The position numbers and the translations under genes were made by a program. The notes beneath the pieces were generated by a model. The model was given only the letters and a program-made list of their open reading frames with translations. It did not search any database and had not been told where the DNA came from. A DNA stretch of 57,365 bases, counting the filler, from Stramenopiles sp. TOSAG23-6 (taxonomy: Eukaryota): assembly GCA_900128565.1 (NCBI GenBank). It is 3 parts of 3 records of this genome, joined end to end, with 100 filler letters (N's around TTAATTAATTAA, not from the genome) between each part and the next. Parts side by side here need not be neighbours in the genome. Positions count along the whole stretch, not along the records: positions 1 to 19,122 come from LT636055.1; positions 19,223 to 38,295 come from LT636056.1; positions 38,396 to 57,365 come from LT636057.1. One strand, given 5' to 3'. Positions 1-57,365 of this stretch are shown in pieces. Position 1 is the stretch's first letter. The number at the start of each line of letters is the position of its first letter.

Positions 1-110
1 AAAAATAGTGCATAGATCGATTCAGCGAAAAAATTTGTTTTTTTTTTCGACCCGGTACCGGGTATCTCGTATTTCAAAATTAAATTCTTTATACTACGAG
101 AACAATACAA

Positions 111-1616
111 TCATTTTATAATTTCAAAAGGATCAATGTCAAAGTCAGATAAACTAATAAATTCATTTGTATCACATGCCTGTCGTATCCTGATTTTACT
201 ATCTAATAGTTCATTTTGATTCCAAAATTTCATTTGCTCCGTCGAAAATGGACCAAATTGATTCCCTTCCAGGTCGAGGTAGTGCCAAAACGTATTAATA
301 TTAGGGTTAGGGTTACTATTTGTATTTCTATCACTCATTGTATCATATCTTATATTATTATTTGGTCTATTTTTATTCTGCGTGTGATTATATTGAGAAG
401 AAATGTTCTTTTTCTGAACAGTTGACAAATTTGAAATCGAAGACTTTTCATTTTTATCATTAGGGTTAGGGGTACTTGATATCATTGAATCTGTACCACA
501 TTTTATATCTGTACTATCAGGATTATAATTCCTAGCTGCAGTGAGTATTTCGTGGGCAGAAGAACCAATAGAAGCAATATTACTCAAATGATCTGCCATA
601 TTTGAACTTTGAGAATCTATACCAAAATTCATACCTAACGAATTTTGAACTTGCTGAGAGTCACTTTTCTCATTTGTTTTGTCTTTGACAAGTTTATCTT
701 TACTATTAGGGTTAGGGTTTTCACTACAATGTTTTATCGTTGAAGGTATTGGAGAATTTAAATTACTATTCGTCGATTCAGCTTCAATACATTTTTTATC
801 GTCTTTATTCGTATAAAAATCTGACTGTTTATTGAAACGACCAAGGAATGGTTTAGGGTTAGGGTTATTTGGATTATTTGTTTTTCCTACTTTTTTAGTT
901 TCATTAGTTTGATGATTGTATACACTTTTGCATGCAATTGATAATATATTTGCCCGCCGATCTCTCTTTGCATTATGAGATGACATATCCAAACTCGGTT
1001 CTTTTGATTTTTCATTTTGATTTGTTTGTATACTACTAATAGAAGTCTTACCTGTTGAGGAGCTAATAAAACTTTTTTGTTTTTTTGTCAATTTAGATTT
1101 TGTTTGAAGTAGTCTCAAGTGGGATAACTCTTCCTTACATTCTTCACAGGCGACTCGAGTTATTTGACAAATCATTTTTTTATACACATGTCGAGGTATG
1201 CTTGACATTCCACGGCGTCTACAGGAAAGAACTATTGTCTCGTATGCTGCCCACTTAGACGCGGCCATTTGGCCAACTCTCCCGGATGGAATCATTCCAA
1301 GAATAGATTGGTTCCGGTGAAATTTACCTTTCATCTGGATCGTGGTTCCGTACATGAATTCTCGTAAATCATTGAATTCCGCACCGTTGCGCTGAATAAT
1401 ATTGCTCATGACTGAGCCTAGTATCAAGGTTTGCATTTGCTTTCCTGAAATCTTTACAAACTGATCAAGTTGAAGTGAAGGGTTCTTCTTCTTCTCCTGT
1501 TTAATCTTTAACTCTAAGGCAAGAAGCTGGGCGACTAAACGACCTATTGCTTGCGCAGTAGTATGATTTCTCCACTGTACATCCCCAAAGGCAATGTAAG
1601 GGCAACAGGGGTCCAT
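111..1616 (-). CDS. GYF-domain protein with long low-complexity region
   Basis: C-terminal WHYLDLEGNQFGPFSTEQMKFW matches the GYF motif. The ORF opens at TTG 1643; the first in-frame ATG is 1616, so the start is uncertain. Confidence 0.7.
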   Translation of the reverse strand: MDPCCPYIAFGDVQWRNHTTAQAIGRLVAQLLALELKIKQEKKKNPSLQLDQFVKISGKQMQTLILGSVMSNIIQRNGAEFNDLREFMYGTTIQMKGKFHRNQSILGMIPSGRVGQMAASKWAAYETIVLSCRRRGMSSIPRHVYKKMICQITRVACEECKEELSHLRLLQTKSKLTKKQKSFISSSTGKTSISSIQTNQNEKSKEPSLDMSSHNAKRDRRANILSIACKSVYNHQTNETKKVGKTNNPNNPNPKPFLGRFNKQSDFYTNKDDKKCIEAESTNSNLNSPIPSTIKHCSENPNPNSKDKLVKDKTNEKSDSQQVQNSLGMNFGIDSQSSNMADHLSNIASIGSSAHEILTAARNYNPDSTDIKCGTDSMISSTPNPNDKNEKSSISNLSTVQKKNISSQYNHTQNKNRPNNNIRYDTMSDRNTNSNPNPNINTFWHYLDLEGNQFGPFSTEQMKFWNQNELLDSKIRIRQACDTNEFISLSDFDIDPFEIIK

Positions 1617-1866
1617 ACCATCAACCGTTGAAATTAATGACAAGATACTACTAAGTGTGTGTACCCTGTGTTATAACGCAGTATAGCTATAAAATGTGGC
1701 TATATATGAGATCGAAGTTCTCGTAACTGTAAATGACGCGAATCCCTATTAAAATTTCGTACCTAAACTAAAGTTCGATAGATTCAGCTTAAACTTTTGA
1801 GATTGACTAATACAGCATAAGCGAATAGCTACAAAGAAAATTTTATAAACCAAACTTTAAAGTAAA

Positions 1867-3609
1867 ATGGCGGTGAAAAGGGCTCCGTCTAGTAAGGAAC
1901 AACAAAAGATTACAAAATTTTTGCGAATTTTGGCACAGCAACTGCATGCAGAATACGGGGTATTAAGTCCAGCTGATGTAGAGGAAAAATACAAAACGGC
2001 AGTGGATTCTCTCCCTTCTCAAACGAAGCTCAAGTCCATTCTTGAAGCTTTTGGTATTCATACCGGTGCAACCGCATTACTGAGAGAGTTAAATCTATTG
2101 AACGTAGAGAATAAGAATGATGTAGTACATAGTTTTGATTTTCTTGGGTGTACCCCCAATGGATATTCCCTTGCTCTTAGTGAAGCTTCCACTGAAATAA
2201 AACAACGAAAAACACTGGCCATTTCACCTTTTGCTCCGTCGAAGCTTTTTAATTCATGTTTTCCTGTAAATGGATCAATGAGTTCCCTAAAATCATGTCT
2301 CGAAGCTTTCATTGCTGATGAATCAGGTTGTTTCCGCGATGGTGGTATCTCTTTTTATGTGAAATGCTTCTATACTAGACTTTCAGAAGTATGCAAAACT
2401 CTGTCCATGGAGAAAACTGAACTTGCATCGGAGCTCGCAGAACTCTGCTCTAGATTTTTCATGTTTTACAACATGCGCCATGATGATGTGAATACCACAA
2501 ACGTGTTTAAAACAGTAGATGATGTTTTGTATACACCTACTAATACAATAGAGTATGATGGAGAAAATTCTATCTTATCAAGCAAAGATAATGACAAAAG
2601 TTCAAACTTAGTTAAACTGTTTTCCCTCTATATATTTTGCCAGTCTATCGCTATGAAAGACAAATATCAGGATACGGATGTTGCATCGACAGTCATGTTG
2701 ATCAATTTGACGCTTCGTCGGAATCATTCATCATCATATGCTCGTAGTTTGTGCTGTTTACTCCAGAGACTATTGATAAAAGATACAACAAAAAATGGAA
2801 CTACAAAATTTGCTAAAAATCGAACTACAAAATTTGCTAAGAATGTAAATGCTCACTTTACTACTGCTGTCTGCCATAATTTAATTGATGTAGTCCCTGA
2901 AACCATTTTATCTCTTCGTCAAAATTCGTCGAAAGAAAATTTCGATGGATTTGAGTTTTCTCAGCTATTTCTCCAACATATTTTAATTGTGAGGCTCCTC
3001 GGTGAAGCTGGTAACATGCTTACCAACTCAATGAAGCAATCAGCAAGGCGTGCTATGCAAAAGTGTAAGAATGTCTGGAATAATCCACCAAAAATGCTGT
3101 GGAGGTGGTTAAAGCGTGCTGTAAAGGGTGCTAATTCTATGAAAGATTCCATAGATGAAGTAGCTATGTCTTCATTCCATCCAATTATTGCTGCAGGGAG
3201 AAAAAGTTCCTCCGTAGCTTTGTTTTTTAATGGTACAATGATTTCACCTTTTCAAGTTTTCAATTTACTTCAATTATTTGAGGAATCTTCAACCATTGCT
3301 TCTATTGACCCTAAAAACGATGAAACGAAATCAAATACAGATAAAGAATCTAGTGAACCATTGTTTTTTATAGACTCGAGTGGTAGTAATAAAACTCGTG
3401 CACAATTAGCATTATTGAAAGGAATGAATGATGAAAACAATAATGAAGATGAAGATACATTCAGATCTGCTGCACGCGCAATTTGTGAAATCAAAACACT
3501 TCCTGAACAATCTGATGATGAAAACTCAAGTGAGGAATCCCTAGAAGAAGATGAATATTTGAATAATGAGGTAAAAGAGTCTCCATTAAAGAGACAAAAA
3601 ATACAATAA
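1867..3609 (+). CDS. Hypothetical protein, 580 aa, with acidic/basic C-terminus (possibly nuclear)
   Basis: Long ATG-initiated ORF divergent from the GYF gene. Ends in an acidic tract and PLKRQKIQ (NLS-like). No recognised domain. Confidence 0.7.
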   Translation: MAVKRAPSSKEQQKITKFLRILAQQLHAEYGVLSPADVEEKYKTAVDSLPSQTKLKSILEAFGIHTGATALLRELNLLNVENKNDVVHSFDFLGCTPNGYSLALSEASTEIKQRKTLAISPFAPSKLFNSCFPVNGSMSSLKSCLEAFIADESGCFRDGGISFYVKCFYTRLSEVCKTLSMEKTELASELAELCSRFFMFYNMRHDDVNTTNVFKTVDDVLYTPTNTIEYDGENSILSSKDNDKSSNLVKLFSLYIFCQSIAMKDKYQDTDVASTVMLINLTLRRNHSSSYARSLCCLLQRLLIKDTTKNGTTKFAKNRTTKFAKNVNAHFTTAVCHNLIDVVPETILSLRQNSSKENFDGFEFSQLFLQHILIVRLLGEAGNMLTNSMKQSARRAMQKCKNVWNNPPKMLWRWLKRAVKGANSMKDSIDEVAMSSFHPIIAAGRKSSSVALFFNGTMISPFQVFNLLQLFEESSTIASIDPKNDETKSNTDKESSEPLFFIDSSGSNKTRAQLALLKGMNDENNNEDEDTFRSAARAICEIKTLPEQSDDENSSEESLEEDEYLNNEVKESPLKRQKIQ

Positions 3610-3667
3610 AAATATTTTTATTATTATTCTGAACTCGCCCTTATTATATTTTTAAATTTTAACATTA

Positions 3668-6600
3668 TTATAATAATATGAAATCAAAAATAATCAATGC
3701 ACCCAAGATCAAAAATGTAGATATACTTGAAGATGAACTTGCTGATGCATGATCTCCAGGTTCCCCTCCATTGCCAAACGTGTTGCCTGGATCACCGAAA
3801 CTACCATCTGCATTTTTTAAGGCGCTCAAACTAAAATAAGGACTCTTTGCTAAATTTGATTCACCAAACCCAGTTAAAGTTATTTTTACAAGTTTAGTAG
3901 GATCGTAGACAATAATAGGTGTACTACAATCACTGGATGTATGGAAAGAATCACAAGTGCATGTGCCAGTTGTTGCATTGCATTCTCCATTGAATGAACA
4001 ATTATTAGGGCAACCCTTCGATGTTCCACAGTCAACACCGAGATATCCATCATTACAAGTGCACTCATTTGTTTTTTCATTGCAAAGACCTCTATTATCG
4101 TAAGACATGCAATTATTAAGACAACCCACACTGCAATCTTTACCACTGAAACCACGAAAACAAACACATTCAGTATCTCCAGTCAATGTCGCAGATACAA
4201 AATCACTGCCATTGGTGGCATTTTTACATGAGTGTACTGCTGTACTTTTTGAGTTCATATGTTGATCATATTTTTGTTTTTCGGCATTTGCACACACAGC
4301 TGGAAAATAAATACCTCGCTCAGTGAGATTCGTACAAATCTCAGATGTTCCTGATTCAATTGATCCAACATGTAGTCGTGTCGCTGCTAGCTCGGGTCCA
4401 TTACTGTCACTATATTCTGAAACTTGTACGATATCGAGTGCATCGAAATGAGCAGGTAAATGGTCCACTTTGTACGTTAAGTCAACTTTAAAACAAATCA
4501 AAACTGATTTGACAGTGGAAGGAAAGTCCACGTGAAATCCTGTGCCTTTGGCAGAACAGAATTTCATACGAGAATTGTTTTGACTTCCAAATAAAATGGG
4601 ATCCGACGTCAATTTATTCAAGTTAGTCACTAATGGTCTAGTGTGCGTTTTTGAGCTAATGCCAGAAATTTTTGATAATTGAACATGAGTTTCCGATGCA
4701 CCAAGTCTCCGCCGACGATGAGATATCGCCAATCTTCTTCCTTTGGAGGCTTCGGCCTCTGAACATGTTTGAAGCTTTACGAGAGCCTTGCCATTAAGCG
4801 GCGCAGATGCCGATTTTTCATCACTTAATTCGCCACACGAAACTTCCGTCGATGCTACCAGTGTCGTCTCCACTAAATTACTCTTAAGTTCACCTTTGCC
4901 GTCAGCAATACATTCCTCCTCAGATGTTATCAGATTTATACCATTTGCCGATTTCGTTATAACAACTCCAGTGTGATCTTTACATGTTGCACTACCTACA
5001 TCCCATGTATTTTGTGATTTTTCTTCAGATTTGTCACCGACTTTTTCGGCTTTCGCAGAATCAGTAAAAGCACACCCGCCAAAATCTGGGTGTAAAATGT
5101 GTTTCAATTCGTCTTTGATGTAATTAAATTTGGTTAAATAGCTGTTACTTGCTAATCGAGCATACGTTTTCATTAATGGTACTGCAAGCTCCGTCTTTAA
5201 CTTCCAAGATGCTTGGCGTGGACCCCATTGATTAATATTTTCTATCTTTTGACCACCAGAGTGCCAAGTCAATTTTCGAGATTTTTGCTCGTACCAAATA
5301 CCACCCATCCAGGAATATCTATCGACTAACTCCATACCACATTGCGCACAATCCTCGCCACTTACATTGTTGATTCGATGATACTTATCTCTGCAGCCTT
5401 TTCTGTCGTTACCTAAACACTCAGCTTTTGTAGTTGCACTTGAATACCATTGAGGATTTTCTTCAAGAACCCAGAGATTATGTCCTTGTTCACATGCTTT
5501 TTGAGTGGCTAAAGAATGATTCGCACAGGCTGCTTCGACTTTTGTGTAATGTTCGAGTGTTTTGTCTTCGCAATCCTCCTTAGTTGTGATAGCGCCATGT
5601 GTGCAATATCCAGTATATGATTCACACTCACTTTTACTGTGTGCTTTTCCATACGCGCGACAACCTAATGAATGCCATAGATCATGACCACAACCATGCG
5701 TAGGCCGCTTAACAATACAAACTCCCGGTAAGTCTATTCTTTTATCATATGGACATTCTCGATGAGTGCAATTATCTTGACTTTTTTTGCATTCGGTGCC
5801 ATTATGAACATTGCCAAATGGCCAATTTACTTCAGTACATACACGGGTACGCATCTCATGACGATCTGTACATTTGCCATTGGCTTCACATTCTGACCGT
5901 GTATGGCATCGTTCGTGCTTAACCCAACAATTTAAAGCATCCCTAACCTTTTCTGGAAACTTTGTACTCCCCTGAACAGAATTTACTTCACCATTCCGAC
6001 ATTTCCTCCAATCTCTTTCACTCTCATTACAAGAGTGTAAAACGCCCCCTTCTGCACATTTTACTTTGCACTCCTCATCGGTTCCTGCAATAACCGAATT
6101 TCCGCTTGAGTCCACACAAGTATTATTATCCTTCCATATGTTGTGTCCTGGATATAACAAAGTATCTGCGACACTATTGTAACAAACTGAGCTATAATTC
6201 GGATCATTGTGGCGCTTGCAACCATAAAAACAATATTCGTGACAGCCCTCCTGTGGTCTTGCTTGGCACTGAGAAGCTGACCATCCATGATGTCCATACA
6301 ATTGATTCAATGAGTGACATTCGCCCGCATTACATTCTTCTTCTGATGTAAATCTTGAAGGAATCCAATTACGCGACTCAGAGTAATCTTTAAAATGTTC
6401 AGCACCGCAATGCAGATGATCCCAATTAAATTTTGGGGCTTCAATTTCTTTGTTATTCCATGTATGGGATTGAGGACATTTCCCGTCAATCGATGAAGCA
6501 AAACATTCTGAAATAGTTTTTGCTGTCTTCAATACACACCTTGATGAGCTATTTGTATATCTACTTCCTCTTGCTTCAAATTCAGCCCCGATTGCTTTGC

Positions 6601-9600
6601 AATATGCTTCTTTTTCAGATTCAGGTTTGTGTATATGAATTTCACATCTACTGTCTTCTGTCATGTTGTGACCACCACTTTCAGTACAAAAACCAATTGG
6701 CGAGTTACACTTATCCTCCGGAGTAACCCATTTTACATCAGAAGTCTTTCCTTCCTCTACATCGTTATTACGATTTTGCCAACACTCATGCTCATGGGAT
6801 AAATGATTCACAGCCTTTCCGCTTAGACTTTCACATTTTCCAAACTCGTTTCTTGCTGATCTGTCATTGCATCCTTTATACTTTAAGCAAGCGTCTTTTT
6901 TCTGCGGGTGGAACTTTTCACCACAGCAAAGTTCTCTGCCAACTTGGCAACTCCAACACTCATTACGTTTTTTACTACATCCTCTCTCAAGCTCGCATTT
7001 CCTGCAAACATCATCCCACATATTAGCATGTGTTTTACAATGATACTTCTGACAATGCTTATCGCCAGAGAAACAGTGCTCATTCTTTTCCCACACCCCT
7101 AAACAGCATTGGTTTTGATCAGATCGCCATGCACTGAACGCAACTTCCTTTGCTTTTTCCTCCTTGTTTGGATGTCCATCGAACCTACTAATTGCAAGTT
7201 TATATGATTCTGCTTTGCAGCATGTGGGGTCTCTAAACTGCCAACCATGTGCAGTGCCTTTTGGAAACATACTACAATTTGTATTTCCGTTATTGTCAGT
7301 AAAAGCATAGGCATTTTCTGGACAACACCAACCATGATGGTTAATGTCAAAGTTCCAGCGCCAGCCACATGTTTCATTTGCCTCGCATGTTGCTTTGGTA
7401 TCTAAATCGCTGCACTCACTTGATATTGGATCACATGTAGACGATGCACTCCAAGCACAATCTTCCGCAAGTTTCATACATTCTTGTTTGTCATTTGCTG
7501 CTGAACACGTCTCCTTTTTGTTTGAGTAACACTTACCGTCATTTTCATTAAAGTTGTGGTGTATCCATGTCCCTTTGTTTTCTTCGCATGCATTTTTTCC
7601 TCTGCAAGGTCCATGACATTCATCGTAACATTTTCTTTCCTCATAACACGGTAAAACTTCCCAGGAACAATCATTTGCTGATGAATTGCATGTATCTTTA
7701 CTTCCCAACTTTGAACACTTCGCTCCAATTTCTGGCTTTTCTTTGCAGAATAATTCTGCAGAGCCAGTAGCTAATGTATCGTGAGAACCCCAATTACAAA
7801 TAGCATTTCCGTTTGATTCTTTCAAAGCAACACAAGCGTCTTTGGTACTTTGACCTAGACACTTTATCGAAGAATTTGATGTACACCGACCTTTAGGAAG
7901 TGGCAGGATGCATTCACCACCAGTATTGATAGTTTTATCTTGACACTGTTGATTATTATCATGACACTTGTACACGAAGTTATGTGCTTCACAGTTATCT
8001 CTTCTACTAAGATCTGGCCAAATGCCATTATGACTCTCACTGTATTCTCGGTTGTAATCGTCTCGAACATTCCACATATCACATTTTCTCTGATCTGTGC
8101 ATGTTTCATCACATCGCCAATGATACCCCGAATGGCCAATATCTCGCATCCATGACAATTTGCCTGAACACCCAGACTCTGTCATATGTTCCCCCCATGC
8201 ATCCGAAAATGCACTCTGGAAGTTTTCCTTGGAAGACATATTATCTACATATTTTTTGTATGCAGCAATGTCTGTCTTTGGAGGAGACCAATATCGTATT
8301 AAATTTTCTAGCACTTCTGGGTGTTCTTTTCCGTGTTCGTCATACCAACATTCAGCATAACACATGTACATATACTCATCTGGAGTCTCGCACTCTTTAT
8401 GCTCTGAACACTTACTCTGAGAACAGTAACAATCTGAGTCCGTGACACACTTTCTTTCTCCATTAGTATTTCGCTCAATTTTGTTACGACACAAATCCTC
8501 AAACTTCCAAAAATTGTCAAATGAAGATGTACGGAGTGAATCTGCTGCTAAATCTTCCGCAACTCGGACTGTATCTTGAAGACGCACCAGTTGATCAACA
8601 GCATCTTTAGCCTTCGTTTGGTCTTTACAGATACCAACAGTTTCTTTGTTTAAACCAGTAACAACCTTGACTTTGGCCCCATCTACATCTCGAGGTCTAC
8701 AGCATTGATACTCAAGAAGTCTTTCATTACAACATGGATCCTTCATATACTTGGGGTTCTCTCCGTGCGTAAATGTTGCTTCATTGTATACCCAATGATC
8801 ATATGGGCAATAATTATGAACATTTTTCAATACTCTTGTTTCCGTGCTGACAATTGCAATCTTCTCAAATAGAGACTTTGCATTTCTAATTGCAGTAGCT
8901 TGTCCAAGTAGTTCGGTTAAAAATACACTACCCACAACATCAGACCAGGATTTAGCATCCTCAAATCGTTTTCCTGTATATTTTTTAGAAACATCTTTTT
9001 TCGCATCAACAAGTTTTTCTAGTTCATCATATGCTTTTTCAAATTTGACTACATCTGGATTCGCTGTTTTTTTCTTCAGAGTTAGCGATCTACATGGGTC
9101 AATCAATAACTCGCAGCTTTTATCGACACAGTCCTTTTGGAACAATTTGTTACCTAACTGTATTCGAAGTTTTCCTTGTACAAGCTGGTCTGCGAGAGTT
9201 GAGCATTTTTCTCTCTCCCCGCCTCCAAAACAGTCTTTTATTGGGTGCACAACAGGTACTTCCTTCTCTCCTCTCCATTGCATACGAGTTTCGCTCAATC
9301 TCAAAATAGCCTGGATGACCCCTTTTTTAGGTTTGGGGACTGGGAAGTCACCAGGATTGATTTTTTTGAAATGTTCCATCCGATTGTCATTATGATGAAC
9401 CCCATCCCACTTTGCATCAAAAACAACGCCCTTTGCCGCGTATACAAACGGATCTTCCGAAGGTGGTATCAACTGGAGAAAGTCACGCCTCTCGATATGA
9501 TTACATTGGTCAATCCTGTCATAATTTCCATGATTTTCGCAATCAGATTTAGTGAAACCCTTAGCAGGTGCTCCATTGCTATTAAATGCGCATGTATTAT

Positions 9601-12600
9601 CGACATCATTCCATGTCGCTCCACGATCTCTTGTAATCGAAGCGAGATTGTTAAAATACATCCTATTATCCCACTCTTCTGCCACAGATCTTTTATCATG
9701 ATGAATTTCAACATCAGCTTTTGGGAAGAATTCGTGTTCAGTAATCTTGTGAAGACCAACTAGCTTCCCACTAGGAGTATCAGAGAGAGCTTTATTGACC
9801 AATTTGTTATAGACATTATTCTTTTGAAGAGCTTCCTTTGTTTCAGTCCGCAAACCATCAATTGGTGACCAATATGGAACAAGTAATTCGGGCGAATCTG
9901 AATCTTTTATATCGTTTTCGACAGCGAATGGACATTCGATAAGTGCAAAATCATAAGATCGAATGCTGCCAAATGGGATGTTGAGTGTCACAATTTCATA
10001 TTCACAAGAGGATGGAACAGCTGGTACATTAAAGAATGGAGCTTTAGGAGTATATGAGTCACATCCAGGGTCGTACTGTTTATGGGTTTCCATCAATTTA
10101 CAGTAATTTTCAACATAATTATCACAATCAACTGCGTCGCTGTACGTTGCAGCAGCGCTAATGCATGTTTGATGCTGACAAGGTGTACCGAATTTATCTG
10201 CACTAAAAGCAGAGTAAGGCTGAATGAAAGGCTCAAGTCTGTGATTTTTACAAAAGCCACAGCCTGTGAAATCTTTTCCAAAGGAACCTTCAGCAATAAA
10301 CGTTTGTTCATCCGAATAGCTCTGACATTTTCCTGAAGCAGAAACATTCATGCAACACATTTGACATTCTTTTCCAGGGTTAGGACACACGAAATTCGAT
10401 TCTATGTAAGTACAATCCTCCGAGCACCCAGATGCTGGATTGCCCCCGTCATCGCATCTCTCTCCATATGTTACTACTCCATCACCACATACACTGAGAT
10501 TGCGACAAGCGTCGGATTCCCAAGCCCCTTCATCATTACAAAAGTCAATGTAGCTTTCTGCACACTGCAAAATATTTTCTACATAAAGAGATCCTTTTTC
10601 CTTTTCACACTTCGATTTCATTTTTGCTAGAACAGAACCATCTACAATCACCAATTTGGAATCTTTTTCGGGTTTATCTACCAAAGTTCCATTTTTTTTC
10701 ATCTCTTCAAAATGCCAGGAATCTTCGTTTGGTCTAACGAATCCTTGTGTTGCACTTTCTCTAAGTACACTTTTATGGAAAATTTCACAACTCCCCTCAT
10801 TTGCATCAGAAACTGAAGTGCTAAAAACTTCAATACAAGAATCAAGTGTACATGGATCTACTTTGTCGCTTCTTGTTAACCAATTTTTATCAAATGAGCA
10901 ACTGTCAAGACATCCAGGGTCCTTGGGATTTGCTTTACAGTAAGTGTAAATGGAATCAACACACATCTCTTCACTGTGATTCTCATGCTCATCTGTATCG
11001 CCTAGACTCAAGTTTGTGTCATGTTCATATTGACAATCAAGTAAATCACAATACATTTTCAAACCTGGGTCTTCTTTTTGATCTTTACTTCGAGAATACT
11101 TATTCAAACAGTCACCTCCTTTATTATTTATGTTCCCATCATCTTTCACGTTGTTTTCTTCTCCAGCATTTGGTTTTGGTGATGGCGTTGGTGTTTTCGT
11201 GTTTGGTTGTTCTGCAAGCATACGCTTATGCTCCATATGATTCCATTTGTATAACATTCGACGATGTTTCTGCTTAGTTTGTCTCTCGGCAGCTATCAGA
11301 AAGCACGAATCATCTTCCATACAACGCTTTGCTTCTGGCAAGCATTTTTTTGCACTGTCATTGGATCTCGAACTTTTGACTAAAGTGCATAGTGCATAAC
11401 ACTTTCCGAAAGCTATTGTTTCTTTTGAGCACGTCTTACTTGCATCATGAAAACATTCGAAATCATCAAAAGAATCACCTTGTTTGTTGCATATTTTTTC
11501 GCATTCAAAATCCAACTCTGTTTCAGATTTAGGATCGCTGGTTGCTGGCATATTATTATTTGGAAAGTCTAAGCCACCATCAGGTTCTTCAACATAACAT
11601 GGCTTGCACTGTCTGGAGATACAACCAAAGAAATCATCCCAATTACCACCTTGTTCTGTTTTATCTCTGAATTCAGGAATAGACGTCATGCACGCACTTA
11701 CGTGACAAGTATCTTCGTTGCAACTTTCTGGGCTACCTACTGGACAGCAACTAAAGTTTAGGGCTTTTGCAAGTGAATCGGCACGTGATGTATCCGCACC
11801 TCCAAATTCTTTGTTCTTTTGATCATTAATACAAGTTTTCAGTGCCCTTGCTACAGGGAGAAGCCTACTGTCTTCCACACTGAGTAGCTCAAGCCAATGA
11901 AATTCACCAAGACATTCAGCTTCATCGTTACGATTAAATTCCATACAACTTGCATACTGATCAGGACACCATTGTTTGGCTTTGTCCTTTGATGGCATAA
12001 TCGTGTTCATAAAATTACAACATCCTGACCCGCATTTATCTAACTTACTTTCACACTTCCGATCTTGTTTCATTAGTTCAATCCAGTCATTTGTTGATCC
12101 ACGGTTTCTATCAAAAGAATTAAATCCTAACCTTCTTCCTTTTTTATTTTTGGATATACTTTCCAAACGTCGATGTCCAACTTCCTCCTTGGGTTGAAGA
12201 TCGCTTTCTTTTGTTTTATCGAGTTCAATTTCTACAGTTTTTAACGATGCAAGATTCTTCACTTTAGTATGCAAACAAGCAGGATGTATTGTGAAAAAAA
12301 ATATTTTACAATTTTTTTGTTAGGTACAAAGTTTTGCACAAAAACAAATATTTTACATTCAATTTTGAAAACGTACATCAGATCTACATGTTTTGAGTTT
12401 AAAGGATTCAAAGATATTCCAGCCATAATGACCACATTTTTCGTTTTGACAAACACTTTTATCTGTAAATGCACACTCTGAACTATCGAAATTATAATCG
12501 CCTCGAGCTACTGTTTTCATAAAGCGAGAGCAACCAGTTGGCGTACATGAATTGTCCTTTTTACAAAATTGTTGAACAGCGTGAGAGCACACAGGCCCTG

Positions 12601-13411
12601 AACGGTCCTGTTGGCACGATTCATTTGCACATGGATGATTCAATTCTTTCATTTTAGCAAATCCTACAGTACTTTCCAGTCCCATTTCCTTAAGTTCAGA
12701 CTCAGGTTTGTCACAGAGAAGAAAGGGGTCTTTACAAGCTTTCCCCATAATACCATAGCAAGACATCCATGGTTCACTGACACAATCGCGACATGGCACA
12801 ATATTATCTGGATTATTGCACCAAGAATCTCTAGGATGAATTGGGTAACAGTCTTCAGCATGGCATACGTCGTTATAACACTTATGTTGATGACACCGGC
12901 CACAACCATTGCTATTATCACCATGACAATCGTTAGGATCCCATCGACACTCTTTTCTCTCGTCACACTGCGTTTTAGAATTACAATTATAACAACTGTG
13001 ATCAATATACTGATGACTACCATGTGCATGGCTTCTTGGACATCCTCTCTTTTCTGATATTCCATTTAAACGACGCACAACAGGAAGGACAATATCGCGG
13101 TGGAAATCCACTCCACGAAACATATTCTTCTTCTCTTCCAATTTGCGGACACCTGAGACGAGCAAAGTACCTGTAGGAACTGGATATATAGCATGTCCAT
13201 TATGCGGACTAAATGCAATAGGTAATGATACTTTCTGCGTTATATTATTCTCTGGTATGTTTGCAAGGTGTCCACTTCGCACCATATTTGTAAGGAATCG
13301 TCCTCCATCTGAAGGTCTGCCCCAAGCGTTTCCTGGTGTACCGTCACCGGTAATTTCTGCTATTACTACATTAGCTATGAATACAAGCAAAATACATACA
13401 CGGGGAAACAT
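3668..13411 (-). CDS. Giant (~3216 aa) cysteine-rich secreted, probably GPI-anchored surface protein; 2 exons (13411-12377, 12283-3668)
   Basis: Signal peptide MFPRVCILLVFIANVVIA; CGDGVVTYGERCDDG cysteine-rich repeat; C-terminal tenascin-type EGF repeats; Ser-rich spacer plus hydrophobic tail. The two ORFs join in frame (TCRSD|PACL) by removing 12284-12376. Confidence 0.8.
12284..12376 (-). mobile_element. Introner-like repeat intron, GT...AT, 93 nt
   Basis: Sense reading gat|GTACGTTTTC...TTTGTACCTAAC...CACAATACAT|cct. Contains an in-frame stop. The join gives DPAC, like the DPGC motifs elsewhere in the protein. Confidence 0.8.
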
Positions 13412-13775
13412 TTTAATCAATTAACTATAATTTACGTTTGAATTCACAATGGTTAATCCAAATCAACTTCGTTAAACAAGGATCGCTCTTCTTCAAGCAA
13501 GCAAGGAACTCGCTCTCATCAAATCAAATCAATTATTCAAATCAAATCACGAAGCATCACAAGCATCACATCAAAAAACAAAGGCTTGCCTCTTCATTCG
13601 AATTTCTAAATAATTGAATCTAAGAATAACTGCTGTTCAACAGCTGCCCCAGCACGAGGAGCTCCCCTTCAGCTTATTTGATTTGCGTAGCGCGGAGCAT
13701 TGGGGAAACTTGAAGTGGAACGTTGTTTTATTTTCGTGATCCGTCTTATTTTTTGTAAGCTATCGGTTGAAAAGA

Positions 13776-14960
13776 ATGCGGACTCCTAATTCGGCTACAA
13801 ATTCAGGCCTTCCAAAAAAGAGCTCAGAAAAGAAAATGATAAATTATTATGCTGTTTTAGGTGTTGTTCCAGAAGTAACTCCTAAAACATTGAAACGTGC
13901 GTATAAAAAACTTGCCATTCGCAATCATCCAGATAGGAGGAAAAGACGACGTCGAAAACTTGAAATGGACAATATAGAGGATACTAAAAACTATGAAAAT
14001 CTTGGGGACGTGAATAACACTCCCTCTCGTAGGGCACCAAAGTCTCCTAAATCTCCAGGCAGTGTTCCATTTGCAGTAGTTACTCGAGCATGGCGTATTT
14101 TATCTGACCCTGTTAGTCGTTGTACCTATGATATGCTTCAAGGCTACAAAAGTTCAAAACGAACAGAGGAAGCGTTTGTAAATCTCATGAGAATGAAAAA
14201 GGCGCAGGCAGCAGCGGTTGTAGAAAATATGGAATTTAGTGTTGCACAGAGTAGAAAGCACGAACAAAATCGCAACGGCCTTGTGATTATTAGTGGTGTG
14301 TATGGTCATTTGAATGGTTCGATTGATACTTTAAGCACTCTTGACGATCAAGCTAGTGAGTTTGGACTCACCATCGATGTGACTGTTCCATTGCAGTGTA
14401 GCGTTGAAAAATCTACTTTGCGTTTAACTGGTGGTAAGCCTAAATTTTGGCTTCCTGGATTTTATGATCCATGTCCTTCTGAAGATAAGCAACTATGTGT
14501 GCGTTACCTATTTAAAGGTCGTTTGCACGAAGTGACTGTTGACGACCTCTCCGAAATGCGTTTGCCGATGAAGAGGCATCTTTTAGGTGATGCGATTCAG
14601 TTCGGAAAGCATGATGGAAAAACAGCAAAAAGTAAACGTCGCCGTCGACGTCGTTCCAGTATTGGAGGGAAATTTGTACAGGGAAGTTTGCATTATACAC
14701 AATTACTTGAAGAAAGACGATCAGAACAACGCAGAAATGCTTTGGTCACTGCTTGTGTTGTTAGCAGCATAATACTATGGACACAGAGAAATGCTGTAAT
14801 AGACTGGTACAAATCTCACGGAAAGGATGCTGTTTATAGTGTTTGGGCTAATATTACATCCATGGGAATTTTTCACAACATTGCTAAATATGCAAATCCT
14901 AGATGTGTTGGTACGTTTTTACATGCTCGTCTGTCTAGATTTTCAAAGAAAATGCAGTAA
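13776..14960 (+). CDS. J-domain protein with DNAJC11-type C-terminal domain (DUF3395-like)
   Basis: NYYAVLGV...AYKKLAIRNHPD J domain; GLVIISGVYG...IDVTVPLQ...LPGFYDPCPSEDKQLCVRYLF matches the DNAJC11 C-terminus. Confidence 0.85.
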   Translation: MRTPNSATNSGLPKKSSEKKMINYYAVLGVVPEVTPKTLKRAYKKLAIRNHPDRRKRRRRKLEMDNIEDTKNYENLGDVNNTPSRRAPKSPKSPGSVPFAVVTRAWRILSDPVSRCTYDMLQGYKSSKRTEEAFVNLMRMKKAQAAAVVENMEFSVAQSRKHEQNRNGLVIISGVYGHLNGSIDTLSTLDDQASEFGLTIDVTVPLQCSVEKSTLRLTGGKPKFWLPGFYDPCPSEDKQLCVRYLFKGRLHEVTVDDLSEMRLPMKRHLLGDAIQFGKHDGKTAKSKRRRRRRSSIGGKFVQGSLHYTQLLEERRSEQRRNALVTACVVSSIILWTQRNAVIDWYKSHGKDAVYSVWANITSMGIFHNIAKYANPRCVGTFLHARLSRFSKKMQ

Positions 14961-15385
14961 AATATTTTCAAAGAAAAAATATACTCTATGATTTTATGAT
15001 CTCAGATCTTTGTTCTTGCGTTTAGCAAAACACATGAGGAAACTATTCAAAATGTTCTTAAATTTTCAATTTCAATTGAGTTTTTCCAAGAAAGTAAAAT
15101 GAAAGTATAAAAGTATCGTAACATTTTGGAAATGAAATATTTTGTAATATGTATTACGTGTTATATATCGATATGTATGAAATATATGTACAACTACTAC
15201 TTGTCATTGCTTGTATTGAATATCTTTTTTATTTCATCAACAAAGAGACAAATACAGAGAAAACGCTCTCTATAAGGCTCTATAAATGATTTTCAAAAAA
15301 AATACAAATTTTATCATTCAGTCTCGATAAACAAGTAATATTTTTTCGTCAATGCATACTATTTCTATATGAACAAAAGTGAAAG

Positions 15386-16031
15386 TTAACTCATATTTTC
15401 TGAAAGCCACTTAAACGCGGTTTCAAGTCCAGCTCCAGTTGTAGCCGTGGAGGGCAAAACGATACACTTTCTATCACCGCAATTTCTATTGGTTTGTAAT
15501 ATATATAGTATAATGAATAATATGGTAAGATTTCAAAAGAAATAGAATATCGCAAATTAAAAAATAAATATCTGAAGAAAAAATAACGTACCTCTCCATT
15601 TCGAAAGCAGATTCCATTTCCGCAACTGAGAGAGCTCCGGGCATATCCTGCTTATTCGCTAGAACCATGATTGCGGATCCTGACAATTGATTATCTGAAA
15701 CAACACCCACAAATTCATCCCTCGCTTTTTGGATTCGTTCTCTATCACTTGCGTCCACAACATAAATTATACCCTGAGTTCCTGTGTAATAGTGACGCCA
15801 ATAAGGCCTTAATCGATCTTGACCACCAACATCCCATATATTTAGGGTTAGCCTTCCTATTTTGACAGTTTCTACATTGAATCCAACCGTTGGGGTAGTC
15901 GAGTGAGTTTCACCGCTATGCATTCGATACAGTATAGTTGTTTTCCCCGCGTTGTCCAGACCCACAAGTAAGCACCGACGCTCGTTTCGATGCCACCATT
16001 CTTTAATCATACGACTCAACCTTTGCCCCAT
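15386..16031 (-). CDS. ARF/ARL small GTPase, 179 aa; exons 16031-15592 and 15485-15386
   Basis: MG N-terminus, GLDNAGKTT, PTVGFNVE, WDVGGQD, NKQD. Exon 2 supplies STATTGAGLETAFKWL. Confidence 0.95.
15486..15591 (-). other. Canonical GT-AG intron, 106 nt
   Basis: ag|GTACGT...AATAG|a restores the ARF C-terminus. Lacks the family TACCTAAC core. Confidence 0.9.
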
Positions 16032-16392
16032 CGTTTAAAATGTATCAGTGTATAAGCTTTCTATTCTGTAAAGTGGAAGAATAAAGTTTTCAACAAAATC
16101 CAAATCGCATAAATGTACAAAAAGGACAGAAAATATAATGGTCGTTAAAGCGTAGGATATTTTTCGCGTGTAGATATTATTTTACTTCAAAGTTCAAAGA
16201 GAGCTACAACGACAACCGACGTAAACTTATAACTACAGTACCCTAACCCTAACCCTAACTTTGGTTTTCAGTCATGCATCATTCTTCTGTTCTTTTTTCG
16301 ATTTGATTGATTTGATTTATTTATTATCACGATTCACGATCGATCAATCCTCAACACTGAAGTGACTGAACAATTTAGCTAGATCAATAACA

Positions 16393-17427
16393 ATGGACTC
16401 GGATATTCCATGGTGGCTTGAAGCTCGTAGCCGTGCTCCAAAGTCATACTGGTATCTGGTTGTCGCAGTTGTTGCTTTCTATATTCTCTATCTTTATACG
16501 GCAGTGTTTGTATGTATTGAACCTCTCTTTCCCAATGGTGGAAAAGTCGAGTTACTAATTGTTCTTGCAACTTTGGTCTTGCTATCGGGAACAAGTTATG
16601 TCCGAGCTCTGACGACAAATCCAGGGGTTGTTCGCCGTGTTCAAGCTGAACCAGGTCAAGTAGATGCTGCTCGACCTGCATTATTGGACTATCAAAAGGT
16701 GAACTACTGTGCCATTTGTGATCTCTATAAGCCACCGCGGACACACCACTGCCGACGTTGCAACCGTTGTGTGATGAAAATGGATCACCATTGCCTTTGG
16801 ATTAATAACTGCGTTGGATTCTATAACCACAAATATTTCTTTTTATTCGTTTTATACTCTTGGCTTTCTTTTTTTGGTCTATTTGTGCTATATTGTTATA
16901 GATGGGTTCTTTTTATTTTAGCTAGATTGCACTCTAATAGTCACTCAAAAGTGGATTACATTGAAAGTACAAGTGATTTGGTTTTGCTCGGTGTTTCAAC
17001 TCTACTTATTATAGGACACATCATTACTGTAGGGTACATGCTTGGGTTTCACATATTTTTAATATCAAAAGGTCGAACGAATGTGGAGCAAAGCTGTTGT
17101 CAAGGTAATGCAGCTGGTTGTAACTTTAATATGGGTTCTGTATTCAACAACTGGAAAGCTGCTTTTGGAGAAAATATTATTGACTGGATGATTCCAACAA
17201 AGCCACCTTTGGATCGTCCAATGTGGGATCGTCGTAGGAGATCGGTTCAACAAATGAATAGTAATTCAGGTTTAGCAAATCCTGTAAGTGACATTCTTGG
17301 TTCGTCCAGAGGTATATTTGAGAATGATCTCTCCATTGGAATTAAGGGAAACTATGATAGTCATAAAGTTCCTTTAATGGCTCCAGCACCTGTACCAACA
17401 ACTGGTTCACTCTCATCAACGCCTTGA
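16393..17427 (+). CDS. DHHC palmitoyltransferase
   Basis: CAICDLYKPPRTHHCRRCNRCVMKMDHHCLWINNCVGFYNHKYF and four hydrophobic segments. Confidence 0.95.
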   Translation: MDSDIPWWLEARSRAPKSYWYLVVAVVAFYILYLYTAVFVCIEPLFPNGGKVELLIVLATLVLLSGTSYVRALTTNPGVVRRVQAEPGQVDAARPALLDYQKVNYCAICDLYKPPRTHHCRRCNRCVMKMDHHCLWINNCVGFYNHKYFFLFVLYSWLSFFGLFVLYCYRWVLFILARLHSNSHSKVDYIESTSDLVLLGVSTLLIIGHIITVGYMLGFHIFLISKGRTNVEQSCCQGNAAGCNFNMGSVFNNWKAAFGENIIDWMIPTKPPLDRPMWDRRRRSVQQMNSNSGLANPVSDILGSSRGIFENDLSIGIKGNYDSHKVPLMAPAPVPTTGSLSSTP

Positions 17428-17587
17428 CTTGATATAATATAATAAAAGTTATTGGTTTTTTAAGTAAATCTTTACAACTAAATTTATTTTTCTTCTATCA
17501 AGTAAATATTGGGTACATATGAAGAAAATATTGGTAGGAATTTTTGTACTTACGGAAAAATAAATTGAAAGAGTTTCACGGATAACA

Positions 17588-19049
17588 TCAGGCTAAAGCA
17601 GGCCAATCCGTCGAGCTTACAATTGAAGTCTTTTGCGAAGTGTCTCTTTTCTTTTCGAGTAATTTTCTTTGTCTATTTTGCTTTGTACTTTCTTTCGCTC
17701 GACTCCGCTGTTGCGAGACATCTTCCACCATTTTAGAAAACTTTTCTTTGGTACTTTCATCTTTTTCTAGTTTTTCTACTGATTGCAACAGATTAGTTGC
17801 TTTAGCGTAAGCACCAATTTCTAAAAGTTTCGGTATATTTAACATTGCCAATTGAGTTTTGACGACGCCACTTAATCTAACAGAATCGACAAATTTTGGA
17901 TTTAGTTTAATAGCATCATCCAATAGAATCTCCGCTCCCAGTAAATCATCTTCAGATATCTTCTGTGTTGCTAACTTCACCAATTGTGTTACAGCAGAGT
18001 TAGCCGATGATTCAAATGTATATATTGTCAAAAGACACGAAATTACAAAAAAAACGTTAGGTATAAAATTTCGTATGAAAAAATAAATAAATTTGAAATT
18101 GAAATTGAAAAAAAAATAAAACATACATTCTTCAATTGAGAATGATTTGGTGACAGAGATAAACCACCAAGAGCTGATAAAGCTGCTTCAATCAAATCAC
18201 CTCTACTGAAAGCGTCGTTACTACGATTCACAAAATCATTTAATTCTATTTCCCAATCGTGGCGAAGTGTCTGCGAAAGTTTTACCACAGCCTTGAATAC
18301 ATCAAATGTACCATCAGGATTAATAATTCCAATACAACTCATTTTGATTCTTTTACCTATTGCTTTTCCCATCTCCCTCCGCTTCAATGCATATATAATA
18401 GGGGTATCGTGATCTTTTGAGTATTGAATAATTTCACTAACACACTTATCAAGACCGGAAGAACCCTCATCAATATTTGTACTAACAATCAACATACGAA
18501 GTTTTCCATTCTTGGCACAACGGTGAACTTCTCTCATACCAAGTACAATTCTTTTTTTCTTTGAATTTATTGTCGATTTTGAACTTAATCTTGCTCGTTC
18601 ATGAAAAAAAAACACCTTTTGTAAAAGTTCGATGACCAATTTGTTTAATTCTTGTGATAATTTTTGTTTTACATATTCACGAACGCCCAAAATATTAGGC
18701 GTTCGAGAAATATGTTTTTCAATAGATGAAAGTTTTGAGTATATATTTGAACCAGATACTTTTTCAAGGACATTTTTAGCATTCATTGTTTCCGTATTTT
18801 GAGTATCTTTGGGATCTTTGGGATCTTTGGGTAAAATGTCATTCTTCTCATTCGCGCAAATAATTTCATCTGAAGATTGTTTTGTGTTTACATTTTCATT
18901 ACTATTTGTATCTTTGCTCATACGATTATTACGAGTTTCTTCTTTCTTCTTCATATTCTGTTTCAACTGTTTCCTTCTCTGAGCTTTCTTTTTTGACTCC
19001 TTTTGTTTCCTTTCGATATTTTGTGCTTCCTCAATGGCAAGTATTTGTA
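17588..19049 (-). CDS. SECISBP2: SECIS-binding protein 2-like (L7Ae domain) with TPR-like tail; 5'-truncated by gap; exons 19049-18127 and 18019-17588
   Basis: REYVKQKLS...KKRIVLGMREV...GLDKCVSEII...PIIYALKRREMGKAIGK matches the SBP2 RNA-binding region. Confidence 0.8.
18020..18126 (-). mobile_element. Introner-like repeat intron, GT...AT, 107 nt
   Basis: aat|GTATGTTTTA...TTTATACCTAAC...ACAATATAT|aca ttt gaa. Joins two overlapping out-of-frame ORFs; there is no AG in the intron. Confidence 0.75.
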
Positions 19050-19122
19050 ATGTATTGTGAAAAAATATTTAAAAAAAAAATCGTTAGGTACAAAATTTCG
19101 TACGAAAAATAAATTCGAAATT
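19050..19122 (-). mobile_element. 3' part of an introner-like intron, cut by the assembly gap
   Basis: TTCGTACGAAATTTTGTACCTAAC...CACAATACAT directly upstream of the SBP2 exon. Confidence 0.8.
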
Positions 19123-19222
19123 NNNNNNNNNNNNNNNNNNNNNNNNNNNNNNNNNNNNNNNNNNNNTTAATTAATTAANNNNNNNNNNNNNNNNNNNNNN
19201 NNNNNNNNNNNNNNNNNNNNNN
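19123..19222. other. Artificial 100-nt scaffold linker
   Basis: Ns flanking TTAATTAATTAA (stops in all six frames). Confidence 0.95.
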
Positions 19223-19300
19223 ATATTTCAAAAANAAATCGTTAGGTACAAAATTTCGTACGAAAAAAAAATTCGAAATTGAAAGAAAAATAAAACATAC
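19223..19300 (-). mobile_element. 5' part of an introner-like intron, cut by the assembly gap
   Basis: cat|GTATGTTTTA...TTCGTACGAAATTTTGTACCTAAC. Confidence 0.8.
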
Positions 19301-20405
19301 ATGTTGTTTCGCTGTTTGATTTTGCCCAAAGCATGATTGTAATCTCATCATTGATACCCAAATCTCCCGCAGTCATCAATTGTTGATTTATAAGTTGCTT
19401 TCCACTTGAAAAATGAAACGAAGGACGATTGCCATTATCATTACCATCATTAAATACAGGCTTTTGGGCGTCTTTACACTTTTGCGAACAGTCAGCTTTA
19501 GCCATACATGCTTTAAATTCTGCGTTGCCAAAAGATCCAATATTATCGTTGTCATGTTCTGAATCCAAGGGTAAATGTATAATAGGCATTTTCTCGGTCC
19601 TACCACTGGTGCTGTCGAATGCAACATAGCAAGTTTGTGGATTTTTTTTATCATCAGCTGAATCGGAATCATATTGTGAAAAACAGGTCGTTGGTTCTGC
19701 GCTGTTCGAACCATCAAAGAGATATCCGATACCGCTACGATTATCTCCAACTCTATCTCTGACTGGATGACTTGAAACAACTGTCGTTCCATCGGGCGCA
19801 GTGTATGATTTCGTCCCACTTGTCCCTTCACAGTTGCGTTGTGGACACGAGAGGTCAATTCTGCCCATACCTGGAAACTTTGCTTGTTCAAAAACGAAAT
19901 ATCGTTTGGAACACACATAATGAGCTGCGGTATTCGAACAAGATTTTGTTAGAACAGACTGACCATAAATATAAAGACATTTTGAAGTTCCTTCAGTAGG
20001 TTGACCTGATCCCCATGGAAATTCCGACCCTGTTACTGAGGTACCATCCGTCATTATATATTTCGCTTTTGTATCGCAGTCTGAAGTACAACTTCCACCC
20101 ATCCAAACATCATGTGTTCCACTAATTTTGTCAGTGATTTCATTCACTTGATTTTGCGTATGCGGAACAGCAAGTATCATACCAGCATCGATACATTTCT
20201 CACTTGCTTGTTTCCACGTTAAAGTTTCTTCAACCACAACGTAACCATCATTGCTTGATGATAATCTACGCCTCGCGTGCTTTCGTTGGTGTGACGAATC
20301 AACTTGTGTATTACGTTCAGCTGGTGGTATCTTGGCGCAAAACACCATGGAGCTGAGTAATAAAGTACAAAGTACACTTTGTACAATCATCATATTCATT
20401 TTCAT
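19301..20405 (-). CDS. Secreted C-type lectin domain protein, 3'-truncated
   Basis: Signal peptide; LTWKQASEKC...LA...VWMGG...WGSGQP...C...C...YVC is a CTLD pattern. ITIMLWAK may begin a LamG-like domain, then intron and gap. Confidence 0.75.
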
Positions 20406-20724
20406 CTTTATTGCAGAAAGAAATTATCTTATACGTCGTAATCATTAGTTACTGGTTATTACCGGCTACTTTACAAACAAAAACAAGAAACGGAAAAGCC
20501 AATTGGTATTTTTTTGAAACGGAAAAAAAATGGTTTCATCCAATGTGTACCAATTTAGTACAAACGTAGAAAAACCGAAAGTCTCCGAATTTCTCAAATT
20601 ATTATTTTTGAATGTGTGACAAAAAAGATTTCTTCGATAGAGAATATCGATATGGCGAATTTTATAAATTTTACTCTTCAATAATTACGAATGTATATTA
20701 CATATTCTAATTTATTATAGTCAA

Positions 20725-23700
20725 ATGCTGTATTGCCATCATGATATGTATTTCTCATTAGCAATAGTTACAACAATATTGGCATTTGCTGGAAATTCTC
20801 GTGGAACTACTGAAATATTTGGTCCACATTTTACAGACAACTTATCTTCGGAAGAGACATCAACGTATAGAATAAATGGTTCTTATTTAGAGGAGCTGGA
20901 CGAATCATCTAATAGAATGTGTTATAGTGAATTGTCTTCAAATGGTATTGATATTGTTCCTTCAAGTAGATTTGATTATCTATTACAGGAACGATTACGT
21001 TTCCTAGGAAAGAAACGAGTAAAAGACCTGAAAGATCCAGCTGTAGCATCTTTGCCGAATGTAAACGTGATTTCCCCCAAAGTATATCCTTTGTGGTTAG
21101 AATTGTCAGTACCTTTAAGAAAAAAGATGTTATCTGCCGGTGATGGTGATCGAGATGGAAAGAATAAGAATTTCCCTATGAAACCTATACTATCTCAGTT
21201 ACGTGAAAGGTACGATGTGAGAGAGTTATTTCAAGGTGGAAGTCATGGCGAAGTTTGGCGAGCTATCAAAAGTGTTTATAACCATGAAAATCATTCAGAC
21301 AATTACACCAAAGATAAAGCAAGAAATGCTGAACATGTAAAAGAAATATCATTTATACTCAAACGAATGTTTCTAGAAAATGTATGTCTTTAACATGAAT
21401 TTTAATTTGTTTTATAGAAAATTTTATACCTAACAAATTTCGAATTTCAAATATTTCCCCAAAAAACATGGAGAGTATGTAAGACTTGCAGGATTAAGAG
21501 AGATCTATTTTGGTGAATTGCTCAAGGGAAAGCCACACATTGCAAGATTTGTAGAATTCTTTGAAACAAATAGTTTTGAAGAAAAATGTAATGCAGACCC
21601 AATTAATAAAAATACCAACAATCAAAATACAAACAATCCTAATAAAACAAATACAAACAATCCTAATAAAACAAATACAAACAATCCTAATAAAACAGAT
21701 ACAAACAATCCTAATAAAACAGATACAAACAATCCTAATAAAACAAATACAAACAATCCTAATAAAACAGATGAAAAAACAAAATCAGATTTGTGGCTAG
21801 TATTTCATGATGAAGGGAGATCTCTTCGAGATTTTTTATATAGTCGTCATGAGTTAAGCAGTGGTGCCGTGTATGTATGTTTTATTTTTTTTTCAATTTC
21901 GAATTTATTTTTCATACGAAATTTTGTACCTAACGGGTTTTTTTGAAATAGTTTTCCAAAATACATGAACCATCATCTTTATGGCGGGAACTCCGAACGG
22001 GTAAAGGTGGTTTAAATGTTCTTCGAGGTATTTGGTTACAAATTACCGAAGGCGTTGCACTTTTACACCAAATGGATATCACGCATCGCGATTTGAAACC
22101 TTCAAATCTTATTATTTCTCTACCCGAAGATGTCTGTTTTATTTTTTTTCAAATTCTACTTTTTTTTTCGTAGGAAATTTTGTACCTAACAATTATTTTT
22201 TGAAATATTTTTCCAAAATACATGGTTCAAAACCTATAGTAAAAATAGCAGATTTTTCATCTGCCGTGAATGGTCATTCTTTGAAGTTTCTGTATGGAAT
22301 GAAAGGACCAAGTCAAGATGAAGAAACTGTTGAATATCAGCCTCCAGAAGTTTTATTCTCTATTGATATTTCAGATACATATAAAGAAGACGAAACCACA
22401 AAACAATATGATGAAACCACAAAAAAATATGAAAAGAATAAACAGGAAATGAAAAGTGGTTCACCATACTTTAGTGATAATCCAAAAACATATGATTTAT
22501 GGACTCTCGGAGTTATTTTCCTTGAAATGATTTTAGGTACACAGCATGTTTTTGCCGTAAGTGCGAGGACATTTGCTAAACTAGATCATAAAATGAGACA
22601 AGAGAAAAGATCAGATGCTGAACGAAGACAGCTTCTAATACTCACTGGCCTTGCGGAATGGTGTGTGTTCCCAGAACCAAATGCATCATCTTCTGAATAT
22701 AATACAATGAAAGATAAAAACAAAATCTACCTTCCAAAATCGTGGTCATCCAATTATAAACAAAGTCATCATTCGAATAAATTTCATTCCCGGGTTAAAA
22801 CAAGTGGGACAGCTTTGATTAGTCAAGGTGAATGGTGCGGCCTTGAAGCATTTAATCGAACATTACATCGGCGAGATCCTCTCGCTGGTATGTACGTTTT
22901 CCTTTCATTTTTAATAGAAAATTTTGTTCCTAACGAATTTCAAACTACATCAGCGAGATCCTCTCGATGGTATTTACGTGTTCATTTTATTTTTTATAGA
23001 ACATTTTTTACCTAACAAATTTTAAACGTAAAACATATTGTTTCGTAATACATTGGTTTGGGATATGAAAGTCGATGGGCTGTGGATGTACGTTTTCAAA
23101 ATTGCTTTTTTTTTATTTTTTCATACGAAATTCTGTACCTAATGATTTTTTGTAAAATATATTTTTTTACAATGTATCTTTTGTGGCGGTTACTTCGATG
23201 GCATGCGTGGGATAGATTGCCGGTGGAACTTGTCCTTCAACATGCATTTTTTGTTGGTCCTTATACTTGTGATGCTGATGATGCGTGTACAGGTAAAGAA
23301 TTTGCATTACCTGTACGTTTTCATAAATAATTTCAAATTTATTTTTATTTTTCATACGAAATTGTGTACCTAAGATTTGTTTTTTTGAGATGCTTGTTTT
23401 CATCATGAATTTCAAATTTGTCATATTTTCCAAAATTCATGGTGAACGCGACGAATTTGTGGTAGCATTACAAAGCAATTCTCTTGATAATTTGAACCCA
23501 TCAAAATCTTTTATGGAGTCAGAAATTGGTACACGAAATCATCCGATTATTCCAGTACCATTAGGCAAGGAAAATACAGAAATAAATAAAAAAGTAGAAA
23601 AGGTAGATAAAATTTTTGAAGACTCATATAGGGACCGACCTATACAACCAGAAAAATTCTGTTGTGCTTCTTGTGGTCGTTGCTTTGATAGAGCCAAGAG

Positions 23701-25331
23701 GTACGTTTTCATGATGCATTTCAAAAACGTTTTTTATTTTTTTTTTTTTGTATGAAATTCCGTACCTAACAATTTTTTTTCTAAAATATTTTTTTATTAC
23801 ACATTTGTGACCGGCACGTTATTGCAAGACGCCATAATGAAGATAAAGATCTTCCGTCATATTGCTGGCATAAACATGAGCATAAAAAAGAAATGTTTTG
23901 GGAATGCTCCACAAATATAAAACGAAACGTAGGTGGTCTTGAGAATACTCGATTATATGGCTGGTGTGGAACGCCTGGACGTCGAAATTATGGCATGGAA
24001 GACTTTGCGTCTGTTGGCTACTTAAATATAAAAAACGTCGTATTTTCAAATGAAAACAAAGTTGATTGGTTCGCTTTGTTTGATGGGCACGGAGGTAATG
24101 GTACTGCTTCATGGAATGCTGGCTTATATAATGATAGAAGTAATAATGTAGATAATGAATATTTAGGAAAAGAGGATGATACGGTCAATAAACACAGTCA
24201 AAATCTTTCTAAAACAAACCATGGTTTACACGTACATCTTGCTGCTACAGTAGCTAATTTTTTATTACTCCCGAGCAGTATTTTAAATACAAGTGTTGAT
24301 GATATTTCAGATTTGAGTGAAAATTCAATGGAATATTTGAATGATGTGAATGAAATTCATGAAATAACAGAACAACACAAGGGTCGCGTTTGGTGGGAGA
24401 AGGAACTTCTTGAAGATGCCATCAGTGAAGCATTTGATGCAGCTGATGAAGAAATATTGAATATGGTGGAGAATGAAAATAATGATGAAATAAATGTACC
24501 TCAGATTATAGGAAAGTCTGGATCTACTGCAACTATGTATGTTTTATTTTTTTTCAAATTCGAGTTTTTTTTCGTACGAAATTTTGTACCTAACAAAAAA
24601 CCATTTGAAATATTTTTCCAAAATACATATTACTAATGGGTTCTGAAACTTTAATGATAGGAAATGTTGGTGATTCGACTGCTATTTTATGTTGTGATGA
24701 AAATGATGAACCTATTGTTTTAAGCGAAGACCATTTACCCAGTCTACCGTCTGAACGATTACGTATTGAAAGTATCCCTGGTGGTCATGTACGTTTTCAT
24801 GATGAATTTCGAATTTATTTTTCATACGAAATTTTGTACCTAACGAATTTCGAATGTTTGAAATATTTTTTTTAATGCATGTTCATTGTCCTTCACTATC
24901 TGATATACATCATGGTTTTGGAACTTGTCGAGTTCAAGGGCAATTAGCGGGTACATTTTTATCATTAATTTCAATTTTGTTTAGTAGAAAAATTCCGTTT
25001 CTAACAAATTTCGAATGTAATATATTTTCACAAAAGATCAGTCTCACGATCACTTGGAGATTCCTCTTTGAAGCCTTACGTCTCTTCCTCTGCGTTTACT
25101 AGTCAATATGATTTCAAGGGATATGAAGAGTTTGCTATTATAGCTAGTGATGGACTATGGGAATCGCTATCTTTTAAACAAGCTGTAAGTCTTGTGCGTG
25201 ATTCTTTTTATGAAACGAGTCATCTCCGAACTGGTGAAACCTTATTTGAGGGGGCAGCAAGAAGGTTAGTTGAAGAAGCATACTTTAGAGATAGTGGAGA
25301 TAATATTGCAGCTTTAGTTATAGCTGTGTAA
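20725..25331 (+). CDS. Protein kinase - C2H2 zinc finger - PP2C phosphatase fusion, ~1191 aa, 11 exons
   Basis: After removing 10 family introns: GGSHGEVWRA, FILKR, HRDLKPSN, IADFSSA, YQPPE, YDLWTLG; CASC-x12-H-x5-H; GRRNYGMED, LFDGHGG, SGSTAT, NVGDS, GQLAVSRSLGD, IASDGLWE, DNI. Exon lengths sum to 3576 nt, a multiple of 3. Confidence 0.88.
21382..21469 (+). mobile_element. Introner-like intron, GT...AT, 88 nt
   Basis: aat|GTATGT...TATACCTAAC...AAAAACAT|gga. An in-frame GAG 6 nt downstream is an alternative acceptor. Confidence 0.75.
21625..21770 (+). repeat. Coding tandem repeat, 24 bp x ~6 (TNNPNKT[N/D])
   Basis: Repeated aatacaaacaatcctaataaaaca inside the kinase domain. Confidence 0.95.
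21875..21966 (+). mobile_element. Introner-like intron, GT...AT, 92 nt
   Basis: tat|GTATGTTTTA...TTGTACCTAAC...CCAAAATACAT|gaa, in frame to HRDLKPSN. An internal TAG 15 nt upstream is also in frame. Confidence 0.8.
22132..22223 (+). mobile_element. Introner-like intron, GT...AT, 92 nt
   Basis: gat|GTCTGTTTTA...CCAAAATACAT|ggt links HRDLKPSN to IADFS. No AG is in phase with this donor before DFS. Confidence 0.85.
22892..23053 (+). mobile_element. Introner-like intron, GT...AT, 162 nt, with internal duplication
   Basis: ggt at|GTACGT...TAATACAT|t ggt gives RDPLAGIGLGYESRWA. Confidence 0.75.
23088..23177 (+). mobile_element. Introner-like intron, GT...AT, 90 nt
   Basis: gat|GTACGT...TGTACCTAAT...ACAATGTAT|ctt. 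No AG inside. Gives WAVDLLWRLLRW..DR (kinase subdomain XI). Confidence 0.8.
23313..23440 (+). mobile_element. Introner-like intron, GT...AT, 128 nt, composite
   Basis: cct|GTACGT...CCAAAATTCAT|ggt. Includes a second 5'-half copy from about 23389. Confidence 0.7.
23701..23804 (+). mobile_element. Introner-like intron, GT...AT, 104 nt
   Basis: ag|GTACGT...CGTACCTAAC...TTACACAT|t restores exact C2H2 spacing. Confidence 0.85.
24537..24628 (+). mobile_element. Introner-like intron, GT...AT, 92 nt
   Basis: at|GTATGT...CCAAAATACAT|a gives the PP2C motif SGSTATILLMGSETLMIGNVGDS. Confidence 0.88.
24789..24880 (+). mobile_element. Introner-like intron, GT...AT, 92 nt
   Basis: cat|GTACGTTTTCAT...TAATGCAT|gtt. 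No AG in the intron; in frame to RVQGQLA. Confidence 0.85.
24951..25041 (+). mobile_element. Diverged family intron ending in canonical CAG, 91 nt
   Basis: g|GTACAT...TTTCTAAC...CACAAAAGATCAG|tc gives GQLAVSRSLGD. Confidence 0.8.
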
Positions 25332-25491
25332 TGAATAAACAAATACAAAAAGGATATATATATATTTACTGTATAAATTTATTAGTTACTTTTACAGACA
25401 TCGTTGTGTTTTCATAACTGAATACGAAATACAACAGTACTGGTATACTTTATTGTATTAAATGTATTTCATATCCAATTGTCACGTTTAT

Positions 25492-25563
25492 TGTGCGTAT
25501 TTCAATCAAAAACTCAAAGCTTATACTTGCCCTTTAGAGTGGTTGATATCAATATACGATACA
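25492..25563 (-). promoter_or_regulatory. SECIS element (type II-like) in the 3' UTR of the PDI-like selenoprotein
   Basis: Sense: CGTAT at TGAT ATCAA cc ACTC t AAA GGGC aagtataa GCTT t GAGT tt TTGAT TGAA ATACG. This gives helix I, a TGA/GA core, helix II, unpaired AAA and an apical mini-stem. Folded by eye. Confidence 0.75.
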
Positions 25564-25634
25564 TTAAAACATATGTCTCAGATAAATATAACATGTAGTT
25601 AAACTTGAACAGTTAAAATTTAGTTGTAAAAACT

Positions 25635-26213
25635 TTAGTGCAGATATATTTGTTCTAAAATGTTTAATCGTGCGAGAAGCCACAGCTTTAATTCCATTTT
25701 CAATTTAGCATTTTTCATTCCCTGCAAACGATCGATTTGTGACTTTATTGCAGTTTGTCCTTTGGCTTCCATCTTATCTATGTACTCAATTTCACGATTA
25801 GTGCATGTATCCCTTTTACTTACGTTACATGCTACAACTAAGTCATCAGCGACAAACTTTTTTAGATCGTGAAATGAACGACCACCAGTATATTTTTTGC
25901 CTTCTGTCTCTCCTTTTTGAAAGGAAAGCAATGTTGGGAAACCTTTGACCTCGTGAATAGAACAAAGATCGGTTTCTACTGTACAATCAACATCTGCTAT
26001 TAGGACAGAATATGCTGTGTAATAATCACTTAAAGCCTCCCAATCCGGCTTCAGCTTTTTACAATGACCTCACCAAGGAGCTTGAAACTTCACAAAAGCA
26101 CCGCCTTCAGATTTAGAAAGAGTTTGATCAAAATTTTTAGCAGTTAGTGAAATGGATTTTGCTGTAGCCATCGTCACTTGAACAAACACTGCAAATATCA
26201 ACGAACCCTGCAT
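25635..26213 (-). CDS. PDI-like thioredoxin selenoprotein, 192 aa, in-frame TGA at 26072-26070
   Basis: Signal peptide, then AFVKFQAPW-TGA-GHCKKLKPDW...IADVDCT...EVKGFPTL...YTGGR in one frame. Missed by the ORF track apart from its last 98 aa. Confidence 0.92.
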
Positions 26214-26437
26214 CTTTTCGCTGATCCCAGATCTGAAATCTATTGTGATTTGATATAGATGCGTAGATATGTACTACCAAAAAACAACAAAATTTAAATT
26301 TTTCCGTTAAAAAAAAAATAACGCCACCGAACCTCTCCTCTATCCAAGAGTCGTATTTTGTATTATATATGTATATGATGTATATCATTCAGATTCAATA
26401 GTAAACACATGAATAAATTCTTCAAATAGTAAAAATT

Positions 26438-26992
26438 ATGGGAGAAATGAATCTAGTTGTGAATCGAGAGAGAACGCTTCAAAGAAATCGAATTGGGATT
26501 AGAACATATGCTAAACGCCCTGATATTACAGAGCACCATTCGTTTCTTATGGGTTGTGACACGTTTGGCTTATCTTCTTTACTCGGAATCCAAGCAGTAA
26601 ACGAAAAGACAACACTCAAAGAATTCCGCACAATTTTTGAAATCAATAAAGATAGAGGAATGAATCGCCGATCAACAATGTTTTGTGAGATATTGCAGCT
26701 CATGCAGTCTGTGTCAAATCCATTTGAATATTCTGATAAAAAAAAGTATACAGAATATAAGTTTGGTGTTATTCCTGTAATATCACCAACATCCTTGGAT
26801 ATTCCATTTATCATTCCTCGACGAGAAGAATCTTATATTACATGTATGCAACTTCCAGTGATACAGTCATATCCTACTTTGGTCATAGTGCCAATAACTC
26901 AAGTAAATCCATATACTGGACAAGTTGAAGGCTGGGAAGAACGCAACGAAAAAAATTATAATAATTTTGAATTTCCTCTAAAAGTAAAATGA
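26438..26992 (+). CDS. Hypothetical protein, 184 aa
   Basis: ATG-initiated ORF divergent from the PDI gene; no recognised motif. Confidence 0.6.
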   Translation: MGEMNLVVNRERTLQRNRIGIRTYAKRPDITEHHSFLMGCDTFGLSSLLGIQAVNEKTTLKEFRTIFEINKDRGMNRRSTMFCEILQLMQSVSNPFEYSDKKKYTEYKFGVIPVISPTSLDIPFIIPRREESYITCMQLPVIQSYPTLVIVPITQVNPYTGQVEGWEERNEKNYNNFEFPLKVK

Positions 26993-27089
26993 AAAATAGA
27001 TTTTTAAAATAAATTAGATTGTTACCCATTTTATTACTCAAGTTGTACAGTAGTAACTTCTTCTCTCATTTTGAAAAAGTAGAGGGGGT

Positions 27090-27832
27090 TCACTTTTCTT
27101 TTGGTTTAAAATAAAGGTAATAAAGAGCTATACCACCCCACATTAATAGAAGAAAAATAACAAGCGAGTTATATAAAAAATATGTCAAATTCGAAATTCG
27201 TTAGGTACGGAATTTGGTACGAAAAAAAAAATGAAATGTATGATGAAAACGTACATAATATACCAGAATTTAGACGTGAAGCCCCCAAAATATTTTCCCT
27301 TTGATTTTTTATTTCCTCGCTTCTTTGAAGGTTTTGAAGGGTTTACATCGACGGCCACAGAAATTGGATTTTCTACTTCATTCTTTTGATTATTTTCTTT
27401 TTTTGATCCTTTTGATTTTTTACGGCGTCGTTTTTTCTTACGTCCTTTTTTGGGGACTTTTTCGATTTTTTCTGTCTTCTTTGAGTCTTTTGAGTCTTGT
27501 GGTAACGAAGTATGTTCTCCATGTTGTGGACTGTCTGGAGCATGATCGTGACTGTTTCTGAGCCAAACTTCAGAAGAATCTAAACCAACAGCAATTTTGT
27601 TCTCTTTTATCCTGGTGCTTTCTGCAACATCAGGATTAACCACCTCGTGAGCTTCCACTGCTACTTTGTTTTTGTTGTCTTCAACTCGAACGTCACTCTT
27701 TTCTGTTGGTTCTGTGGTAGATATCGCTGATTTTGCAACTGGAGTAGCACTTTCCTCTTGTACGGGCATAGTTGATTCTAAAGTGTCTGAATTATCTTTA
27801 CGGCGGGAAAACGCTCTCTTCAGCTTTTTCAT
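27090..27832 (-). CDS. Lys-rich tail-anchored membrane protein, ~214 aa; exons 27832-27255 and ~27156-27090
   Basis: Removing the family intron yields a C-terminal TM segment KFWYIIFLLLMWGGIALYYLYFKPKEK. Confidence 0.6.
27157..27254 (-). mobile_element. Introner-like intron, probably GT...AT, 98 nt (acceptor uncertain)
   Basis: at|GTACGTTTTCATC...CCGTACCTAAC; 3' end diverged. GTTAT|t gives the TM frame and there is no nearby in-phase AG. Confidence 0.65.
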
Positions 27833-28025
27833 ACTAATTGTGTGCTATCCTTGGATACGAAAGGCCAATATCATATATTAATAACGGTCGAAAAAACAAG
27901 AAAAGAAAAAAAAAAACCGCCGGAACCATGGGTACCGGGTAACTACCTACATGTCAACTGAAACGAGTAACTGTAAATCAATTTTTCCTTTTTAGTCATT
28001 CACAACTACACCCTGGAAACAGGCA

Positions 28026-31000
28026 ATGTCGTCCCCAGGGCATGGGAAATTGTCTCATGGCCCCCGTATACTTAAACGGGGTCATGCTGCTCGATTTTCT
28101 CCAAAGATTCGTCGTGAAGTAGTTGACTTGAAGCAGCAGTTCAAACAGCAACGGCAGCAAGCCGTAAGCTCTGCAGTAATTACATCGACAAAAAATATTT
28201 CAGCTGGTCCTCAAATTAGACATAGGGAAAAGAATAATAGAACTCATACATCAAACCATAGTCCCCAACATAGTATACTAATGGCTGCAATTCGTGGTCT
28301 CCGTGCTAAAAAAGTCAAATTAGATCAAAGAGATCCTAAAGTGATAAGAGCAGGTGACGCAGTAAGAGCCGCATTTCGTAATTCGGAACTCTGGTATGAC
28401 GGTGTCATTACAAAGGTAAATGATGACCATACGTATAATGTTCGATATGATGATGGTGCAAAGGAACTAAATAAACCTCGAAAATTCGTTAAAAAACTTC
28501 GTGTACAAAACCCTATAGATCCAATAGAAGATATACAGCAGTACAACAATAATTCTCTAGAAAAAAAACAACGTGAAATGCTACAAAAAAATAAAAAGAG
28601 ACGAAACACAAGAAAAATAGATCATAGTCAAATAGAAAGTAAGATTGATCCAGCAGGTACTAGTAGTAGTAGTGATTATGAAGGTGATATTTCTACTCCA
28701 TCGCGTGCGAGAAGCCGATCAAAAACTAGGCATCCGCGTACTAATAGAAGTCATTCAAGAGAGTCAAAAAAGAGTGAAAATATTGATATACGTCCGGGGT
28801 CTACTCCTAGTAATACAAATGTTTGTAGATATGATAAATATGGGCCTCCTAGTCGAATGGCTGGGAAAAACGAGGTGGATCAAAAACGGAACGTACCAAA
28901 ACGAACAACATCGTCAAAAATAGATATAGTTAGTAGAAAAGTTTGGGGGGATACTAGTCTCAATACAAATGAAAATGAATACATTGCAGAAGAAAAAATT
29001 GTTATTGGACCTTCTAGTTCATTTCGTTCAAAAGAAAGTACCTTTGTACCATACTCTAGATCGGAATTGATAAAACTTCGAAGTAAAGCCTTAGATTTAC
29101 ATAAAAAAGCATCAAGTAGCACAAAGAGTAATCAACTTGATCTACCGATTGATTTAGCATTTTGTAGATTATCTTGGAAACCTCAAGAAATACTACATCT
29201 ATCGAAATGGCGCGAAGTTGCGACAGATGCAGCATTACATAGAATATTACGGGCATATCCCAAGTCACCTCTCGGTTGTGGTCCCTCGGAGCTTTTTCTT
29301 TCAAATTGTGAGCATCTTTCTTATAGGACAGTCGAAACAATAGCCACAAATTTATATGCATCTCCACCTTTATCAGAAGAACTTACTTGGGGTCCAAACA
29401 AAAGGAATCCTTGGGAACCATACACTTCGACTTATTCAGGTTTGAGGACCATCCATGCCCAAAATTGTCATTCTATTCGTTTTAGATCTAAATTAAAAAA
29501 TATAGGTTTAGGTGCAGCTCAAAAACAGCGGCGTTATAAAGGAGAAGAGTATTCTCAGAAAGCTACACGGATATTGGGTTCTGGATTATGTCGTGTTCAA
29601 TTTTTGGACCTCAGTGGTAATATTAAACTACTTGACTCTGATATACAAGTAGTTTCTGAGACAATGCCGATGTTGAAGTATTTGTCTGTGGCCGGTTGTA
29701 AGAGCATAGGAGATCGATCAGCGAAATTCATTGTTGCTGGTTGTCCACGTTTAAAAGCAATAGATTTTTCTGGATGTAATAACTACAATGATGGTCACGG
29801 ATTAACAGATGTTGGACTTAAATTTCTTGTAGGAGATCATGTTAATAGCGGTTTGCCTTTGACTGTTCTTAGAATTGCTGATTGTTTTGAAATATCTGAT
29901 ATTGGGTTTCAAGCAATTGCTGGTAGTAAAAGTGCTGGTAACACATTGAGAACGTTAGATGTAAGCGGGTGTAAACGCATAGGAGATCAAGGTGCAAGGC
30001 ATCTAGTAGAGACGCCACTGTTCCGCGGGGGTCTCATGAAACGCGCAAAAGGTCTACAGGCTTTAACATCACTAGATATATCATTTCTATCAGAAATGAC
30101 AGGGCTTGCTGTTGCATGGATTTGCGCTGGATGTCCGCAACTTCAACGAGTTACAATGATAGAACTTTCAGCATTAGATGATAATGGGTGTGATTCTATT
30201 GGGTCACTTCGTGCGCTCTCGGGCATTTCATTATGTAGGTGCTCGTCGGTGACGGATGCGGGTGTAGTTGGGATGGCAAATATAGTTCGCAATCGATGTG
30301 AAGTAGAAAGAAAAACACCGTATGTACAGGAAATTAATATTAGCGGGTGTAAGGCACTTGGCGATGCCTCAGTTGCAGCCCTAGGTGCCGCATTTGGAAA
30401 AAGTTTACTGTGGGCTGATATCTCTGAACTTCATGGATTAGAAGGACCTGGACTTGCAGCATTTATTAAGAAGTCGTCAAATCTTTTACACCTTTCATTA
30501 CGGCGGTGTTATAAAGTTGAAACCAGAGCTCTCAAATATATTGGTAGAGAGTGTCGTCGTCTAATATATCTAGATATTTCACACTGTATTGGAGTTACAG
30601 ATGATACTATAATCAGTTTACATAATTTGAAACATTTGCGCGTATTAGATCTCACAATGTGTACAAAACTAACGGATTCAGGTGTCGGGTATGTCCCGAA
30701 TGATGGTCTTAAACAACTCTTTCTCGATGGAATTAGTTTATTAACTGATGCTGGTATTACTACTATTGCAGAGAAATGTCATAACTTACGTGTGCTGCAT
30801 TGTGTTGGTTGTAAACTTATTACGCCTGTCTCCCCAGTCATTCTTTTCAAGGAATGTAAAAAGTTACGAGAGTTAAATGTCCTTGGTTGCCCAAATATTC
30901 GACCTTCCCTAATAGCATCACTTGCGGCACTACGACCACGGACAGCAAGTATAAATGAACCAGACAAAAAACTAGACCTTAGTACTATAGATCACCGATC

Positions 31001-34000
31001 TTTCTTGCCGCGACTTTCGCCAGCTGTTTTGCGTCATAGATCTTCTACTGATGCAGCTGAAGAGGCGTATCAAAGAGATTTATCTGCAGATGCTGTTTGT
31101 GGTTTAATCGGAGTTCATGGTGGTGACCTTGGAGATGGTTTGGATGATAATTTTTCTGAAGGTAGTTCTGGTAATAACAGTGCTTTAATTCGCATACTCT
31201 CTGGTGAAACTGGAAGTAAACACCGTCAGCCACATCGAAGAAGATTTGCTGAACCAACATCTCTCCGTGGAGGATTCCGTGGTGTTCGGCCTGTCAAGAA
31301 TTCTATAGGCTTACTCCAACAAGATCAATGTATGAGTGACATCTCCAGACAGAGGAAAGCTGTGAATCTAATGCAAAGTACGGTGCGTGCATTTACAGCT
31401 CGTTTGAGATTCCGTAAATTAATTAAAGGTGTACGACAGAAAAAGTGGGATGCAGCGCAACTTGTTCAAGCAAGATGGCGAGGTCGAGGTACTCGTTCAA
31501 TATTTCAGTTGTGGGCTCTGCATAAGCAACATGCTGCAAATATTATGCAGAAAGTAGTACTTCGAAGATTAACTCGTCGTCGTTGCTGGATGTTGAAACG
31601 ATTTGCAGTAAAATGGTGGCGTTTAGAAGCTCGTGAACTTCATCGAAATGCTATTCAGCTTCGATATGTAATGCATGGCTGGTTTGCATATTCGCACATG
31701 CGTTATCTATTAGAAAAAAATCACAAAAAAATAGGTATGAAAGGTTTACGTTTATGTGTTGAATGGAATAAGCACGATCGTCGATCAGCTGCTGATGCAT
31801 TTATGGGTGCCGTAGACACTGAAACGTTTAACAGTAGTAGCTCTATCCGATGGCTTCGCAAAGGTGATCGATATTATGCTACTTGTTTGAAGAGACGCAT
31901 GATGCGAGGTTGGTGGTTGGGTGTAATGCAAGCGCGGCTACTCAAACGAAAAGCCAAAACATTTTACCTTAAAATGTTTGCATCAGGAGTTACTTTGGTA
32001 TTACTATCTTGGAGGGGGTATGCTGAAAAGAGGTTAGAACAAAAGGCTCGTTACCAAGAGGCCGATAAATTCGCTAGGATAAAGAAAATTCGAAGATCAG
32101 TTCAAACGTGGCACAGAATTGCATCAGTGCGTGCGGAACAGGGTCGACGACTTCGTAAAGCTGTGATGTTCATGACAAATGGTCTTCTTGTGAGATCATG
32201 GATGAACTGGAATTATATGGTGAAAGAACGCAAAGCAATGCGGCGCGCCGCTGCTCATTTGTTGAATCGAAGACTGTCGCAAGTATGGTGTCGTTGGGGA
32301 ATGTTTGTACAAATTCAGTTAGAAGAGAAAAGAAAGATGGCAAAAGCTTTGCGATGGATGAAGCACGGTGCAAAGATGAAGTTCTTTCATTTATGGAAAG
32401 ATTGGTTAAAACGAAGAAAGGATCTTGTAAGGCGTACTATTGCTCGAATGCTTTTTAAATATCTTGCTGGTGGGTTCTTTCAATGGATGGACTGGTATAA
32501 TGAACATAAACGCCGTGGGTTGATTGCTGCTCGGGTCCAGGCTTTATGGAGGGGGCGCATGGCGCGTGATGGGTATGATGACTATAGAATAGATATGAAT
32601 TGGGCGACTACAAAAATACAGACATTTTACAGGGGTAATTTGGGTAAGAAACGAGCTTGGAAGCAGGCTCGTATGAATCGCATAAAAGAGTATATGGAAA
32701 TTAATGAACCAGAGATGGCTTTAATGGCTTTGGAAGAAGAGCAAGGAATTTTATTCCGTGCCATGTTCAAAGTAGCTCGTGCTTTTCAGCGGATTTTTCG
32801 TGGTGAAAAGGGAAGGCTAATGGCACAATTACAAAAGCGGGTAAGGAATAAGAGCGAACAATTAAAAAGGGCAGTAAGGAAACAACAGATTTTAGAAGAG
32901 GTCGAAGAAAAGCAAGCAGAGCGCGAAAAGACCAGAGAACTTGAATATGATGCAGCAGTGAAACTACAAGTTTGTTGGAAAAGAAAGATTGCCACTAGAT
33001 ATTTAGAAATGCTCAGAAAAAAAGCTCGTGAGAAAGGCGCAACAATTAAAGCACAGCAAATGTATCGCTGTCGTCTCGGCAAAAGAGCTGCAGGAAAGCG
33101 TCGTCGTTTACTTGAACAAAGAAGTCACATGCGTGAGCGTCGCGCAGAAGCGGGCAAAGTGTATCGTTTCTTCCGCTACATGCATCGACGACAGCAGTTA
33201 AAAGTTCTTACAAAACTTGCGTACATGGGAATGTGGCCCGATTCTTATCATTTCAAAATATCTCAGCACAAAAAAGAAATAATGATTGATGCTGCTCGGT
33301 TCTTTAGGCATATGAAATGTGTGAGTGCTGACATTGCTGATTTTATTAGGCAGCAGTATTGGGCTTGGCAGCACGGTGTGCAGCCGGGAGATGCAAATGT
33401 CCTTCAAAGAACTCGTCGCTCACAATATCCACAAATATGTCCTGGAATGGCAGTTCGTATCATTGATAGGTCTTCTCGATTATGTGGCGAAGAAGGATAT
33501 GTCCTTAACATTTTACGTAAAGGTACACCAAATGCAGCTGCTGAAGTTGTTATGGATAAAGACGATCGCATAATTGTTCAAAACCTTCGATACGACTTCA
33601 CAAAATCTATCAAAAATAGACCAACTTTGGACCAAGTCCCAAAGCTGGAATTCGAAACCATACCATACGCACGAGTTGTAAATAGTCGTGCTGAGTTATT
33701 TGCGCTTGCAGAAGACTCGCGTATTCGAAACGAGCAGAATCGCGCCAATACATTGTTAGCTAAAATTATACGTGGTAGAAATGCTCGAAAGAGGCATAAG
33801 ATGTTATATGCAGAGTGGATGGTAGAGATTGAAGAAAGGCGGGAAGAAGTATTTCGTATATTGTCGAAATTGAACTTAGCAAACATGACCATTGGTAGAC
33901 TACTTGTGCGATTAAAACTTGTACGCCCTCGAGAATTACCACCACAGTTACCTGAAATTGATATCATTGATCGCATCTTAGGAGGGGGTAAAGACGCCGT

Positions 34001-37000
34001 TGCAGCTTTCCGAGCTCACCGCGCAGTTATGGCCGAACTCTCTTCAATCCGTGCACAACAATGGGAAGTCTATAAAAGAGATTTAAAATTGAACAGGGAT
34101 AGCCCTGAAGAGGACGAGGAATTGCCATGGAGATCACGAACATCGATTAATATGACGTATAGAAAAATGAAGTTAAAATTTCGAAAGAATGTTACTTGGA
34201 AGTTGGCATCTAAAATTAAGCACAGGGCTAATTTGATAGATTTATACGATGAATTACCTGAAGGTGGTAATCACACTGATAAATATGAAAAACGACTTAG
34301 ACATCTTGCAAATTCAATTGCTGGCCGCCAATGGTACTGGAATGAAGACCAAATGGCATCATGGGTTGGAAATTATCGCATGGATCAGTTGGCCAATTCA
34401 CCCCATGTCCCTCATCACCTTCACTATCCAGGTGCTGCAGGTATGATGGTTGTCAATGGTGCTTGGAAGGATGGAAAACCACATGGTCCTGGCACAGCAT
34501 GGTTGCCTGCTGGAGTAGGTAAAGAATTTCACCAACTTTCTAAAAAGGATACTGATAATCCTTTACGATGGATAAAATATCAAGAAATTGATGGATATTT
34601 TGAAAACGGAAGTATACCAAGTGGTTCAGATGTTCAGATTTTGTATCGCAATCGGAGTATTTATGAAGGACCATACGTTGAATTTGGCCAAGATCCTAGT
34701 CCATCTCATTGGGGTAAATGGTCTTCAAAATTTGGTGAAGCTGAGAGATACGACGACAAGAATACATTAATATGGGAAGGTAGACTTGTTGACAATCATT
34801 TCAATGAGTATTGTATTAATGGGTGGATAAAAGGAACATGGATTACACGCAAACTGAGGCGCCGTAAACACCTGAAGAAGGCTCCATGGAAAACTGAAAC
34901 ATATGAAGGTTTTTATGTGAATAGCAAAAAGCATGGATATGGTGTAATGAAATATAAAAATAAGAAAGGTGAGTATTCTGGTGAATGGCGTTGTGATAAA
35001 CGACATGGTCATGGGTCGTTCCGTGACAAAAAAGGCAGTGTATATATTGGTGAATGGTTCAATGGTAAGAAACATGGTTGGGGAGTCGAATCAATCATTG
35101 AACCTAGAGAACAGTACGAAGGGAATTTTTGTGATGGTTTGAGAGATGGCAATGGTACACTGGTACTAGCAAATAGTGATAAATATGTTGGAGAATTCCA
35201 GGGAGGCATTCGACATGGCAAAGGAGTAGTATTTTATGCCAATGGCAATCGATATGAAGGTCCATATGTACAAGGTATTCGCCATGGCGACGGAATTCTA
35301 ACTTTCAAAGATGCTGGTGAACGATACGAAGGACCATTTGTTAATGATTTAATGCACGGAAAAGGTATTTTCGTTAAAACAAGATCTGCCGGATACCACC
35401 AGAAGCGCAGAGGTATTTGGAAGCGGGGTAATCACGTACGTTGGACAGGTTGGTGTGTGTCTAAATTTGCAACTGATGCTTTCCTTTCGCAGTTTGGAGT
35501 ACCTTGTGAAGATGATCCAAAACCTTATAAAGACCCCGATTGGGTAAAACGGATGGCCGAAAAGTCAGCAAAGGAGGCAGCAGAAAAAGAGAAGAAAGCA
35601 AAGGAGGATGCAGAAAATGCAATTAAACAAAAACGCCAAGAAGCCAAGAAAGCAAAAGCCGCAGCTCGAAGGGCCAAGGGTGGAAAGGGTGGTGTTAAGG
35701 GCAAAGCAGCAAAACAAAAGGAGTTAGACGATATAGCTGAAAAGGAACGCTTGCGTAAAGAAGAAATAAGAAAACGCAAAATGGCAAGGGAAGAACAAGA
35801 AAGTGACGTGGAAGAAGAATGGGAACCACCAGGTGGTTGGGATGTCACAACATTTGATGGTGTGTATGCTGCCATAGTAGCTGAGAAATTACCAGCACTA
35901 CCTGACGGGGTCGACCCTGATAACTTTGTGGTGAAACGAGTAGTTGATCGAATTATGGGTAAAGTTGGACCTGCATCTGGAGATCAGATGCTGAAACGCG
36001 CAAGAGAATCTTTAGCAAAACTTACACCTCTATTGAAAGCAGAAATAGAAAAGGAAAAAGCAGTCCAGGAAAATTTAGATACTGTTCAAGAAGAAGCTGA
36101 AGAGCAAACTGTAATGCGCGATGATCAACGCCAAACAATGAAGGATTGCGAAGACGAATTATTAGCTACAACTACGAAACTTGAACTATTTTGGGAAGAA
36201 GACGTGCATAAAATACGACATAAATATAATAGATCTCTTGGACCTTTAAAACTAGTCAAACAACGAGAATGGCATCATTTGAAGACCATGAAAGATCGTC
36301 CAAAGGTAATTGAACAAGTAATGGAATCAGCATGTTTAATGCTTGGACTTGAACCACGTTGGAGATTAGCAGAGGAATTATGCAACAGTTCAGCGGCAAA
36401 CCAAACACGAGGCGTAGCTGATTCTTTCTTGAATGATTATGATTGTAAGTTGGTTTGGATGATAACTTCGGGACAATGGAATGTTTATGATATTGCCGAG
36501 AACCATGAACTTTTTGAAAAATTACAGGAGTATTTTTACAACCCAGTACTAAAGGCTAATAATCCTGATATATTTGAAGTCTCGATGCCAGCATCACGAG
36601 TTTGTATGTGGTTTCGTCGTGCATTTCTGTACGCTCGCATGGCTAATCAGTGTAAGCATATTCACAAAGAGAAATTGAGACTTACAACTCAGCTAGGAGT
36701 AGAAAAAGATACAACAGAAGACGAAGAAGAAATATTACTTGAAATAACAACTGATGTCTTAAAACTTACAAAAAAACGCGAAGATGTGAGAGACGATGTC
36801 AAAGAAATGCATATATTAGAGCGACGATTACTTCGAACCATCAAGAAAATTGAGGAAAGAATGACCGAACTTCAAGTGCAAAAGGCCGAAGAAAAACTTA
36901 ATGCTAAGGGAGGTATTCGCGAGTCGCTTGAGAGCGGAGAAATCACCGAGTTTGATATATTGGGATACCTCAGAGATGAAAACTTCGTTATGCTTGGGGC

Positions 37001-37994
37001 TCTTGTCCAAGCTGGCATGTCGCCAAATTGGCACGATAGTTATGGAAATACACTTCTAATTGTTGCAGCACAAAATACGCAATTTGATGCTGTTAAATAT
37101 CTTTGTGAAAACATCGAGGAGTTGGATGTCAATCATCAAAACAAAAATGGTAATACTGCTCTACACTATGCTATTGCTTATTTTCCTGGAGGAGAAATTG
37201 TGCCTTATTTAATGGATAAAGGTGCTGATGATACATTGAAGAACCGCTTTGGTTTAAGTCCATATGACGGAACTACAGCGGAGGATACAATTGAATTTCA
37301 AGATCAGAGTGAAGATGCATTGATGACATTACTTACGCGAGTCTCCGAATCAGTTGTAAAAGGGGAAAAGAATATTCTTCAAGAAGAGTGGATCGATGAA
37401 AGATACAATTGTGATCAACCTGATCGAAATGGATGGACTATTCTTCATCACCTTGCGCTTGCGGCTGATGCGAAATGGCCAGAAGGTCTTGCTGAAGAAA
37501 TTGCGCAAATGCTTTTTGATGCAGGGGCTACGGGGGACCCGATAAATGAAGACGGCAATAGTGCATTACATTTTGCGCTTGGAAGAAATCCTGCTGGTGA
37601 CCTTGGACCTTTGATAATTGAATACGGTGGAGATGATGGTCAAATCAACAAATGGGGCCAAACACCTTACGAAGGATACTGTGATCAATCTTGGCGAGGT
37701 ATATGTGCACAAAAAGATAAAGAAGTTCCCTTCTGGCAATTATCTATTCCATTAGCAGCATCGTTGCAGTTGAATGAATCTCGTATTGCTGCTGAAAAAC
37801 CTGGCGGAATGAATATATCTGATGATGCGTGGACTACTGCTGTAGTACTACGATGTCTGGATATTAAGTGTTCCGATGATCAGGATCTTTGGGGTGATAT
37901 ATATGCTACTTCTAGAAAGTGGTTAAAAAAACAATGTACACACGCAGAATTCCCAGTTATTTGGGAGAATACTGGTGAGTTGTTTGGTTTATAG
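28026..37994 (+). CDS. 3322-aa multidomain protein: Tudor-like, LRR, IQ/Sfi1-like repeats, MORN, dynein-stalk-like, ankyrin
   Basis: WYDGVITKVNDDHTYNVRYDDG; FBXL-type LRRs; IQxxxRGxxxR motifs; YEGxFxxGxRHGxG; VIEQVMESACLMLGLEPRW; GNTALHYA. Intronless ORF. Confidence 0.85.
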   Translation: MSSPGHGKLSHGPRILKRGHAARFSPKIRREVVDLKQQFKQQRQQAVSSAVITSTKNISAGPQIRHREKNNRTHTSNHSPQHSILMAAIRGLRAKKVKLDQRDPKVIRAGDAVRAAFRNSELWYDGVITKVNDDHTYNVRYDDGAKELNKPRKFVKKLRVQNPIDPIEDIQQYNNNSLEKKQREMLQKNKKRRNTRKIDHSQIESKIDPAGTSSSSDYEGDISTPSRARSRSKTRHPRTNRSHSRESKKSENIDIRPGSTPSNTNVCRYDKYGPPSRMAGKNEVDQKRNVPKRTTSSKIDIVSRKVWGDTSLNTNENEYIAEEKIVIGPSSSFRSKESTFVPYSRSELIKLRSKALDLHKKASSSTKSNQLDLPIDLAFCRLSWKPQEILHLSKWREVATDAALHRILRAYPKSPLGCGPSELFLSNCEHLSYRTVETIATNLYASPPLSEELTWGPNKRNPWEPYTSTYSGLRTIHAQNCHSIRFRSKLKNIGLGAAQKQRRYKGEEYSQKATRILGSGLCRVQFLDLSGNIKLLDSDIQVVSETMPMLKYLSVAGCKSIGDRSAKFIVAGCPRLKAIDFSGCNNYNDGHGLTDVGLKFLVGDHVNSGLPLTVLRIADCFEISDIGFQAIAGSKSAGNTLRTLDVSGCKRIGDQGARHLVETPLFRGGLMKRAKGLQALTSLDISFLSEMTGLAVAWICAGCPQLQRVTMIELSALDDNGCDSIGSLRALSGISLCRCSSVTDAGVVGMANIVRNRCEVERKTPYVQEINISGCKALGDASVAALGAAFGKSLLWADISELHGLEGPGLAAFIKKSSNLLHLSLRRCYKVETRALKYIGRECRRLIYLDISHCIGVTDDTIISLHNLKHLRVLDLTMCTKLTDSGVGYVPNDGLKQLFLDGISLLTDAGITTIAEKCHNLRVLHCVGCKLITPVSPVILFKECKKLRELNVLGCPNIRPSLIASLAALRPRTASINEPDKKLDLSTIDHRSFLPRLSPAVLRHRSSTDAAEEAYQRDLSADAVCGLIGVHGGDLGDGLDDNFSEGSSGNNSALIRILSGETGSKHRQPHRRRFAEPTSLRGGFRGVRPVKNSIGLLQQDQCMSDISRQRKAVNLMQSTVRAFTARLRFRKLIKGVRQKKWDAAQLVQARWRGRGTRSIFQLWALHKQHAANIMQKVVLRRLTRRRCWMLKRFAVKWWRLEARELHRNAIQLRYVMHGWFAYSHMRYLLEKNHKKIGMKGLRLCVEWNKHDRRSAADAFMGAVDTETFNSSSSIRWLRKGDRYYATCLKRRMMRGWWLGVMQARLLKRKAKTFYLKMFASGVTLVLLSWRGYAEKRLEQKARYQEADKFARIKKIRRSVQTWHRIASVRAEQGRRLRKAVMFMTNGLLVRSWMNWNYMVKERKAMRRAAAHLLNRRLSQVWCRWGMFVQIQLEEKRKMAKALRWMKHGAKMKFFHLWKDWLKRRKDLVRRTIARMLFKYLAGGFFQWMDWYNEHKRRGLIAARVQALWRGRMARDGYDDYRIDMNWATTKIQTFYRGNLGKKRAWKQARMNRIKEYMEINEPEMALMALEEEQGILFRAMFKVARAFQRIFRGEKGRLMAQLQKRVRNKSEQLKRAVRKQQILEEVEEKQAEREKTRELEYDAAVKLQVCWKRKIATRYLEMLRKKAREKGATIKAQQMYRCRLGKRAAGKRRRLLEQRSHMRERRAEAGKVYRFFRYMHRRQQLKVLTKLAYMGMWPDSYHFKISQHKKEIMIDAARFFRHMKCVSADIADFIRQQYWAWQHGVQPGDANVLQRTRRSQYPQICPGMAVRIIDRSSRLCGEEGYVLNILRKGTPNAAAEVVMDKDDRIIVQNLRYDFTKSIKNRPTLDQVPKLEFETIPYARVVNSRAELFALAEDSRIRNEQNRANTLLAKIIRGRNARKRHKMLYAEWMVEIEERREEVFRILSKLNLANMTIGRLLVRLKLVRPRELPPQLPEIDIIDRILGGGKDAVAAFRAHRAVMAELSSIRAQQWEVYKRDLKLNRDSPEEDEELPWRSRTSINMTYRKMKLKFRKNVTWKLASKIKHRANLIDLYDELPEGGNHTDKYEKRLRHLANSIAGRQWYWNEDQMASWVGNYRMDQLANSPHVPHHLHYPGAAGMMVVNGAWKDGKPHGPGTAWLPAGVGKEFHQLSKKDTDNPLRWIKYQEIDGYFENGSIPSGSDVQILYRNRSIYEGPYVEFGQDPSPSHWGKWSSKFGEAERYDDKNTLIWEGRLVDNHFNEYCINGWIKGTWITRKLRRRKHLKKAPWKTETYEGFYVNSKKHGYGVMKYKNKKGEYSGEWRCDKRHGHGSFRDKKGSVYIGEWFNGKKHGWGVESIIEPREQYEGNFCDGLRDGNGTLVLANSDKYVGEFQGGIRHGKGVVFYANGNRYEGPYVQGIRHGDGILTFKDAGERYEGPFVNDLMHGKGIFVKTRSAGYHQKRRGIWKRGNHVRWTGWCVSKFATDAFLSQFGVPCEDDPKPYKDPDWVKRMAEKSAKEAAEKEKKAKEDAENAIKQKRQEAKKAKAAARRAKGGKGGVKGKAAKQKELDDIAEKERLRKEEIRKRKMAREEQESDVEEEWEPPGGWDVTTFDGVYAAIVAEKLPALPDGVDPDNFVVKRVVDRIMGKVGPASGDQMLKRARESLAKLTPLLKAEIEKEKAVQENLDTVQEEAEEQTVMRDDQRQTMKDCEDELLATTTKLELFWEEDVHKIRHKYNRSLGPLKLVKQREWHHLKTMKDRPKVIEQVMESACLMLGLEPRWRLAEELCNSSAANQTRGVADSFLNDYDCKLVWMITSGQWNVYDIAENHELFEKLQEYFYNPVLKANNPDIFEVSMPASRVCMWFRRAFLYARMANQCKHIHKEKLRLTTQLGVEKDTTEDEEEILLEITTDVLKLTKKREDVRDDVKEMHILERRLLRTIKKIEERMTELQVQKAEEKLNAKGGIRESLESGEITEFDILGYLRDENFVMLGALVQAGMSPNWHDSYGNTLLIVAAQNTQFDAVKYLCENIEELDVNHQNKNGNTALHYAIAYFPGGEIVPYLMDKGADDTLKNRFGLSPYDGTTAEDTIEFQDQSEDALMTLLTRVSESVVKGEKNILQEEWIDERYNCDQPDRNGWTILHHLALAADAKWPEGLAEEIAQMLFDAGATGDPINEDGNSALHFALGRNPAGDLGPLIIEYGGDDGQINKWGQTPYEGYCDQSWRGICAQKDKEVPFWQLSIPLAASLQLNESRIAAEKPGGMNISDDAWTTAVVLRCLDIKCSDDQDLWGDIYATSRKWLKKQCTHAEFPVIWENTGELFGL

Positions 37995-38051
37995 GTACTT
38001 GTTATTAATTCTAATAATCTAAATAAATTAAAATTGAAGTTTATTTTTTTT

Positions 38052-38295
38052 TCACTCTGGAAAATAAATACCCGAATTTTCTGTCTCTGTCGCATTATCA
38101 CTGTTTTCTTCTATTGTTGTATCAACGGAGCTCACATTATCTAAATTTTGTATCGGAGTGCTGTCGTCTCGGCGACGGAGTTGACGTCTAAGAGGAGCAG
38201 GTGTCACATCTGGGACATCTGGAAAATTCACAAGAGGTAATGTATCGGAGGATTCTGGGAAATTCACAGCAGATGTTGTATCGGAGGATTCTGGG
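38052..38295 (-). CDS. Possible 3' end of a gene truncated by the gap
   Basis: Open frame running from the gap with a repeated PESSDT/VNFP unit (duplicated tgtatcggaggattctggg). Confidence 0.4.
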
Positions 38296-38395
38296 NNNNN
38301 NNNNNNNNNNNNNNNNNNNNNNNNNNNNNNNNNNNNNNNTTAATTAATTAANNNNNNNNNNNNNNNNNNNNNNNNNNNNNNNNNNNNNNNNNNNN
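38296..38395. other. Artificial 100-nt scaffold linker
   Basis: Ns flanking TTAATTAATTAA. Confidence 0.95.
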
Positions 38396-38449
38396 TTTGT
38401 ACCTAACAAATTTTAGTTTTTTTTTTTGAAATATTTTTCCAAAATACAT
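38396..38449 (+). mobile_element. 3' part of an introner-like intron, cut by the gap
   Basis: TTTGTACCTAAC...GAAATATTTTTCCAAAATACAT. Confidence 0.8.
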
Positions 38450-39244
38450 GGAGTTTGTTGCAAATTTTAATGCAGCGTATGATGCTCTAGGTGCTGGAAC
38501 TGACGGTTTACTAAAAAAAGGACTAGAATTATCAATGCAAGTTCAACGTGGTGTAGTTACATTAGGTACTTCAATAATTGAGAAAAAACAAATTCGTAAA
38601 TCTGGGCCATTCAGGTATACATTATTATCTCAGTTGACTGACAATGATGCTTTGTTATTTACTCGTCCAGGACCTCTCGCTAAACTTGCACGCTTTATAT
38701 CATCCGCAAAACGTCAAGTTGATAAACGTTGGCGTGGGCGTAAAAATGTACCATGTACGTTTTCATCATGAATTTTAAATTTACTTTTTTTTTCATACGA
38801 AATTTTGTACTTAACAAAAATAATTTTGAATATTTTTTACAATACATATATTTTGTGTTGCCTGGATGATAATAATTCTAGATTTGTTATTGTTGGTATT
38901 GTTGGATCATCGAATCCAAATACAAATACCGATGCTGGTATGTCTCTAATCGATGTCTCCCAGAGTGTTCGTTTAGGGCGGGCTTTTGAACTTGCTGGGA
39001 AAGAAGTCAATGGTACGTTTTCATAATGAATTTCAATTATTTTTTTTCGTACAAAATTCCGTACCTAAAAAAAATTGTCAACCAAAAAAAAAATATTTTT
39101 TTTCACAATACATGTAGTGTTTCAGGAGAAGAGAATCAAATGCAAGAAGTATACGGTTTCGATAAAGCCGTAGCGACAGTACAGAAAAATGATGTTCAAG
39201 CATTTTTGTCAGTTTTGATGGAAATTCTTGAAGGTGTTCATTGA
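38450..39244 (+). CDS. CDC45: CDC45 C-terminal part, 5'-truncated; exons 38450-38754, 38848-39012, 39114-39244
   Basis: NFNAAYDAL...GLELSMQVQ...IIEKK...FRY...FTRPGPLAKLARF...PYILCCL...VIVG...GRAF...FD...DVQAFL follows the CDC45 C-terminal pattern. Confidence 0.8.
38755..38847 (+). mobile_element. Introner-like intron, GT...AT, 93 nt
   Basis: cca t|GTACGTTTTCATCATG...ACAATACAT|at. In-frame stop inside and no AG inside. Confidence 0.85.
39013..39113 (+). mobile_element. Introner-like intron, GT...AT, 101 nt
   Basis: aat g|GTACGT...CACAATACAT|gt, in frame. A CAG 12 nt downstream is also in phase. Confidence 0.7.
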
Positions 39245-39527
39245 AGACTTAGGTATGAATAACTCAGTCATAGAATATTTTATGAAAGTTTTTTATACAC
39301 GAAATATCAAAGTTTTGTCATTGTAATCTTTTGATAAAAAAAATATCATTTAGTATTATATTGGATTTTTGATATTTTGTGTTTCTAAAGTAAAAAATTG
39401 TAGGTGCATATGTACGAAGTTTTATTGAATTGATTGTAAAATTTTGACTGAATAATAATAAATTGAATATCCAACAGTAATTTACGCATTTGTTAAGAGT
39501 TTATGAAAATCAAGTTGTATATATGAT

Positions 39528-40494
39528 TTAGAATAAAGTATCAAGACTGTGTTGTGCAGCAGAATCACCAGCATTAGCCGATTTAGTATACCACTTTTTA
39601 GCTTCTTTTTTGTCTTGAACAACGCCAAAACCATTATAATAGCAATAACCAAGACTATTTTGGCCATTGCTATTGCCTGAATTAGCCGATTTAGTATACC
39701 ACTTGAAAGCTTCTTTTTCATCTTCAGCAACACCCTCACCATTAAAATAACTATCACCAAGACTGTTTTGTGCTTCACTATGACCTGCATTAGCCGATTT
39801 AGAATACCACTTGAAAGCTTCTTTTTCATCTTCATCAACACCCTCACCATAAAAATAACAACACCCAAGATTGTATTGTCCAATGTTATAGCCTGCATTA
39901 GCTGATTTAGTATACCACTTGAAAGCTTCTTTTTTATTTTCAGCGACACCCTCACCATCACAATAGCAATTACCAAGATTATCTTGTCCACAACAATCGC
40001 CAGCATTAGCAGATTTAGTATACCACTTGAAAGCTTCTTTATAATCTTCAGCAACACCATGACCATAAAAATAGCAATTACCAAGACTATTTTGTGCCCC
40101 ACTATTACCAGCATTTGCCGCTTTAGAAAACCACTTGAAAGCTTCTTTTTTGTCTTCAGCAACACCATGACCATTATCATAGCATAAACCAAGATAACAT
40201 AGTGCATAACTATAATCACTACCAATATCCATAAACATCGTGAATGCTTTTTCATCATCCTCTTTATAACCATTCCGACCCCAATATGTACAATATGCAA
40301 TAGCCATTGGAAAACCAGCAATAGCTGCAGATTCAATCATTAGTTTTCCATTCTCTTCATCAATAGTCTTGAAGTCAATCCCATAATATTTTGCATAACC
40401 AAGTTCAAATAAATTCTGTGCACCTTTGTTTTCTATCTTTTGACGTTTCACCACTGTACTATTAGACATTGAAGAACTCGATTTTCGTTTTTTT

Positions 40495-40530
<36 letters not shown>

Positions 40531-41318
40531 TTAGATACTACAGGTGGTACATTTTCATCATCGACATCATCAAATGGTTTCAAAGCAGCAGATAGTCTCG
40601 TCTCCTCTTCTTTAAATGTTTTTGTCAACTTTTTTAAACCATTCAAACGATCAGTTTGTTTCTTTTGTGCTTCAACAGCTTCTTCATATTTTATTTTAGC
40701 ATCTGCAATAGCACTTTCTAACTTATTCTTCATGGCCTTTTTAAGTTCAGTCTCTGCTTTCTTTACTTTATTTTCCTCTTCAATCTTTGCTTCTAAAACA
40801 ACAATGGATTCTTCATTGACTTCTCTCATTTGTTTAATTTTAGAAAACTCCTGAAACACTTTATCATGCTTTACTTTGCATATTGTGATCAATGTTTCTA
40901 TGGCACACTTCACCTCATTCGTAAAATTTTCAGTATTTATTAAAAATACTTTCAACATATTGAGACGTGACATTTGAAGGATGCACACGTCAGACTGTGC
41001 AACCAACTCTATCATTCTTGAAATGACTTTAACTCTGTCCTCTGGGTTGTTTGGTCGGTAACATTGTTGCCACAATATATCTATATCATTGTTTTTCTTA
41101 ACTTGTTGTTGTTTCCATTGAATACATTGTGATTTACAGTGATAGTTTGTCACAAGCTTTAAATGCGGCAAAGGTTCGTTTGTTAAAGGCGACGTATTTT
41201 TTGTACGAAAGTGTTCCAAAATTGCACTTCGATCATACGTATGACCATCCGCAGCAAAAACTGGATCTTCAAGTAAACCAAAAGTTATAGGACATGTCAA
41301 GTCATTAGGAGGTGTCAT
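39528..41318 (-). CDS. U-box plus Sel1-repeat protein
   Basis: PNDLTCPITFGLLEDPVFAADGHTYDRSAI...SPLTN U-box; coiled coil; about 7 Sel1 repeats (AQNSLGxCYxxGxGVxEDxKEAFKWY). Confidence 0.92.
39540..40260 (-). repeat. Coding tandem repeats, 108-bp Sel1 units
   Basis: Recurring ccacttgaaagcttc at 108-nt spacing. Confidence 0.9.
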
Positions 41319-41650
41319 TTATCTCTCAATTAGGTCAACATAATATAATATAATATAATAATATAGGATAGCGAGACACAATTGATTCCCTCAGCTCTCA
41401 TACGGAAGACTTTTTGACAGCCAAGTCAACTTTGCCATTTCGATTTTTTGACGTTTGAAACTTTGACCACTGTTCTGAATTCGAAGTCAACTGACCATCG
41501 ATCTCACGAGTTTTTTTCGCGTTTTTTTCGCGTTTTTTTCGACTTCAAAACTATTATTAATGATACAATTTGCGTAAAGCATTTTCGATTTTATTGTAAT
41601 AGAAATATGCCGTAGATGGTATTTTCGAAATTAGCTGTTGGTAGTCTTTA

Positions 41651-43165
41651 ATGTCGCATCTTCCTGAACCTTCAGTTTGGGGTTTGAGTCCTCTCCATTG
41701 GACATTCACAAAACTATTTATAGTTCAATTGCATGCTTTAGAAGAGCCTGATCAATATCTAGACACACACTGGTTGTATGGTTGTCCTATAACACGAGTA
41801 CACATTTTTGGAACTATTGTTAGTGTCTCACAGAAATCGAAATTCTTGACATATGGTATAGATGATGGCACTGGTGTCGTAGATTGTCTTTTGTGGAAAC
41901 GAGATACAACTGAAATAAACTCGGATATCGTTTCTGATGAGGGAGACGAAAATAGTACTTTATGTTTGGGAGACTCTGTTTGTGTGTATGGAAGGTTACG
42001 AAGTGCGAAACCGCCTTACTCTCTTCTGCGAAGTATTACTATAGACTCTATATCAGTTATCCATGTACGTTTTCATCATGAATTTCGAATTTATTTTTTT
42101 GTACCAAATTTTGTACCTAACAAACTTCNAATTTTGGAAATATTTTTGCACAGCACATGACTTAAATTTAGAAGCCCACCATTGGCTTGAGGTTGTCGAT
42201 TTAATGCAAACAATATATCCACAGGGTTCATCACATTTCACAAATTGTATAAAAAGTAGAGTAAAGGAAGTAAACGTGAAAAGAAAAAAAATTCTCAAGT
42301 ACGTTTTGATCAAATTTTATTTTTTTTTACTCGAAAATTTCAAATTTGACCAAATTTTTATGATTTTCAAATTCGCCATATTTTTTTCACATGTAGTTCG
42401 GACACATCATCAACGTCTTCTGTCAAGACAGATAAAAATGAGTCGGCTTTTCTTGATGCTGTAAAGATGTATATACTCAACAATTTTGGTCCTTCTTCAA
42501 CGATTGTGTGGAGCTCAATGTACGTTTTTATTATGAAATTCTATTTTTTTTTCATACGAAATTTTGTACCTAACAAAAAACATTTTGAAAAATATTTTTT
42601 CATGTAACATATTTTCCAATCCTAAACTTCGTGATATTGCTCAACGCCAAGCAATGCATCAAACTAAAGATAAATCAATGATTTCAGCACTTGTACATAA
42701 AATATTTATACGAGCAACTAATCAACTCATCTCTCAGAACTTTTGGTATTTATCGAATAAAGAATGTGACGAATATCGACTTTTAAGTCACAAACTTGCC
42801 TTAGCCAATGAAGTTCGTTTTTTGTATAAATATAACGGTGTGGATCAAAATAATGGCGAAAGGGCTTCATCTTATGCAAATGGATGGCAAACGAAGGATT
42901 CAAACAAAACATTATTGTCAAAATCAGAACTAATTGAAAGTCTTGGTCGCGTGTACGTTTTCATCTCAAATTTCAAATTTGGTTTTTTTTTTATACACAA
43001 TTTTGTACCTAATGAATTTTACAAAATATATATATATATATTTCACAATGCATACCTCATTTGGCGACATTGAGCCAAAATTGCATTATAGAAAAAATAA
43101 ACCAGTTATTATGGGAAGGTGTCATTTATGAGGAAAATTTTGAATTGTACGGATGTGTTAACTAA
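41651..43165 (+). CDS. STN1: STN1-like CST subunit (OB fold plus winged-helix-like C-terminus), ~376 aa, 5 exons
   Basis: PITRVHIFGTIV...YGIDDGTGVVDCLLW...LGDSVCVYGRL...DLNLEAHHW; C-terminal LLWEGVIYE. Exons 41651-42064, 42159-42298, 42397-42519, 42611-42952, 43054-43165. Confidence 0.8.
42065..42158 (+). mobile_element. Introner-like intron, GT...AT, 94 nt
   Basis: cat|GTACGTTTTCATCATG...CAGCACAT|gac. The CAG 5 nt upstream is out of frame. Confidence 0.85.
42299..42396 (+). mobile_element. Diverged family intron ending in canonical TAG, 98 nt
   Basis: aa|GTACGTTTT...TTCACATGTAG|t. Using the family-type CAT end would give an immediate stop. Confidence 0.7.
42520..42610 (+). mobile_element. 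Introner-like intron, GT...AT, 91 nt
   Basis: at|GTACGT...TTGTACCTAAC...GTAACAT|a ttt. No AG in the intron or in the next ~55 nt. Confidence 0.8.
42953..43053 (+). mobile_element. Introner-like intron, GT...AT, 101 nt
   Basis: gt|GTACGTTTTCATC...CACAATGCAT|a opens the EGVIYE frame. An in-phase GAG lies ~20 nt downstream. Confidence 0.75.
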
Positions 43166-43222
43166 ACGAATGATGAAAATTAATTTCAACGTGTTTATAA
43201 AGAATACTTTTAAAAAAAAAAT

Positions 43223-45703
43223 CTATATCACATTTAAAATACTTCTACTAAGCTGGAAGTCATCTTCTATTGTTGCATTTGACCACATCGTAATATTTGC
43301 TTTACGCTGAATTTCATTTTCCATTAGGTTTTTTTCTCGTCTATAAATATCCTGTTTCATTTCCTTCAATATTTTATCACTGAGTGGCACAATTGATTTT
43401 TGTTTTTCTTGTGATGCACGCATAGAGTATATAGATTGTGTAAATGCAGTATCTAAACCACTACCAAGGTAAGCATAGGTATGATCCACATCATCATTTG
43501 AGATCGCAATACTTGATAATTTATCACAAAATGTCTCCGCCGATTTAAGTATTTTTGTTGTATTTAATGATTTCTTTAATAATGCCAAATTATTTTTTGA
43601 TATGCTCTGACAACGCTTTGTTAAAGAACTTTCGCTTAATCCTCCATCCCAAACGACTTCATCGCGTAGAAGTTCAATGCAAAATTTGGAAAGTCCCTCT
43701 TGACTTAATGTGTGATTATGTTTTAAATCAATCCAAGAAATGAAGTTCAATGAGCAATTTCCAATTGACACTTGCTGTTTGCGTTTGGAAGATTCCTGTT
43801 TGGTGTACTTTTTTATAAACTTTGCAATCTTATCTGAGATGCGTTTTCTTACCTCAAAACACTGTTTGTGAATCATTACAATATTATCTACTGCTAAAGA
43901 TATTGTTTGTAAATCTAGTAATTCTTCTGTTGTAGATTTTTTGGCATAGTCTTTCATCCTCAATTTAGTTTCGAAGTCTATTATGTATTTTTTCATCTGA
44001 TCTTCTAACTTTATATCGCACTTACTTTGCTCTTTTTTTACCTCTTTTTCAACAATGCTTTCTAAACGTTTCGGATAATCTGATGTAAAATTTCCAACAT
44101 TATTTCCTACTAAAGTGAAACCAACATCTGTTTCGGTTTTTCGAATTTGATTCTTCCTTTCACGAAACCTGCTTGCTTCCTTAGTAATATTTCCCGTCGA
44201 TATAGTGATATTTCCCGAGAGCAACTTTTCTGAAGATATTTTTGTACACTCCTCAAAATATTGACACATTTGGAGAGACCCTGCAAATAATTTTTCTGGC
44301 ATTACGTCAGCATTGGATAAATATTTCATCTCAAGAATACCAAAATTATCTTTTGCGATAGCATGAACCTGGGAATAACACTGACGAGATACCTTGTTGA
44401 TACTTTCAAATTTATCTTTGGATGATACTTTTGAAATCATGAATGCTTTACATTTGTCTAATAAGACTTTAAGTGTAGTAGAAGCCAGAGGAATAGTTTT
44501 TATTGCACTTTTAGGCAATATTCTAAATGAATTTTGGTATGCCATATCTGGGGGCGTGAACTTCTCCATAATACCTGCTGCACATTGAATACAAGTATTC
44601 AAGTTAGCGTCATCATTTTTTTTATTGCATGCATTTGCTGCTTTGCAAAATTTAGTCGCGGTGGATAAAGCTTCAGTTGAGCTGTCGGTACTTCCATTTT
44701 TGTGAGTCAAAGACAGAAACTCCTGACAAATTTCATACTTCCCATCATCATCTTTTGTAACTTTTCCTCCTATGTTCAACTCCACCTCACAGTATTTTTG
44801 CATGTAATTACCCAGCTTTTCATTGGGTAAGCCGTGTTCTAACACAGCGTTCATCGCTCCAAATACTTGAGCGGTACAACACAAACAAGGACTTTCCAAG
44901 TCAACATTTGACATTTTTATCTGTGCAAATGTAATTTGGAGAGTTGCTCGAATCCCGTCTTGTATCCGCTGAACTTTACGTTTCAACTTAAAATTATCTG
45001 GGTCTTCTTTCAATTCTCTCTCGGCATCCATCAAGAGCTTATTATTATTTTCAGAAGAATGGATTTTGCCCTCTATTGTTCTTAAAATATTCGACAAATT
45101 TTTATTTTTTATATATAAGCTTCTTGAAGTCTTTTTATCGTTCTCGAAATGTTGTTGGATCATATTTATTTGAGACTTAATCCAAGAGGCACTAGCTTTT
45201 AATATTATAATGCTATTTTTTTCAATAATGTCGTCAGTACTCTCAATAAGATGCTTGAAAGCGTTTTCTCCGTCTTTGCCGTCCTTTAATAAATATGACT
45301 TGCTTGTTTTATCTAAGTCCATGCAATCTCTATCATTTAAATCCTGTAGTTTCAGATCTGGAAAAATGTCCAATCCTAATGTTTGCTGCGATTGACGCAA
45401 ACTTTCACCAAGAGTTGTGCGGTTGAAGTTTTCTTTTATCGCAAGATTCAATTTTCCTGCCTTTAATTGTTCCTTTAACCATCTTATTTCATATGAAATC
45501 GCTTTCTGTGCCCACGTTACATTTAAAGGACTGTTGAAATCTTCTAATATCGAAAGCTTCTTCTGCATGGTTTGAATAGCCTTTTCTTGAAGTTTGATTT
45601 CTTTAGTGAAATCCATCTGAAGTCGTCCTAAATTTTTCGCTGAAGTAATAAATACAACAAATGCAGCGATGAAGTAAAACAAGCGCTGGGTCCCCCGAAA
45701 CAT
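43223..45703 (-). CDS. Secreted coiled-coil protein with Cys-patterned (saposin-like?) modules, 826 aa
   Basis: N-terminal hydrophobic signal; two to three CxxC...C...C...CxxxxxC blocks. Confidence 0.65.
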   Translation of the reverse strand: MFRGTQRLFYFIAAFVVFITSAKNLGRLQMDFTKEIKLQEKAIQTMQKKLSILEDFNSPLNVTWAQKAISYEIRWLKEQLKAGKLNLAIKENFNRTTLGESLRQSQQTLGLDIFPDLKLQDLNDRDCMDLDKTSKSYLLKDGKDGENAFKHLIESTDDIIEKNSIIILKASASWIKSQINMIQQHFENDKKTSRSLYIKNKNLSNILRTIEGKIHSSENNNKLLMDAERELKEDPDNFKLKRKVQRIQDGIRATLQITFAQIKMSNVDLESPCLCCTAQVFGAMNAVLEHGLPNEKLGNYMQKYCEVELNIGGKVTKDDDGKYEICQEFLSLTHKNGSTDSSTEALSTATKFCKAANACNKKNDDANLNTCIQCAAGIMEKFTPPDMAYQNSFRILPKSAIKTIPLASTTLKVLLDKCKAFMISKVSSKDKFESINKVSRQCYSQVHAIAKDNFGILEMKYLSNADVMPEKLFAGSLQMCQYFEECTKISSEKLLSGNITISTGNITKEASRFRERKNQIRKTETDVGFTLVGNNVGNFTSDYPKRLESIVEKEVKKEQSKCDIKLEDQMKKYIIDFETKLRMKDYAKKSTTEELLDLQTISLAVDNIVMIHKQCFEVRKRISDKIAKFIKKYTKQESSKRKQQVSIGNCSLNFISWIDLKHNHTLSQEGLSKFCIELLRDEVVWDGGLSESSLTKRCQSISKNNLALLKKSLNTTKILKSAETFCDKLSSIAISNDDVDHTYAYLGSGLDTAFTQSIYSMRASQEKQKSIVPLSDKILKEMKQDIYRREKNLMENEIQRKANITMWSNATIEDDFQLSRSILNVI

Positions 45704-46088
45704 CAGAGTATGTCATGCACCGGCATTTATCGCAAGGATTAAAGTTTAAATATCAATTTACAAATCAATATATGTAATAGTTCGGTAGGTATCGGTATCA
45801 ACGAAATTTCAAATTCAAAAATAAAAAATATGGTCTTTTCGAAATTGAATTTGAATAATTGAATTTGAATTGAATTCCGAATTCGAATTCGACTTCTTCG
45901 AAGCAGTTTTGTGTTTGTTTTTAACAGCGTTTTTAAACCACTGGTCAAAAAGAACGAATGGTATAGAAGCGCTTTTTACAATATGACATTTGCTTTTGCT
46001 ACTCTAACTCTGTTGTTGCCATTAAATAAGTTTTATCAAAATAAAATAAGATATTTTGGATAATAAGCTATCTTACTCAAGACGATTC

Positions 46089-47354
46089 ATGATGCTAAAC
46101 CCACTATTTCTTTTAAGCGTTATCCTTTTTTCATTGTTTGTGCAAAATTTTGCGGCAACTTCTACACGGGTACCTTTACTTGAAGGTACAAACGTTGTGA
46201 GCATTCTCAGTGGTTTGGGAAAAGGTTTACAACTCTTCGACTCGGACGAATTATTGAAATGTGCCGAGAGTATTGCGCCTAAAATGGTTACAGAAGTAAG
46301 CTCTACTATTAAAACATTTAAAAAATTGTACGAATCAAAAACTGAAAAAAGTTTACTTGATGCTTTGACTGCTGCAACAACACTCCTGAAAGAATTGGCA
46401 ACTCTGATAGAGAAGTGCGATCACGGCGAACACTTGCGTGAAATTATAAAAGATATCAACTCCTTTAAAGAACGTTGTGAAAAAGAACTCGGACTTGCAC
46501 GGAAGGGTAATAAAGGTTGTTGTGCAACGTGCTTTAGTTGCAACTTTGCTGAAAAAGAAGCGGCAAAAGCTGCGTTTAATCGAATTGTTCTTGTGGAAGA
46601 TGATAAAGCAGCAAGTCTTGCTGGGGAAGTTGTTGCTGCAATAACATTGAAGCATTACGCTCTTGCTGGTGAAAAGGTTGCTTTACTACTAAATTCTTTA
46701 TTTGAAGATCAAACAGTTTTTAAGGCTGATTTAAATAATATGCGTCACGTTAAAATTGCTGATCCTAAAGTTGCTGCCGTTGTTAAAGTTTTTGAAGGAA
46801 TTCTTGATTCGCTCGACGTGGAAGCTAAGGTAGGCCTTGAGGAATGTATCGAAGATGCTGAAGAAATTCTTGAGGATTTTAAAAGTGCTGCATCGGGTTT
46901 CAAAAATGGATTCAAACATGCCGAATTTCAGCTCGTCAAAAGTGGGTTTATTTCGCTTGGCGTAGTTGTAAGAGATTTGAAAGCTGCGTTAACCGACTGT
47001 ACAGCTATTGGAGACGTTCCTGAGGAAGTTGGTCACAAACTTGAATTACTCATCCATGAATTTGAACACGAGCATGCATGGCTTGAATTTGTAAAATCTG
47101 AAGGACTCGCCCTAATGGCTTTTCACAAAGAGATTACTGAAGACTGTAAAAACTTTGTTGTTAAATTACATTCTAAGGACTATGAAGGAGTCGGTGAAGC
47201 AATTGGTGATATCGTCAAAATTTTATTGCAAGGCACTGGTGTGCTTGCTTCACCTGAACCTGAATTGTTGGAACTTGAACCTGAACCTGAACTTTTGCAA
47301 GCTTCTACTGACAACAATGGAGAACAAAATGTTCGAAAATTACGTCGTTCGTAA
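46089..47354 (+). CDS. Secreted alpha-helical protein of unknown function with two related halves
   Basis: Signal peptide MMLNPLFLLSVILFSLFVQNFAA; both halves end in Y..xGExxxxxx helices; short EPE(P)ELL repeat. Confidence 0.75.
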   Translation: MMLNPLFLLSVILFSLFVQNFAATSTRVPLLEGTNVVSILSGLGKGLQLFDSDELLKCAESIAPKMVTEVSSTIKTFKKLYESKTEKSLLDALTAATTLLKELATLIEKCDHGEHLREIIKDINSFKERCEKELGLARKGNKGCCATCFSCNFAEKEAAKAAFNRIVLVEDDKAASLAGEVVAAITLKHYALAGEKVALLLNSLFEDQTVFKADLNNMRHVKIADPKVAAVVKVFEGILDSLDVEAKVGLEECIEDAEEILEDFKSAASGFKNGFKHAEFQLVKSGFISLGVVVRDLKAALTDCTAIGDVPEEVGHKLELLIHEFEHEHAWLEFVKSEGLALMAFHKEITEDCKNFVVKLHSKDYEGVGEAIGDIVKILLQGTGVLASPEPELLELEPEPELLQASTDNNGEQNVRKLRRS

Positions 47355-47774
47355 GGTACCATCGTATTTCATTGGAATTGTATTTAAAATGCTATGTAAT
47401 TTTTATTGTTGAAAATTTATTTCATATTTATGCGTATTGAGGAAGAATAAACGTTTTCCTCCATCATTATCATTATGTATTTTATTATCTTTAGATCTAA
47501 GATCGTCTTCTGTACTACGAGACAAGCTTCGTAAAATTGTCAAGTCACGCGCGTAAAGCCCTAACCCTAAGCGAAAGTAACCGAATTTTCCACCTCGTGG
47601 CCCCAAAATATAACTCTTTTTGTTTTTTGTGGCTCTTTATATATAGTAAATTTCCTTTTTGTGCTAGTCTTGCCGAGGACTAACAATTCAATCAATCAGT
47701 ATATATCATACAATATTGCCTAAATAGTATTGTTTGATCTTTTAGTTCTTGTGTTGACTAATTCCGAATAGAAT

Positions 47775-49106
47775 ATGTCTAGTAGTATGTTCCCGGATAG
47801 TCACACCATTTTGCTTGCCCTAGCTGTTGGTGGTAGTAGTCTTGCTTTATTCGAACTCTATTATGCTCGATTTTATCCTAAGAATAACAAGGCCCAACCA
47901 TATTATGCTGAAACAGAACCGCGTAGGGTCGCTCTTTTGAAAAGACAGGTTCAATCTCTTCGGGGACAACTAGACGCTGTGATTGACGAAGTAGAAGAAG
48001 AAGATAGGCGATTAGGTTTAGACAGAAGAGGGCGTCTCAGTTCCGGTTATCATGTGGTCACTCAATCGGGAGAAAAACTGGATGTAGATGTTTCATCAGA
48101 TGAGCTTGAAGCAATGCGGGCAATATTTGATGAAATGGATGAAGATGGGGATGGGTTTATATCTGCAATTCATTTAAAGAAGCTTCATACACGACTTGGT
48201 GAACCAATTACTGACAGCGAAGCTTCAGAAGCTCTCGCTATAATGAGCGGAATATCATCTGAAGATATAGGTAGTGCAGAATTACCTGATTATGTAGATT
48301 TTATGCAGTTCATGGCTTGGTGGCAAATTGAACATACCGGAGATACAGCAGTAAGGTACCGTTCTAAATTCAAATTTTTGAAATCGAAACATTCAACTCA
48401 GACGTCCGATATTGAGTGTTTTAGATCTGGAGAAAGTGGTAGTCTGGAGTATCGTATACATTTCCGCTCAATTAGTCGCGGGGAGCTCATTTCTCCATGG
48501 CATGATATTCCACTCCGCAATGAAGATCATACTTATAATTGTATCATTGAAATTCCGAAATGGAGTCGTAAAAAATACGAAATTGCAACGGGTGAGTTAT
48601 ATAACCCTATCAAGCAGGATACTAAGAACGGCAAGTTACGTGAGTATAAATACGGTGATATGTTGTTCAATTACGGTGCACTTCCTCAAACATGGGAAGA
48701 CCCTAATCATATTTCACCAGATACGTCTGCCATTGGAGACAATGATCCGATTGATGTAGTCGAAATTGGAAGTAAGCGGTGGCAAGTAGGATCTATTGTT
48801 AGAGTGAAAGTGCTTGGTGTATTAGCGTTGGTAGATTCAGGTGAAACAGATTGGAAACTAGTTTGTATTGCTACAGAAGATATTTATGCTTCCAAGTTAA
48901 ATGATATTGACGATGTTNATATTCACCTTCCCGGTCTTTTGGATGCTCTTAGAAAATGGCTTCGTTGGTACAAACGACCAGCTGAAAACTTATTTGGCTT
49001 GGGTGGAAATTACCAAAATAGAAAATACGCAGAAAATATTGTGCAAGAAACACACGAATTTTGGAAAAAGTTGGTTGCAGAGTATGGAAAGAAGGCGACG
49101 GTATAA
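47775..49106 (+). CDS. Family I soluble inorganic pyrophosphatase with N-terminal membrane anchor and EF-hands
   Basis: ISPWHDIPL, EIPKW, NPIKQD, NYGALPQTWEDP, GDNDPIDVVEIG, DSGETDWK; EF-hand FDEMDEDGDGFIS. Confidence 0.93.
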   Translation: MSSSMFPDSHTILLALAVGGSSLALFELYYARFYPKNNKAQPYYAETEPRRVALLKRQVQSLRGQLDAVIDEVEEEDRRLGLDRRGRLSSGYHVVTQSGEKLDVDVSSDELEAMRAIFDEMDEDGDGFISAIHLKKLHTRLGEPITDSEASEALAIMSGISSEDIGSAELPDYVDFMQFMAWWQIEHTGDTAVRYRSKFKFLKSKHSTQTSDIECFRSGESGSLEYRIHFRSISRGELISPWHDIPLRNEDHTYNCIIEIPKWSRKKYEIATGELYNPIKQDTKNGKLREYKYGDMLFNYGALPQTWEDPNHISPDTSAIGDNDPIDVVEIGSKRWQVGSIVRVKVLGVLALVDSGETDWKLVCIATEDIYASKLNDIDDVXIHLPGLLDALRKWLRWYKRPAENLFGLGGNYQNRKYAENIVQETHEFWKKLVAEYGKKATV

Positions 49107-49285
49107 ATACTTTTCAGTCGCTTTTTTCATACTTTCCCAAAACAGTTCGTTAGTGAACATATTAAGGTGACTTGAAGATTGTTTTTTAACTTTATCTTAC
49201 CGAGGCTCTACTATATTAAAAGAATATAATTTGAAAAAATAAATGAAATCATAAGCATACTTTTATTCTAGCTAATGACATTTTC

Positions 49286-49442
49286 ATTGTCCATCTTCAA
49301 AATGATGAGTCTAAACAATACGAGAATTATTAGATTATTGTCCATCTTCAAAATAATGAGTCTAAACAATCAATACGAGAATTATTAAATTATTGTCCGT
49401 CTTCAAAATAATGAGTCTAAACAATACGATAATTATTAGATT
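49286..49442. repeat. Tandem repeat, ~51-55 bp x 3, abutting the ATPase stop codon
   Basis: attgtccRtcttcaaaatRatgagtctaaacaat...aattattaRatt three times. Confidence 0.92.
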
Positions 49443-52400
49443 AGTAGTAGGTATTACGTTCCATCCAACATGGGTCCCGTGTAACTTGACCTGAAATAGG
49501 GTCAGTTTTCACCTTGGTCCCTTTTCGCATAATATATTTTCTAGTCTCGTCGTAGCAAAAAATAAACACGGAATATGGACATCCAGGGAACCAGTGGACC
49601 AACTTAATAGGACGAGTTCCAAGAGCTAAGCTTAATCCAGGTGTGTAACAAAGGAGCGCTCCAAGGATAGTCTCAAAAATAAGACCAAAGTTCATAGCTG
49701 GATTGTTCATACCTTGATGATACATAGAATTCATTCGTGTCTTGCAAATCACCAAATCAGCCCATTGTACGACAATAATGGAAATAAAATAGGCACACTG
49801 TGCATGATGAAGAGCTTCCTTTTGAACCATGCGACTGACTACATTCACACAAACACCATCACACACTTTTCCATCAATATCGTAACGAGATGCGGTCTTG
49901 TAATTGGTGTAATTGTGTTGAAATTTACCGGCGTCTATGATATCTTTCAACTTAGTAGGAACAGTCACATTCTTGATTATTATCTCGTTATTACTAACTT
50001 CGTATCCATCGAAATTGATATTCCAAAATTCAGGTTGATCATCCACACTAGCATCAATTTTATAGTCAGCTGCGTCAGTTCCTTTCCCAGGATAGTACTT
50101 TGCCTGGACATCAATCAAATTATACCACGCTTCGACCTGCATTTCTTTCGCTGTACCTGTTGTAGCTTCAGCTTCATTAACAACCTGGCAACGAGCGCGT
50201 CTACATGAACGCCATTCAGTAGTTTTTTGTCTGATATTAATAGCACAATCATCAGTGTCCATAACATTTTTCGTTTTCTTCATCTCCGCATCTCCGGTGT
50301 CACAGGAAGCAGAATTCAATTTAGTATATGGGGTGGTGCCGTCCATTTTCATTGTATTGACATGAAAATATGCTGGTGGTTCCACACTGAATGCAATTAG
50401 GGTTGCGACATCTTTGCTTAATCCAGGAACTTCCTGATCACTGGAGCCGACATCATAAGCAAACCATTCTTTCTTGAAAAAGGGGCTATTTCTACCATCG
50501 ACGTGAACGTAAGGTCGATATCCATTGTATTCCAAAGCTTCAAAAGAACGATTTGTTGCTACATCCTCACCATCGGTGAAAGAATCTCCACGGAGCGGCA
50601 AACAATCAGTAGGTTTGCCGTCTTCGTCTGTTGGGCATAATTTTTTTTTCAACCTATGAAGAGCACAATTACAAGTAGATGAGTATTCCGTACAATTATC
50701 ACAGTTTGTTGTTGCCAGTTTACTTGCTTCTTCAATGTCCTTGTTTGTTGGAATTTCTTTAAAGTCAGNTTCACTTTGAATTTTTTTCCAAGTACCGTGA
50801 CACCCTCCATCAGTTGTAGCTATACAGGTAGCTTCAGTCAACGAGCACTCAAGCAAGGCGGTTTTTGCAGTAGGTGTGTATTTGCAGAATTCTACATCAT
50901 ACAATTCGTGTCCAGGTTGTGTTTTGAAGTCCTTATCTTTCCAACCATTGAGAGTCGTATCCCAAGTAGCAGGTTTTGTAAACTGATTCCTAACTGACGA
51001 CAACTGACCAGGATATTCCAAACTTCCTACATTGGACGAAAAATTACGTATTGGAAAAGTGCACTGATCTACTGGACCATCCCAAAAAGGATAATTTCGG
51101 ATCAATTCTGTACTTGGCATAGTGTAAGTTACATTGGTTTTCGCTTCAGTCTCGCATTCAGCTTTGGTCACTGTAGATTCTTTCGGTCCAGCTGTTTCAT
51201 CATCCAATATAGCAGTTCCATCAACTCCAACTTTTTTATACAAGTGGCGATTTCCTTTGTACACGCATCCCCCAACGGTCACGCCCGCCCCCCCCGCAAC
51301 GGTCGCATCCCATTCAACACCTTGGTATTTCTCTTTTGGAAGCGCATTGCCAACAAGATTTCGAAATTGCACTTTACCTTTCGATAAATATTCCGATTCA
51401 TTTGCATATGGTTTACCTGCTACTTCAGATTTTACATCCATATTACAAAACATAGTACGTTTACCCCAATTATCAAATGCACCAAGTTCAGGAACGATAT
51501 GAGGTGGATAACCATAATCTTGCATAACAACAAACCATGTATAAAACCCAGCGATAGCTTGAATAACACCAATTTGAAGGTACGAAAAAACAACAAGTTT
51601 TTTTGTAACCAATGCATCTATCTCCGCATTACGAGGAGGACGTTTCATAATATCAGATTCAGGATCTTCCCACGCCATAGATATTGCTGGAACCATATCC
51701 GTTCCCAAATCTACACACAAGATTAAAACCGTGGATAAAGCAAGAGGCATTTGAACAGTCATAAACAAAAGAAAAGGTGCAATTTCAGGAATATTTGAGG
51801 ATAAAGTATATGCGATAGATTTCTTCAAATTATCAAAAATTAGTCTTCCTTCTTGAACACCAGCGACAATAGACGCGAAATTATCATCCAGTAAAATCAT
51901 ATCAGCTGCTTCCTTTGATACATCAGAACCCATGATTCCCATTGCAACACCGATATCAGCCTTTTTGAGTGCAGGAGCATCATTCACACCATCACCAGTG
52001 ACAGCTACAATTTCATCACGACGTTGGCAATTTTCTACAATAATCAACTTTTGTTGTGGAGATGTTCGCGCAAAAACAATTTGTGTGTGACCCAAAATAT
52101 CATCCCATACATCTTTGAACTTATCACAATCTTCTTTTCCAATTAATTCCCATCCTGGTACAACCATGGCTGGTGCAAGTACAGGATTAAACCATGGAAT
52201 AGGTTCTCCATTATTCATTCCAGGAATTACTTTCGGCTCGCAACCCTTTGTAAGTCCATGACGTTTATTAAATTTTTCGTAGTCTGAAGTTGTCGCAGGT
52301 CCTTTTTTCTTACCGCCGCGAATCATATCACCATCAATGATACCGACGTCTTGAGCAATAGCTTGCGCAGTCGTAGGATGATCTCCAGTAACCATAATAA

Positions 52401-54824
52401 CACGAATTCCAGCAGTTTTACAGAGTTTCACCGCACCTGGTACTTGAGGTCTAGCAGGATCAATCATAGCAAAAAGACCAAGGAAGTTAAGTGGTGTAAA
52501 TGAATCTTCGTGTGGTGGCATTTTTGGGTTTTGAGGGGCATTTCGGTCATTTCCAATTGGAAAGTTAGCGTTGTCTTCATCATACTCGAAATCTTTACCG
52601 TACTTTCGTGGAAGCTCAAGTTCACAAAAGCCAAGAACACGAAGACCATCTTCTGCGCATTGTTCCTGAAGAGCAATGATTTTCTCCTTTTCTGCTGCGT
52701 CGAAAGGAACAAGGTCAGCTTTACCAGAACCATTATCTTTCCAAATTTTATCGCACCTATTCCAAATTCTTTCTGGTGCTCCTTTCATCACAAGTAAAGA
52801 TGATTTCTTCTCATCATCCCAATGAATACCAACTTGGTATTTATTTTTAGAGTTAAAAGGTATTTGGGCAATTCGTGGATATTCTTCGTTGCATTTAGTC
52901 ATATAATTAGACAGAGCTCCTTCAGTATCCAAGTTACCGTCAGCGTCTTTAGAATTCATCATCTGTGCGAACTTAGCTAACGCAGATTCAGTAGCATCAC
53001 CAAGTGGTTTCCAATTATATTGTTTTTGTTTACGACCATCAATGTCGACGATAGTCATAAATGGTTTTGGACGACTGGTATCAGCGATACTTAGCGCAGG
53101 GTTATTTGGATCCGGTTTTTTATGGTATAATGTTGTATTATCCCATTTAACATTATTGCACAATGTGGCACAACGCAAGAGCTTGTCAAAGGTTCCTCTT
53201 TTTTTAATTGATGCAGCGGTAACAGTATCGGGTTTGTCAGCACGGGAACCAGTATCGGCCTGGTATGCACAATTATCAAATACAACTCGTTCAACAGTCA
53301 TTTATTGTGAAAACAAAAAAGTGTGAAAACATTTGTTAGGTAAAAAACAAATTACGAAAAAAACATTTAAAATTCGTAATGCAAACATACATCATATTTT
53401 GAGTCAAAGTTCCAGTTTTATCCGAGCAAATACAAGAAGTTGATCCGAGCGTTTCGACACCTTCAAGATTCTTTACGAGAACATTATTATTCGCCATTCG
53501 ATGGGCAGTTAATGCCATACACACAGTTACAGTCGCAAGTAAACCTTCAGGTACATTAGCAACAATAATTCCAATCATGAAAACAAGGTTTGTAATCATT
53601 TCTGTTTTGATGATAATCCAACCGAAAAGAAAAAATGAAATTCCCAAAATGAAAGCAATCGACGAAACTATAGTGACAAAGTGATGAATTTGTTTGTTAA
53701 TAGGCGTCTGTACAGTCTCTGTGACGGTTGTTAGAGAAGCAATACGACCCATAACAGTGTCATCACCCGTTGATACTACAATACATTTCATCGATCCTTT
53801 AACGACCTCCGTACCAAAGAATGCAAGATTTCGTGTTTCAAGAGGATTCTCATCAGTGCAAGAAGTTTCACGTTTTACGGGTTCAGCTTCACCAGTAAGC
53901 GATGCATTGTCAACTTCAACAGTTCCTGATACTGATAAAACACGGACATCAGCAGGTACTTTATTTCCAGCCTTCAACTTAATGATGTCTCCAGGGACGA
54001 GCATCGTTGCGTTAATTTCCTTAGGTTGGCCATCACGAATAACAATTGTTGTTGATGGAAGCATATTCTTAAAACTGTCCATAAGATTAGATGATTTTCG
54101 TTCCTGGCAATATCCAAAAACACCAGTGAGAAACACTACCGCAGCAAGAACTATACCTAAATAAAGATTATCTTGTTCTTTTTTCAAACCAAACCCAACG
54201 AAGCACAAAGCGGCACCACCCCATAGTAAAAGTGAAAAAAATCCCGTCATCTGCTCCATGAATTTGATGAATTCACTCTTTGTCTTTGGTGGAGTAAGCT
54301 TATTTTCACCATATTCATTGATTTTCTCGAACCACAACTGTTCACTAATTCCCTCATTCTTCGACTCCACTAACACGAAACCACCATCAGAAGTCATATC
54401 AAACTCAAAGTGACTTGCAAGATCATTTCTGACATCCCCAATGTCCATCGTATGCCATTTGAGCTTCAATTCCTTCTTCAAGTTCCCCAAATCCTCAACT
54501 TCTGCACCGCCAAAGCAAGGACAGGAGAAGTTTGCCTTATTCGAGGTTTTCGTATTTTCTTCTAACGATTTCGCCCCTGTTGAGTTGAAAAGATATAAAG
54601 TCAATGGTACACATAATGAGCTACATTGGTAAAGATAAAGAGTATAATTAAAAGCACTGATGTACAAAAGTTATGAGAGATAATTCATTCAAAAATATTT
54701 GAACACAAAGGCTGGAACACTTACTCGAATCAATCGTAGACACCATCCCTTTCTGTTTAACAGTTGCGCCAATAACAGCGATTTCCGACGACTGACTTCG
54801 CGAAACATTGATTCTATCACTCAT
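49441..54824 (-). CDS. Na+/K+-ATPase alpha subunit-like (P2C), ~1714 aa; exons 54824-54725, 54576-53391, 53299-49441
   Basis: VANVPEGLLATVTV, CSDKTGTLTQN|MMTV, MKGAPE, TGDGVNDAPAL, LKKSIAYTLSSNIPEI, C-terminal NTYY. Confidence 0.95.
53300..53390 (-). mobile_element. Introner-like intron, GT...AT, 91 nt
   Basis: atg at|GTATGT...TTTACCTAAC...CACAATAAAT|g act gtt. No AG in the intron; restores DKTGTLTQNMMTV. Confidence 0.92.
54577..54724 (-). other. Canonical GT-AG intron, 148 nt, unrelated to the family
   Basis: tcg a|GTAAGT...TCAACAG|gg; phases match. Confidence 0.85.
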
Positions 54825-55157
54825 CGTGGCCACTCCCGTAGAAAAAAACAGGAGAGTATATGACTCTCGACAATAATCTCTGGAAGCCCCCGACAATACC
54901 AAGTTATTGGCAGTGTTGGCTTTTGCCGAAAAGAAGACGACAAAGTGTAGTTTGCCCACCACCAGTCATTGGAAATGACATTGTTTGTCTTTTGTTGTTT
55001 GAATTTTTTTAAGTCAACAGGTTTGTGACGGCAGAAAAAGTTCTCTTTTTCTTTTTTGAGAGAGATCTGGAGACTTGAGATCTTGGATCTTACGTACTTC
55101 TTAATAGATCCTTTTTTCAATACATTTTTGAAATGCAATGCATACTTGACCAAAAAT

Positions 55158-57176
55158 ATGGATTATAAAGACCTTGTGGAAGGTGATGGAGAAGTTGTTA
55201 AAAGGGGTGATTTAGTGGAAGTTGATGCGGTTGGCGTAATTCTTGCAAAAGGAGAAACTTGTGATGCCAATTCAGCAGGAAAAAAAAGTCTAGGTAGTAC
55301 ATTCTGGTCCACTCGCCAACCAGGTAAAACTTGCTTTAAATATCGAGTAGGTGTAAACTCTGTCATTAGAGGATGGGATACTGGTATTATAGGAACAAAA
55401 TTGGGGGGTATACGTCGTTTGCGTATTCCTCCAAATATGGCTTACGGGGAAATAGGGTATCCAACTTGGTCAATACCACCTAAAGCATCACTCGAATACA
55501 CAATCGAAATACTTTCTATCAATGGAAAAAGATCAATTTCAAATACAAAAANATTCGATTGGTCAGATATAGATTCATTAGTTGGTCAATTTGATCGTAA
55601 TAATACGATACCAAAAACAGATATTCAAATTGGTTCTATTGTGAAAATACTATCAAGTACCCCTACTTCGAAGAATGAAGATGAAAGAACAGCTGAGAAA
55701 CTGGCAAGAGTAAAATCTATAGATTTAGATGCATTAATGGTATGCGTTGTATATATTAATAATAATGGGGAAACATGTAGTGATGAAGATGAGGAAGAAT
55801 GGTTATTTGAAGATTGCCTTCAAGTAGTTTTAGACGAAAAACAGGAAACCTCTAAAAAGAAATTAGATTCTTCAAACTCGACAATAAAAACAAATGATAC
55901 AATGAAACATGAAACATCCAAAAACAAATTAGACACTCTTTCAAAATCGATAATAAAACCAAATAATAAAACAAAACAAAAACAAAAGCAAATCTGTAAT
56001 TTGTGTGGTGAAGAAGCCAAAACTAAGCCATTAAGAAAATGTTCAGGTTGTGGTTTGGTATACTATTGCTCTGTTCAGCATCAAAAGAAAGATTGGAAAT
56101 TTCACAAACCTATGTGTTTAATTGAACAAAAGCGAAATGGAAAAAAGATAAAAAGAAAACATAATCAAAATTTGAATAAAAACATGTCATGTAGTGATAC
56201 ACAAAGATTGTATGAAAGCCAAATGACAGGAACATTTCGCTGGCCTGCAGGTACAAAATTTACACCTCTCCCAATTACATTTGACCATGCCTTGGCATTG
56301 AAATGTATTAAACAAAAGGGTGCAGGATGGGGACAATTTTGTAATGTACGTTTTATGCAATCGCAAAAGACGGACGGAAAATTGATACTGGAACCATCCC
56401 TCATTGATGGAATAAGTTTCCCTATCACATTCCTGTATGCTATTACTCTCGATGAAGTTAAAAATGAATCACCAATAGTATCTGGAGCGTTGATAAATAT
56501 TGCTGTTGTTGGTGCATCGGCAAAAACTGAAGAAAGAATTCTGCGAGAAACTAATTATTGGGAGGAAATTGGTCGAATTTTACCTTGTCAATTTAGGATA
56601 GTTTTTGTAGGGCTCGAAATTTTATGTGAGGGTGTATTTGATCACTCGAAACGTCATTTTAGTAGCAATAGAAAGTCTAAAGATTCATGTCATGATACAA
56701 ACAACATATCCTTTTCGACTTTTAAGGGAAGTTTGATTAATTTCCTTTCAAAAGAGAAAGAGTGTGGGAACTTTGATGATCCTGACTCATCGCACATTGT
56801 GATTGGTTTTAATACAGGTCTAGGAAGTGGTAATTCTGAGTTAATGGCTTCTTGGTTAGATGATCTTAATATGTTAATGGATAAAGATATTTTAAGTATC
56901 TTTACTTGCGCAAATCAACATGCAGATCTCTTTGGTGAAATCAATGTTATGAATATAATTGACGCAAACATAATTGCAAAACCGAGAAGGAATGCTTTCT
57001 CAGCATGTTCTGCTTACCATGCTCCAGGACAGCGCGAAAAAGCTAGTTGTGCAAATAGTTTTGTGTATGCCATTAAAGGTAGGAAAGGAGCAGGAATAAT
57101 AAGTGAGATGGAAATGAAACGACAACGTTACTCTGTAGCATTACTAGCAAAAGAAGTAAAAAAGAAATGGTCATAA
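55158..57176 (+). CDS. FKBP-type PPIase - MYND zinc finger - MSS51-like protein
   Basis: VIRGWDTGIIG...GGIRRLRIPPNMAYG (FKBP); CNLC...CSGCGLVYYCSVQHQKKDWKFHKPMC (MYND); IAVVGAS...GFNTG (MSS51-like C-terminus). Confidence 0.85.
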   Translation: MDYKDLVEGDGEVVKRGDLVEVDAVGVILAKGETCDANSAGKKSLGSTFWSTRQPGKTCFKYRVGVNSVIRGWDTGIIGTKLGGIRRLRIPPNMAYGEIGYPTWSIPPKASLEYTIEILSINGKRSISNTKXFDWSDIDSLVGQFDRNNTIPKTDIQIGSIVKILSSTPTSKNEDERTAEKLARVKSIDLDALMVCVVYINNNGETCSDEDEEEWLFEDCLQVVLDEKQETSKKKLDSSNSTIKTNDTMKHETSKNKLDTLSKSIIKPNNKTKQKQKQICNLCGEEAKTKPLRKCSGCGLVYYCSVQHQKKDWKFHKPMCLIEQKRNGKKIKRKHNQNLNKNMSCSDTQRLYESQMTGTFRWPAGTKFTPLPITFDHALALKCIKQKGAGWGQFCNVRFMQSQKTDGKLILEPSLIDGISFPITFLYAITLDEVKNESPIVSGALINIAVVGASAKTEERILRETNYWEEIGRILPCQFRIVFVGLEILCEGVFDHSKRHFSSNRKSKDSCHDTNNISFSTFKGSLINFLSKEKECGNFDDPDSSHIVIGFNTGLGSGNSELMASWLDDLNMLMDKDILSIFTCANQHADLFGEINVMNIIDANIIAKPRRNAFSACSAYHAPGQREKASCANSFVYAIKGRKGAGIISEMEMKRQRYSVALLAKEVKKKWS

Positions 57177-57365
57177 TTTAATTATGGTTTAATAACTGTA
57201 TTATATAACACATTGATTAAATAAATATTATATAGGTCGTCATGGTAGTATTCAATGAATACAATAAAAAGAGACAACTCCAACGAAAACTAGTTAAAAA
57301 AACTTTTAAAAAATAGCTCAGCAAGCAGGCTTCCAAACGGGTCCCCCACGATCGTACTAGCTGCT

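What the first reader, a model, noticed from the sequence alone, without database searches (positions are those of the whole stretch)
12284..53390. A repeated intron family that appears to splice GT...AT instead of GT...AG
Seen: 23 copies (20 complete, mostly 88-107 nt) of one repeat interrupt 8 genes. For 18 of the 20, excision from GT (GTAYGT, one GTCTGT) to a terminal AT (mostly AATACAT; also TAT, AAT) restores the frame, and in the ATPase, kinase, PP2C, C2H2, CDC45 and STN1 genes it rebuilds conserved motifs. Many copies contain no AG at all, and the next exonic AG is usually out of phase or deletes conserved residues. Established: the 3' AG is nearly invariant in U2 introns, and Introners are transposon-derived intron families. 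Inference: this lineage routinely splices GT-AT introns, which are most of the introns in this window. I do not know of a described system like this, but I cannot search to confirm novelty.
Basis: partly seen in the sequence, partly recalled or inferred. Interest (0 to 1): 0.96.

Follow-up and report, generated by a model that had tools for sequence, protein, structure and literature searches.

The report
Mobile intron family spliced GT...AT
A roughly 90-base mobile element has inserted about 23 times into the coding sequence of eight genes of a marine protist and is removed as an intron that starts with the normal GT but ends in AT instead of the near-universal AG, a rule-break known on this scale only from a few planktonic tunicates.

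Summary
A profile search finds 22 places at E<0.01, and I read 23 loci in 8 genes, all in the sense direction of the host gene. Of 20 complete copies, excision from GT (GTAYGT) to a terminal AT restores the frame in 18. One copy needs an AG at the same element position. One is untestable.

Removing ten copies fuses one 1211-aa kinase/C2H2/PP2C frame. Close orthologs and conserved motifs fit across 11 GT..AT junctions: 10 without a gap, one with a 1-aa gap three residues away. One more junction fits an AG 3 nt further on. This includes two copies whose boundaries cannot slide to AT..AC.

RNA contigs stop matching at intron boundaries, while DNA contigs run through them. The introns carry U2-type signals: GTAYGT, a TACCTAAC branch-like box 30-45 nt from the end, and a T tract. 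They show no conserved fold. AT lies just upstream in 14 of 20 copies, which looks like a target-site duplication.

The host resembles a marine stramenopile-like protist, not a tunicate. The closest precedent is the MITE-derived introns of Fritillaria. I rate it a new variant of a known kind, with limited RNA proof.

The parts
12284..12376 (-). Copy, 93 nt, GTACGT...AATACAT, in the giant Cys-rich ORF
   Evidence: Removal gives a 3219-aa frame. No AG inside.
18020..18126 (-). Copy, 107 nt, GTATGT...ATATAT, in the L7Ae-domain gene
   Evidence: Removal gives a 457-aa frame. The end 4 nt further on (ACAT) is out of frame.
19047..19128 (-). 3' part of a copy, cut by a scaffold gap
   Evidence: nhmmer E=1.8e-11. 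N runs.
19216..19300 (-). 5' part of a copy, cut by a scaffold gap, in the C-type-lectin gene
   Evidence: Two RNA contigs from two samples of one study (coded P3) match down to 19300 and then carry 313 letters that are not in the window. A DNA contig runs on to 19263.
21382..21469 (+). Copy, 88 nt, GT..AT, kinase/PP2C gene junction 1
   Evidence: Gapless against ortholog P0124. The in-phase AG 6 nt downstream would delete 2 aligned residues. A DNA contig runs through it.
21875..21966 (+). Copy, 92 nt, GT..AT, junction 2
   Evidence: Gapless against the ortholog. An RNA contig's match starts at 21965, with 5 further letters to its left.
22132..22223 (+). Copy, 92 nt, GTCTGT...ACAT, junction 3
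   Evidence: No gap at the junction; a 1-aa gap lies 3 residues downstream. The RNA contig's match ends at 22129 and the record goes on for 124 letters.
22892..23053 (+). Composite copy, 162 nt, two partial units with a duplicated exon fragment
   Evidence: Frame restored. 1-aa excess at the junction against the ortholog, unresolved.
23088..23177 (+). Copy, 90 nt, ends GTAT, junction 5
   Evidence: Gapless inside a fully conserved stretch of the ortholog.
23313..23440 (+). Composite copy, 128 nt, ends TTCAT, upstream CT, junction 6
   Evidence: Gapless against the ortholog. A DNA contig runs through it.
23701..23804 (+). Copy, 104 nt, upstream AG rather than AT, C2H2 finger, junction 7
   Evidence: The boundaries do not slide. 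The split codon gives the Ser that the ortholog has; a shift of -1 or -2 would give Ile.
24537..24628 (+). Copy, 92 nt, PP2C core, junction 8
   Evidence: Gapless in a conserved PP2C motif. The next AG is out of frame. The RNA contig's match ends at 24534 and the record goes on for 32 letters.
24789..24880 (+). Copy, 92 nt, ends GCAT, junction 9
   Evidence: No gap at the junction. All five AGs within 200 nt of the donor are out of frame.
24951..25041 (+). Divergent copy, GTACAT...GATCAG, most likely GT-AG
   Evidence: The AT end (25038) adds one residue to a conserved PP2C motif. The AG end (25041) matches the ortholog exactly.
27171..27254 (-). Copy, about 84 nt, before a very short last exon
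   Evidence: nhmmer E=1.2e-14. The 3' end cannot be tested.
38396..38449 (+). 3' part of a copy after a scaffold gap, in CDC45
   Evidence: Core plus ...AATACAT, then the CDC45 frame begins.
38755..38847 (+). Copy, 93 nt, GT..AT, in CDC45
   Evidence: Gapless against the 66%-identical ortholog P0128.
39013..39113 (+). Copy, 101 nt, upstream TG rather than AT, in CDC45
   Evidence: The AT end is gapless (score 719). An in-phase TTTCAG 12 nt downstream needs a 4-aa gap (score 696).
42065..42158 (+). Copy, 94 nt, ends CACAGCACAT, in STN1
   Evidence: The AT end keeps a 378-aa frame. The CAG 5 nt upstream breaks it.
42299..42396 (+). Family member ending in AG (…CACATGTAG), in STN1
   Evidence: The frame needs AG; the AT 4 nt upstream breaks it. 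In the alignment its AG sits in the same columns as the others' AT.
42520..42610 (+). Copy, 91 nt, ends AACAT, in STN1
   Evidence: Frame restored. All four AGs within 200 nt of the donor are out of frame.
42953..43053 (+). Copy, 101 nt, upstream GT rather than AT, ends GCAT, in STN1
   Evidence: Frame restored.
53300..53390 (-). Copy, 91 nt, GTATGT...ATAAAT, in the P-type ATPase just after the phosphorylation motif
   Evidence: Removal gives a 1712-aa frame. It rebuilds the QNxMTV motif that is near-invariant in the homologs. tblastn pieces abut.
15486..15591 (-). Unrelated canonical GT-AG intron (GTACGT...CCAATAG) in an Arf-family GTPase: a comparison, not a family member
   Evidence: Removal gives a 180-aa Arf protein. 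Pfam Arf positions 4-142 and 147-173 fall on the two exons. Its interior is no more like the family than shuffles are.

Best explanation
These are spliceosomal (U2-type) introns created by a short non-autonomous mobile element, that is, an 'introner'. The element begins with its own 5' splice site, GTAYGT. It carries a branch-site-like box (TACCTAAC) and a T-rich tract, and it ends in ...AAT(A/G)C. It inserts at an AT, and the duplicated AT at its 3' side serves as the 3' splice site. Cutting from GT to that AT therefore removes the element plus one copy of the duplication and restores the original reading frame exactly.

The host's spliceosome accepts YAT as well as YAG at a position 30-45 nt behind the branch box. 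It passes over several earlier AT dinucleotides, and in two copies it passes over an earlier AG. So the 3' site is probably defined by distance and by the extended motif T-tract + CACAAT(A/G)CAT, not by the last two bases alone.

Shown here: the family exists, its orientation, frame restoration, fit to orthologs, presence in DNA, and RNA contigs that break at the boundaries.

Inferred: the U2-type mechanism, the role of the box as branch site, the AT as a target-site duplication, and how the AT end is recognised.
For: Family and copy count.

Orientation: all 23 loci are in the sense orientation of their host gene.

Frame: GT..AT restores it in 18 of 20 complete copies. Ten removals in a row give one 1211-aa frame.

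Ortholog P0124 (1136 aa, same kinase + PP2C architecture): 7 of 10 junctions are gapless under GT..AT, 1 has a 1-aa gap three residues away, 1 has a 1-aa excess, and 1 fits AG at +3.

CDC45 ortholog P0128 (66% identical): both junctions are gapless under GT..AT, and it prefers AT over an in-phase TTTCAG 12 nt downstream.

ATPase: the near-invariant QNxMTV motif is rebuilt.

Non-sliding copies: 23701 has AG upstream instead of AT, and only the exact GT..AT boundaries give the ortholog's residue (a slide in either direction changes it). 39013 has TG upstream, and the residues exclude the AT..AC-type shift, though a 1-nt slide gives the same product.

Conservation: the terminal A is 20 of 20 and the terminal T is 19 of 20. 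The AC before it is only 15 and 14 of 20, and the upstream exon AT is 14 of 20.

Signals: GTAYGT in 18 of 20, with one GTCTGT and one GTACAT. A TACCTAAC-like box lies 30-45 nt from the end in 17 of the 19 copies that have a box. There are 3-11 AT dinucleotides in between.

RNA versus DNA: four RNA contig pieces stop matching at 19300, 21965, 22129 and 24534 while the records continue. Contigs of a separate DNA run cross 19300, all of 21382-21469 and all of 23313-23440.

Target site: AT lies immediately upstream in 14 of 20 copies against a 9.4% background, binomial p about 1e-10.
Against: No junction-spanning read or joint was actually displayed. The joint table was filled with cross-matches between repeat copies (15 rows shown, 380 not shown). 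So the acceptor side is seen in RNA for one copy only, and only as the end of a match. Runs were contigs, not raw reads.

The RNA libraries also hold many contigs that carry the element (summed depth in the thousands at repeat positions). These could be retained introns, pre-mRNA or DNA carry-over.

For 14 of 20 copies the mRNA cannot tell GT..AT from AT..AC.

Two family members use AG.

Terminal inverted repeats are only about 4 nt (GTAY / RTAC), which is weak for a DNA transposon. No transposase, empty site or whole genome could be examined.

One junction (22892-23053) is off by one residue against the ortholog.

The terminal T was not checked base by base in an independent DNA run. Table 3 lists no variant there, but it shows only 40 of 99 rows.
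Confidence: 0.8

Rival explanations
1. The same inserts are spliced two bases to the left, as AT...AC introns (|ATGTAYG...AATAC|). AT-AC is the terminal pair already known to work in both spliceosomes. On this reading GT..AT is a bookkeeping choice.
For: 14 of 20 copies have AT just before the GT, so both cuts give the same mRNA. The three RNA contig ends on the + strand sit 2 nt left of the GT/AT boundaries, as expected when the AT can be placed on either side.
Against: Six of 20 copies lack the upstream AT (CT, AG, GG, TG, AA, GT) and still keep the frame only with the same cut. At 23701 and 39013 the ortholog's residues fit GT..AT and not the -2 shift. The intron-terminal AT is invariant (20 of 20 A, 19 of 20 T). 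The would-be terminal AC (15 and 14 of 20) and the would-be 5' AT (14 of 20) are not. GTAYGT is a textbook U1/U6-type 5' site (recalled).
Confidence: 0.07
2. The family spreads by reverse splicing or intron transposition rather than as a DNA transposon. The upstream AT would then be a preferred 'proto-splice site', not a target-site duplication, and the terminal AT would belong to the intron itself.
For: Inverted termini are only about 4 nt. There is no conserved hairpin. All copies are sense-oriented, which reverse splicing would produce directly. The six copies without an upstream AT need no extra mutation under this reading.
Against: Sense-only orientation is equally expected from selection against unspliceable antisense insertions in coding exons. 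Palindromic internal blocks and two sub-families look like MITEs. Surveys report that introners derive from DNA and retro-transposons of most orders (PMC12130899, passages read).
Confidence: 0.2
3. The inserts are not removed correctly. The interrupted genes are decaying pseudogenes, or they use cryptic AG sites, and the frame restoration is coincidental.
For: In-phase AGs exist 6, 12, 27 and 45 nt downstream of four copies. RNA libraries contain many element-bearing contigs.
Against: Eighteen of 20 in-frame excisions cannot be chance when 1 in 3 is expected. Ten consecutive excisions give one 1211-aa frame that aligns end to end with an ortholog. Where an AG alternative exists and could be tested (21382, 39013), the ortholog prefers AT. 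Essential genes are hit (CDC45, a P-type ATPase).
Confidence: 0.03
4. The elements are cut out of the DNA, like the internally eliminated sequences of ciliates that are bounded by a short direct repeat, rather than out of the RNA.
For: They are short, AT-rich inserts in coding sequence, bounded by a 2-bp direct repeat of which one copy stays behind.
Against: Contigs of a separate seawater DNA run carry the inserts at about the same depth as flanking single-copy sequence (records 9 and 11, depth 6-8). All copies are sense-oriented and carry 5' splice-site and branch-like motifs, which DNA excision does not need. The standard genetic code keeps multi-kb frames open.
Confidence: 0.02

Closest known systems
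Non-canonical, MITE-derived introns of the larvacean tunicates Fritillaria borealis and F. pellucida (Henriet et al. 2019, cited but not read; Soo et al. 2026, PMC13326754, sections 4 and 21 and passages read; review PMC11282704, passages read)
   Same: Short transposon-like introns inserted at lineage-specific positions. A 3' AT is used as the intron end on a large scale (44% of F. pellucida and 34% of F. borealis introns). The last three bases are YAY, with a YAY often just upstream of the 5' site, which is the duplication logic seen here (YAT end in 17 of 20 copies, AT upstream in 14 of 20). A U-rich tract is kept, and the U2-type spliceosome does the work.
   Different: In F. borealis the main classes are AG/AC and AG/AT, so the 5' site is non-canonical too. 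Here the 5' site is a strong canonical GTAYGT and only the last base deviates. The host here is not a tunicate: its ATPase is closest to protist (stramenopile) forms. Whether the host has duplicated U2AF subunits, as F. borealis has, could not be tested.
Introner elements of Micromonas pusilla and Aureococcus anophagefferens, and the wider introner surveys (Huff 2016 recalled; PMC12130899 passages read; PMC7789003 passages read)
   Same: Families of near-identical introns in unrelated genes. They are non-autonomous, sense-oriented in genes, and carry splice signals, and a splice site appears to be built from the target-site duplication. The hosts are marine protists.
   Different: Described introners in those algae use canonical splice motifs (PMC7789003 says so for Aureococcus). 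The 2025 survey treated AG and AC as the accepted 3' ends and discarded families with unfamiliar ends unless transcripts backed them (PMC12130899, methods passage). A GT..AT family in an unannotated assembly would therefore have been missed.
Non-canonical introners of the parasitic dinoflagellate Amoebophrya (PMC7789003, abstract and passages read)
   Same: Repeated introns with 3-5 nt direct repeats across the exon/intron borders in a marine protist. More than 60% of its introns are non-GT-AG.
   Different: Those have no preferred terminal dinucleotides and rely on 8-20 nt inverted repeats that pair the intron ends. Here the ends are uniform (GT, AT) and no conserved pairing exists.
Rare GT-AT introns of the minor (U12-type) spliceosome (Sheth et al. 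2006, PMC1557818; search listing and abstract start only)
   Same: The same terminal dinucleotide pair exists in nature as a rarity.
   Different: U12 introns have an RTATCCTT 5' site and a TCCTTAAC branch box 10-20 nt from the end (recalled). Here the 5' site is GTAYGT and the box lies 30-45 nt from the end.
Nonconventional introns of euglenids and hemistasiid diplonemids (PMC12621601, abstract read)
   Same: Abundant introns without GT-AG ends in marine protists.
   Different: Those have variable ends brought together by extensive base-pairing. This family has fixed ends, U2-type linear signals and no conserved fold.

Membership tests
Introner (transposon-derived intron family) | Many sequence-similar introns in unrelated genes | tested here: met
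   23 loci in 8 genes. nhmmer E down to 8e-17. Best pairs are 84-89% identical.
Introner (transposon-derived intron family) | Similarity extends beyond the species' general splice signals | tested here: met
   Interior median identity is 0.66 against 0.57 for shuffles. An unrelated intron of the same window scores 0.56.
Introner (transposon-derived intron family) | Target-site duplication at the borders | tested here: met
   AT lies upstream of the GT in 14 of 20 copies against a 9.4% background (p about 1e-10), matching the terminal AT. A proto-splice-site preference would look the same.
Introner (transposon-derived intron family) | Terminal inverted repeats or other transposon termini | tested here: inconclusive
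   Only GTAY...RTAC, about 4 nt. There is an internal palindrome (TTTCGTACGAAA) but no long TIR.
Introner (transposon-derived intron family) | Lineage-specific positions (absent from orthologs) | tested here: inconclusive
   The ortholog cluster of P0124 includes a 1136-aa product called on a 12.9-kb contig filed as a bacterial MAG. This implies one uninterrupted frame, but I could not fetch its DNA.
Introner (transposon-derived intron family) | Autonomous partner element, or intergenic copies | not testable with these tools
   No genome is held. No copies were found in the collections scanned.
U2-type spliceosomal intron | 5' splice site GTRWGT-like | tested here: met
   GTAYGT in 18 of 20 copies, with one GTCTGT and one GTACAT.
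U2-type spliceosomal intron | Branch-site consensus (YTRAY) 18-45 nt upstream of the 3' end, followed by a pyrimidine tract | tested here: met
   A TACCTAAC-like box lies 30-45 nt from the end in 17 of the 19 copies with a box. A T-rich tract follows. This is sequence evidence only; the branch point was not mapped.
U2-type spliceosomal intron | 3' terminal AG | tested here: not met
   The terminal dinucleotide at the family's 3' position is AT in 19 of 20 complete copies and AG in 1. One of the 19 more likely uses an AG 3 nt further on.
U2-type spliceosomal intron | Removed from RNA, present in DNA | tested here: inconclusive
   RNA contig matches end at the boundaries of 4 copies. DNA contigs cross 3 copies. 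No joint row for these copies was displayed.
U12-type intron | RTATCCTT 5' site and TCCTTAAC box 10-20 nt from the end (recalled definitions) | tested here: not met
   The 5' site is GTAYGT. The box differs and lies 30-45 nt from the end.
Fritillaria-type non-canonical intron | YAY as the last three bases and often just upstream of the 5' site | tested here: met
   YAT end in 17 of 20 copies. Upstream positions -2 and -1 are A and T in 16 of 20 each.
Fritillaria-type non-canonical intron | Non-GT 5' ends (AG/AC, AG/AT) in a larvacean tunicate host | tested here: not met
   GT in 20 of 20 copies. The nearest named relatives of the ATPase are stramenopiles at 54%, against 44-47% for vertebrate Na/K pumps.
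Euglenozoan nonconventional intron | Intron ends brought together by base-pairing | tested here: not met
   RNAalifold gives 0 pairs on 18 copies. Single-copy fold z-scores run from -2.7 to +0.2, with 4 of 6 indistinguishable from shuffles.
Ciliate-type eliminated DNA segment | Absent from the bulk (somatic) DNA | tested here: not met
   Contigs of a separate DNA run carry the inserts at single-copy depth.

The most novel reading that the evidence does not exclude
A marine protist lineage outside the animals has independently evolved routine use of an AT 3' splice site by its major spliceosome. The driver would be an introner whose 2-bp AT target duplication supplies the intron's last two bases. 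If so, hundreds to thousands of GT-AT introns may exist genome-wide. The host should then carry an altered 3'-site recognition system (U2AF1/U2AF2, SF1 or second-step factors), convergent with the changes in Fritillaria.
Probability: 0.55. Interest if true: 0.85.

Novelty: new variant of a known kind. Interest (0 to 1): 0.8.

Why it matters
The 3' AG is the most conserved feature of spliceosomal introns, and why it is fixed is an open question. So far the only organisms known to ignore it on a genomic scale by using AT are a few larvacean tunicates.

A second, unrelated lineage with a clean single-base deviation would be a natural experiment. Here the 5' site, branch box and T tract are canonical, and only the last base differs (T instead of G). 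Members of the same family end in AG at the same position. That makes it possible to ask what actually selects the 3' site and what has to change in U2AF and in second-step proofreading.

The case also shows how a transposon can turn its target duplication into a splice site. In addition, gene finders and introner surveys that accept only AG or AC ends will miss such introns, and will mis-annotate every gene that carries them.

Tried and rejected
- The window's own genome: none is held.
- Earlier scan notes by place and by sequence: nothing.
- ESM Atlas for the ATPase: it gave only the family, no usable taxonomy.
- Metagenome contigs. The 20-mer of the element gave 0 hits. The 16-mer gave 118 loci (80 listed), all single chance matches from assorted habitats, with no profile hit at E<=1e-3.
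- GTDB genome contigs. No relative of the ortholog P0124 was found. The 20-mer hit one Bacteroidales MAG contig, with only a 30-nt profile match (E=5e-4), which I took as chance.
- STN1 orthologs: none found, so the four STN1 junctions rest on frame alone.
- Rfam at gathering threshold and ARAGORN: nothing in the window, so no snRNA or SECIS.
- Consensus and single-copy folding: no conserved structure.
- Read laying joints. The listed rows are jumps between different copies of the repeat. I read them as cross-matches between repeat copies, not splicing.
- Read laying coverage. Parts of the stretch without RNA cover say nothing. The junction at 27474 lies in an A-rich low-complexity stretch and was set aside.
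- The 30-letter loose end beside 19300 is not in the window, so the exon it comes from lies in the scaffold gap.
- Exhaustive donor/acceptor enumeration on the ATPase against 6 homologs. It fixed the excised length at 91 nt but not the exact position; a +10/+10 shift scored marginally higher on BLOSUM62. Position was settled by the near-invariant QNxMTV motif instead.
- U12-type, euglenozoan-type and DNA-elimination readings: rejected, see membership tests.
- Literature (CC-licensed PMC plus bioRxiv only). No paper holds 'GT-AT' together with 'introner'. The 23 papers with 'GT-AT', 'non-canonical', 'introns' and 'genome' treat it as a rarity (21 listed, titles and abstract starts only). No paper holds 'uncultured stramenopiles' + 'canonical' + 'introns'. 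Among the 15 listed papers on marine stramenopile genomics, 'non-canonical splice sites' occurs 0 times. Two of them have no main-text use of 'intron', and the only 'splice' hit is a title in a reference list.
- Supplements were closed, and subscription-only papers (including Henriet 2019) were not searchable.

Full report
**What is there.** The window is a draft eukaryotic scaffold. It has compact genes, few introns, and multi-kb frames that stay open under the standard code. There are two N44-linker-N44 joins.

A short AT-rich repeat is scattered through 12.3-53.4 kb. Its 9-nt core occurs 29 times with up to one mismatch, against 6.2 expected. A profile built from 15 copies finds 22 places at E<0.01. 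By inspection I count 23 loci:
- 20 are complete. Two of these are composites containing a second partial unit.
- 3 are cut by the scaffold joins.

The consensus begins GTACGTTTTCAT, or GTATGTTTTATTTT in a second sub-family. It has a palindromic middle and a box TACCTAAC, then a T-rich stretch, and it ends CACAATACAT.

The best pairs are 84-89% identical. Interiors stripped of the splice-signal parts are still more alike than shuffles (0.66 against 0.57). The one unrelated intron in the window is no closer to the family than shuffles are (0.56). So this is a true repeat family, not just a strict splice consensus. Earlier notes of this scan raised that possibility for another alga.

**They sit in coding sequence and come out in frame.** Every locus lies inside a gene, in the gene's sense orientation.
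- An automatic longest-frame rule gave 15 of 19 copies in frame for GT..AT.
- Three of the four misses were my own boundary picks. The true donors are the second GT at 21875 and 22892, and the true end of the 18126 copy is at 18020. With these, long frames appear.
- Removing ten copies between 21382 and 25038 gives a single 1211-aa frame holding a kinase, a C2H2 finger and a PP2C phosphatase.
- Single removals give 1712 aa for a P-type ATPase, 3219 aa for a giant Cys-rich protein and 457 aa for an L7Ae-domain protein.
- In STN1, four removals give 378 aa, but only if the copy at 42299 is cut at its AG.
- In all, GT..AT keeps the frame in 18 of 20 complete copies, one needs AG, and one precedes a nine-codon last exon and cannot be judged.

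**Orthologs fix the junctions.** A 1136-aa protein with the same kinase + PP2C architecture (P0124) aligns along the whole spliced model.
- Seven of the ten junctions are gapless under GT..AT. Several lie inside fully conserved stretches.
- One has a 1-aa gap three residues away.
- The composite at 22892 has a 1-aa excess.
- At 24951 the AT cut adds one residue to a conserved PP2C motif, whereas an AG 3 nt further on fits exactly.

A 66%-identical CDC45 (P0128) is gapless across both CDC45 copies. It prefers the AT end of 39013-39113 (score 719) over an in-phase TTTCAG 12 nt downstream (score 696, 4-aa gap).

In the ATPase, the upstream exon ends just after the phosphorylation motif and the downstream exon supplies the TV of the near-invariant QNxMTV. 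An exhaustive scan of boundaries fixed the length at 91 nt, and the motif fixed the position.

So 11 junctions are supported as GT..AT by relatives, and one as GT..AG.

**Is it really GT..AT?** In 14 of 20 copies the exon ends in AT just before the GT, so a cut two bases to the left (AT..AC) gives the same mRNA. Three facts favour GT..AT.
- The six copies without that AT still keep the frame only under the same rule. In two of them the split codon then matches the ortholog, where the shifted cut would not.
- The intron's last two bases are A in 20 of 20 and T in 19 of 20. The two bases before them, and the exon AT, vary.
- GTAYGT is a classical 5' splice site (recalled).

The copy at 42299 aligns column for column with the others but ends in G instead of T. 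So the same position serves as 3' site with either base.

**RNA and DNA.** The stretch 20600-30599 is held almost fully by DNA runs labelled with one coded organism, and by seawater metagenomes. Seawater metatranscriptomes hold 8-15% of it. I laid contigs of three RNA runs and one independent DNA run on 19236-38295.

Four RNA contig pieces end at intron borders while their records go on:
- Two records match down to 19300, the donor G, and then carry 313 letters that are absent from the window.
- One 294-letter record matches 21965-22129. That is the exon between two copies, displaced by the ambiguous AT. It has 5 and 124 further letters.
- One record matches 24335-24534 and has 32 further letters.

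DNA contigs run through the donor at 19300, all of 21382-21469 and all of 23313-23440.

This fits splicing at the stated borders, but it is not proof. The joint table was taken up by cross-matches among repeat copies, and no joint for these copies was shown. The runs are contigs, not reads. The RNA libraries also contain many element-bearing contigs.

Summed depth at repeat positions in the DNA run is about a thousand-fold that of single-copy sequence. The tool warns that this is no copy number, so I take it only as a hint that the family is very abundant.

**How it most likely works.** The linear signals are those of a U2-type intron: the 5' site, a YTRAY-type box 30-45 nt from the end in 17 of 19 copies, and a T tract.
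- There is no conserved fold that could bring the ends together. The signals do not match the U12 type (recalled definitions).
- Between box and end lie 3-11 other AT dinucleotides, and in two copies an AG that would break the frame.
- The end is therefore not 'the first AT'. The extended motif and the distance must matter.
- AT enrichment just upstream (14 of 20, p about 1e-10) matches the terminal AT.
- The simplest reading is a 2-bp target duplication. The element supplies GT and the duplication supplies the last two bases, so splicing removes element plus one duplicate and heals the gene.
- Reverse splicing into AT| sites would give the same picture. The inverted termini are only about 4 nt, so the mode of spread stays open.

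**The host also has ordinary introns.** An Arf GTPase gene carries an unrelated GTACGT...AG intron. The Pfam positions of its two exons abut.

**Who is the host?** The ATPase is a long (1712 aa) form.
- Its best matches are unnamed marine proteins at 55-59% identity.
- The nearest named ones are the stramenopiles Incisomonas marina and Stephanopyxis turris at 54%.
- Vertebrate Na/K pumps reach 44-47%.
- The 90% identity cluster of the ortholog P0124 includes a protein filed under a bacterial marine MAG, evidently a mis-binned eukaryotic contig.

I conclude that the host is a small marine protist, probably a stramenopile, and not a tunicate. This is inference from two genes.

**Comparison and novelty.** The nearest described system is the larvacean Fritillaria.
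- There 3' AT is the commonest intron end, and a YAY triplet marks the end and often the upstream flank (PMC13326754, sections read).
- Its non-canonical introns carry TIRs and TSDs that indicate a transposon origin (review PMC11282704, passages).
- Its 5' sites are also non-canonical, and the host is an animal.

Protist introners are well known, but they are described with canonical ends. The largest survey accepted only AG or AC 3' ends (PMC12130899, passages). Amoebophrya and euglenozoan non-canonical introns depend on pairing of the ends (PMC7789003, PMC12621601).

My searches found no report of a GT-AT intron family. They cover only open-licence papers and preprints, and supplements were closed.

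I therefore rate this a new variant of a known kind. RNA support is partial, and the mechanism of 3' recognition is inferred.

Noticed in passing
window 25638-26273 (-), TGA at 26070-26072: A thioredoxin-fold gene has an in-frame TGA exactly where the first Cys of the CxxC active site should be: the upstream frame ends in ...APW and the downstream frame starts GHCK. Pfam Thioredoxin positions 31-102 start right after it. This is a candidate selenoprotein. No SECIS was found at Rfam gathering threshold.
   Followed up: partly
window 17588-19068 (-): A protein with an L7Ae domain and long charged flanks. It might be a SECIS-binding-protein-like factor, which would fit the candidate selenoprotein nearby. 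Only the Pfam domain was seen.
   Followed up: no
window 19123-19222 and 38296-38395: Two scaffold joins of the form 44 N, a 12-nt all-frame stop linker, 44 N. Both lie inside copies of the repeat, so the assembly broke at the family. RNA contigs carry 313 letters beyond 19300 that are not in the window, and the first ~410 residues of CDC45 are missing before 38396. The joined pieces are therefore not truly adjacent.
   Followed up: partly
window 20668-25331 (+): Kinase, C2H2 finger and PP2C phosphatase form one ~1200-aa protein with an asparagine/threonine-rich repeat insert. The only long relative found (1136 aa) has the same architecture. Its 90% identity cluster includes a protein filed under a 'Parcubacteria' MAG, which looks like a mis-binned eukaryotic contig.
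   Followed up: partly
window 22866-23053 (+): A tandem duplication of about 23 nt of exon plus the 5' part of the element. In the second unit the GT is mutated to TT, and the whole 162 nt appears to be removed as one intron. There is a 1-aa mismatch to the ortholog at this junction.
   Followed up: partly
window 15486-15591 (-): The only intron found that is not a family member: a canonical GTACGT...AG intron in an Arf-family GTPase gene. It shows that the host uses AG ends too.
   Followed up: yes
window 49441-54670 (-): The P-type (Na/K-like) ATPase is 1712 aa, with a long extension beyond the usual C-terminal domain. Unnamed marine and stramenopile proteins of 1500-1600 aa share this form.
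   Followed up: partly
copies at 18126, 19300, 21875, 22132, 24537 versus the rest: There are two sub-families. One starts GTATGTTTTATTTTTTTT and ends CCAAAATACAT. The other starts GTACGTTTTCATCATGAA and ends CACAATACAT. This suggests at least two bursts or source elements.
   Followed up: no
window 12-27 kb and 38-43 kb: Copies are clustered: 10 in one 4.7-kb gene and 4 in STN1. The two ORFs of about 9-10 kb hold 1 and 0. The copy-rich regions are also the lowest in G+C (31-33%).
   Followed up: no

What the first reader, a model, noticed from the sequence alone, without database searches (positions are those of the whole stretch)
21873..21966. Transposon signature: AT target-site duplication and GTA...TAC inverted ends
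Seen: 14 of 18 AT-ending copies, plus the truncated copy at 19300, are directly preceded by exonic AT. This gives AT-[GTAYGTTTT...AAAATAC]-AT with short imperfect terminal inverted repeats. The interior is built of palindromes (TTCGTACGAA, TTCGAA, AAATATTT, TTCATsATGAA). Two 5' subfamilies are visible (GTACGTTTTCAT and GTATGTTTTATTT). Inference: a MITE-like element inserts at AT, brings its own donor and branch site, and co-opts the duplicated AT as acceptor, so the insertion leaves the protein unchanged. Known Introners co-opt a canonical site in a similar way.
Basis: partly seen in the sequence, partly recalled or inferred. Interest (0 to 1): 0.85.

Follow-up and report, generated by a model that had tools for sequence, protein, structure and literature searches.

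The report
Mobile intron family ending in AT
A marine protist genome is peppered with copies of one ~90-base mobile intron that starts with the normal GT but ends in AT instead of AG and almost always sits right after an AT in the gene, which matters because it shows introns spreading like transposons while using an unusual splice site that the one public gene model compared here misread.

Summary
The window holds 22 related ~90-nt introns, all on the sense strand of genes. That is 22 of the 23 introns I could find. Eighteen complete copies read GTAYGT...TACCTAAC...(Y)AT, and 14 of these 18, plus the half copy at 19300, follow an exonic AT (P about 1e-12). Removing GT..AT restores the reading frame for 17 of 18 copies. 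This includes a conserved ATPase motif and one gene with nine such introns. Only the GT..AT reading fits every copy; an AT..AC reading fits 9 of 18. DNA metagenomes hold the element at roughly 400-1400 times single-copy depth. A polyA RNA run does not.

So this is an introner family with a non-canonical AT acceptor, in a stramenopile whose closest protein bears a 'MAST3'-type label.

The exonic AT existed before insertion: it is the Met codon ATG in intron-less relatives. "Target-site duplication" cannot be told apart from "insertion next to AT", because the repeat is the same at every copy. The inverted ends are only 5-6 bp, there is no hairpin, and no transposase or non-genic copy was seen. 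I found no report of such a family in the papers I could search.

The parts
21873..21874 (+). Exonic AT directly before the intron of the finding. It is the last two bases of the codon TAT.
21875..21966 (+). Family copy, A-type, 92 nt, GT..CAT. This is the intron of the finding.
12284..12376 (-). Family copy, B-type, 93 nt, preceded by AT, ends CAT. It lies in a 3219-aa gene.
18020..18126 (-). Family copy, A-type, 107 nt, preceded by AT, ends TAT. The frame requires the AT at 18021-18020, not the ACAT four bases further on.
19050..19122 (-). 3' half of a copy, cut by the scaffold gap. It ends CAT.
19223..19300 (-). 5' half of another copy, preceded by AT and cut by the scaffold gap. An RNA contig leaves the genome exactly here.
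21382..21469 (+). Family copy, 88 nt, preceded by AT, ends CAT. An independent DNA metagenome contig retains it.
22132..22223 (+). Family copy, A-type (GTCTGT donor), 92 nt, preceded by AT. It splits the kinase between HRDLKPSN and KIADF.
22892..23053 (+). Compound copy, 162 nt, preceded by AT, ends CAT. It contains an 82-nt tandem duplication (22864-23027) of the last 28 exon bases plus the first 54 intron bases.
23088..23177 (+). Family copy, B-type, 90 nt, preceded by AT, ends TAT.
23313..23440 (+). Compound copy, 128 nt, preceded by CT, ends CAT. A second, internally deleted copy (about 23391-23424) sits inside its 3' part, again just after an AT.
23701..23804 (+). Family copy, B-type, 104 nt, preceded by AG, ends CAT. 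Its boundaries are unambiguous: GT..AT.
24537..24628 (+). Family copy, A-type, 92 nt, preceded by AT. It splits the PP2C motif GSTAT|ILLMG. An RNA contig stops at 24534 with 32 further letters.
24789..24880 (+). Family copy, B-type, 92 nt, preceded by AT, ends GCAT.
24951..25041 (+). Family member with a canonical GT..AG (nhmmer E=8e-6), preceded by GG. It splits the PP2C motif LA|VSRSLGD.
27171..27254 (-). Family copy with a shortened 3' part, preceded by AT. Its acceptor is unresolved. GT..AT gives a short C-terminus. A cut two bases further upstream at both ends, or two bases further downstream at the acceptor, gives a tail-anchor helix.
38396..38449 (+). 3' half of an A-type copy after the second scaffold gap. 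It ends CAT.
38755..38847 (+). Family copy, B-type, 93 nt, preceded by AT.
39013..39113 (+). Family copy, B-type, 101 nt, preceded by TG, ends CAT.
42065..42158 (+). Family copy, B-type, 94 nt, preceded by AT.
42299..42396 (+). The only intron outside the family by nhmmer. It reads GT..AG and is preceded by AA. Its ends resemble the family (GTACGTTTTGAT...TTTCACATGTAG), and the CACAT four bases before the AG is out of frame.
42520..42610 (+). Family copy, B-type, 91 nt, preceded by AT.
42953..43053 (+). Family copy, B-type, 101 nt, preceded by GT, ends GCAT.
53300..53390 (-). Family copy, 91 nt, inside the Met codon (AT|G) of the P-type ATPase motif DKTGTLTQNM-M-TV. It ends AAT.

Best explanation
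This is an introner: a short (about 90 nt) non-autonomous mobile element that becomes a spliceosomal intron wherever it lands in a gene.

Each copy brings a U2-type donor (GTAYGT), a yeast-like branch site (TACCTAAC, 30-45 nt from the 3' end) and a T-rich tract. Each is cut out as GT...(C)AT, so the acceptor is a non-canonical AT rather than AG. Copies sit directly after a pre-existing exonic AT, so that excision restores the original coding sequence exactly.

Shown: the family relationship; the high copy number; the sense-only genic position; restoration of the reading frame by GT..AT removal; the AT preference; and the AT pre-existing at one site.

Inferred: that the major spliceosome of this organism accepts AU at the 3' splice site, and that the family spread by insertion at AT.

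Not decided: whether the intron's own terminal AT is a 2-bp target-site duplication (element GTA...TAC), is carried by the element (GT...AT placed after AT, or TGTA...TACA placed between A and T), or came in through reverse splicing. I lean towards a DNA-level mechanism. The target (AT) and the ends (ATGTA/TACAT) are both palindromic, as is usual for transposases, but this is only a lean.
For: (1) Family. The similarity runs along the whole intron. Sixteen curated copies align end to end. The 17 introns aligned (the 16 AT-type copies plus the GT-AG member, taken from 24952) average 70% pairwise identity, range 59-90. An nhmmer profile finds 22 loci, 6 of them not used to build it.

(2) Splicing as GT..AT.
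- Joining exons across GT..AT gives single open frames for 17 of 18 complete copies. One 1210-aa kinase-PP2C frame needs nine such removals plus one GT-AG.
- The ATPase motif DKTGTLTQNM|MTV is restored with the same spacing as in 8 of 8 relatives.
- GTAYGT is a perfect U2-type donor.
- Copies 23701 and 39013 leave no room to shift the boundaries.
- An AT..AC reading fits only 9 of 18 copies. Elsewhere it gives AT..AA, AT..GT, AT..GC or AT..AT, or fails for lack of an exonic AT.

(3) RNA. A 1457-nt polyA-RNA contig (run X7) follows the exon to 19300 and then continues with sequence absent from the window. Another stops at 24534, two bases before the donor, with 32 more letters.

In DNA runs X3 and X4, bins holding A-type copies reach 1,936-12,622 summed depth, against 4-9 for unique sequence. 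In polyA run X7 the same bins reach only 3.8-22.9, against 0-21 for unique sequence, and just 71 contigs were laid (8,429 in X3). DNA contigs keep the introns: X3 record 1 spans 21382-21469 and record 3 spans 23313-23440.

(4) AT preference. It holds in 15 of 19 copies, P about 1e-12. About 90 further contigs begin to match exactly at the AT (loose ends at 21873 and 24535).

(5) The AT existed before insertion. The insertion site is a conserved Met codon. Five relatives carry an uninterrupted ORF there, on contigs of 4.8-5.0 kb.
Against: No read-level junction at a 3' AT could be displayed; the joints table was filled by repeat cross-matches. The acceptor therefore rests on reading frames and homology.

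One copy (27254) does not fit GT..AT cleanly.

Many AT and YAT dinucleotides lie between the branch site and the AT that is used. AT alone therefore cannot define the site, and I cannot say what does.

GT-AT introns are very rare elsewhere. Sheth 2006, passages seen, lists one conserved U2-type case and 7 U12-type cases.

For mobility at the DNA level there is no positive sign. There is no locus-specific duplication, and no inverted repeat beyond 5-6 bp. Folding is no better than shuffled sequence in 8 of 9 copies. There is no intergenic or antisense copy in the window. However, only about 13% of the window is non-coding, so seeing none of 21 there has P of about 0.05.

The copies are old (60-90% identity) and no empty allele was seen. 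The metagenome depth may include related strains or species.
Confidence: 0.75

Rival explanations
1. A MITE-like DNA transposon with ends GTA...TAC makes a staggered 2-bp cut at AT. The duplicated AT becomes the acceptor.
For: AT is found on both sides in 15 of 19 copies. The target and the ends are palindromic (ATGTA...TACAT). Introners that carry the donor and take the acceptor from a duplication are known (Chrysochromulina, figure legend of Gozashti 2022 seen). The 79% retention of the exonic AT is about what decay of a once-universal AT would give in copies that differ by 10-40%. Three of the four exceptions (CT, AG, GT) differ from AT by one base.
Against: The repeat has no locus-specific part, so it cannot be told from an insertion-site preference (Methods of Gozashti 2022). 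The four copies without an exonic AT still end in AT. The inverted repeat is only 5-6 bp and there is no hairpin. No known superfamily that I can recall makes an AT duplication; Tc1/mariner makes TA (recalled). No autonomous partner or non-genic copy was seen.
Confidence: 0.35
2. Same introner, but with no duplication. The mobile unit is GT...AT (or TGTA...TACA) and is placed after AT (or between A and T). The means is either a DNA enzyme that makes no duplication, or reverse splicing of the excised intron into other transcripts followed by reverse transcription and recombination.
For: All 22 loci are genic and on the sense strand. There are no clear inverted repeats and no provable duplication. 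This is the signature read as RNA-based for fungal introner-like elements (Gozashti 2022 passage). The intron's AT is invariant whereas the exonic AT is not.
Against: A strict palindromic dinucleotide target is more typical of DNA enzymes (inference). Sense-only genic copies are also what selection alone would leave in a genome that is about 83% coding. The copies fold no better than shuffled sequence in 8 of 9 cases, whereas fungal elements are said to be structured (recalled).
Confidence: 0.3
3. The introns are really AT..AC introns (ATGTAYGT...TAC), the known alternative terminal pair. The 'exonic AT' would then be the intron's own first two bases.
For: Where AT stands on both sides the boundaries can be shifted by two bases without changing the mRNA. 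A-first and C-last is a known compatible pair. Nine of 18 copies allow AT..AC.
Against: Nine of 18 copies do not allow it. Four have no upstream AT. Four would read AT..AA, AT..GT, AT..GC or AT..AT, and 27254 would also read AT..AT. ATGTAY is a poor donor, whereas GTAYGT is the U2-type consensus. The last two bases (AT) are more conserved than the AC before them.
Confidence: 0.05
4. They are minor (U12-type) introns, a class that tolerates GT-AT ends.
For: U12-type GT-AT introns exist and can be spliced (Sheth 2006 passages). GTATGTTTT matches 7 of 9 positions of the U12 donor GTATCCTTT (consensus recalled).
Against: The CC of the U12 donor is absent. The branch motif is CCTAAC, not CCTTAAC. 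It lies 30-45 nt from the 3' end instead of the roughly 10-20 nt typical of this class (recalled). A T-rich tract is present.
Confidence: 0.03
5. They are not mobile. Either these are ordinary introns of a species with very strict splice signals, or they are DNA segments removed from the genome itself, like ciliate IES flanked by TA.
For: Strict intron 'grammars' exist; earlier notes of this scan describe one in Ostreococcus. Short elements flanked by a repeated dinucleotide that interrupt ORFs recall IES (recalled).
Against: The similarity covers the whole length, not just the signals. Depth in DNA metagenomes is hundreds of times single copy. Relatives lack the ATPase intron. All 22 are on the sense strand, which DNA excision would not require. 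DNA contigs from an independent metagenome keep them.
Confidence: 0.02

Closest known systems
Introners of marine algae and protists (Micromonas, Aureococcus, Chrysochromulina, Symbiodinium, Florenciella; Gozashti et al. 2022 PNAS, passages and figure legend seen; Huff et al. 2016 recalled)
   Same: Short non-autonomous elements present as many sequence-similar introns in unrelated genes. They carry part or all of the splice signals, and excision restores the coding sequence. Some carry the donor and take the acceptor from the target site. They are found mostly in marine plankton.
   Different: Those families use GT/GC...AG. Here the acceptor is AT and the flanking repeat is AT. The duplication cannot be shown, and the inverted ends are only 5-6 bp. 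The host appears to be a heterotrophic stramenopile (label 'GSMAST32...'), a group for which I found no introner report.
Non-canonical introns of Fritillaria borealis (Henriet et al.; NAR 2026, abstract and passages seen)
   Same: Genome-scale use of non-GT/AG ends by the major spliceosome, including introns with a 3' AU. They have been linked to introner-type transposons.
   Different: In Fritillaria under 10% of introns keep GT/AG and both ends vary. Here the donor is a textbook GTAYGT and only the last base departs (AT for AG). The host is an animal there and a protist here. Whether U2AF is altered here is unknown.
Introner elements of Amoebophrya (Farhat et al. 2021 BMC Biol, passages seen)
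   Same: Repeated non-canonical introns with short direct repeats overlapping the exon/intron borders. A MITE-like origin is proposed.
   Different: Amoebophrya elements have 8-20 nt inverted repeats that form hairpins, 3-5 nt direct repeats and no fixed terminal dinucleotides. Here there is no hairpin, the ends are a fixed GT..AT and the repeat is 2 nt.
Rare GT-AT introns of animals and plants (Sheth et al. 2006 NAR, passages and tables seen)
   Same: The same terminal dinucleotides. They show that GT..AT can be spliced.
   Different: They are single cases: one conserved U2-type example and 7 U12-type among about 610,000 introns. Here 18 or more of 23 introns in 57 kb are of this kind.
Fungal introner-like elements (as summarised in Gozashti 2022)
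   Same: No clear TSD or TIR, and a strong bias to genes and the sense strand.
   Different: They have canonical GT-AG ends and are found in ascomycetes. Here there is a strict dinucleotide at the insertion site.

Membership tests
Introner (intron-generating mobile element) | Introns of unrelated genes are similar to each other along their whole length | tested here: met
   There are 22 loci in 9 genes. nhmmer E-values reach 1e-19, and 6 loci were found that were not in the model. Copies align end to end. Mean pairwise identity is 70%.
Introner (intron-generating mobile element) | Many copies genome-wide | tested here: inconclusive
   No genome is held. DNA metagenomes show 1,936-12,622 summed depth on bins with A-type copies, against 4-9 on unique sequence, and 8,429 contigs were laid in X3. 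This suggests on the order of a thousand copies, but related strains may contribute.
Introner (intron-generating mobile element) | Precise removal that restores the coding sequence | tested here: met
   17 of 18 complete copies give open joined frames. The ATPase motif and its spacing match relatives. RNA support is partial.
Introner (intron-generating mobile element) | Positions are lineage-specific (gain), not ancient | tested here: met
   Tested at one site only. Five ATPase relatives with ORFs on 4.8-5.0 kb contigs read straight through QN.MTV.
MITE / cut-and-paste DNA transposon | Terminal inverted repeats of about 10 bp or more | tested here: not met
   The ends are only ATGTA/TACAT (6 bp in the A-type; 10 with a bulge if T and A runs are counted). 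There is no end-to-end hairpin. z-scores run from -2.67 to +0.51, and 1 of 9 copies is below -2.
MITE / cut-and-paste DNA transposon | Target-site duplication with a locus-specific part | tested here: inconclusive
   The repeat is the invariant AT. Position -3 matches in 4 of 14 copies (read). The field's own criterion calls this ambiguous.
MITE / cut-and-paste DNA transposon | Copies outside genes and in both orientations; an autonomous relative with a transposase | tested here: not met
   None of the 22 loci is non-genic or antisense; a weak 32-nt antisense fragment at 618-649 has E=0.009. No transposase domain was found in the 13 long ORFs scanned. The rest of the genome could not be searched.
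U12-type (minor) introns | Donor RTATCCTT, and branch site TCCTTAAC about 10-20 nt from the 3' end | tested here: not met
   The donor is GTAYGTTTT. The branch motif TACCTAAC lies 30-45 nt from the end in 16 of 16 copies. The consensus motifs are recalled.
U2-type AT-AC introns | The intron begins with AT in an otherwise U2-like donor and ends with AC | tested here: not met
   This reading is possible in 9 of 18 complete copies only.
Helitron | Insertion between A and T without duplication; ends 5'-TC and CTRR-3' with a 3' hairpin | tested here: not met
The Helitron features are recalled.

The most novel reading that the evidence does not exclude
In this uncultured marine stramenopile the major spliceosome routinely uses AU as a 3' splice site. 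A transposon that duplicates its AT target has supplied that acceptor at something like a thousand sites. This would be an introner burst that did not wait for canonical AG sites, and so forced or exploited a relaxed 3' splice-site rule. The reading predicts altered 3'-site factors (U2AF small subunit, or second-step factors). It also implies that current gene models of this lineage are widely wrong.
Probability: 0.3. Interest if true: 0.85.

Novelty: new variant of a known kind. Interest (0 to 1): 0.66.

Why it matters
Introners are the best current explanation for bursts of intron gain. This family would add a case in which the new introns are non-canonical from birth (GT..AT). That bears on how far the spliceosome can be pushed by mobile elements, a question so far studied mainly in the tunicate Fritillaria.

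There is also a practical side. The one public gene model I could compare (P0001) matches the window's ATPase at 449 of 451, 326 of 331 and 257 of 259 aligned residues. Yet it misreads this intron (QNMM followed by YLYLIIV... instead of TVERV...) and cuts at least 20 false gaps into real coding sequence. Proteomes of this group that were built under a GT-AG rule may therefore be damaged wherever such introns occur.

Finally, both scaffold gaps of the window fall inside copies of the element. It also limits assembly.

Tried and rejected
- Whole genome: none is held. A census, a transposase search and a look at spliceosome genes were therefore impossible.
- Earlier notes of this scan: nothing on this genome or on this sequence. 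A word search gave only unrelated intron notes.
- More copies from public contigs. A 17-mer in viral contigs gave 6 loci, all chance matches by eye. A 20-mer in metagenome contigs gave 0.
- Transcript-derived proteins that might cross a junction. Searching with the exon 19302-20423 gave no hit at E<=1e-10 among 1,081 candidates. Short fragments of the ATPase reached 77% identity at best among the 120 listed, so none is from this organism.
- The search of cluster representatives gave one relative of gene G (P0241, 40% identity). Its similarity fades at the junction (E=0.22 beyond it), so it decides nothing.
- Read laying. The joints table was filled by cross-matches between copies, so no clean splice joint at a 3' AT and no empty allele could be read. 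Parts without cover are not interpreted.
- RNA folding of 9 copies found no shared end-to-end hairpin.
- Rfam and tRNA scans of the window found nothing.
- An N in copy 42065 kept it out of the folding.
- Literature. No paper holds both 'GT-AT' and 'introner'. None of the 15 papers listed (of 77 matching) for MAST-3, MAST-4, Incisomonas or heterotrophic flagellate contains the word 'introner'. Term searches in two MAST genome papers found no description of introns or splice sites.
- Supplementary tables of the introner surveys, which list species and families, are closed and may bear on novelty.
Full report
**What is at the coordinates**

The stretch 21873-21966 reads AT|GTATGTTTTATTTTTTTTTCAATTTCGAATTTATTTTTCATACGAAATTTTGTACCTAACGGG...TTTTCCAAAATAC-AT|G. 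It interrupts a protein-kinase reading frame. The upstream frame ends ...GCC GTG TAT and the downstream frame (leading to HRDLKPSN) starts GAA CCA. The frame is kept only if 92 nt are removed: GT..AT, or the same cut shifted by up to two bases.

The window is an AT-rich (about 36% GC), gene-dense eukaryotic sequence. No whole genome is held for it.

**How many copies, and where**

A repeat search and a core-motif search showed many relatives. I curated 16 copies, aligned them and searched the window with an nhmmer profile.
- Of 49 rows at E<=10, 23 have E<=1e-3. They make 22 loci, because 22903-22941 and 22983-23053 belong to one compound intron.
- Six loci were not in the model: the two half copies at the first scaffold gap, the half copy at the second gap, the two compound copies, and 24951-25036.
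- All 22 lie on the strand of the ORF they interrupt, in nine genes.
- Ten sit in one kinase-PP2C gene. There is none in a 10-kb ORF (27996-37994), and the 9.7-kb gene 3668-13420 has a single one near its 5' end.
- The only other intron I could find is 42299-42396, a GT-AG intron that the profile does not hit.

So 22 of the 23 introns recognised here belong to one family.

**Are they spliced, and at which bases**

Five lines of evidence bear on this.

1. Joined frames. Joining exons across GT..AT gives one open frame in every gene tested:

| Gene | Introns removed | Open frame |
|---|---|---|
| kinase-PP2C | nine GT..AT plus one GT..AG | 1210 aa |
| 41652-43135 | three GT..AT plus one GT..AG | 366 aa |
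| 38450-39250 | two GT..AT | 199 aa |
| ATPase | one GT..AT | 1712 aa |
| 3668-13420 | one GT..AT | 3219 aa |
| 17588-19049 | one GT..AT | 450 aa |

That covers 17 of the 18 complete AT-ending copies.

The exception is 27254, whose 3' part is shortened. There GT..AT gives a short hydrophobic end. A cut two bases off gives a textbook tail-anchor helix. I leave that copy open.

2. Homology. Copy 53390 lies in the invariant P-type ATPase motif. The joined product reads DKTGTLTQNM-M-TVERV. Eight of eight relatives whose sequences I read have QN[D/I/V/M]MTV with the same spacing.

3. The donor. GTAYGT is the U2-type consensus. In copies 23701 (AG|GT...CAT|T) and 39013 (TG|GT...CAT|G) the flanks leave no room for a shift to an AT start.

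4. The alternative reading AT..AC is possible in only 9 of 18 complete copies. Four copies lack the upstream AT. Four more would be AT..AA, AT..GT, AT..GC or AT..AT, and 27254 would also read AT..AT. GT..AT is the one reading that fits all.

5. RNA and DNA runs.
- A 1457-nt contig of polyA-RNA run X7 follows the exon down to 19300 and then continues for about 310 letters that occur nowhere in the window. So the transcript is spliced at this donor, and the scaffold gap hides at least one exon.
- Another X7 contig ends at 24534, two bases before the donor of copy 24537, with 32 further letters. This is what one expects if the ambiguous AT was given to the other side of the joint. The joint itself was not among the rows shown.
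- In DNA runs X3 and X4, bins with A-type copies reach 1,936-12,622 summed depth, against 4-9 on unique sequence.
- In polyA run X7 the same bins reach 3.8-22.9, against 0-21 on unique sequence, and only 71 contigs were laid (8,429 in X3).
- Depth of contigs is a crude measure, as the tool warns. Still, the contrast is what removal from mature mRNA predicts.
- DNA contigs of an independent metagenome keep the introns. X3 record 1 spans 21382-21469 and record 3 spans 23313-23440.
- The non-polyA RNA run X8 behaves like DNA here, which I cannot interpret.

**Anatomy**

The consensus is GTACGTTTTCATTATGAATTTCAAA...TTTTTTTTTCGTACGAAATTTTGTACCTAAC...TTTTGAAATATTTTTTCACAATACAT.
- The best-kept columns are the donor, the block around TACCTAAC and the last bases.
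- The branch-like A lies 30-45 nt from the 3' end in 16 of 16 copies.
- The last three bases are CAT in 16, TAT in 3 and AAT in 1 of the 20 copies whose 3' end is in the window.
- There are two subfamilies, and each couples its 5' type with a 3' type. A-type is GTATGTTTTATTT...TTCCAAAATACAT. B-type is GTACGTTTTCATSATGAA...TTTCACAATACAT.
- Only A-type bins show the extreme metagenome depth.
- Across the 17 introns aligned (16 AT-type copies plus the GT-AG member, taken from 24952), pairwise identity is 59-90%, mean 70%. The family is not young.
- The terminal inverted repeat is ATGTA/TACAT, which includes the flanking AT. It is one base longer in the A-type.

**The AT**

Fifteen of the 19 copies whose 5' junction is in the window follow an exonic AT. 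The exceptions follow CT, AG, TG and GT.

AT makes up 9.1% of coding dinucleotides, and 10.3% of those before GT. That gives P = 7e-13 and 4e-12.

Loose ends add that 38, 40 and 12 other contigs start to resemble the window exactly at the AT (21873, 24535), with unrelated sequence before it. So the AT is shared by many copies elsewhere.

The repeat stops at two bases. Position -3 matches the intron's third-last base in 4 of 14 copies. The first exon base after the intron is G in 9 of 20 copies, against 22% G overall.

At the ATPase site the AT is the first two bases of a conserved Met codon. Five relatives carry an uninterrupted ORF on contigs of 4.8-5.0 kb. So the AT was there before the intron, and the intron is a gain in this lineage.

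The two GT-AG introns follow GG and AA.

**What this does and does not show**

It shows insertion next to a pre-existing AT. It does not show a duplication.

Because AT is its own reverse complement and is the same at every site, three parses give identical sequences:
- AT[GTA...TAC]AT, with a 2-bp duplication;
- AT[GTA...TACAT], with none;
- A[TGTA...TACA]T, placed between A and T.

The authors of the large introner survey state that such invariant flanks cannot separate a duplication from an insertion-site preference, and they score them as ambiguous (Methods passage).

The four copies without an exonic AT keep the intronic AT. That fits later change of the exon base: three of the four differ from AT by one base, and 79% retention is in line with the divergence of the copies. 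It is equally what one expects if the element carries its own AT.

The nested copy inside 23313-23440 also sits after an AT, but that cannot discriminate either.

For a DNA mechanism speak only the palindromic target and ends. For an RNA mechanism (reverse splicing) speak the sense-only genic position and the lack of inverted repeats. However, selection would produce the same picture in a genome that is about 83% coding; no copy among 21 in the 13% non-coding part has P of about 0.05.

**What else it could be**
- Minor (U12-type) introns tolerate GT-AT. But the donor lacks the CC, the branch motif differs, and it lies too far from the 3' end.
- An ordinary strict intron 'grammar', as noted earlier in this scan for Ostreococcus, does not explain similarity along the whole length or the metagenome depth.
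- DNA-level excision, as with ciliate IES, would not require the sense strand in 22 of 22 loci. DNA contigs also keep the elements.

**Open problem: how the AT is chosen**

Several AT and even YAT dinucleotides lie between the branch site and the AT that is used.

In the copies read, the AT used is the first YAT after the T-rich tract, except in 53390, which ends AAT. This was read by eye and not counted copy by copy.

In intron 42299-42396 a CACAT stands four bases before the AG that the frame requires. The rule is therefore not simply 'CAT'. I cannot test the spliceosome genes.

**Who is the host**

The ATPase's best match carries the source label 'eukprot:GSMAST32...'. The next named matches are oomycetes and other stramenopiles, and seawater metagenomes hold the window. 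I take it to be a marine heterotrophic stramenopile of the MAST-3 kind; this is a lead from a label, not a proof.

That public model (P0001) matches the window at 449 of 451, 326 of 331 and 257 of 259 aligned residues. But it reads QNMM-YLYLIIVHTRP... across the intron and has at least 20 false gaps in real coding sequence. The GT..AT intron was evidently not recognised.

**Comparison with what is known**

Introners with co-opted splice sites are established in marine algae and protists. A later survey accepted only AG and AC as 3' ends when curating families.

Genome-scale non-canonical splicing is known in Fritillaria, where 3' AU introns occur and a duplicated U2AF is implicated. It is also known in Amoebophrya, whose introners have long inverted repeats and variable ends.

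GT-AT itself is a rarity elsewhere.

I found no paper with both 'GT-AT' and 'introner'. None of the 15 papers listed (of 77 matching) on MAST lineages uses the word 'introner'. Term searches in two MAST genome papers found no description of introns.

**Verdict**

It is unproven in its two specific claims, the duplication and the MITE nature.

The most remarkable part is the one the title did not stress: an AT acceptor used by nearly every intron in this region.

Noticed in passing
19123-19222 and 38296-38395: Both scaffold gaps (runs of N around a TTAATTAATTAA linker) fall inside copies of the element, so the assembly breaks at this repeat. An RNA contig shows that at least one exon is missing in the first gap.
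   Followed up: partly
49441-54670 (-), protein P0001: A public gene model of this ATPase is near-identical to the window. It misreads the GT..AT intron and has at least 20 false internal gaps, as if canonical introns had been forced into coding sequence.
   Followed up: yes
22864-23027: An 82-nt tandem duplication (85% identity) spans the last 28 exon bases plus the first 54 intron bases. The donor of the second unit is changed (GT to TT), and the whole 162 nt must leave as one intron.
   Followed up: partly
23313-23440: A compound intron. A second, internally deleted copy lies inside the 3' part of the first, again directly after an AT.
   Followed up: partly
window 22196-22225 joined to 24534-24537 in contigs of runs X3, X4, X8: Dozens of DNA metagenome contigs carry the last 24-29 nt of an element followed within 0-3 nt by the start of another (for example 20 contigs for 22224>24535 and 17 for 22223>24535 in X3). 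They could be tandem or dimeric copies. The tool warns that joints with sides under 30 are often repeat artefacts.
   Followed up: no
20668-25335 versus 27996-37994 and 3668-12283: Copies are strongly clumped. There are ten in a 3.6-kb coding sequence, none in a 10-kb ORF and none in 8.6 kb of another ORF. Local hopping, expression level or chromatin could explain this.
   Followed up: no
618-649 (+): A 32-nt stretch resembles the family core (nhmmer E=0.009) but lies antisense inside the coding ORF 111-1670 (-). It may be chance.
   Followed up: no
21584-21777; 39434-40273; 49262-49422: Three other tandem repeats: a coding repeat with 24-nt (15+9) spacing (NPNKTNT...) in the kinase gene; six 108-nt units inside ORF 39528-41318 (-); and three units of about 55 nt in the spacer after the ATPase gene.
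   Followed up: no
47558-47572; 295-329 and 454-488: Telomere-like CCCTAA/TTAGGG doublets. One lies in the spacer upstream of the pyrophosphatase gene and two lie inside a coding ORF.
   Followed up: no
run X8 on 19240-24954: A non-polyA RNA library shows element bins at 1,058-1,800 summed depth against 0-5 on unique sequence, much like DNA. It could be DNA carry-over, pre-mRNA or stable excised introns.
   Followed up: no

Follow-up and report, generated by a model that had tools for sequence, protein, structure and literature searches.

GT…AT-bordered introner-like elements, probably removed by the spliceosome, in genes of Stramenopiles sp. TOSAG23-6

Introners, known from Micromonas, Aureococcus and many other eukaryotes, are short non-autonomous repeats, each filling a whole intron, that occur in many copies in unrelated genes and are co-oriented with these genes (PMC9860276). 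In some introner families the ends are inverted repeats and the target site is duplicated; a splice site may then be drawn from this duplication, so that splicing takes out the element together with one of the duplicates (PMC9860276). The parasitic dinoflagellate Amoebophrya has repeated introns with non-GT-AG borders, whose removal is proposed to differ mechanistically from ordinary splicing (PMC7789003), and in the tunicate Fritillaria borealis U2AF subunits that are duplicated and have diverged recognise non-canonical introns (PMC13326754). A study of single-cell genomes from uncultured marine stramenopiles reports, on the basis of automated prediction, 'few but long introns' (PMC5269757).

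We analyzed 57,365 nt of the genome of Stramenopiles sp. TOSAG23-6 (assembly GCA_900128565.1; three joined parts, referred to below as the window). It contains a family of elements of about 90 nt with the common layout (AT)^GTAYGTTTT…TTTTGTACCTAAC…T-rich…CAMAATACAT^, where ^ marks a border; lower-case letters below denote flanking exons. The search with a profile seeded with 11 clear copies, which match by construction, yields 23 matches at E<0.01 (17 on the plus strand and 6 on the minus strand). Together with the ORF map, it reproduces the counts of the initial annotation, which had stated that all copies are sense and none is intergenic. All matches are in the sense orientation relative to their eight host genes (0.5^23 = 1.2e-7). 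The zero count of intergenic copies (0/23) is weak evidence, as the ORF map suggests an intergenic share of only about 10% of the window, so that about 2.3 copies are expected and P(0) is about 0.09. Antisense copies in intact genes, which the initial annotation named as an observation that would speak against it, are absent from the window: the next-best match of the profile (617-646, plus strand, E=0.021) lies antisense within an uninterrupted minus-strand ORF and is a 30-nt, fragment-sized similarity rather than an antisense copy.

The octamer TACCTAAC occurs 18 times in the window, compared with 1.14 occurrences expected from shuffles (4 in the highest shuffle). Sixteen of these occurrences are within family elements, and the remaining two (632 and 9151) are bare 8-mers with no other element sequence around them, about as many as chance predicts. 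The pairwise identity of the 15 full copies has a median of 70% and a maximum of 91%, the conserved blocks being GTA.G, TTTT, TTTTGTACCTAAC and CAT, and each full copy makes up a whole intron, from the 5' site to the 3' border, in unrelated genes. The family thus resembles introners in that the repeat equals the intron, the host genes are unrelated and the orientation is sense in 23/23 matches, while the direct repeat at its borders is 2 nt (AT), as compared with 3-9 bp in introners (PMC9860276). Moreover, splice-site recruitment is described and non-AG ends are not mentioned in the part of PMC9860276 considered here, while here a YAT-type end is observed in 19/19 copies; Aureococcus introners, as stated in PMC7789003, have canonical motifs, in contrast to the non-AG 3' end of this family. 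The literature search (supplements excluded) retrieved no report of GT-AT introners or of the element motif, though a genome paper may have described them earlier. The scan of JGI metagenome contigs for an element 20-mer gave 0 matches. In a DNA metagenome, the summed depth, which is no copy number, rises into the thousands over element stretches, against about 9 for unique DNA.

The 5' end, initially described as a U2-type donor, is conserved as GTAYGT in 18 of the 19 AT-type copies that have a 5' end, the exception being GTCTGT. Where the family 3' end is readable (19 copies, which include neither M5 nor the family-like P10, ending in CAG), the 3' triplet is CAT (16 copies), TAT (2) or AAT (1), with AG found in 0/19. 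The A of the branch box is 33-45 nt before the 3' end in 16/17 copies (median 36), in agreement with the roughly 30-50 nt of the initial annotation, and 67 nt before it in one composite copy. A core CTAAC, CTAAT, CTAAA or CTTAAC is found 33-45 nt from the end in 16/17 copies, its role as a branch point being putative; conservation of the box alone is no proof of function, since the box is part of a repeat. Yeast-type U2 introns follow the scheme GUAUGU…UACUAAC…YAG. The family comes close to this scheme: its 5' hexamer is nearly the same, its box has one additional C, and the spacing between branch and 3' end falls in the range seen in yeast. It departs from the scheme in that U replaces the terminal G and that the functional frame makes no use of AGs lying 5 nt before or 4 nt past the border. 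The 'extra C' does not require a changed U2, as CTAAC suffices for an ordinary branch core and P10, a family-like intron (see below), has TTTCTAAC.

The gene encoding a kinase-PP2C protein (plus strand) has ten introns, P1-P10, and all its exon lengths chain in phase. Positions 24789..24880, to which the initial annotation referred, are exactly one element, P9 (92 nt), in the PP2C part: cat^GTACGTTTTCATG…TTTTGTACCTAAC (24837-24844)…TTTTTTTTAATGCAT^gtt, or, as the family pattern, cat^GTACGT…TACCTAAC…TGCAT^gtt. Its removal joins …IPGGH^VHCPSLS… in the only open frame, and no AG is present within 45 nt downstream of its 3' border. The same gene contains P1 (21382..21469, 88 nt; aat^GTATGT…ATACCTAAC…AAACAT^gga), P2 (21875..21966, 92 nt; tat^GTATGT…TACCTAAC…ATACAT^gaa, with an in-frame TAG 15 nt before the end), P3 (22132..22223, 92 nt; gat^GTCTGT…TACCTAAC…ATACAT^ggt), located between the kinase motifs HRDLKPSN and KIADF, and P8 (24537..24628, 92 nt; ctat^GTATGT…TACCTAAC…ATACAT^att), whose spliced product is GSTAT^ILLMGSETLMIGNVGDS. 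P5 (23088..23177, 90 nt; gat^GTACGT…TACCTAAT…CAATGTAT^ctt) has the 3' end TAT, and its phase came from the exon-length chain of the gene instead of the automated choice of frame. The flank on the 5' side is CT in P6 (23313..23440, 128 nt; cct^GTACGT…AATTCAT^ggt), a composite copy with an internal partial repeat, and is also not AT in P7 (23701..23804, 104 nt; agag^GTACGT…ACACAT^ttg), where the phases 2+1 are compatible and the junction is …DRAK S CDRHVIARRHNED.

P4 (22892..23053, 162 nt; ending TAATACAT^tgg) is comprised of two tandem element copies and a duplicated 23-nt exon piece. Its inner 5' site is degraded to TTACGT, and the frame is kept only if the whole 162 nt are removed; treating it as two separate introns gives a stop and was rejected. 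P10 (24951..25041, 91 nt; gcgg^GTACAT…TTTCTAAC…AAAAGATCAG^tct) is family-like (E=2e-5) with a canonical end: the CAG^ end yields the PP2C motif RVQGQLA^VSRSLGD, and GAT^ 3 nt upstream is also in frame, adding one Ala.

Other plus-strand copies start with P11 (38395..38449; …TACCTAAC…ATACAT^gga), the 3' part of an element after a scaffold gap, which precedes a CDC45 exon, the CDC45 homology beginning 1 nt past its border. The same gene includes P12 (38755..38847, 93 nt; cat^GTACGT…GTACTTAAC…ATACAT^ata), and is continued by P13 (39013..39113, 101 nt; aatg^GTACGT…TACCTAAA…ATACAT^gtag), with the 5' flank TG and a TAG 4 nt downstream. P14 (42065..42158, 94 nt; cat^GTACGT…TACCTAAC…GCACAGCACAT^gac) is in a Stn1/RPA32-like OB-fold gene and has a CAG 5 nt before its end. 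P15 (42299..42396; caa^GTACGTTTTGAT…TTCACATGTAG^ttc) is a weakly family-like (E=8) GT-AG intron of 98 nt, in which only TAG^ is in frame and ACAT^ would create a stop. The last two copies on this strand are P16 (42520..42610, 91 nt; aat^GTACGT…TACCTAAC…GTAACAT^att) and P17 (42953..43053, 101 nt; gcgt^GTACGT…TACCTAAT…CAATGCAT^acc; 5' flank GT).

On the minus strand, M1 (12284..12376, 93 nt; gat^GTACGT…TACCTAAC…ATACAT^cct) is near the 5' end of a gene of about 3,200 aa. M2 (18020..18126, 107 nt; aat^GTATGT…ATACCTAAC…GACAATATAT^aca) ends with TAT; the alternative end at an ACAT 4 nt beyond was rejected, as the frame requires 18020. M3 (19224..19300; cat^GTATGT…TACCTAAC…) represents the 5' portion of an element that a scaffold gap interrupts, and M4 (19050..19123; …TACCTAAC…CAATACAT^tac) is a 3' part after a scaffold gap. 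M5 (27169..27254; tat^GTACGT…TACCTAAC…GACATATTTTTTATATAA…) has an ambiguous 3' border and is the one copy with no convincing product under an AT end: ATAT^ leads to a 9-codon tail, and the frame with a clear membrane helix needs ATA^ or TAA^. M6 (53300..53390, 91 nt; gat^GTATGT…TTACCTAAC…CAATAAAT^gac) splits the DKTGTLTQNMMTV motif of a Na/K-type P-type ATPase.

If the piece that starts with the G of GTAYGT and finishes with the T of the terminal AT is cut out, the longest open frames on either side are joined in 17/17 two-ended copies, where the chance of a fit is 1/3 per copy and (1/3)^17 = 8e-9; the border checks exclude the upstream ends of M4 and P11 and the downstream end of M3, these copies being cut by gaps. 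In particular, removal of M6 rebuilds the ATPase motif DKTGTLTQNM^MTVERVVFD, whose counterpart in solved Na/K-ATPases is DKTGTLTQNRMTVA. QNxMTV is present in 13 of the 14 closest database relatives listed, the 14th diverging after DKTGTLT. Since the best database identity of this ATPase is 76%, no product of this organism is among the matches. Moreover, the protein-guided scan of JGI metagenome contigs yielded one GC-rich intron-free locus, 77% identical, which reads CAG AAC ATG ATG ACC GTC (QNMMTVDRVVFD) at the M6 position and is thus an empty site. The CDC45 exons match the Pfam CDC45 profile collinearly (454-543, 551-593 and 597-622, the last two weakly, with E 0.14 and 0.15). PDB searches with the short CDC45 exons gave chance matches only, and the protein database search with an exon of gene 7 gave nothing at E<=1e-20.

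The frames support the view that AGs near the border are passed over. The ACAT^ frame of P13 leads into the CDC45 C-terminus (profile positions 597-622), while the TAG^ frame stops after 17 codons; likewise, the CAG^ frame of P14 stops after 3 codons, while the CAT^ frame is open for 101 codons. Past the branch box, the first AG fits the frame in 6/16 copies, as often as by chance (P=0.45); one copy contains no AG within 45 nt. A simple rule taking the first YAT after the branch was rejected, because earlier CAT, AAT and TAT triplets are found inside the tail, e.g. CCAT in P8.

Comparison of RNA and DNA is based on assembled contigs aligned with the N-free stretch 19236-38295; depth figures and parts lacking RNA cover do not count as evidence. 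Two polyA-RNA contigs (X9 record 25 and X10 record 1) part from the genome at 19300, where the GTATGT of M3 begins, and run on for 313 letters that are absent from the window. The 30-letter RNA loose end at 19300 does not occur in the window even with up to 3 mismatches, so the scaffold gap hides at least one exon. RNA contig X10 record 2 has its match confined to the exon that separates P2 from P3 (21965-22129), beyond which the contig extends by 5 and 124 letters; this match begins at 21965, not at 21952 within P2. The match of polyA-RNA contig X9 record 26 ends at 24534, at P8, with 32 more letters. Hence, among the joints listed, RNA contigs depart at four element borders, each joint being seen from one side. 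The elements are present in DNA: DNA contig X3 record 9 (19263-21654; a separate sample) spans P1 and runs 37 nt into M3. DNA lacking the inserts in the same cells, the other observation named initially as adverse, is opposed by contigs of this independent sample. The 3' border without AG claimed in the initial annotation stands as YAT^, in view of the frames, conserved motifs, intron-free relative and RNA contig borders.

These data make it rather probable that the elements form a family of introners which the spliceosome excises from pre-mRNA at GU…AU ends (YAU for YAG). Since the removal is strand-specific, it acts on RNA, and since the 3' end is CAT, not CAG, it must not depend on the usual AG signal. 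The 92-base P9 would be a copy of an introner, a short mobile sequence spread into coding exons of many genes, each copy bringing GUAYGUUUU as a 5' splice site like that of yeast, UACCUAAC with the core CUAAC as a branch box, a U-rich stretch and the conserved 3' end …CAMAAUACAU. The spliceosome, most likely the major U2-type one, would cut at ^GUAYGU and form the lariat at the box, with exon ligation after the YAU about 36 nt downstream of the branch A. YAU would replace YAG with the pyrimidine at -3 and A at -2 retained, the last base being U, not G. The removed piece would consist of the element and one of the two flanking AT dinucleotides, so that the original coding sequence would be restored exactly; its length and position are fixed, up to a 2-nt slide where AT is repeated. 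The family probably spread in one of two ways: as a tiny DNA transposon with inverted ends of 5-6 nt (ATGTA…TACAT) that duplicates 2 nt, AT, or through reverse splicing, with AT^G sites as the targets.

Spliceosomal removal, as proposed initially, agrees with the strand specificity, GTAYGT, the CTAAC core and the 3' border without AG; the altered machinery proposed with it, which would concern U2, U2AF1, PRP8, SLU7 or PRP18, is hypothetical. We infer the spliceosome as the remover, the box as the branch point, and cuts at GU…AU, not slid to AU…AC. We know of no productive combination with the G(+1)…U(-1) end pair for the major spliceosome. The Rfam scan of the window showed no family at gathering score, and no snRNA in the window.

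The AT found at the 3' end is repeated just before GT in 15/19 copies with a 5' border (background 9.4%, P about 1e-12), and this repeat, overlooked in the initial annotation, looks like a 2-nt target duplication. As AT is present at both borders, the cut position is ambiguous (GT-AT, TG-CA or AT-AC). An unlikely reading is that the same elements are removed at the RNA level with both cuts 2 nt to the left, as AUGUAYGU…AUAC, the downstream AT being exonic. A(+1)…C(-1) is a compatible end pair accepted by spliceosomes, the excess of AT before GT speaks for this reading, and for these copies the mRNA is identical under both. The AT–AC parse is possible in 13/17 two-ended copies, and a NN…AC cut of the same length fits the frame in 17/17. 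The aligner placed the shared AT downstream (ends at 22129 and 24534, start at 21965), but purely by convention. However, four copies have no 5' AT (P6 ct, P7 ag, P13 tg, P17 gt) and would begin with CT, AG, TG and GT, respectively, though their GTACGT and AT end are intact. Moreover, GTAYGT would be at +3 to +8, and a hexamer there misfits the U1/U6 pairing rules of either AT–AC class. Compared to AT–AC introns, both U12-type and rare U2-type, the elements are alike in their non-AG ends and in the 13/17 copies that can be parsed as AT…AC, but their 5' site matches neither ATATCCTT nor ATAAGT, four copies lack the 5' AT, and the branch is far from the 3' end.

Removal by the minor (U12-type) spliceosome is improbable. 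This spliceosome tolerates varied 3' terminal dinucleotides, and oomycete relatives retain U12 introns. By eye, TACCTAAC matches 6/8 positions of the U12 branch consensus TCCTTAAC, TACTTAAC of P12 matches 7/8 of them, and GTATGTTTT matches 7/9 of GTATCCTTT. Still, the diagnostic CC at +5/+6 is found in 0 copies, the 5' consensus RTATCCTT being unmatched, and the branch-to-3' distance of 33-45 nt contrasts with the 10-20 nt typical of U12 introns; to our knowledge, no lineage has U12 introns as its main intron class.

Slightly less probable still is removal from RNA by a non-spliceosomal mechanism, either an endonuclease and a ligase or a structure-guided process, as in euglenid nonconventional introns. 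The non-AG 3' end is in line with it, and the short inverted repeats ATGTAT…ATACAT at the ends could pair. The folding of 10 copies, on the contrary, gave Z from -2.79 to +0.41, with one value below -2 and paired ends in 2/10. We read no covariation between +4 and -6, and the conserved GTAYGT and CTAAC are spliceosomal signals. The inverted ends, ATGTA(T)…(A)TACAT, are 5-6 nt and, like the AT repeat, very short; splice-site and exon preferences explain both equally well. The border-overlapping direct repeats (3-5 nt in Amoebophrya), the ambiguous cut, the inverted ends and the marine protist host are features shared with Amoebophrya, where there are no conserved terminal dinucleotides and inverted repeats of 8-20 nt form hairpins, according to the part of PMC7789003 considered here. 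Unlike Amoebophrya, the family keeps a strict GTAYGT, the CTAAC box and one defined 3' triplet, and has no stable fold. DNA-level excision (of internal eliminated sequences or a transposon), assembly artefacts or dead genes are the least credible readings: although the inverted ends and the 2-nt direct repeat resemble a transposon footprint and the window is a gapped scaffold, sense orientation in 23/23 would not be expected of excised DNA, independent metagenome DNA contigs carry elements where RNA contigs depart (X3 record 9 spanning P1), and the host genes are conserved, with frames restored exactly.

Returning to GU…AU removal by the spliceosome, the window contains at least two, probably three or four, GT-AG introns: P15, an intron of an Arf-like gene, and probably P10 and 14911. 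Recognition of AG thus persists, and it is this family that is characterised by the non-AG end. About evenly balanced is the wider proposal that the introner family constitutes most introns (about 20 of about 24 in the window), all readable copies being GU…AU beside GU…AG introns. Under this proposal, the second step or a dedicated 3'-site factor would accept a terminal U, the site being set by the branch distance and the …CAMAAUACAU tail, and true AGs a few bases away would be passed over. A precedent in machinery is Fritillaria, where AG-less introns are removed by the major spliceosome, a change akin to that proposed in the initial annotation. There, 95% of introns escape GT/AG at both ends, (PMC13326754), while here GT is retained at the 5' end and the change is limited to the last 3' base; Fritillaria is an animal, while the host here is a protist.

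The terminal AG is among the most constant signals in eukaryotic gene expression. The large-scale exceptions, in Fritillaria, Amoebophrya, euglenids and diplonemids, alter several signals together and are hard to dissect, whereas here GUAYGU, the CUAAC box and the yeast-like spacing look orthodox and the last base alone differs. If true, this would amount to AG-independent choice of the 3' splice site in nature, defined by a single base, by an otherwise yeast-like spliceosome. It opens the questions of how the second step selects the 3' site, whether a 3'-site definition can travel with an introner, and whether a 2-nt insertion duplication can act as half a splice site, all three directly testable because AG- and AU-type introns are found in the same transcripts. 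Gene finders that demand GT-AG will break and mistranslate most multi-exon genes of this organism, those at risk in the window being the genes for the P-type ATPase, CDC45, the Stn1-like protein and the kinase-PP2C protein.

The intron at 24789-24880 on the plus strand (P9), GTACGTTTTCATGATGAATTTCGAATTTATTTTTCATACGAAATTTTGTACCTAACGAATTTCGAATGTTTGAAATATTTTTTTTAATGCAT between cat and gtt, belongs to a repeated family with a conserved GTAYGT start. The 8-mer TACCTAAC from this family is present 18 times in the window (1.14 expected), and a profile built from the alignment of 11 clear copies, which match it by construction, finds 23 matches at E<0.01 on both strands of the window. These comprise 17 plus-strand (P1-P17) and 6 minus-strand (M1-M6) copies, exactly as counted in the initial annotation, with two matches being the halves of one composite intron (P4), M3 and M4 lying on either side of a scaffold gap, and P11 beginning at another gap. 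The 15 full copies, once aligned, show 59-91% identity (median 70%) and share the conserved blocks GTA.G, a T run, TTTTGTACCTAAC and the terminal CAT. The A of the putative branch site lies a median of 36 nt from the 3' border, the distance being 33-45 nt in 16 of 17 copies. In the region 22866-23053, a 23-nt exon piece is tandemly duplicated together with the element (the order being cggcgagatcctctcgctggtat, element, cagcgagatcctctcgatggtat, element). The inner 5' site of P4 has decayed to TTACGT, and the frame is kept only if all 162 nt are removed as one intron.

Genes of the window are eukaryotic, encoding a Na/K-type P-type ATPase, CDC45, a Stn1-like OB-fold protein, DHHC and DnaJC11 proteins and a kinase-PP2C chain; a pyrophosphatase is closest to oomycete EF-hand–PPase–PH proteins (about 50% identity, 88% of the query covered), and the sequencing runs containing this stretch are marine. 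The organism would thus be a marine stramenopile-like protist. Reading frames constrain the borders, which were placed so that the removed piece starts with the G of GTAYGT and ends with the T of the final AT in the family alignment; on either side the longest open frame was taken. All 17 copies with both ends have compatible phases (chance (1/3)^17 = 8e-9), and in a separate frame test each of 12 copies with correctly placed borders gave just one open frame on removal. For P5, following a 34-nt exon, the automatic frame choice is not meaningful, and the phase was set by the chain of exon lengths. This chain is unbroken over ten exon lengths of the kinase-PP2C gene, and also for four introns of the Stn1-like gene and two of CDC45. 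M5 (in the region 27100-27254, minus strand) is the one copy not fitting the AT-end rule: the family-aligned end yields just a 9-codon tail, while a clear tail-anchor helix (SLVIFLLLLMWGGIALYYLYFKPKEK, then stop) lies in another frame and needs a border after ATA or TAA.

Conserved protein motifs, as judged by comparison with relatives, fix the borders to the base. In the ATPase, DKTGTLTQNM and MTVERVVFD are separated by 91 nt, the corresponding sequence in solved Na/K-ATPases being DKTGTLTQNRMTVA, and QNxMTV is found in 13 of the 14 closest database relatives listed, the fourteenth departing after DKTGTLT. Moreover, a GC-rich metagenome contig (L001) encodes a 77%-identical ATPase in an uninterrupted ORF with CAG AAC ATG ATG ACC GTC (QNMMTVDRVVFD), and represents an empty site: ATGAT, 91 nt and GAC in the window correspond to ATGATGAC in this relative. 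Three CDC45 exons match the Pfam CDC45 profile in order (454-543, 551-593, 597-622); the latter two matches are weak (E 0.14 and 0.15), CDC45 being the only family found there.

The last triplet in the 19 copies with a 3' end is CAT (16), TAT (2) or AAT (1). Past the branch box, the first AG keeps the frame in 6 of 16 copies, which is the chance level (P=0.45), and one copy lacks any AG within 45 nt. In P14, the CAG 5 nt before the border leads to a stop after 3 codons, while the CAT end opens 101 codons with DLNLEAHHWLEVV, which we take to be the RPA32/Stn1 motif; in P13, the TAG 4 nt past the border leads to a stop after 17 codons and loss of the CDC45 C-terminus. In P2, a TAG that is in frame lies 15 nt before the border, but the polyA-RNA contig over the next exon (run X10, record 2), which matches nothing beyond 21965-22129, between P2 and P3 (with 5 and 124 further letters), begins its match at 21965 and not at 21952.

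AG ends exist beside this family. In P15 (42299-42396) TAG is the sole usable end, as ACAT would introduce a stop. P10 (24951-25041), a clear family relative, ends in AAAAGATCAG; its CAG end gives the PP2C motif RVQGQLA/VSRSLGD, GAT 3 nt upstream being likewise in frame. A non-family intron of an Arf-like gene (15479-15591, minus strand) has the 5' site GTACGT and the end AATAG, and a candidate one in DnaJC11 (14911-15006, plus strand) has GTACGT and probably ends in TCTCAG. Since both have this 5' site, GTACGT is general in this genome, and since AG introns exist in the same window, AG recognition is not lost and AG-type splicing persists.

AT directly precedes GT in 15 of 19 copies (background 9.4%), and G directly follows the border in 9 of 19 (background 18%, hand tally). 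The cut can therefore slide by 0, 1 or 2 nt in the 15 AT-flanked copies, reading GT–AT, TG–CA or AT–AC. Moving both cuts 2 nt leftward keeps the frame in all copies as well, and frames alone cannot separate this reading from GT–AT. P6, P7, P13 and P17, preceded by ct, ag, tg and gt, respectively, retain GTACGT and the AT end without AT in front; because of these four copies, the putative GT–AT cut is preferred over the slid readings. The AT repeat may be a 2-nt target duplication beside 5-6-nt inverted ends (ATGTA…TACAT), or it may instead stem from reverse splicing that prefers AT^G in exons.

According to the ORF map and frame analysis, each of the 23 matches lies in a same-strand gene (8 host genes in total), the probability of this under free orientation being 1.2e-7. 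The strict sense orientation claimed initially thus holds; the claim that no copy is intergenic is also true for all 23 but says little, as intergenic DNA is only about a tenth of the window (an estimate from the ORF map). The next profile match (617-646, plus strand, 30 nt, E=0.021), similar to the core AAAATTCATACCTAACGAATTTTGAA, is antisense within the uninterrupted GYF-domain ORF 114-1670 (minus strand). It is not a full antisense copy and may be a chance similarity or an old fragment. A 2,392-nt contig of a DNA metagenome from another sample (X3), covering 19263-21654, spans P1 and enters M3.

The distribution of elements among genes is uneven, with strong clustering in some. The 4.7-kb kinase-PP2C gene carries ten introns, while a 10-kb ORF has none and a 9.7-kb gene has one, at its start. 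The chain at 20668-25328 (plus strand) has 11 phase-consistent exons and 10 of the window's introns, and its product appears to be one protein, in which a protein-kinase part (HRDLKPSN, KIADF) precedes a PP2C phosphatase domain. The giant uninterrupted ORFs without the element are 27996-37991 (plus strand, 3,332 aa, with LRR, MORN and ankyrin repeats) and 3671-12319 (minus strand, 2,883 aa); about 4 elements in each would be predicted at the density of about 0.45 per kb seen in genes elsewhere.

RNA and DNA were compared as assembled contigs only, with figures from the matches listed. PolyA-RNA contigs of runs X9 and X10 (one study) match 19300-20443 and 19300-20457, respectively, and continue for 313 letters that were looked for in the window and are absent from it; hence their departure from the genome falls on the first base of GTATGT. 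Since contigs from two runs enter window-absent sequence, the scaffold gap 19123-19235 conceals one or more exons of the minus-strand gene 17591-20423. This gap holds an N…TTAATTAATTAA…N linker between two element halves. X9 record 26 matches up to 24534 and has another 32 letters beyond it. Bins that hold elements reach summed depths in the thousands, compared with about 9 for unique DNA; this hints at very many element copies, though summed depth is no copy number.

The removal is strand-specific, which points to the RNA level, and the signals of the element, as far as sequence can tell, are spliceosomal. The spliceosome would remove the introner from RNA using an ordinary 5' site and branch together with a 3' site of the form YAU about 36 nt downstream. 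An altered splicing machinery, as suggested in the initial annotation, may be at work; alternatively, the conserved tail of the element itself may define the 3' site, the spliceosome being otherwise ordinary and still using AG elsewhere. Structure-guided removal is not supported, since folding of ten AT-flanked copies gives Z-scores from -2.79 to +0.41 (one below -2), the intron ends are paired in 2 of 10, and no covariation of position +4 with -6 was found by reading the copy alignment. Simple selection of the first YAT by scanning is not the rule, since the tails contain earlier CAT, AAT and TAT triplets.

Introners are known that have inverted ends and whose target duplications lend a splice site; those described in PMC9860276 are treated as ordinary introns, and those of Aureococcus are stated to have canonical motifs (PMC7789003). 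In Amoebophrya, non-canonical introns that are repeated and carry direct as well as inverted repeats are described (PMC7789003), which however have hairpins and no fixed ends. In Fritillaria, GT/AG is lost in 95% of introns and U2AF is duplicated (PMC13326754). The literature searched yielded no description of a GT–AT introner family. A spliceosomally removed introner family with a YAU 3' site would be the most parsimonious reading, and the AT end is a property tied to this family. The introner invasion seems to be confined to the window's AT-rich lineage, since the closest ATPase relative found, the GC-rich L001, is intron-free throughout an open frame of 1,546 codons (50-4687).

What the first reader, a model, noticed from the sequence alone, without database searches (positions are those of the whole stretch)
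53300..53390. Cleanest test case: GT-AT intron next to the Na/K-ATPase phosphorylation motif
The 91-nt insert has no AG, contains an in-frame stop and is not a multiple of 3. The first exonic AG downstream is out of phase. Removing exactly these 91 nt yields DKTGTLTQNMMTVERVVFDN, matching the P2C pattern DKTGTLTQNRMTVxHxWFDN. Shifting the register 2 nt gives AT...AA, so this is not AT-AC either. The rest of the gene is intact.
Basis: partly seen in the sequence, partly recalled or inferred. Interest (0 to 1): 0.85.

Follow-up and report, generated by a model that had tools for sequence, protein, structure and literature searches.

The report
GT-AT intron from a repeated family
A 91-base insert that interrupts a sodium-pump gene of a marine protist looks like a real intron that ends in AT instead of the near-universal AG, and it is one of about two dozen copies of the same mobile intron in this stretch of DNA.

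Summary
Window 53300-53390 (minus strand) is a 91-nt insert with no AG and an in-frame stop, inside an otherwise intact P2C (Na/K-type) ATPase gene. Removing exactly 91 nt restores the N-x-M-T spacing after DKTGT that 111 of 111 homologs share.

It is not a one-off. It is a diverged copy of a ~90-110-nt repeated intron ("introner") family with 22 significant copies in the window, and the 16 aligned copies all lie sense to long flanking reading frames. In those 16 copies the first two bases (GT) and last two (AT) are invariant, and an ACCTAAC-like branch motif lies about 33-45 nt upstream. Cutting GT...AT links the dominant flanking reading frames in 13 of 13 evaluable copies.

Two poly(A) RNA contigs from two studies break exactly at the insert's borders. 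An independent DNA contig runs through it. A canonical GT-AG intron in the same gene is spliced in the same RNA runs.

Best reading: a major-spliceosome-like intron with an AU 3' splice site, probably derived from an AT target duplication. The exact register and the spliceosomal mechanism are inferred. I found nothing in print on this.

The parts
54725..54824 (-). ATPase exon 1 (ATG at 54824-54822)
   Evidence: Sequence read. Joined CDS is open. RNA contigs join 54575/54724 (table 5).
54577..54724 (-). ATPase intron 1, canonical GTAAGT...ACAG, 148 nt. Serves as the internal control.
   Evidence: table 5: a joint skipping 148 nt in RNA runs X4, X9 and X11 (one contig each) and in none of DNA run X3, whose contig 13 runs through. 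Sequence.
53391..54576 (-). ATPase exon 2 (N-terminal, actuator and M1-M4 parts, ends in DKTGTLTQNM + AT of the next Met codon)
   Evidence: Pfam Cation_ATPase_N and E1-E2_ATPase. PDB Na/K-ATPase alpha chains, E about 1e-110.
53300..53390 (-). The finding: 91-nt intron, GT...AT in the register favoured here
   Evidence: RNA contigs X4 record 18 and X11 record 5 break at 53390 and 53298 (table 8).
53385..53390 (-). 5' splice site GTATGT
   Evidence: In alignment A1, G and T are invariant in 16 of 16 copies, +3 is A in 15 of 16, +5 is G in 15 of 16 and +6 is T in 16 of 16.
53335..53341 (-). Branch-point-like motif ACCTAAC, about 36 nt before the 3' end
   Evidence: The motif occurs 18 times in the window (about 7 expected on both strands), and 16 of the 18 lie in family copies.
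53300..53301 (-). Terminal AT (3' splice site in the favoured register), preceded by a T-rich tract
   Evidence: A and T are invariant in 16 of 16 aligned copies.
49441..53299 (-). ATPase exon 3 (N and P domains, C-terminal membrane domain with a large insert, stop at 49441-49443)
   Evidence: ORF list. Pfam Cation_ATPase, Hydrolase and Cation_ATPase_C.
12284..12376 (-). Family copy, 93 nt, GT..AT. Joins ORFs of 348 and 2871 codons.
18020..18126 (-). Family copy, 107 nt, GT..AT (end taken from alignment A1)
21382..21469 (+). Family copy, 88 nt
21875..21966 (+). Family copy, 92 nt. Also has an in-frame AG 15 nt before its end.
22132..22223 (+). Family copy, 92 nt, 5' GTCTGT, between kinase motifs HRDLKPSN and the following exon
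22892..23053 (+). Composite: two family copies around a duplicated 23-nt micro-exon. The second copy starts TT instead of GT. Removing all 162 nt keeps the frame.
23088..23177 (+). Family copy, 90 nt, ends TAT
23701..23804 (+). Family copy, 104 nt. Upstream exon ends AG, so the register is unambiguous once its mRNA is read.
24537..24628 (+). Family copy, 92 nt
24789..24880 (+). Family copy, 92 nt, closest to the family consensus (84%)
24951..25038 (+). Diverged family copy, 88 nt, ends GAT. An in-frame CAG lies 3 nt downstream.
27176..27254 (-). Family copy, 3' end not settled
19050..19300 (-). Two family copies cut by the N/linker spacer at 19123-19235
38395..38449 (+). 3' part of a family copy just after the spacer at 38296-38395
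   Evidence: Many contigs diverge just after 38449/38450 (table 7).
38755..38847 (+). Family copy, 93 nt
39013..39113 (+). Family copy, 101 nt. Upstream exon ends TG.
42065..42158 (+). Family copy, 94 nt. A CAG 5 nt before the end is out of frame; the AT end is in frame.
42520..42610 (+). Family copy, 91 nt
42953..43053 (+). Family copy, 101 nt. Upstream exon ends GT.

Best explanation
The 91-nt insert is a spliceosomal-type intron cut out of the ATPase pre-mRNA exactly, joining ...QNM(M) to TV... . It is a diverged copy (72% to the family consensus) of a high-copy mobile intron ('introner') family of about 90-110 nt. Each copy carries its own strong 5' site (GTAYGT), an ACCTAAC-like branch motif about 33-45 nt from its end, and a T-rich tract. 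Each ends in an invariant AT where ordinary introns have AG. The eight copies closest to the consensus all follow an exonic AT, so the terminal AT most likely began as one copy of a 2-bp AT target duplication (or an A|T insertion site) that was co-opted as the 3' splice site. I infer that the major (U2-type) spliceosome of this lineage accepts AU at the 3' splice site alongside ordinary AG introns, such as intron 1 of the same gene.

Shown: the anatomy; the family; invariance of GT and AT; frame restoration; sense orientation; colinearity with homologs; splicing of intron 1.

Shown indirectly: absence of the 91 nt from RNA contigs.

Inferred: the register, the lariat/U2-type chemistry and the transposon origin.
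For: 1. Anatomy: GTATGT start, ACCTAAC 36 nt from the end, T-rich tract, AAAT end, no AG; the first downstream AG is out of frame.
2. Homology fixes the joined product. The 5145-nt CDS is open, and 111 of 111 homologs with DKTGT have N-x-M-T at the same spacing.
3. RNA (table 8). X4 record 18 (359 nt) lies on 53390-53616 with its letters 133-359. X11 record 5 (494 nt) lies on 52967-53298 with its letters 163-494. Contigs from two studies therefore stop being colinear exactly at the two borders, with 132 and 162 more letters to place. Each leaves the three ambiguous letters to the other side, as a split alignment does. DNA run X3 record 12 runs 52927-53955 with 0 gaps. Intron 1 is joined in X4, X9 and X11 and not in X3 (table 5).
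4. Family. nhmmer gives 26 hits, 22 with E<0.001; 11 of those 22 were not in the model. In alignment A1 of 16 copies, GT is 16 of 16 and terminal AT 16 of 16, against a mean column identity of 60%.
5. GT..AT removal links the dominant upstream and downstream frames in 13 of 13 evaluable copies, and in all 16 counting the weak ones (P = 6e-7). With my first hand-picked ends it was 12 of 13.
6. The 16 aligned copies lie on the strand of their long flanking ORFs.
7. The first AG after the branch motif is out of frame in 13 of 16 copies. Copy 42065-42158 has a CAG 5 nt before its end that is out of frame, while its AT end is in frame.
8. Exon positions -2,-1 are AT in 12 of 16 copies, including all 8 copies at 76% or more identity to the consensus.
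9. No conserved RNA structure that could replace spliceosomal signals.
Against: - The joint row for 53298/53390 was not among the 15 of 192 rows that displayed, and the second pieces of the two RNA contigs were not listed. RNA-level removal therefore rests on break coordinates, not on a displayed bridge.
- RNA runs X4 and X11 carry a haplotype that differs from DNA run X3 at 50313-50334 (tables 3 and 4). An insert-free allele in those samples is not formally excluded.
- The register cannot be read from this copy: four registers give the same mRNA.
- No lariat, snRNA or splicing-factor data exist, because no genome is held and Rfam found nothing in the window.
- A non-AG 3' site is very rare for U2-type introns (Sheth 2006, PMC1557818, passages read).
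- The model does not explain why an AT 4 nt upstream (CAAT in this copy and in the consensus) is skipped.
- Frame restoration alone would also follow from any exact insertion plus target duplication.
- RNA run X9 shows high summed depth on family-bearing bins (table 2), so unspliced RNA or DNA is present in that library.
Confidence: 0.72

Rival explanations
1. The insert is excised from the RNA, but in another register: AT...AA here and AT...AC in most copies (the terminal pair known to work in both spliceosomes), or TG...CA.
For: 12 of 16 copies have exonic AT before GT, and 12 of 16 have C at -3. Shifting by 2 nt would give AT..AC in most copies. For this copy all four registers give the same mRNA. 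AT-AC and AT-AA pairs are documented for U12-type introns, and AT-AC for U2-type (PMC1557818, passages).
Against: In that register both ends become heterogeneous: the 5' pair is AT 12, TG, AG, GT, GG; the 3' pair is AC, AA, GC, AG, GT or AT. Register 0 gives 16 of 16 GT and 16 of 16 AT. The 5' motif would be ATGTAYGT, which fits neither RTATCCTT nor ATAAGT-type sites. The branch motif is 33-45 nt from the end, too far for U12-type.
Confidence: 0.1
2. The family is removed by a non-spliceosomal route guided by its repeats. This would resemble euglenid nonconventional introns or the route proposed for Amoebophrya introners, with terminal repeats bringing the ends together.
For: The consensus ends are short inverted repeats (exonic AT + GTAY against RTAC + AT; 78% of cells pair), and direct AT repeats flank most copies. 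The borders are non-canonical.
Against: No covariation: 262 of 500 shuffles pair as well. RNAalifold predicts no consensus pair. The fold z-score of this copy is -0.32. The borders are uniform rather than variable, and the copies keep GTAYGT, a CTAAC-type branch motif and a T-rich tract, the hallmarks of spliceosomal introns.
Confidence: 0.06
3. The insert is not removed. It is a recent transposon insertion that breaks this allele, and the RNA contigs without it come from strains that lack the insertion.
For: Exact insertions restore the frame when deleted whether or not they are spliced. X4 and X11 differ from X3 in a nearby haplotype block. Presence/absence polymorphism is usual for introners (recalled, not checked here).
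Against: - The window would then hold about 20 broken genes, with the 16 aligned insertions all in sense orientation.
- GT, the branch motif and AT stay invariant in copies that are only 66-84% like the consensus, which indicates selection on those signals.
- The ATPase ORFs are otherwise intact over 1714 codons.
- Both the window and an independent DNA contig about 1% diverged keep the insert at the same length (record 12).
Confidence: 0.05
4. The AT is a sequencing or assembly error for AG, or the two ORFs are read without splicing (ribosomal hop from ATG to ATG, or two separate polypeptides, since the downstream ORF starts with ATG).
For: A single T-to-G change would make a canonical site. 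In-frame ATG codons sit at both borders.
Against: 16 of 16 aligned copies, plus two partial ones, end in AT. RNA contigs break at the borders. I know of no precedent for 91-nt hops in nuclear genes (recalled). A P-type ATPase split inside the phosphorylation loop is not seen in any of the 111 homologs.
Confidence: 0.02

Closest known systems
Introner elements (Micromonas, Aureococcus and many aquatic protists)
   Same: Many near-identical short introns in unrelated genes, in sense orientation. They carry their own splice signals, and one splice site is supplied by the target duplication (review PMC11282704, passages read; Gozashti 2022 PMC9860276 and 2025 PMC12130899, passages read).
   Different: Those families are described with canonical or accepted ends; the 2025 curation lists 3' AG and AC as expected. 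Here the 3' end is AT in every copy. Neither paper's text holds 'MAST' or 'stramenopile'. Supplements were closed, so their family lists could not be checked.
Non-canonical introns of the tunicate Fritillaria borealis
   Same: MITE-like, recently gained introns whose non-AG 3' end (AC, AT) was formed from an exonic target repeat and which the U2 spliceosome removes (PMC11282704, passages; PMC13326754, search-listing abstract only).
   Different: There the 5' end is non-canonical too (AG-AC, AG-AT) and the ends are diverse. Here the 5' site is a textbook GTAYGT and only the last base departs from the rule. The organism is a stramenopile protist.
Amoebophrya non-canonical introns / introners
   Same: Repeated introns with direct repeats over the exon/intron borders and terminal inverted repeats, in a marine protist whose standard annotation failed (PMC7789003, passages).
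   Different: Amoebophrya shows no clear terminal signature, and 8-20-nt inverted repeats form hairpins. Here the ends are uniform, there is no supported hairpin and the branch motif is strong.
U12-type introns with GT-AT ends (human, mouse, Physarum)
   Same: The same terminal pair. Sheth 2006 lists 7 such cases and says GT-AT can engage in productive U12-type splicing (PMC1557818, passages). [quoted passage not shown]
   Different: The family lacks the RTATCCTT 5' motif, and its branch motif lies 33-45 nt from the end, not close to it.
U2-type GT-AT intron of DGCR2
   Same: Optimal U2-type 5' site and pyrimidine tract with a non-canonical AT end, conserved between human and mouse (PMC1557818, passage).
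   Different: That is a single conserved exception. Here it is the rule for a whole multi-copy family.

Membership tests
U2-type (major) spliceosomal intron | 5' GT with extended consensus (GTAAGT/GTATGT-like) | tested here: met
   GTATGT in this copy. GT in 16 of 16 copies and GTAYGT in 14 of 16.
U2-type (major) spliceosomal intron | Branch motif of YNYURAY/CTAAC type, tens of nt upstream of the 3' end, followed by a pyrimidine tract | tested here: met
   ACCTAAC 36 nt from the end, with a T-rich tract. CTAA or TTAA-type motif in all 16 aligned copies.
U2-type (major) spliceosomal intron | 3' terminal AG | tested here: not met
   AT in 16 of 16 copies. No AG in this copy. It is therefore filed as 'works like', not as a standard member.
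U2-type (major) spliceosomal intron | Exact removal from mRNA | tested here: inconclusive
   Two RNA contigs break exactly at the borders and a DNA contig runs through (table 8), but the joint row was not displayed.
U2-type (major) spliceosomal intron | Lariat with 2'-5' branch; dependence on U1/U2/U4/U5/U6 | not testable with these tools
   No raw reads, and no genome held.
U12-type (minor) intron | 5' RTATCCTT motif | tested here: not met
   GTAYGTTT in the family; G, not C, at +5 in 15 of 16 copies. The motif itself is quoted from the Physarum preprint (passages).
U12-type (minor) intron | Branch motif close to the 3' end (9-12 nt in the Physarum preprint passages; about 10-26 nt from recall) | tested here: not met
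   33-45 nt in the 14 copies where the script placed the motif correctly.
Introner element family | Many similar copies as introns of unrelated genes | tested here: met
   22 nhmmer hits with E<0.001 in 57 kb, in at least 8 gene regions.
Introner element family | Sense orientation and frame-neutral removal | tested here: met
   16 of 16 on the ORF strand; 13 of 13 evaluable restore the frame.
Introner element family | Transposon marks: target duplication and terminal inverted repeats | tested here: inconclusive
   AT before and at the end in 12 of 16 copies. Only a 4-6-nt inverted match, without covariation. No autonomous element was seen.
Euglenid-type nonconventional intron | Variable borders and a stable structure joining the ends | tested here: not met
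   Uniform borders, no consensus structure.
P2C (Na/K-, H/K-type) P-type ATPase (host gene) | DKTGTLTQN-x-MTV phosphorylation loop, E1-E2, N/P and C-terminal domains, best hits Na/K-ATPase alpha | tested here: met

The most novel reading that the evidence does not exclude
In this marine stramenopile lineage AU is a regular 3' splice site of the major spliceosome. A mobile intron family that brought its own GTAYGT and branch site, and took its 3' end from a 2-bp AT target duplication, has spread to thousands of genes. It now outnumbers ordinary GT-AG introns: 22 significant copies against 1 verified canonical intron in this window. That would make the lineage a natural system in which the last intron base is U rather than G.
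Probability: 0.5. Interest if true: 0.85.

Novelty: new variant of a known kind. Interest (0 to 1): 0.74.

Why it matters
The AG at the end of introns is among the most constant signals in eukaryotic genes. Here a whole family of introns has a textbook 5' site and branch site, and only the final G is replaced by U. That isolates one variable of 3' splice-site recognition (the contact between the first and last intron bases, and AG reading by U2AF-type factors) in nature.

It also adds a clean case to the idea that mobile introns take a splice site from their target duplication, even when that yields a non-canonical site.

There is a practical side. Gene finders that insist on GT-AG mis-model such genes. 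The public model of this very ATPase (P0001) skips to the next AG and carries a frame-shifted 21-residue stretch, and contigs in this window end inside copies of the family. Low gene counts or apparent pseudogenes in such genomes may partly be annotation artefacts. That last point is an inference, not tested here.

Tried and rejected
- **No genome held.** The whole genome of the window is not held, so no search for snRNAs, splicing factors, paralogs or genome-wide copy counts was possible.
- **Transcript-derived peptides across the junction.**
  - Proteins of 61-195 aa: 1 hit among 5 candidates, 45% identical.
  - Proteins of 192-613 aa: best hit P0122 at 83%, which does not reach the junction.
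  - Proteins of 707-2251 aa: only P0001, a faulty model of the same gene.
  - None shows the joined peptide.
- **Metagenome contig scan.** Three loci at 41-46% identity, all other organisms, with no family copies in them (nhmmer).
- **Depth of cover.** Bins holding family copies have summed depth below 4 in RNA runs X4 and X11, against about 8,600-11,300 in DNA run X3 (single-copy bins about 7). This fits efficient removal and thousands of copies. The tool warns that contig depth and missing cover prove nothing, and RNA run X9 shows 2,300-3,200 there, so this is not used as evidence.
- **Structure.** RNAalifold, pair counting and single folds (z = -0.32, 0.17, -2.67, -1.10) gave no shared structure.
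- **Rfam on the window:** 0 matches.
- **Earlier findings of this scan:** nothing.
- **Scan for canonical GT..AG introns.** Of 38 candidates, nearly all are antisense or overlap family copies; only ATPase intron 1 is convincing.
- **Host genes.** Pfam on the host genes of the register-informative copies gave no families, so homology could not fix their junctions.
- **Readings rejected:** AT-AC register, U12-type, sequencing error, ribosomal hop and split protein (see rivals).
- **Literature.** Four full-text searches and passages of PMC5778133, PMC8163842, PMC12614181, PMC9860276 and PMC12130899 gave no report of GT-AT introners or non-canonical splicing in MAST-type stramenopiles. Supplements were closed and could hold relevant family lists.
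Full report
**What is at the coordinates.** On the minus strand, window 53300-53390 is 91 nt long. It starts GTATGT, ends AAAT and has no AG. The upstream reading frame (ORF 53336-54670) runs into a stop inside it, and the downstream frame (ORF 49441-53301, 1286 codons) is preceded directly by a stop. ATG is repeated at both borders, so four registers give the same joined product: TA..TG, GT..AT, TG..AA and AT..AA. None is AT-AC. The first AG after the branch-like motif lies 14 nt inside the downstream exon and is out of frame.

**The host gene.**
- The two ORFs carry Cation_ATPase_N and E1-E2_ATPase, then Cation_ATPase, Hydrolase and Cation_ATPase_C. The best solved relatives are Na/K-ATPase alpha chains, E about 1e-110.
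- A first exon lies upstream (ATG at 54824). It is followed by a canonical 148-nt intron, GTAAGT...ACAG, at 54577-54724.
- Joining the three exons gives a 5145-nt CDS of 1714 codons with no internal stop.
- Of 119 homologs checked, 111 hold DKTGT, and all 111 have N-x-M-T at fixed spacing after it. The invariant M and T straddle the junction, and 11 homologs read QNMMTV as the joined window product does. Exactly these 91 nt must therefore be absent from the mRNA.
- The closest public record, P0001 (labelled eukprot:GSMAST32...), is a model of this same gene. It forces GT-AG by using GTTTGC and the first exonic AG, which produces a frame-shifted stretch of 21 residues matching the off-frame ORF 53091-53297.
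- Other close homologs are long stramenopile-type pumps of 1500-1775 aa, for example a record labelled INCI... and oomycete proteins. The organism is thus a heterotrophic marine stramenopile of the MAST-3 kind, going by label and by homology.

**RNA evidence.** One stretch search found 20 runs holding part of the gene, 12 of them on record as RNA. I laid three poly(A) metatranscriptome runs from two studies (X4; X9 and X11) and one independent DNA run (X3) on 38400-57365.
- Intron 1 is joined (skip of 148 nt, 54575 to 54724) in one contig each of X4, X9 and X11, and in none of X3, whose contig runs through. This shows that these are spliced transcripts of this organism.
- For the 91-nt insert, the joint table showed only 15 of 192 rows, and this joint was not among them.
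- Table 8 shows X4 record 18 (359 nt) lying on 53390-53616 with its letters 133-359, and X11 record 5 (494 nt) lying on 52967-53298 with its letters 163-494.
- Both records stop being colinear with the DNA exactly at the two borders. Each leaves the three ambiguous letters to the other side, as a split alignment does, and each has 132 or 162 letters left to place.
- DNA record 12 of X3, about 1% diverged, covers 52927-53955 with no gap.
- I read this as removal of the 91 nt from the RNA, shown indirectly.
- One caveat: X4 and X11 share a small haplotype block (50313-50334) that X3 and X9 lack, so an insert-free allele is not formally excluded.

**It is a family, not a single case.**
- The motif ACCTAAC occurs 18 times in the window, against about 7 expected on both strands. 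Sixteen of the 18 lie in elements of about 90-110 nt with the same build.
- A profile built from 11 copies finds 26 hits. Of these, 22 have E<0.001, and 11 of those 22 were not in the model.
- In alignment A1 of 16 full copies with 6-nt flanks, mean column identity is 60%. Even so, the first two bases are GT in 16 of 16 and the last two are AT in 16 of 16. The base before AT is C in 12 of 16, and the 5' site is GTAYGT in 14 of 16. Two partial copies also end ACAT.
- The ATPase copy is 72% identical to the family consensus, among the more diverged.
- Taking the ends from A1, removal of GT..AT links the dominant upstream frame to the dominant downstream frame in 13 of 13 evaluable copies, and in all 16 if the three weak ones are counted (P = 6e-7 against 1/3). 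With my earlier hand-picked ends it was 12 of 13. The exception, 18126, is resolved because the alignment places its end 4 nt upstream, at another AT.
- All 16 aligned copies lie on the strand of their long flanking ORFs.
- The first AG downstream of the branch motif is out of frame in 13 of 16. In copy 42065-42158 a well-placed CAG 5 nt before the end is out of frame, while the AT end is in frame.
- Frame restoration alone would follow from any exact insertion. Together with uniform sense orientation, the survival of GT, branch motif and AT in diverged copies, intact host ORFs and the RNA contigs, it indicates introns that are spliced.

**Which register.** This copy cannot tell. The family can, by inference.
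- With the cut placed as GT..AT, both ends are invariant.
- Shifted by 2 nt, the 5' pair is AT in only 12 of 16 copies (the others TG, AG, GT, GG), and the 3' pair is a mix of AC, AA, GC, AG, GT and AT.
- Shifted by 1 nt, T..CA holds in about 12 of 16.
- GTAYGT is also the form expected to pair with U1 and U6. This point comes from recall of yeast-type consensus and was not tested.
- I put about 0.8 on GT-AT, given that the element is excised.

**Mechanism.**
- The build is GTAYGT, a CTAAC-type branch motif 33-45 nt from the end (36 nt in this copy), and a T-rich tract. That is the build of a major-spliceosome intron in which only the last base is changed.
- It does not fit the minor type. There is no RTATCCTT, and the branch motif is too far from the end (U12 features from the Physarum preprint passages and from recall).
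- It does not fit structure-guided excision. RNAalifold finds no pair. The terminal complementarity (78% of cells) shows no covariation, with 262 of 500 shuffles doing as well. The copy's fold has z = -0.32.
- The 8 copies closest to the consensus all follow an exonic AT, and the four copies without it are among the more diverged (66-73%). This fits a 2-bp AT target duplication, or insertion into A|T, whose downstream copy serves as the 3' splice site. The review PMC11282704 describes the same logic for introners and for Fritillaria.
- How AU is chosen over other ATs nearby is not explained. One such AT lies 4 nt upstream in this copy and in the consensus.

**Comparison with what is known.** GT-AT ends are documented only as rare exceptions:
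- 7 U12-type cases and one conserved U2-type case, DGCR2 (PMC1557818, passages);

Families of mobile introns with non-canonical ends are known from Fritillaria (AG-AC, AG-AT) and Amoebophrya (no terminal signature, hairpins) (PMC11282704 and PMC7789003, passages). Here there is a canonical 5' site with a uniform AT end in a stramenopile, which I class as a new variant of a known kind. Four full-text searches found no report of it. Neither did word searches of two papers on MAST genomes and one on Incisomonas: PMC5778133 ('intron' twice, 'splic' none), PMC8163842 and PMC12614181. Two introner surveys (PMC9860276, PMC12130899) hold neither 'MAST' nor 'stramenopile'. Supplements were closed.

**Scale.** In this window I count 22 significant copies against one verified canonical intron. 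Several neighbouring genes are single long ORFs. The two N/linker spacers (19123-19235, 38296-38395) sit inside copies, as if contigs ended in the repeat.

**Verdict.** The finding is larger than stated: a GT-AT introner family.
- Confidence 0.72 that it is a spliceosome-like intron excised as GT..AT.
- The main open points are a displayed junction read, the register and the lariat.

Noticed in passing
window 19123-19235 and 38296-38395: Each spacer is 44 N + TTAATTAATTAA + 44 N, followed at 19123-19235 by a 12-nt stretch and one further N at 19235, and it looks like an artificial join of contigs. The window is then three contigs placed end to end, so gene order across the joins means nothing. 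Both joins fall inside copies of the intron family.
   Followed up: partly
P0001 against window 53091-53390: The public gene model of this ATPase forces GT-AG here and carries a frame-shifted 21-residue stretch. It also drops many short segments elsewhere (1098 aa against 1714 aa).
   Followed up: partly
window 22869-23053 (+): Tandem duplication of a 23-nt micro-exon plus an intron copy. The second copy starts TT instead of GT. Only removal of the whole 162 nt (GT..AT) keeps the frame.
   Followed up: partly
window 42065-42158, 21875-21966, 24951-25038 (+): Natural test cases. One copy has a CAG 5 nt before its AT end that is out of frame. One has an in-frame AG 15 nt before the end. One has an in-frame CAG 3 nt after the end. 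RNA would show which site is used.
   Followed up: no
window 20668-25100 (+): At least 11 family copies within 4.5 kb, in a kinase-like gene and its neighbours, while several nearby genes (DnaJ, DHHC, pyrophosphatase, FKBP-MYND) are single ORFs. The distribution is very uneven.
   Followed up: no
window 49441-51700 (-), ATPase exon 3: The C-terminal membrane domain (Pfam Cation_ATPase_C) is matched in two stretches, and the pump is 1714 aa. The long stramenopile relatives (1496-1775 aa) share this extra length, whose role is unknown.
   Followed up: no
P0122 (jgi, 354 aa on a 4702-nt contig): A relative 83% identical over the middle of the pump has an ORF that begins and ends at other places than the window's exon borders. 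Intron positions may therefore differ between close relatives. The contig could not be fetched.
   Followed up: no
window 50313-50334 and 50247: Small indels and SNPs split the environmental populations into two haplotype groups, X4+X11 against X9+X3, within the large insert of the pump.
   Followed up: no
window 38400-39032 and 42198-42830: Summed contig depth on bins holding family copies is about 8,600-11,300 in DNA run X3 against about 7 on single-copy bins. In RNA runs X4 and X11 it is below 4, but in RNA run X9 it is 2,300-3,200.
   Followed up: partly
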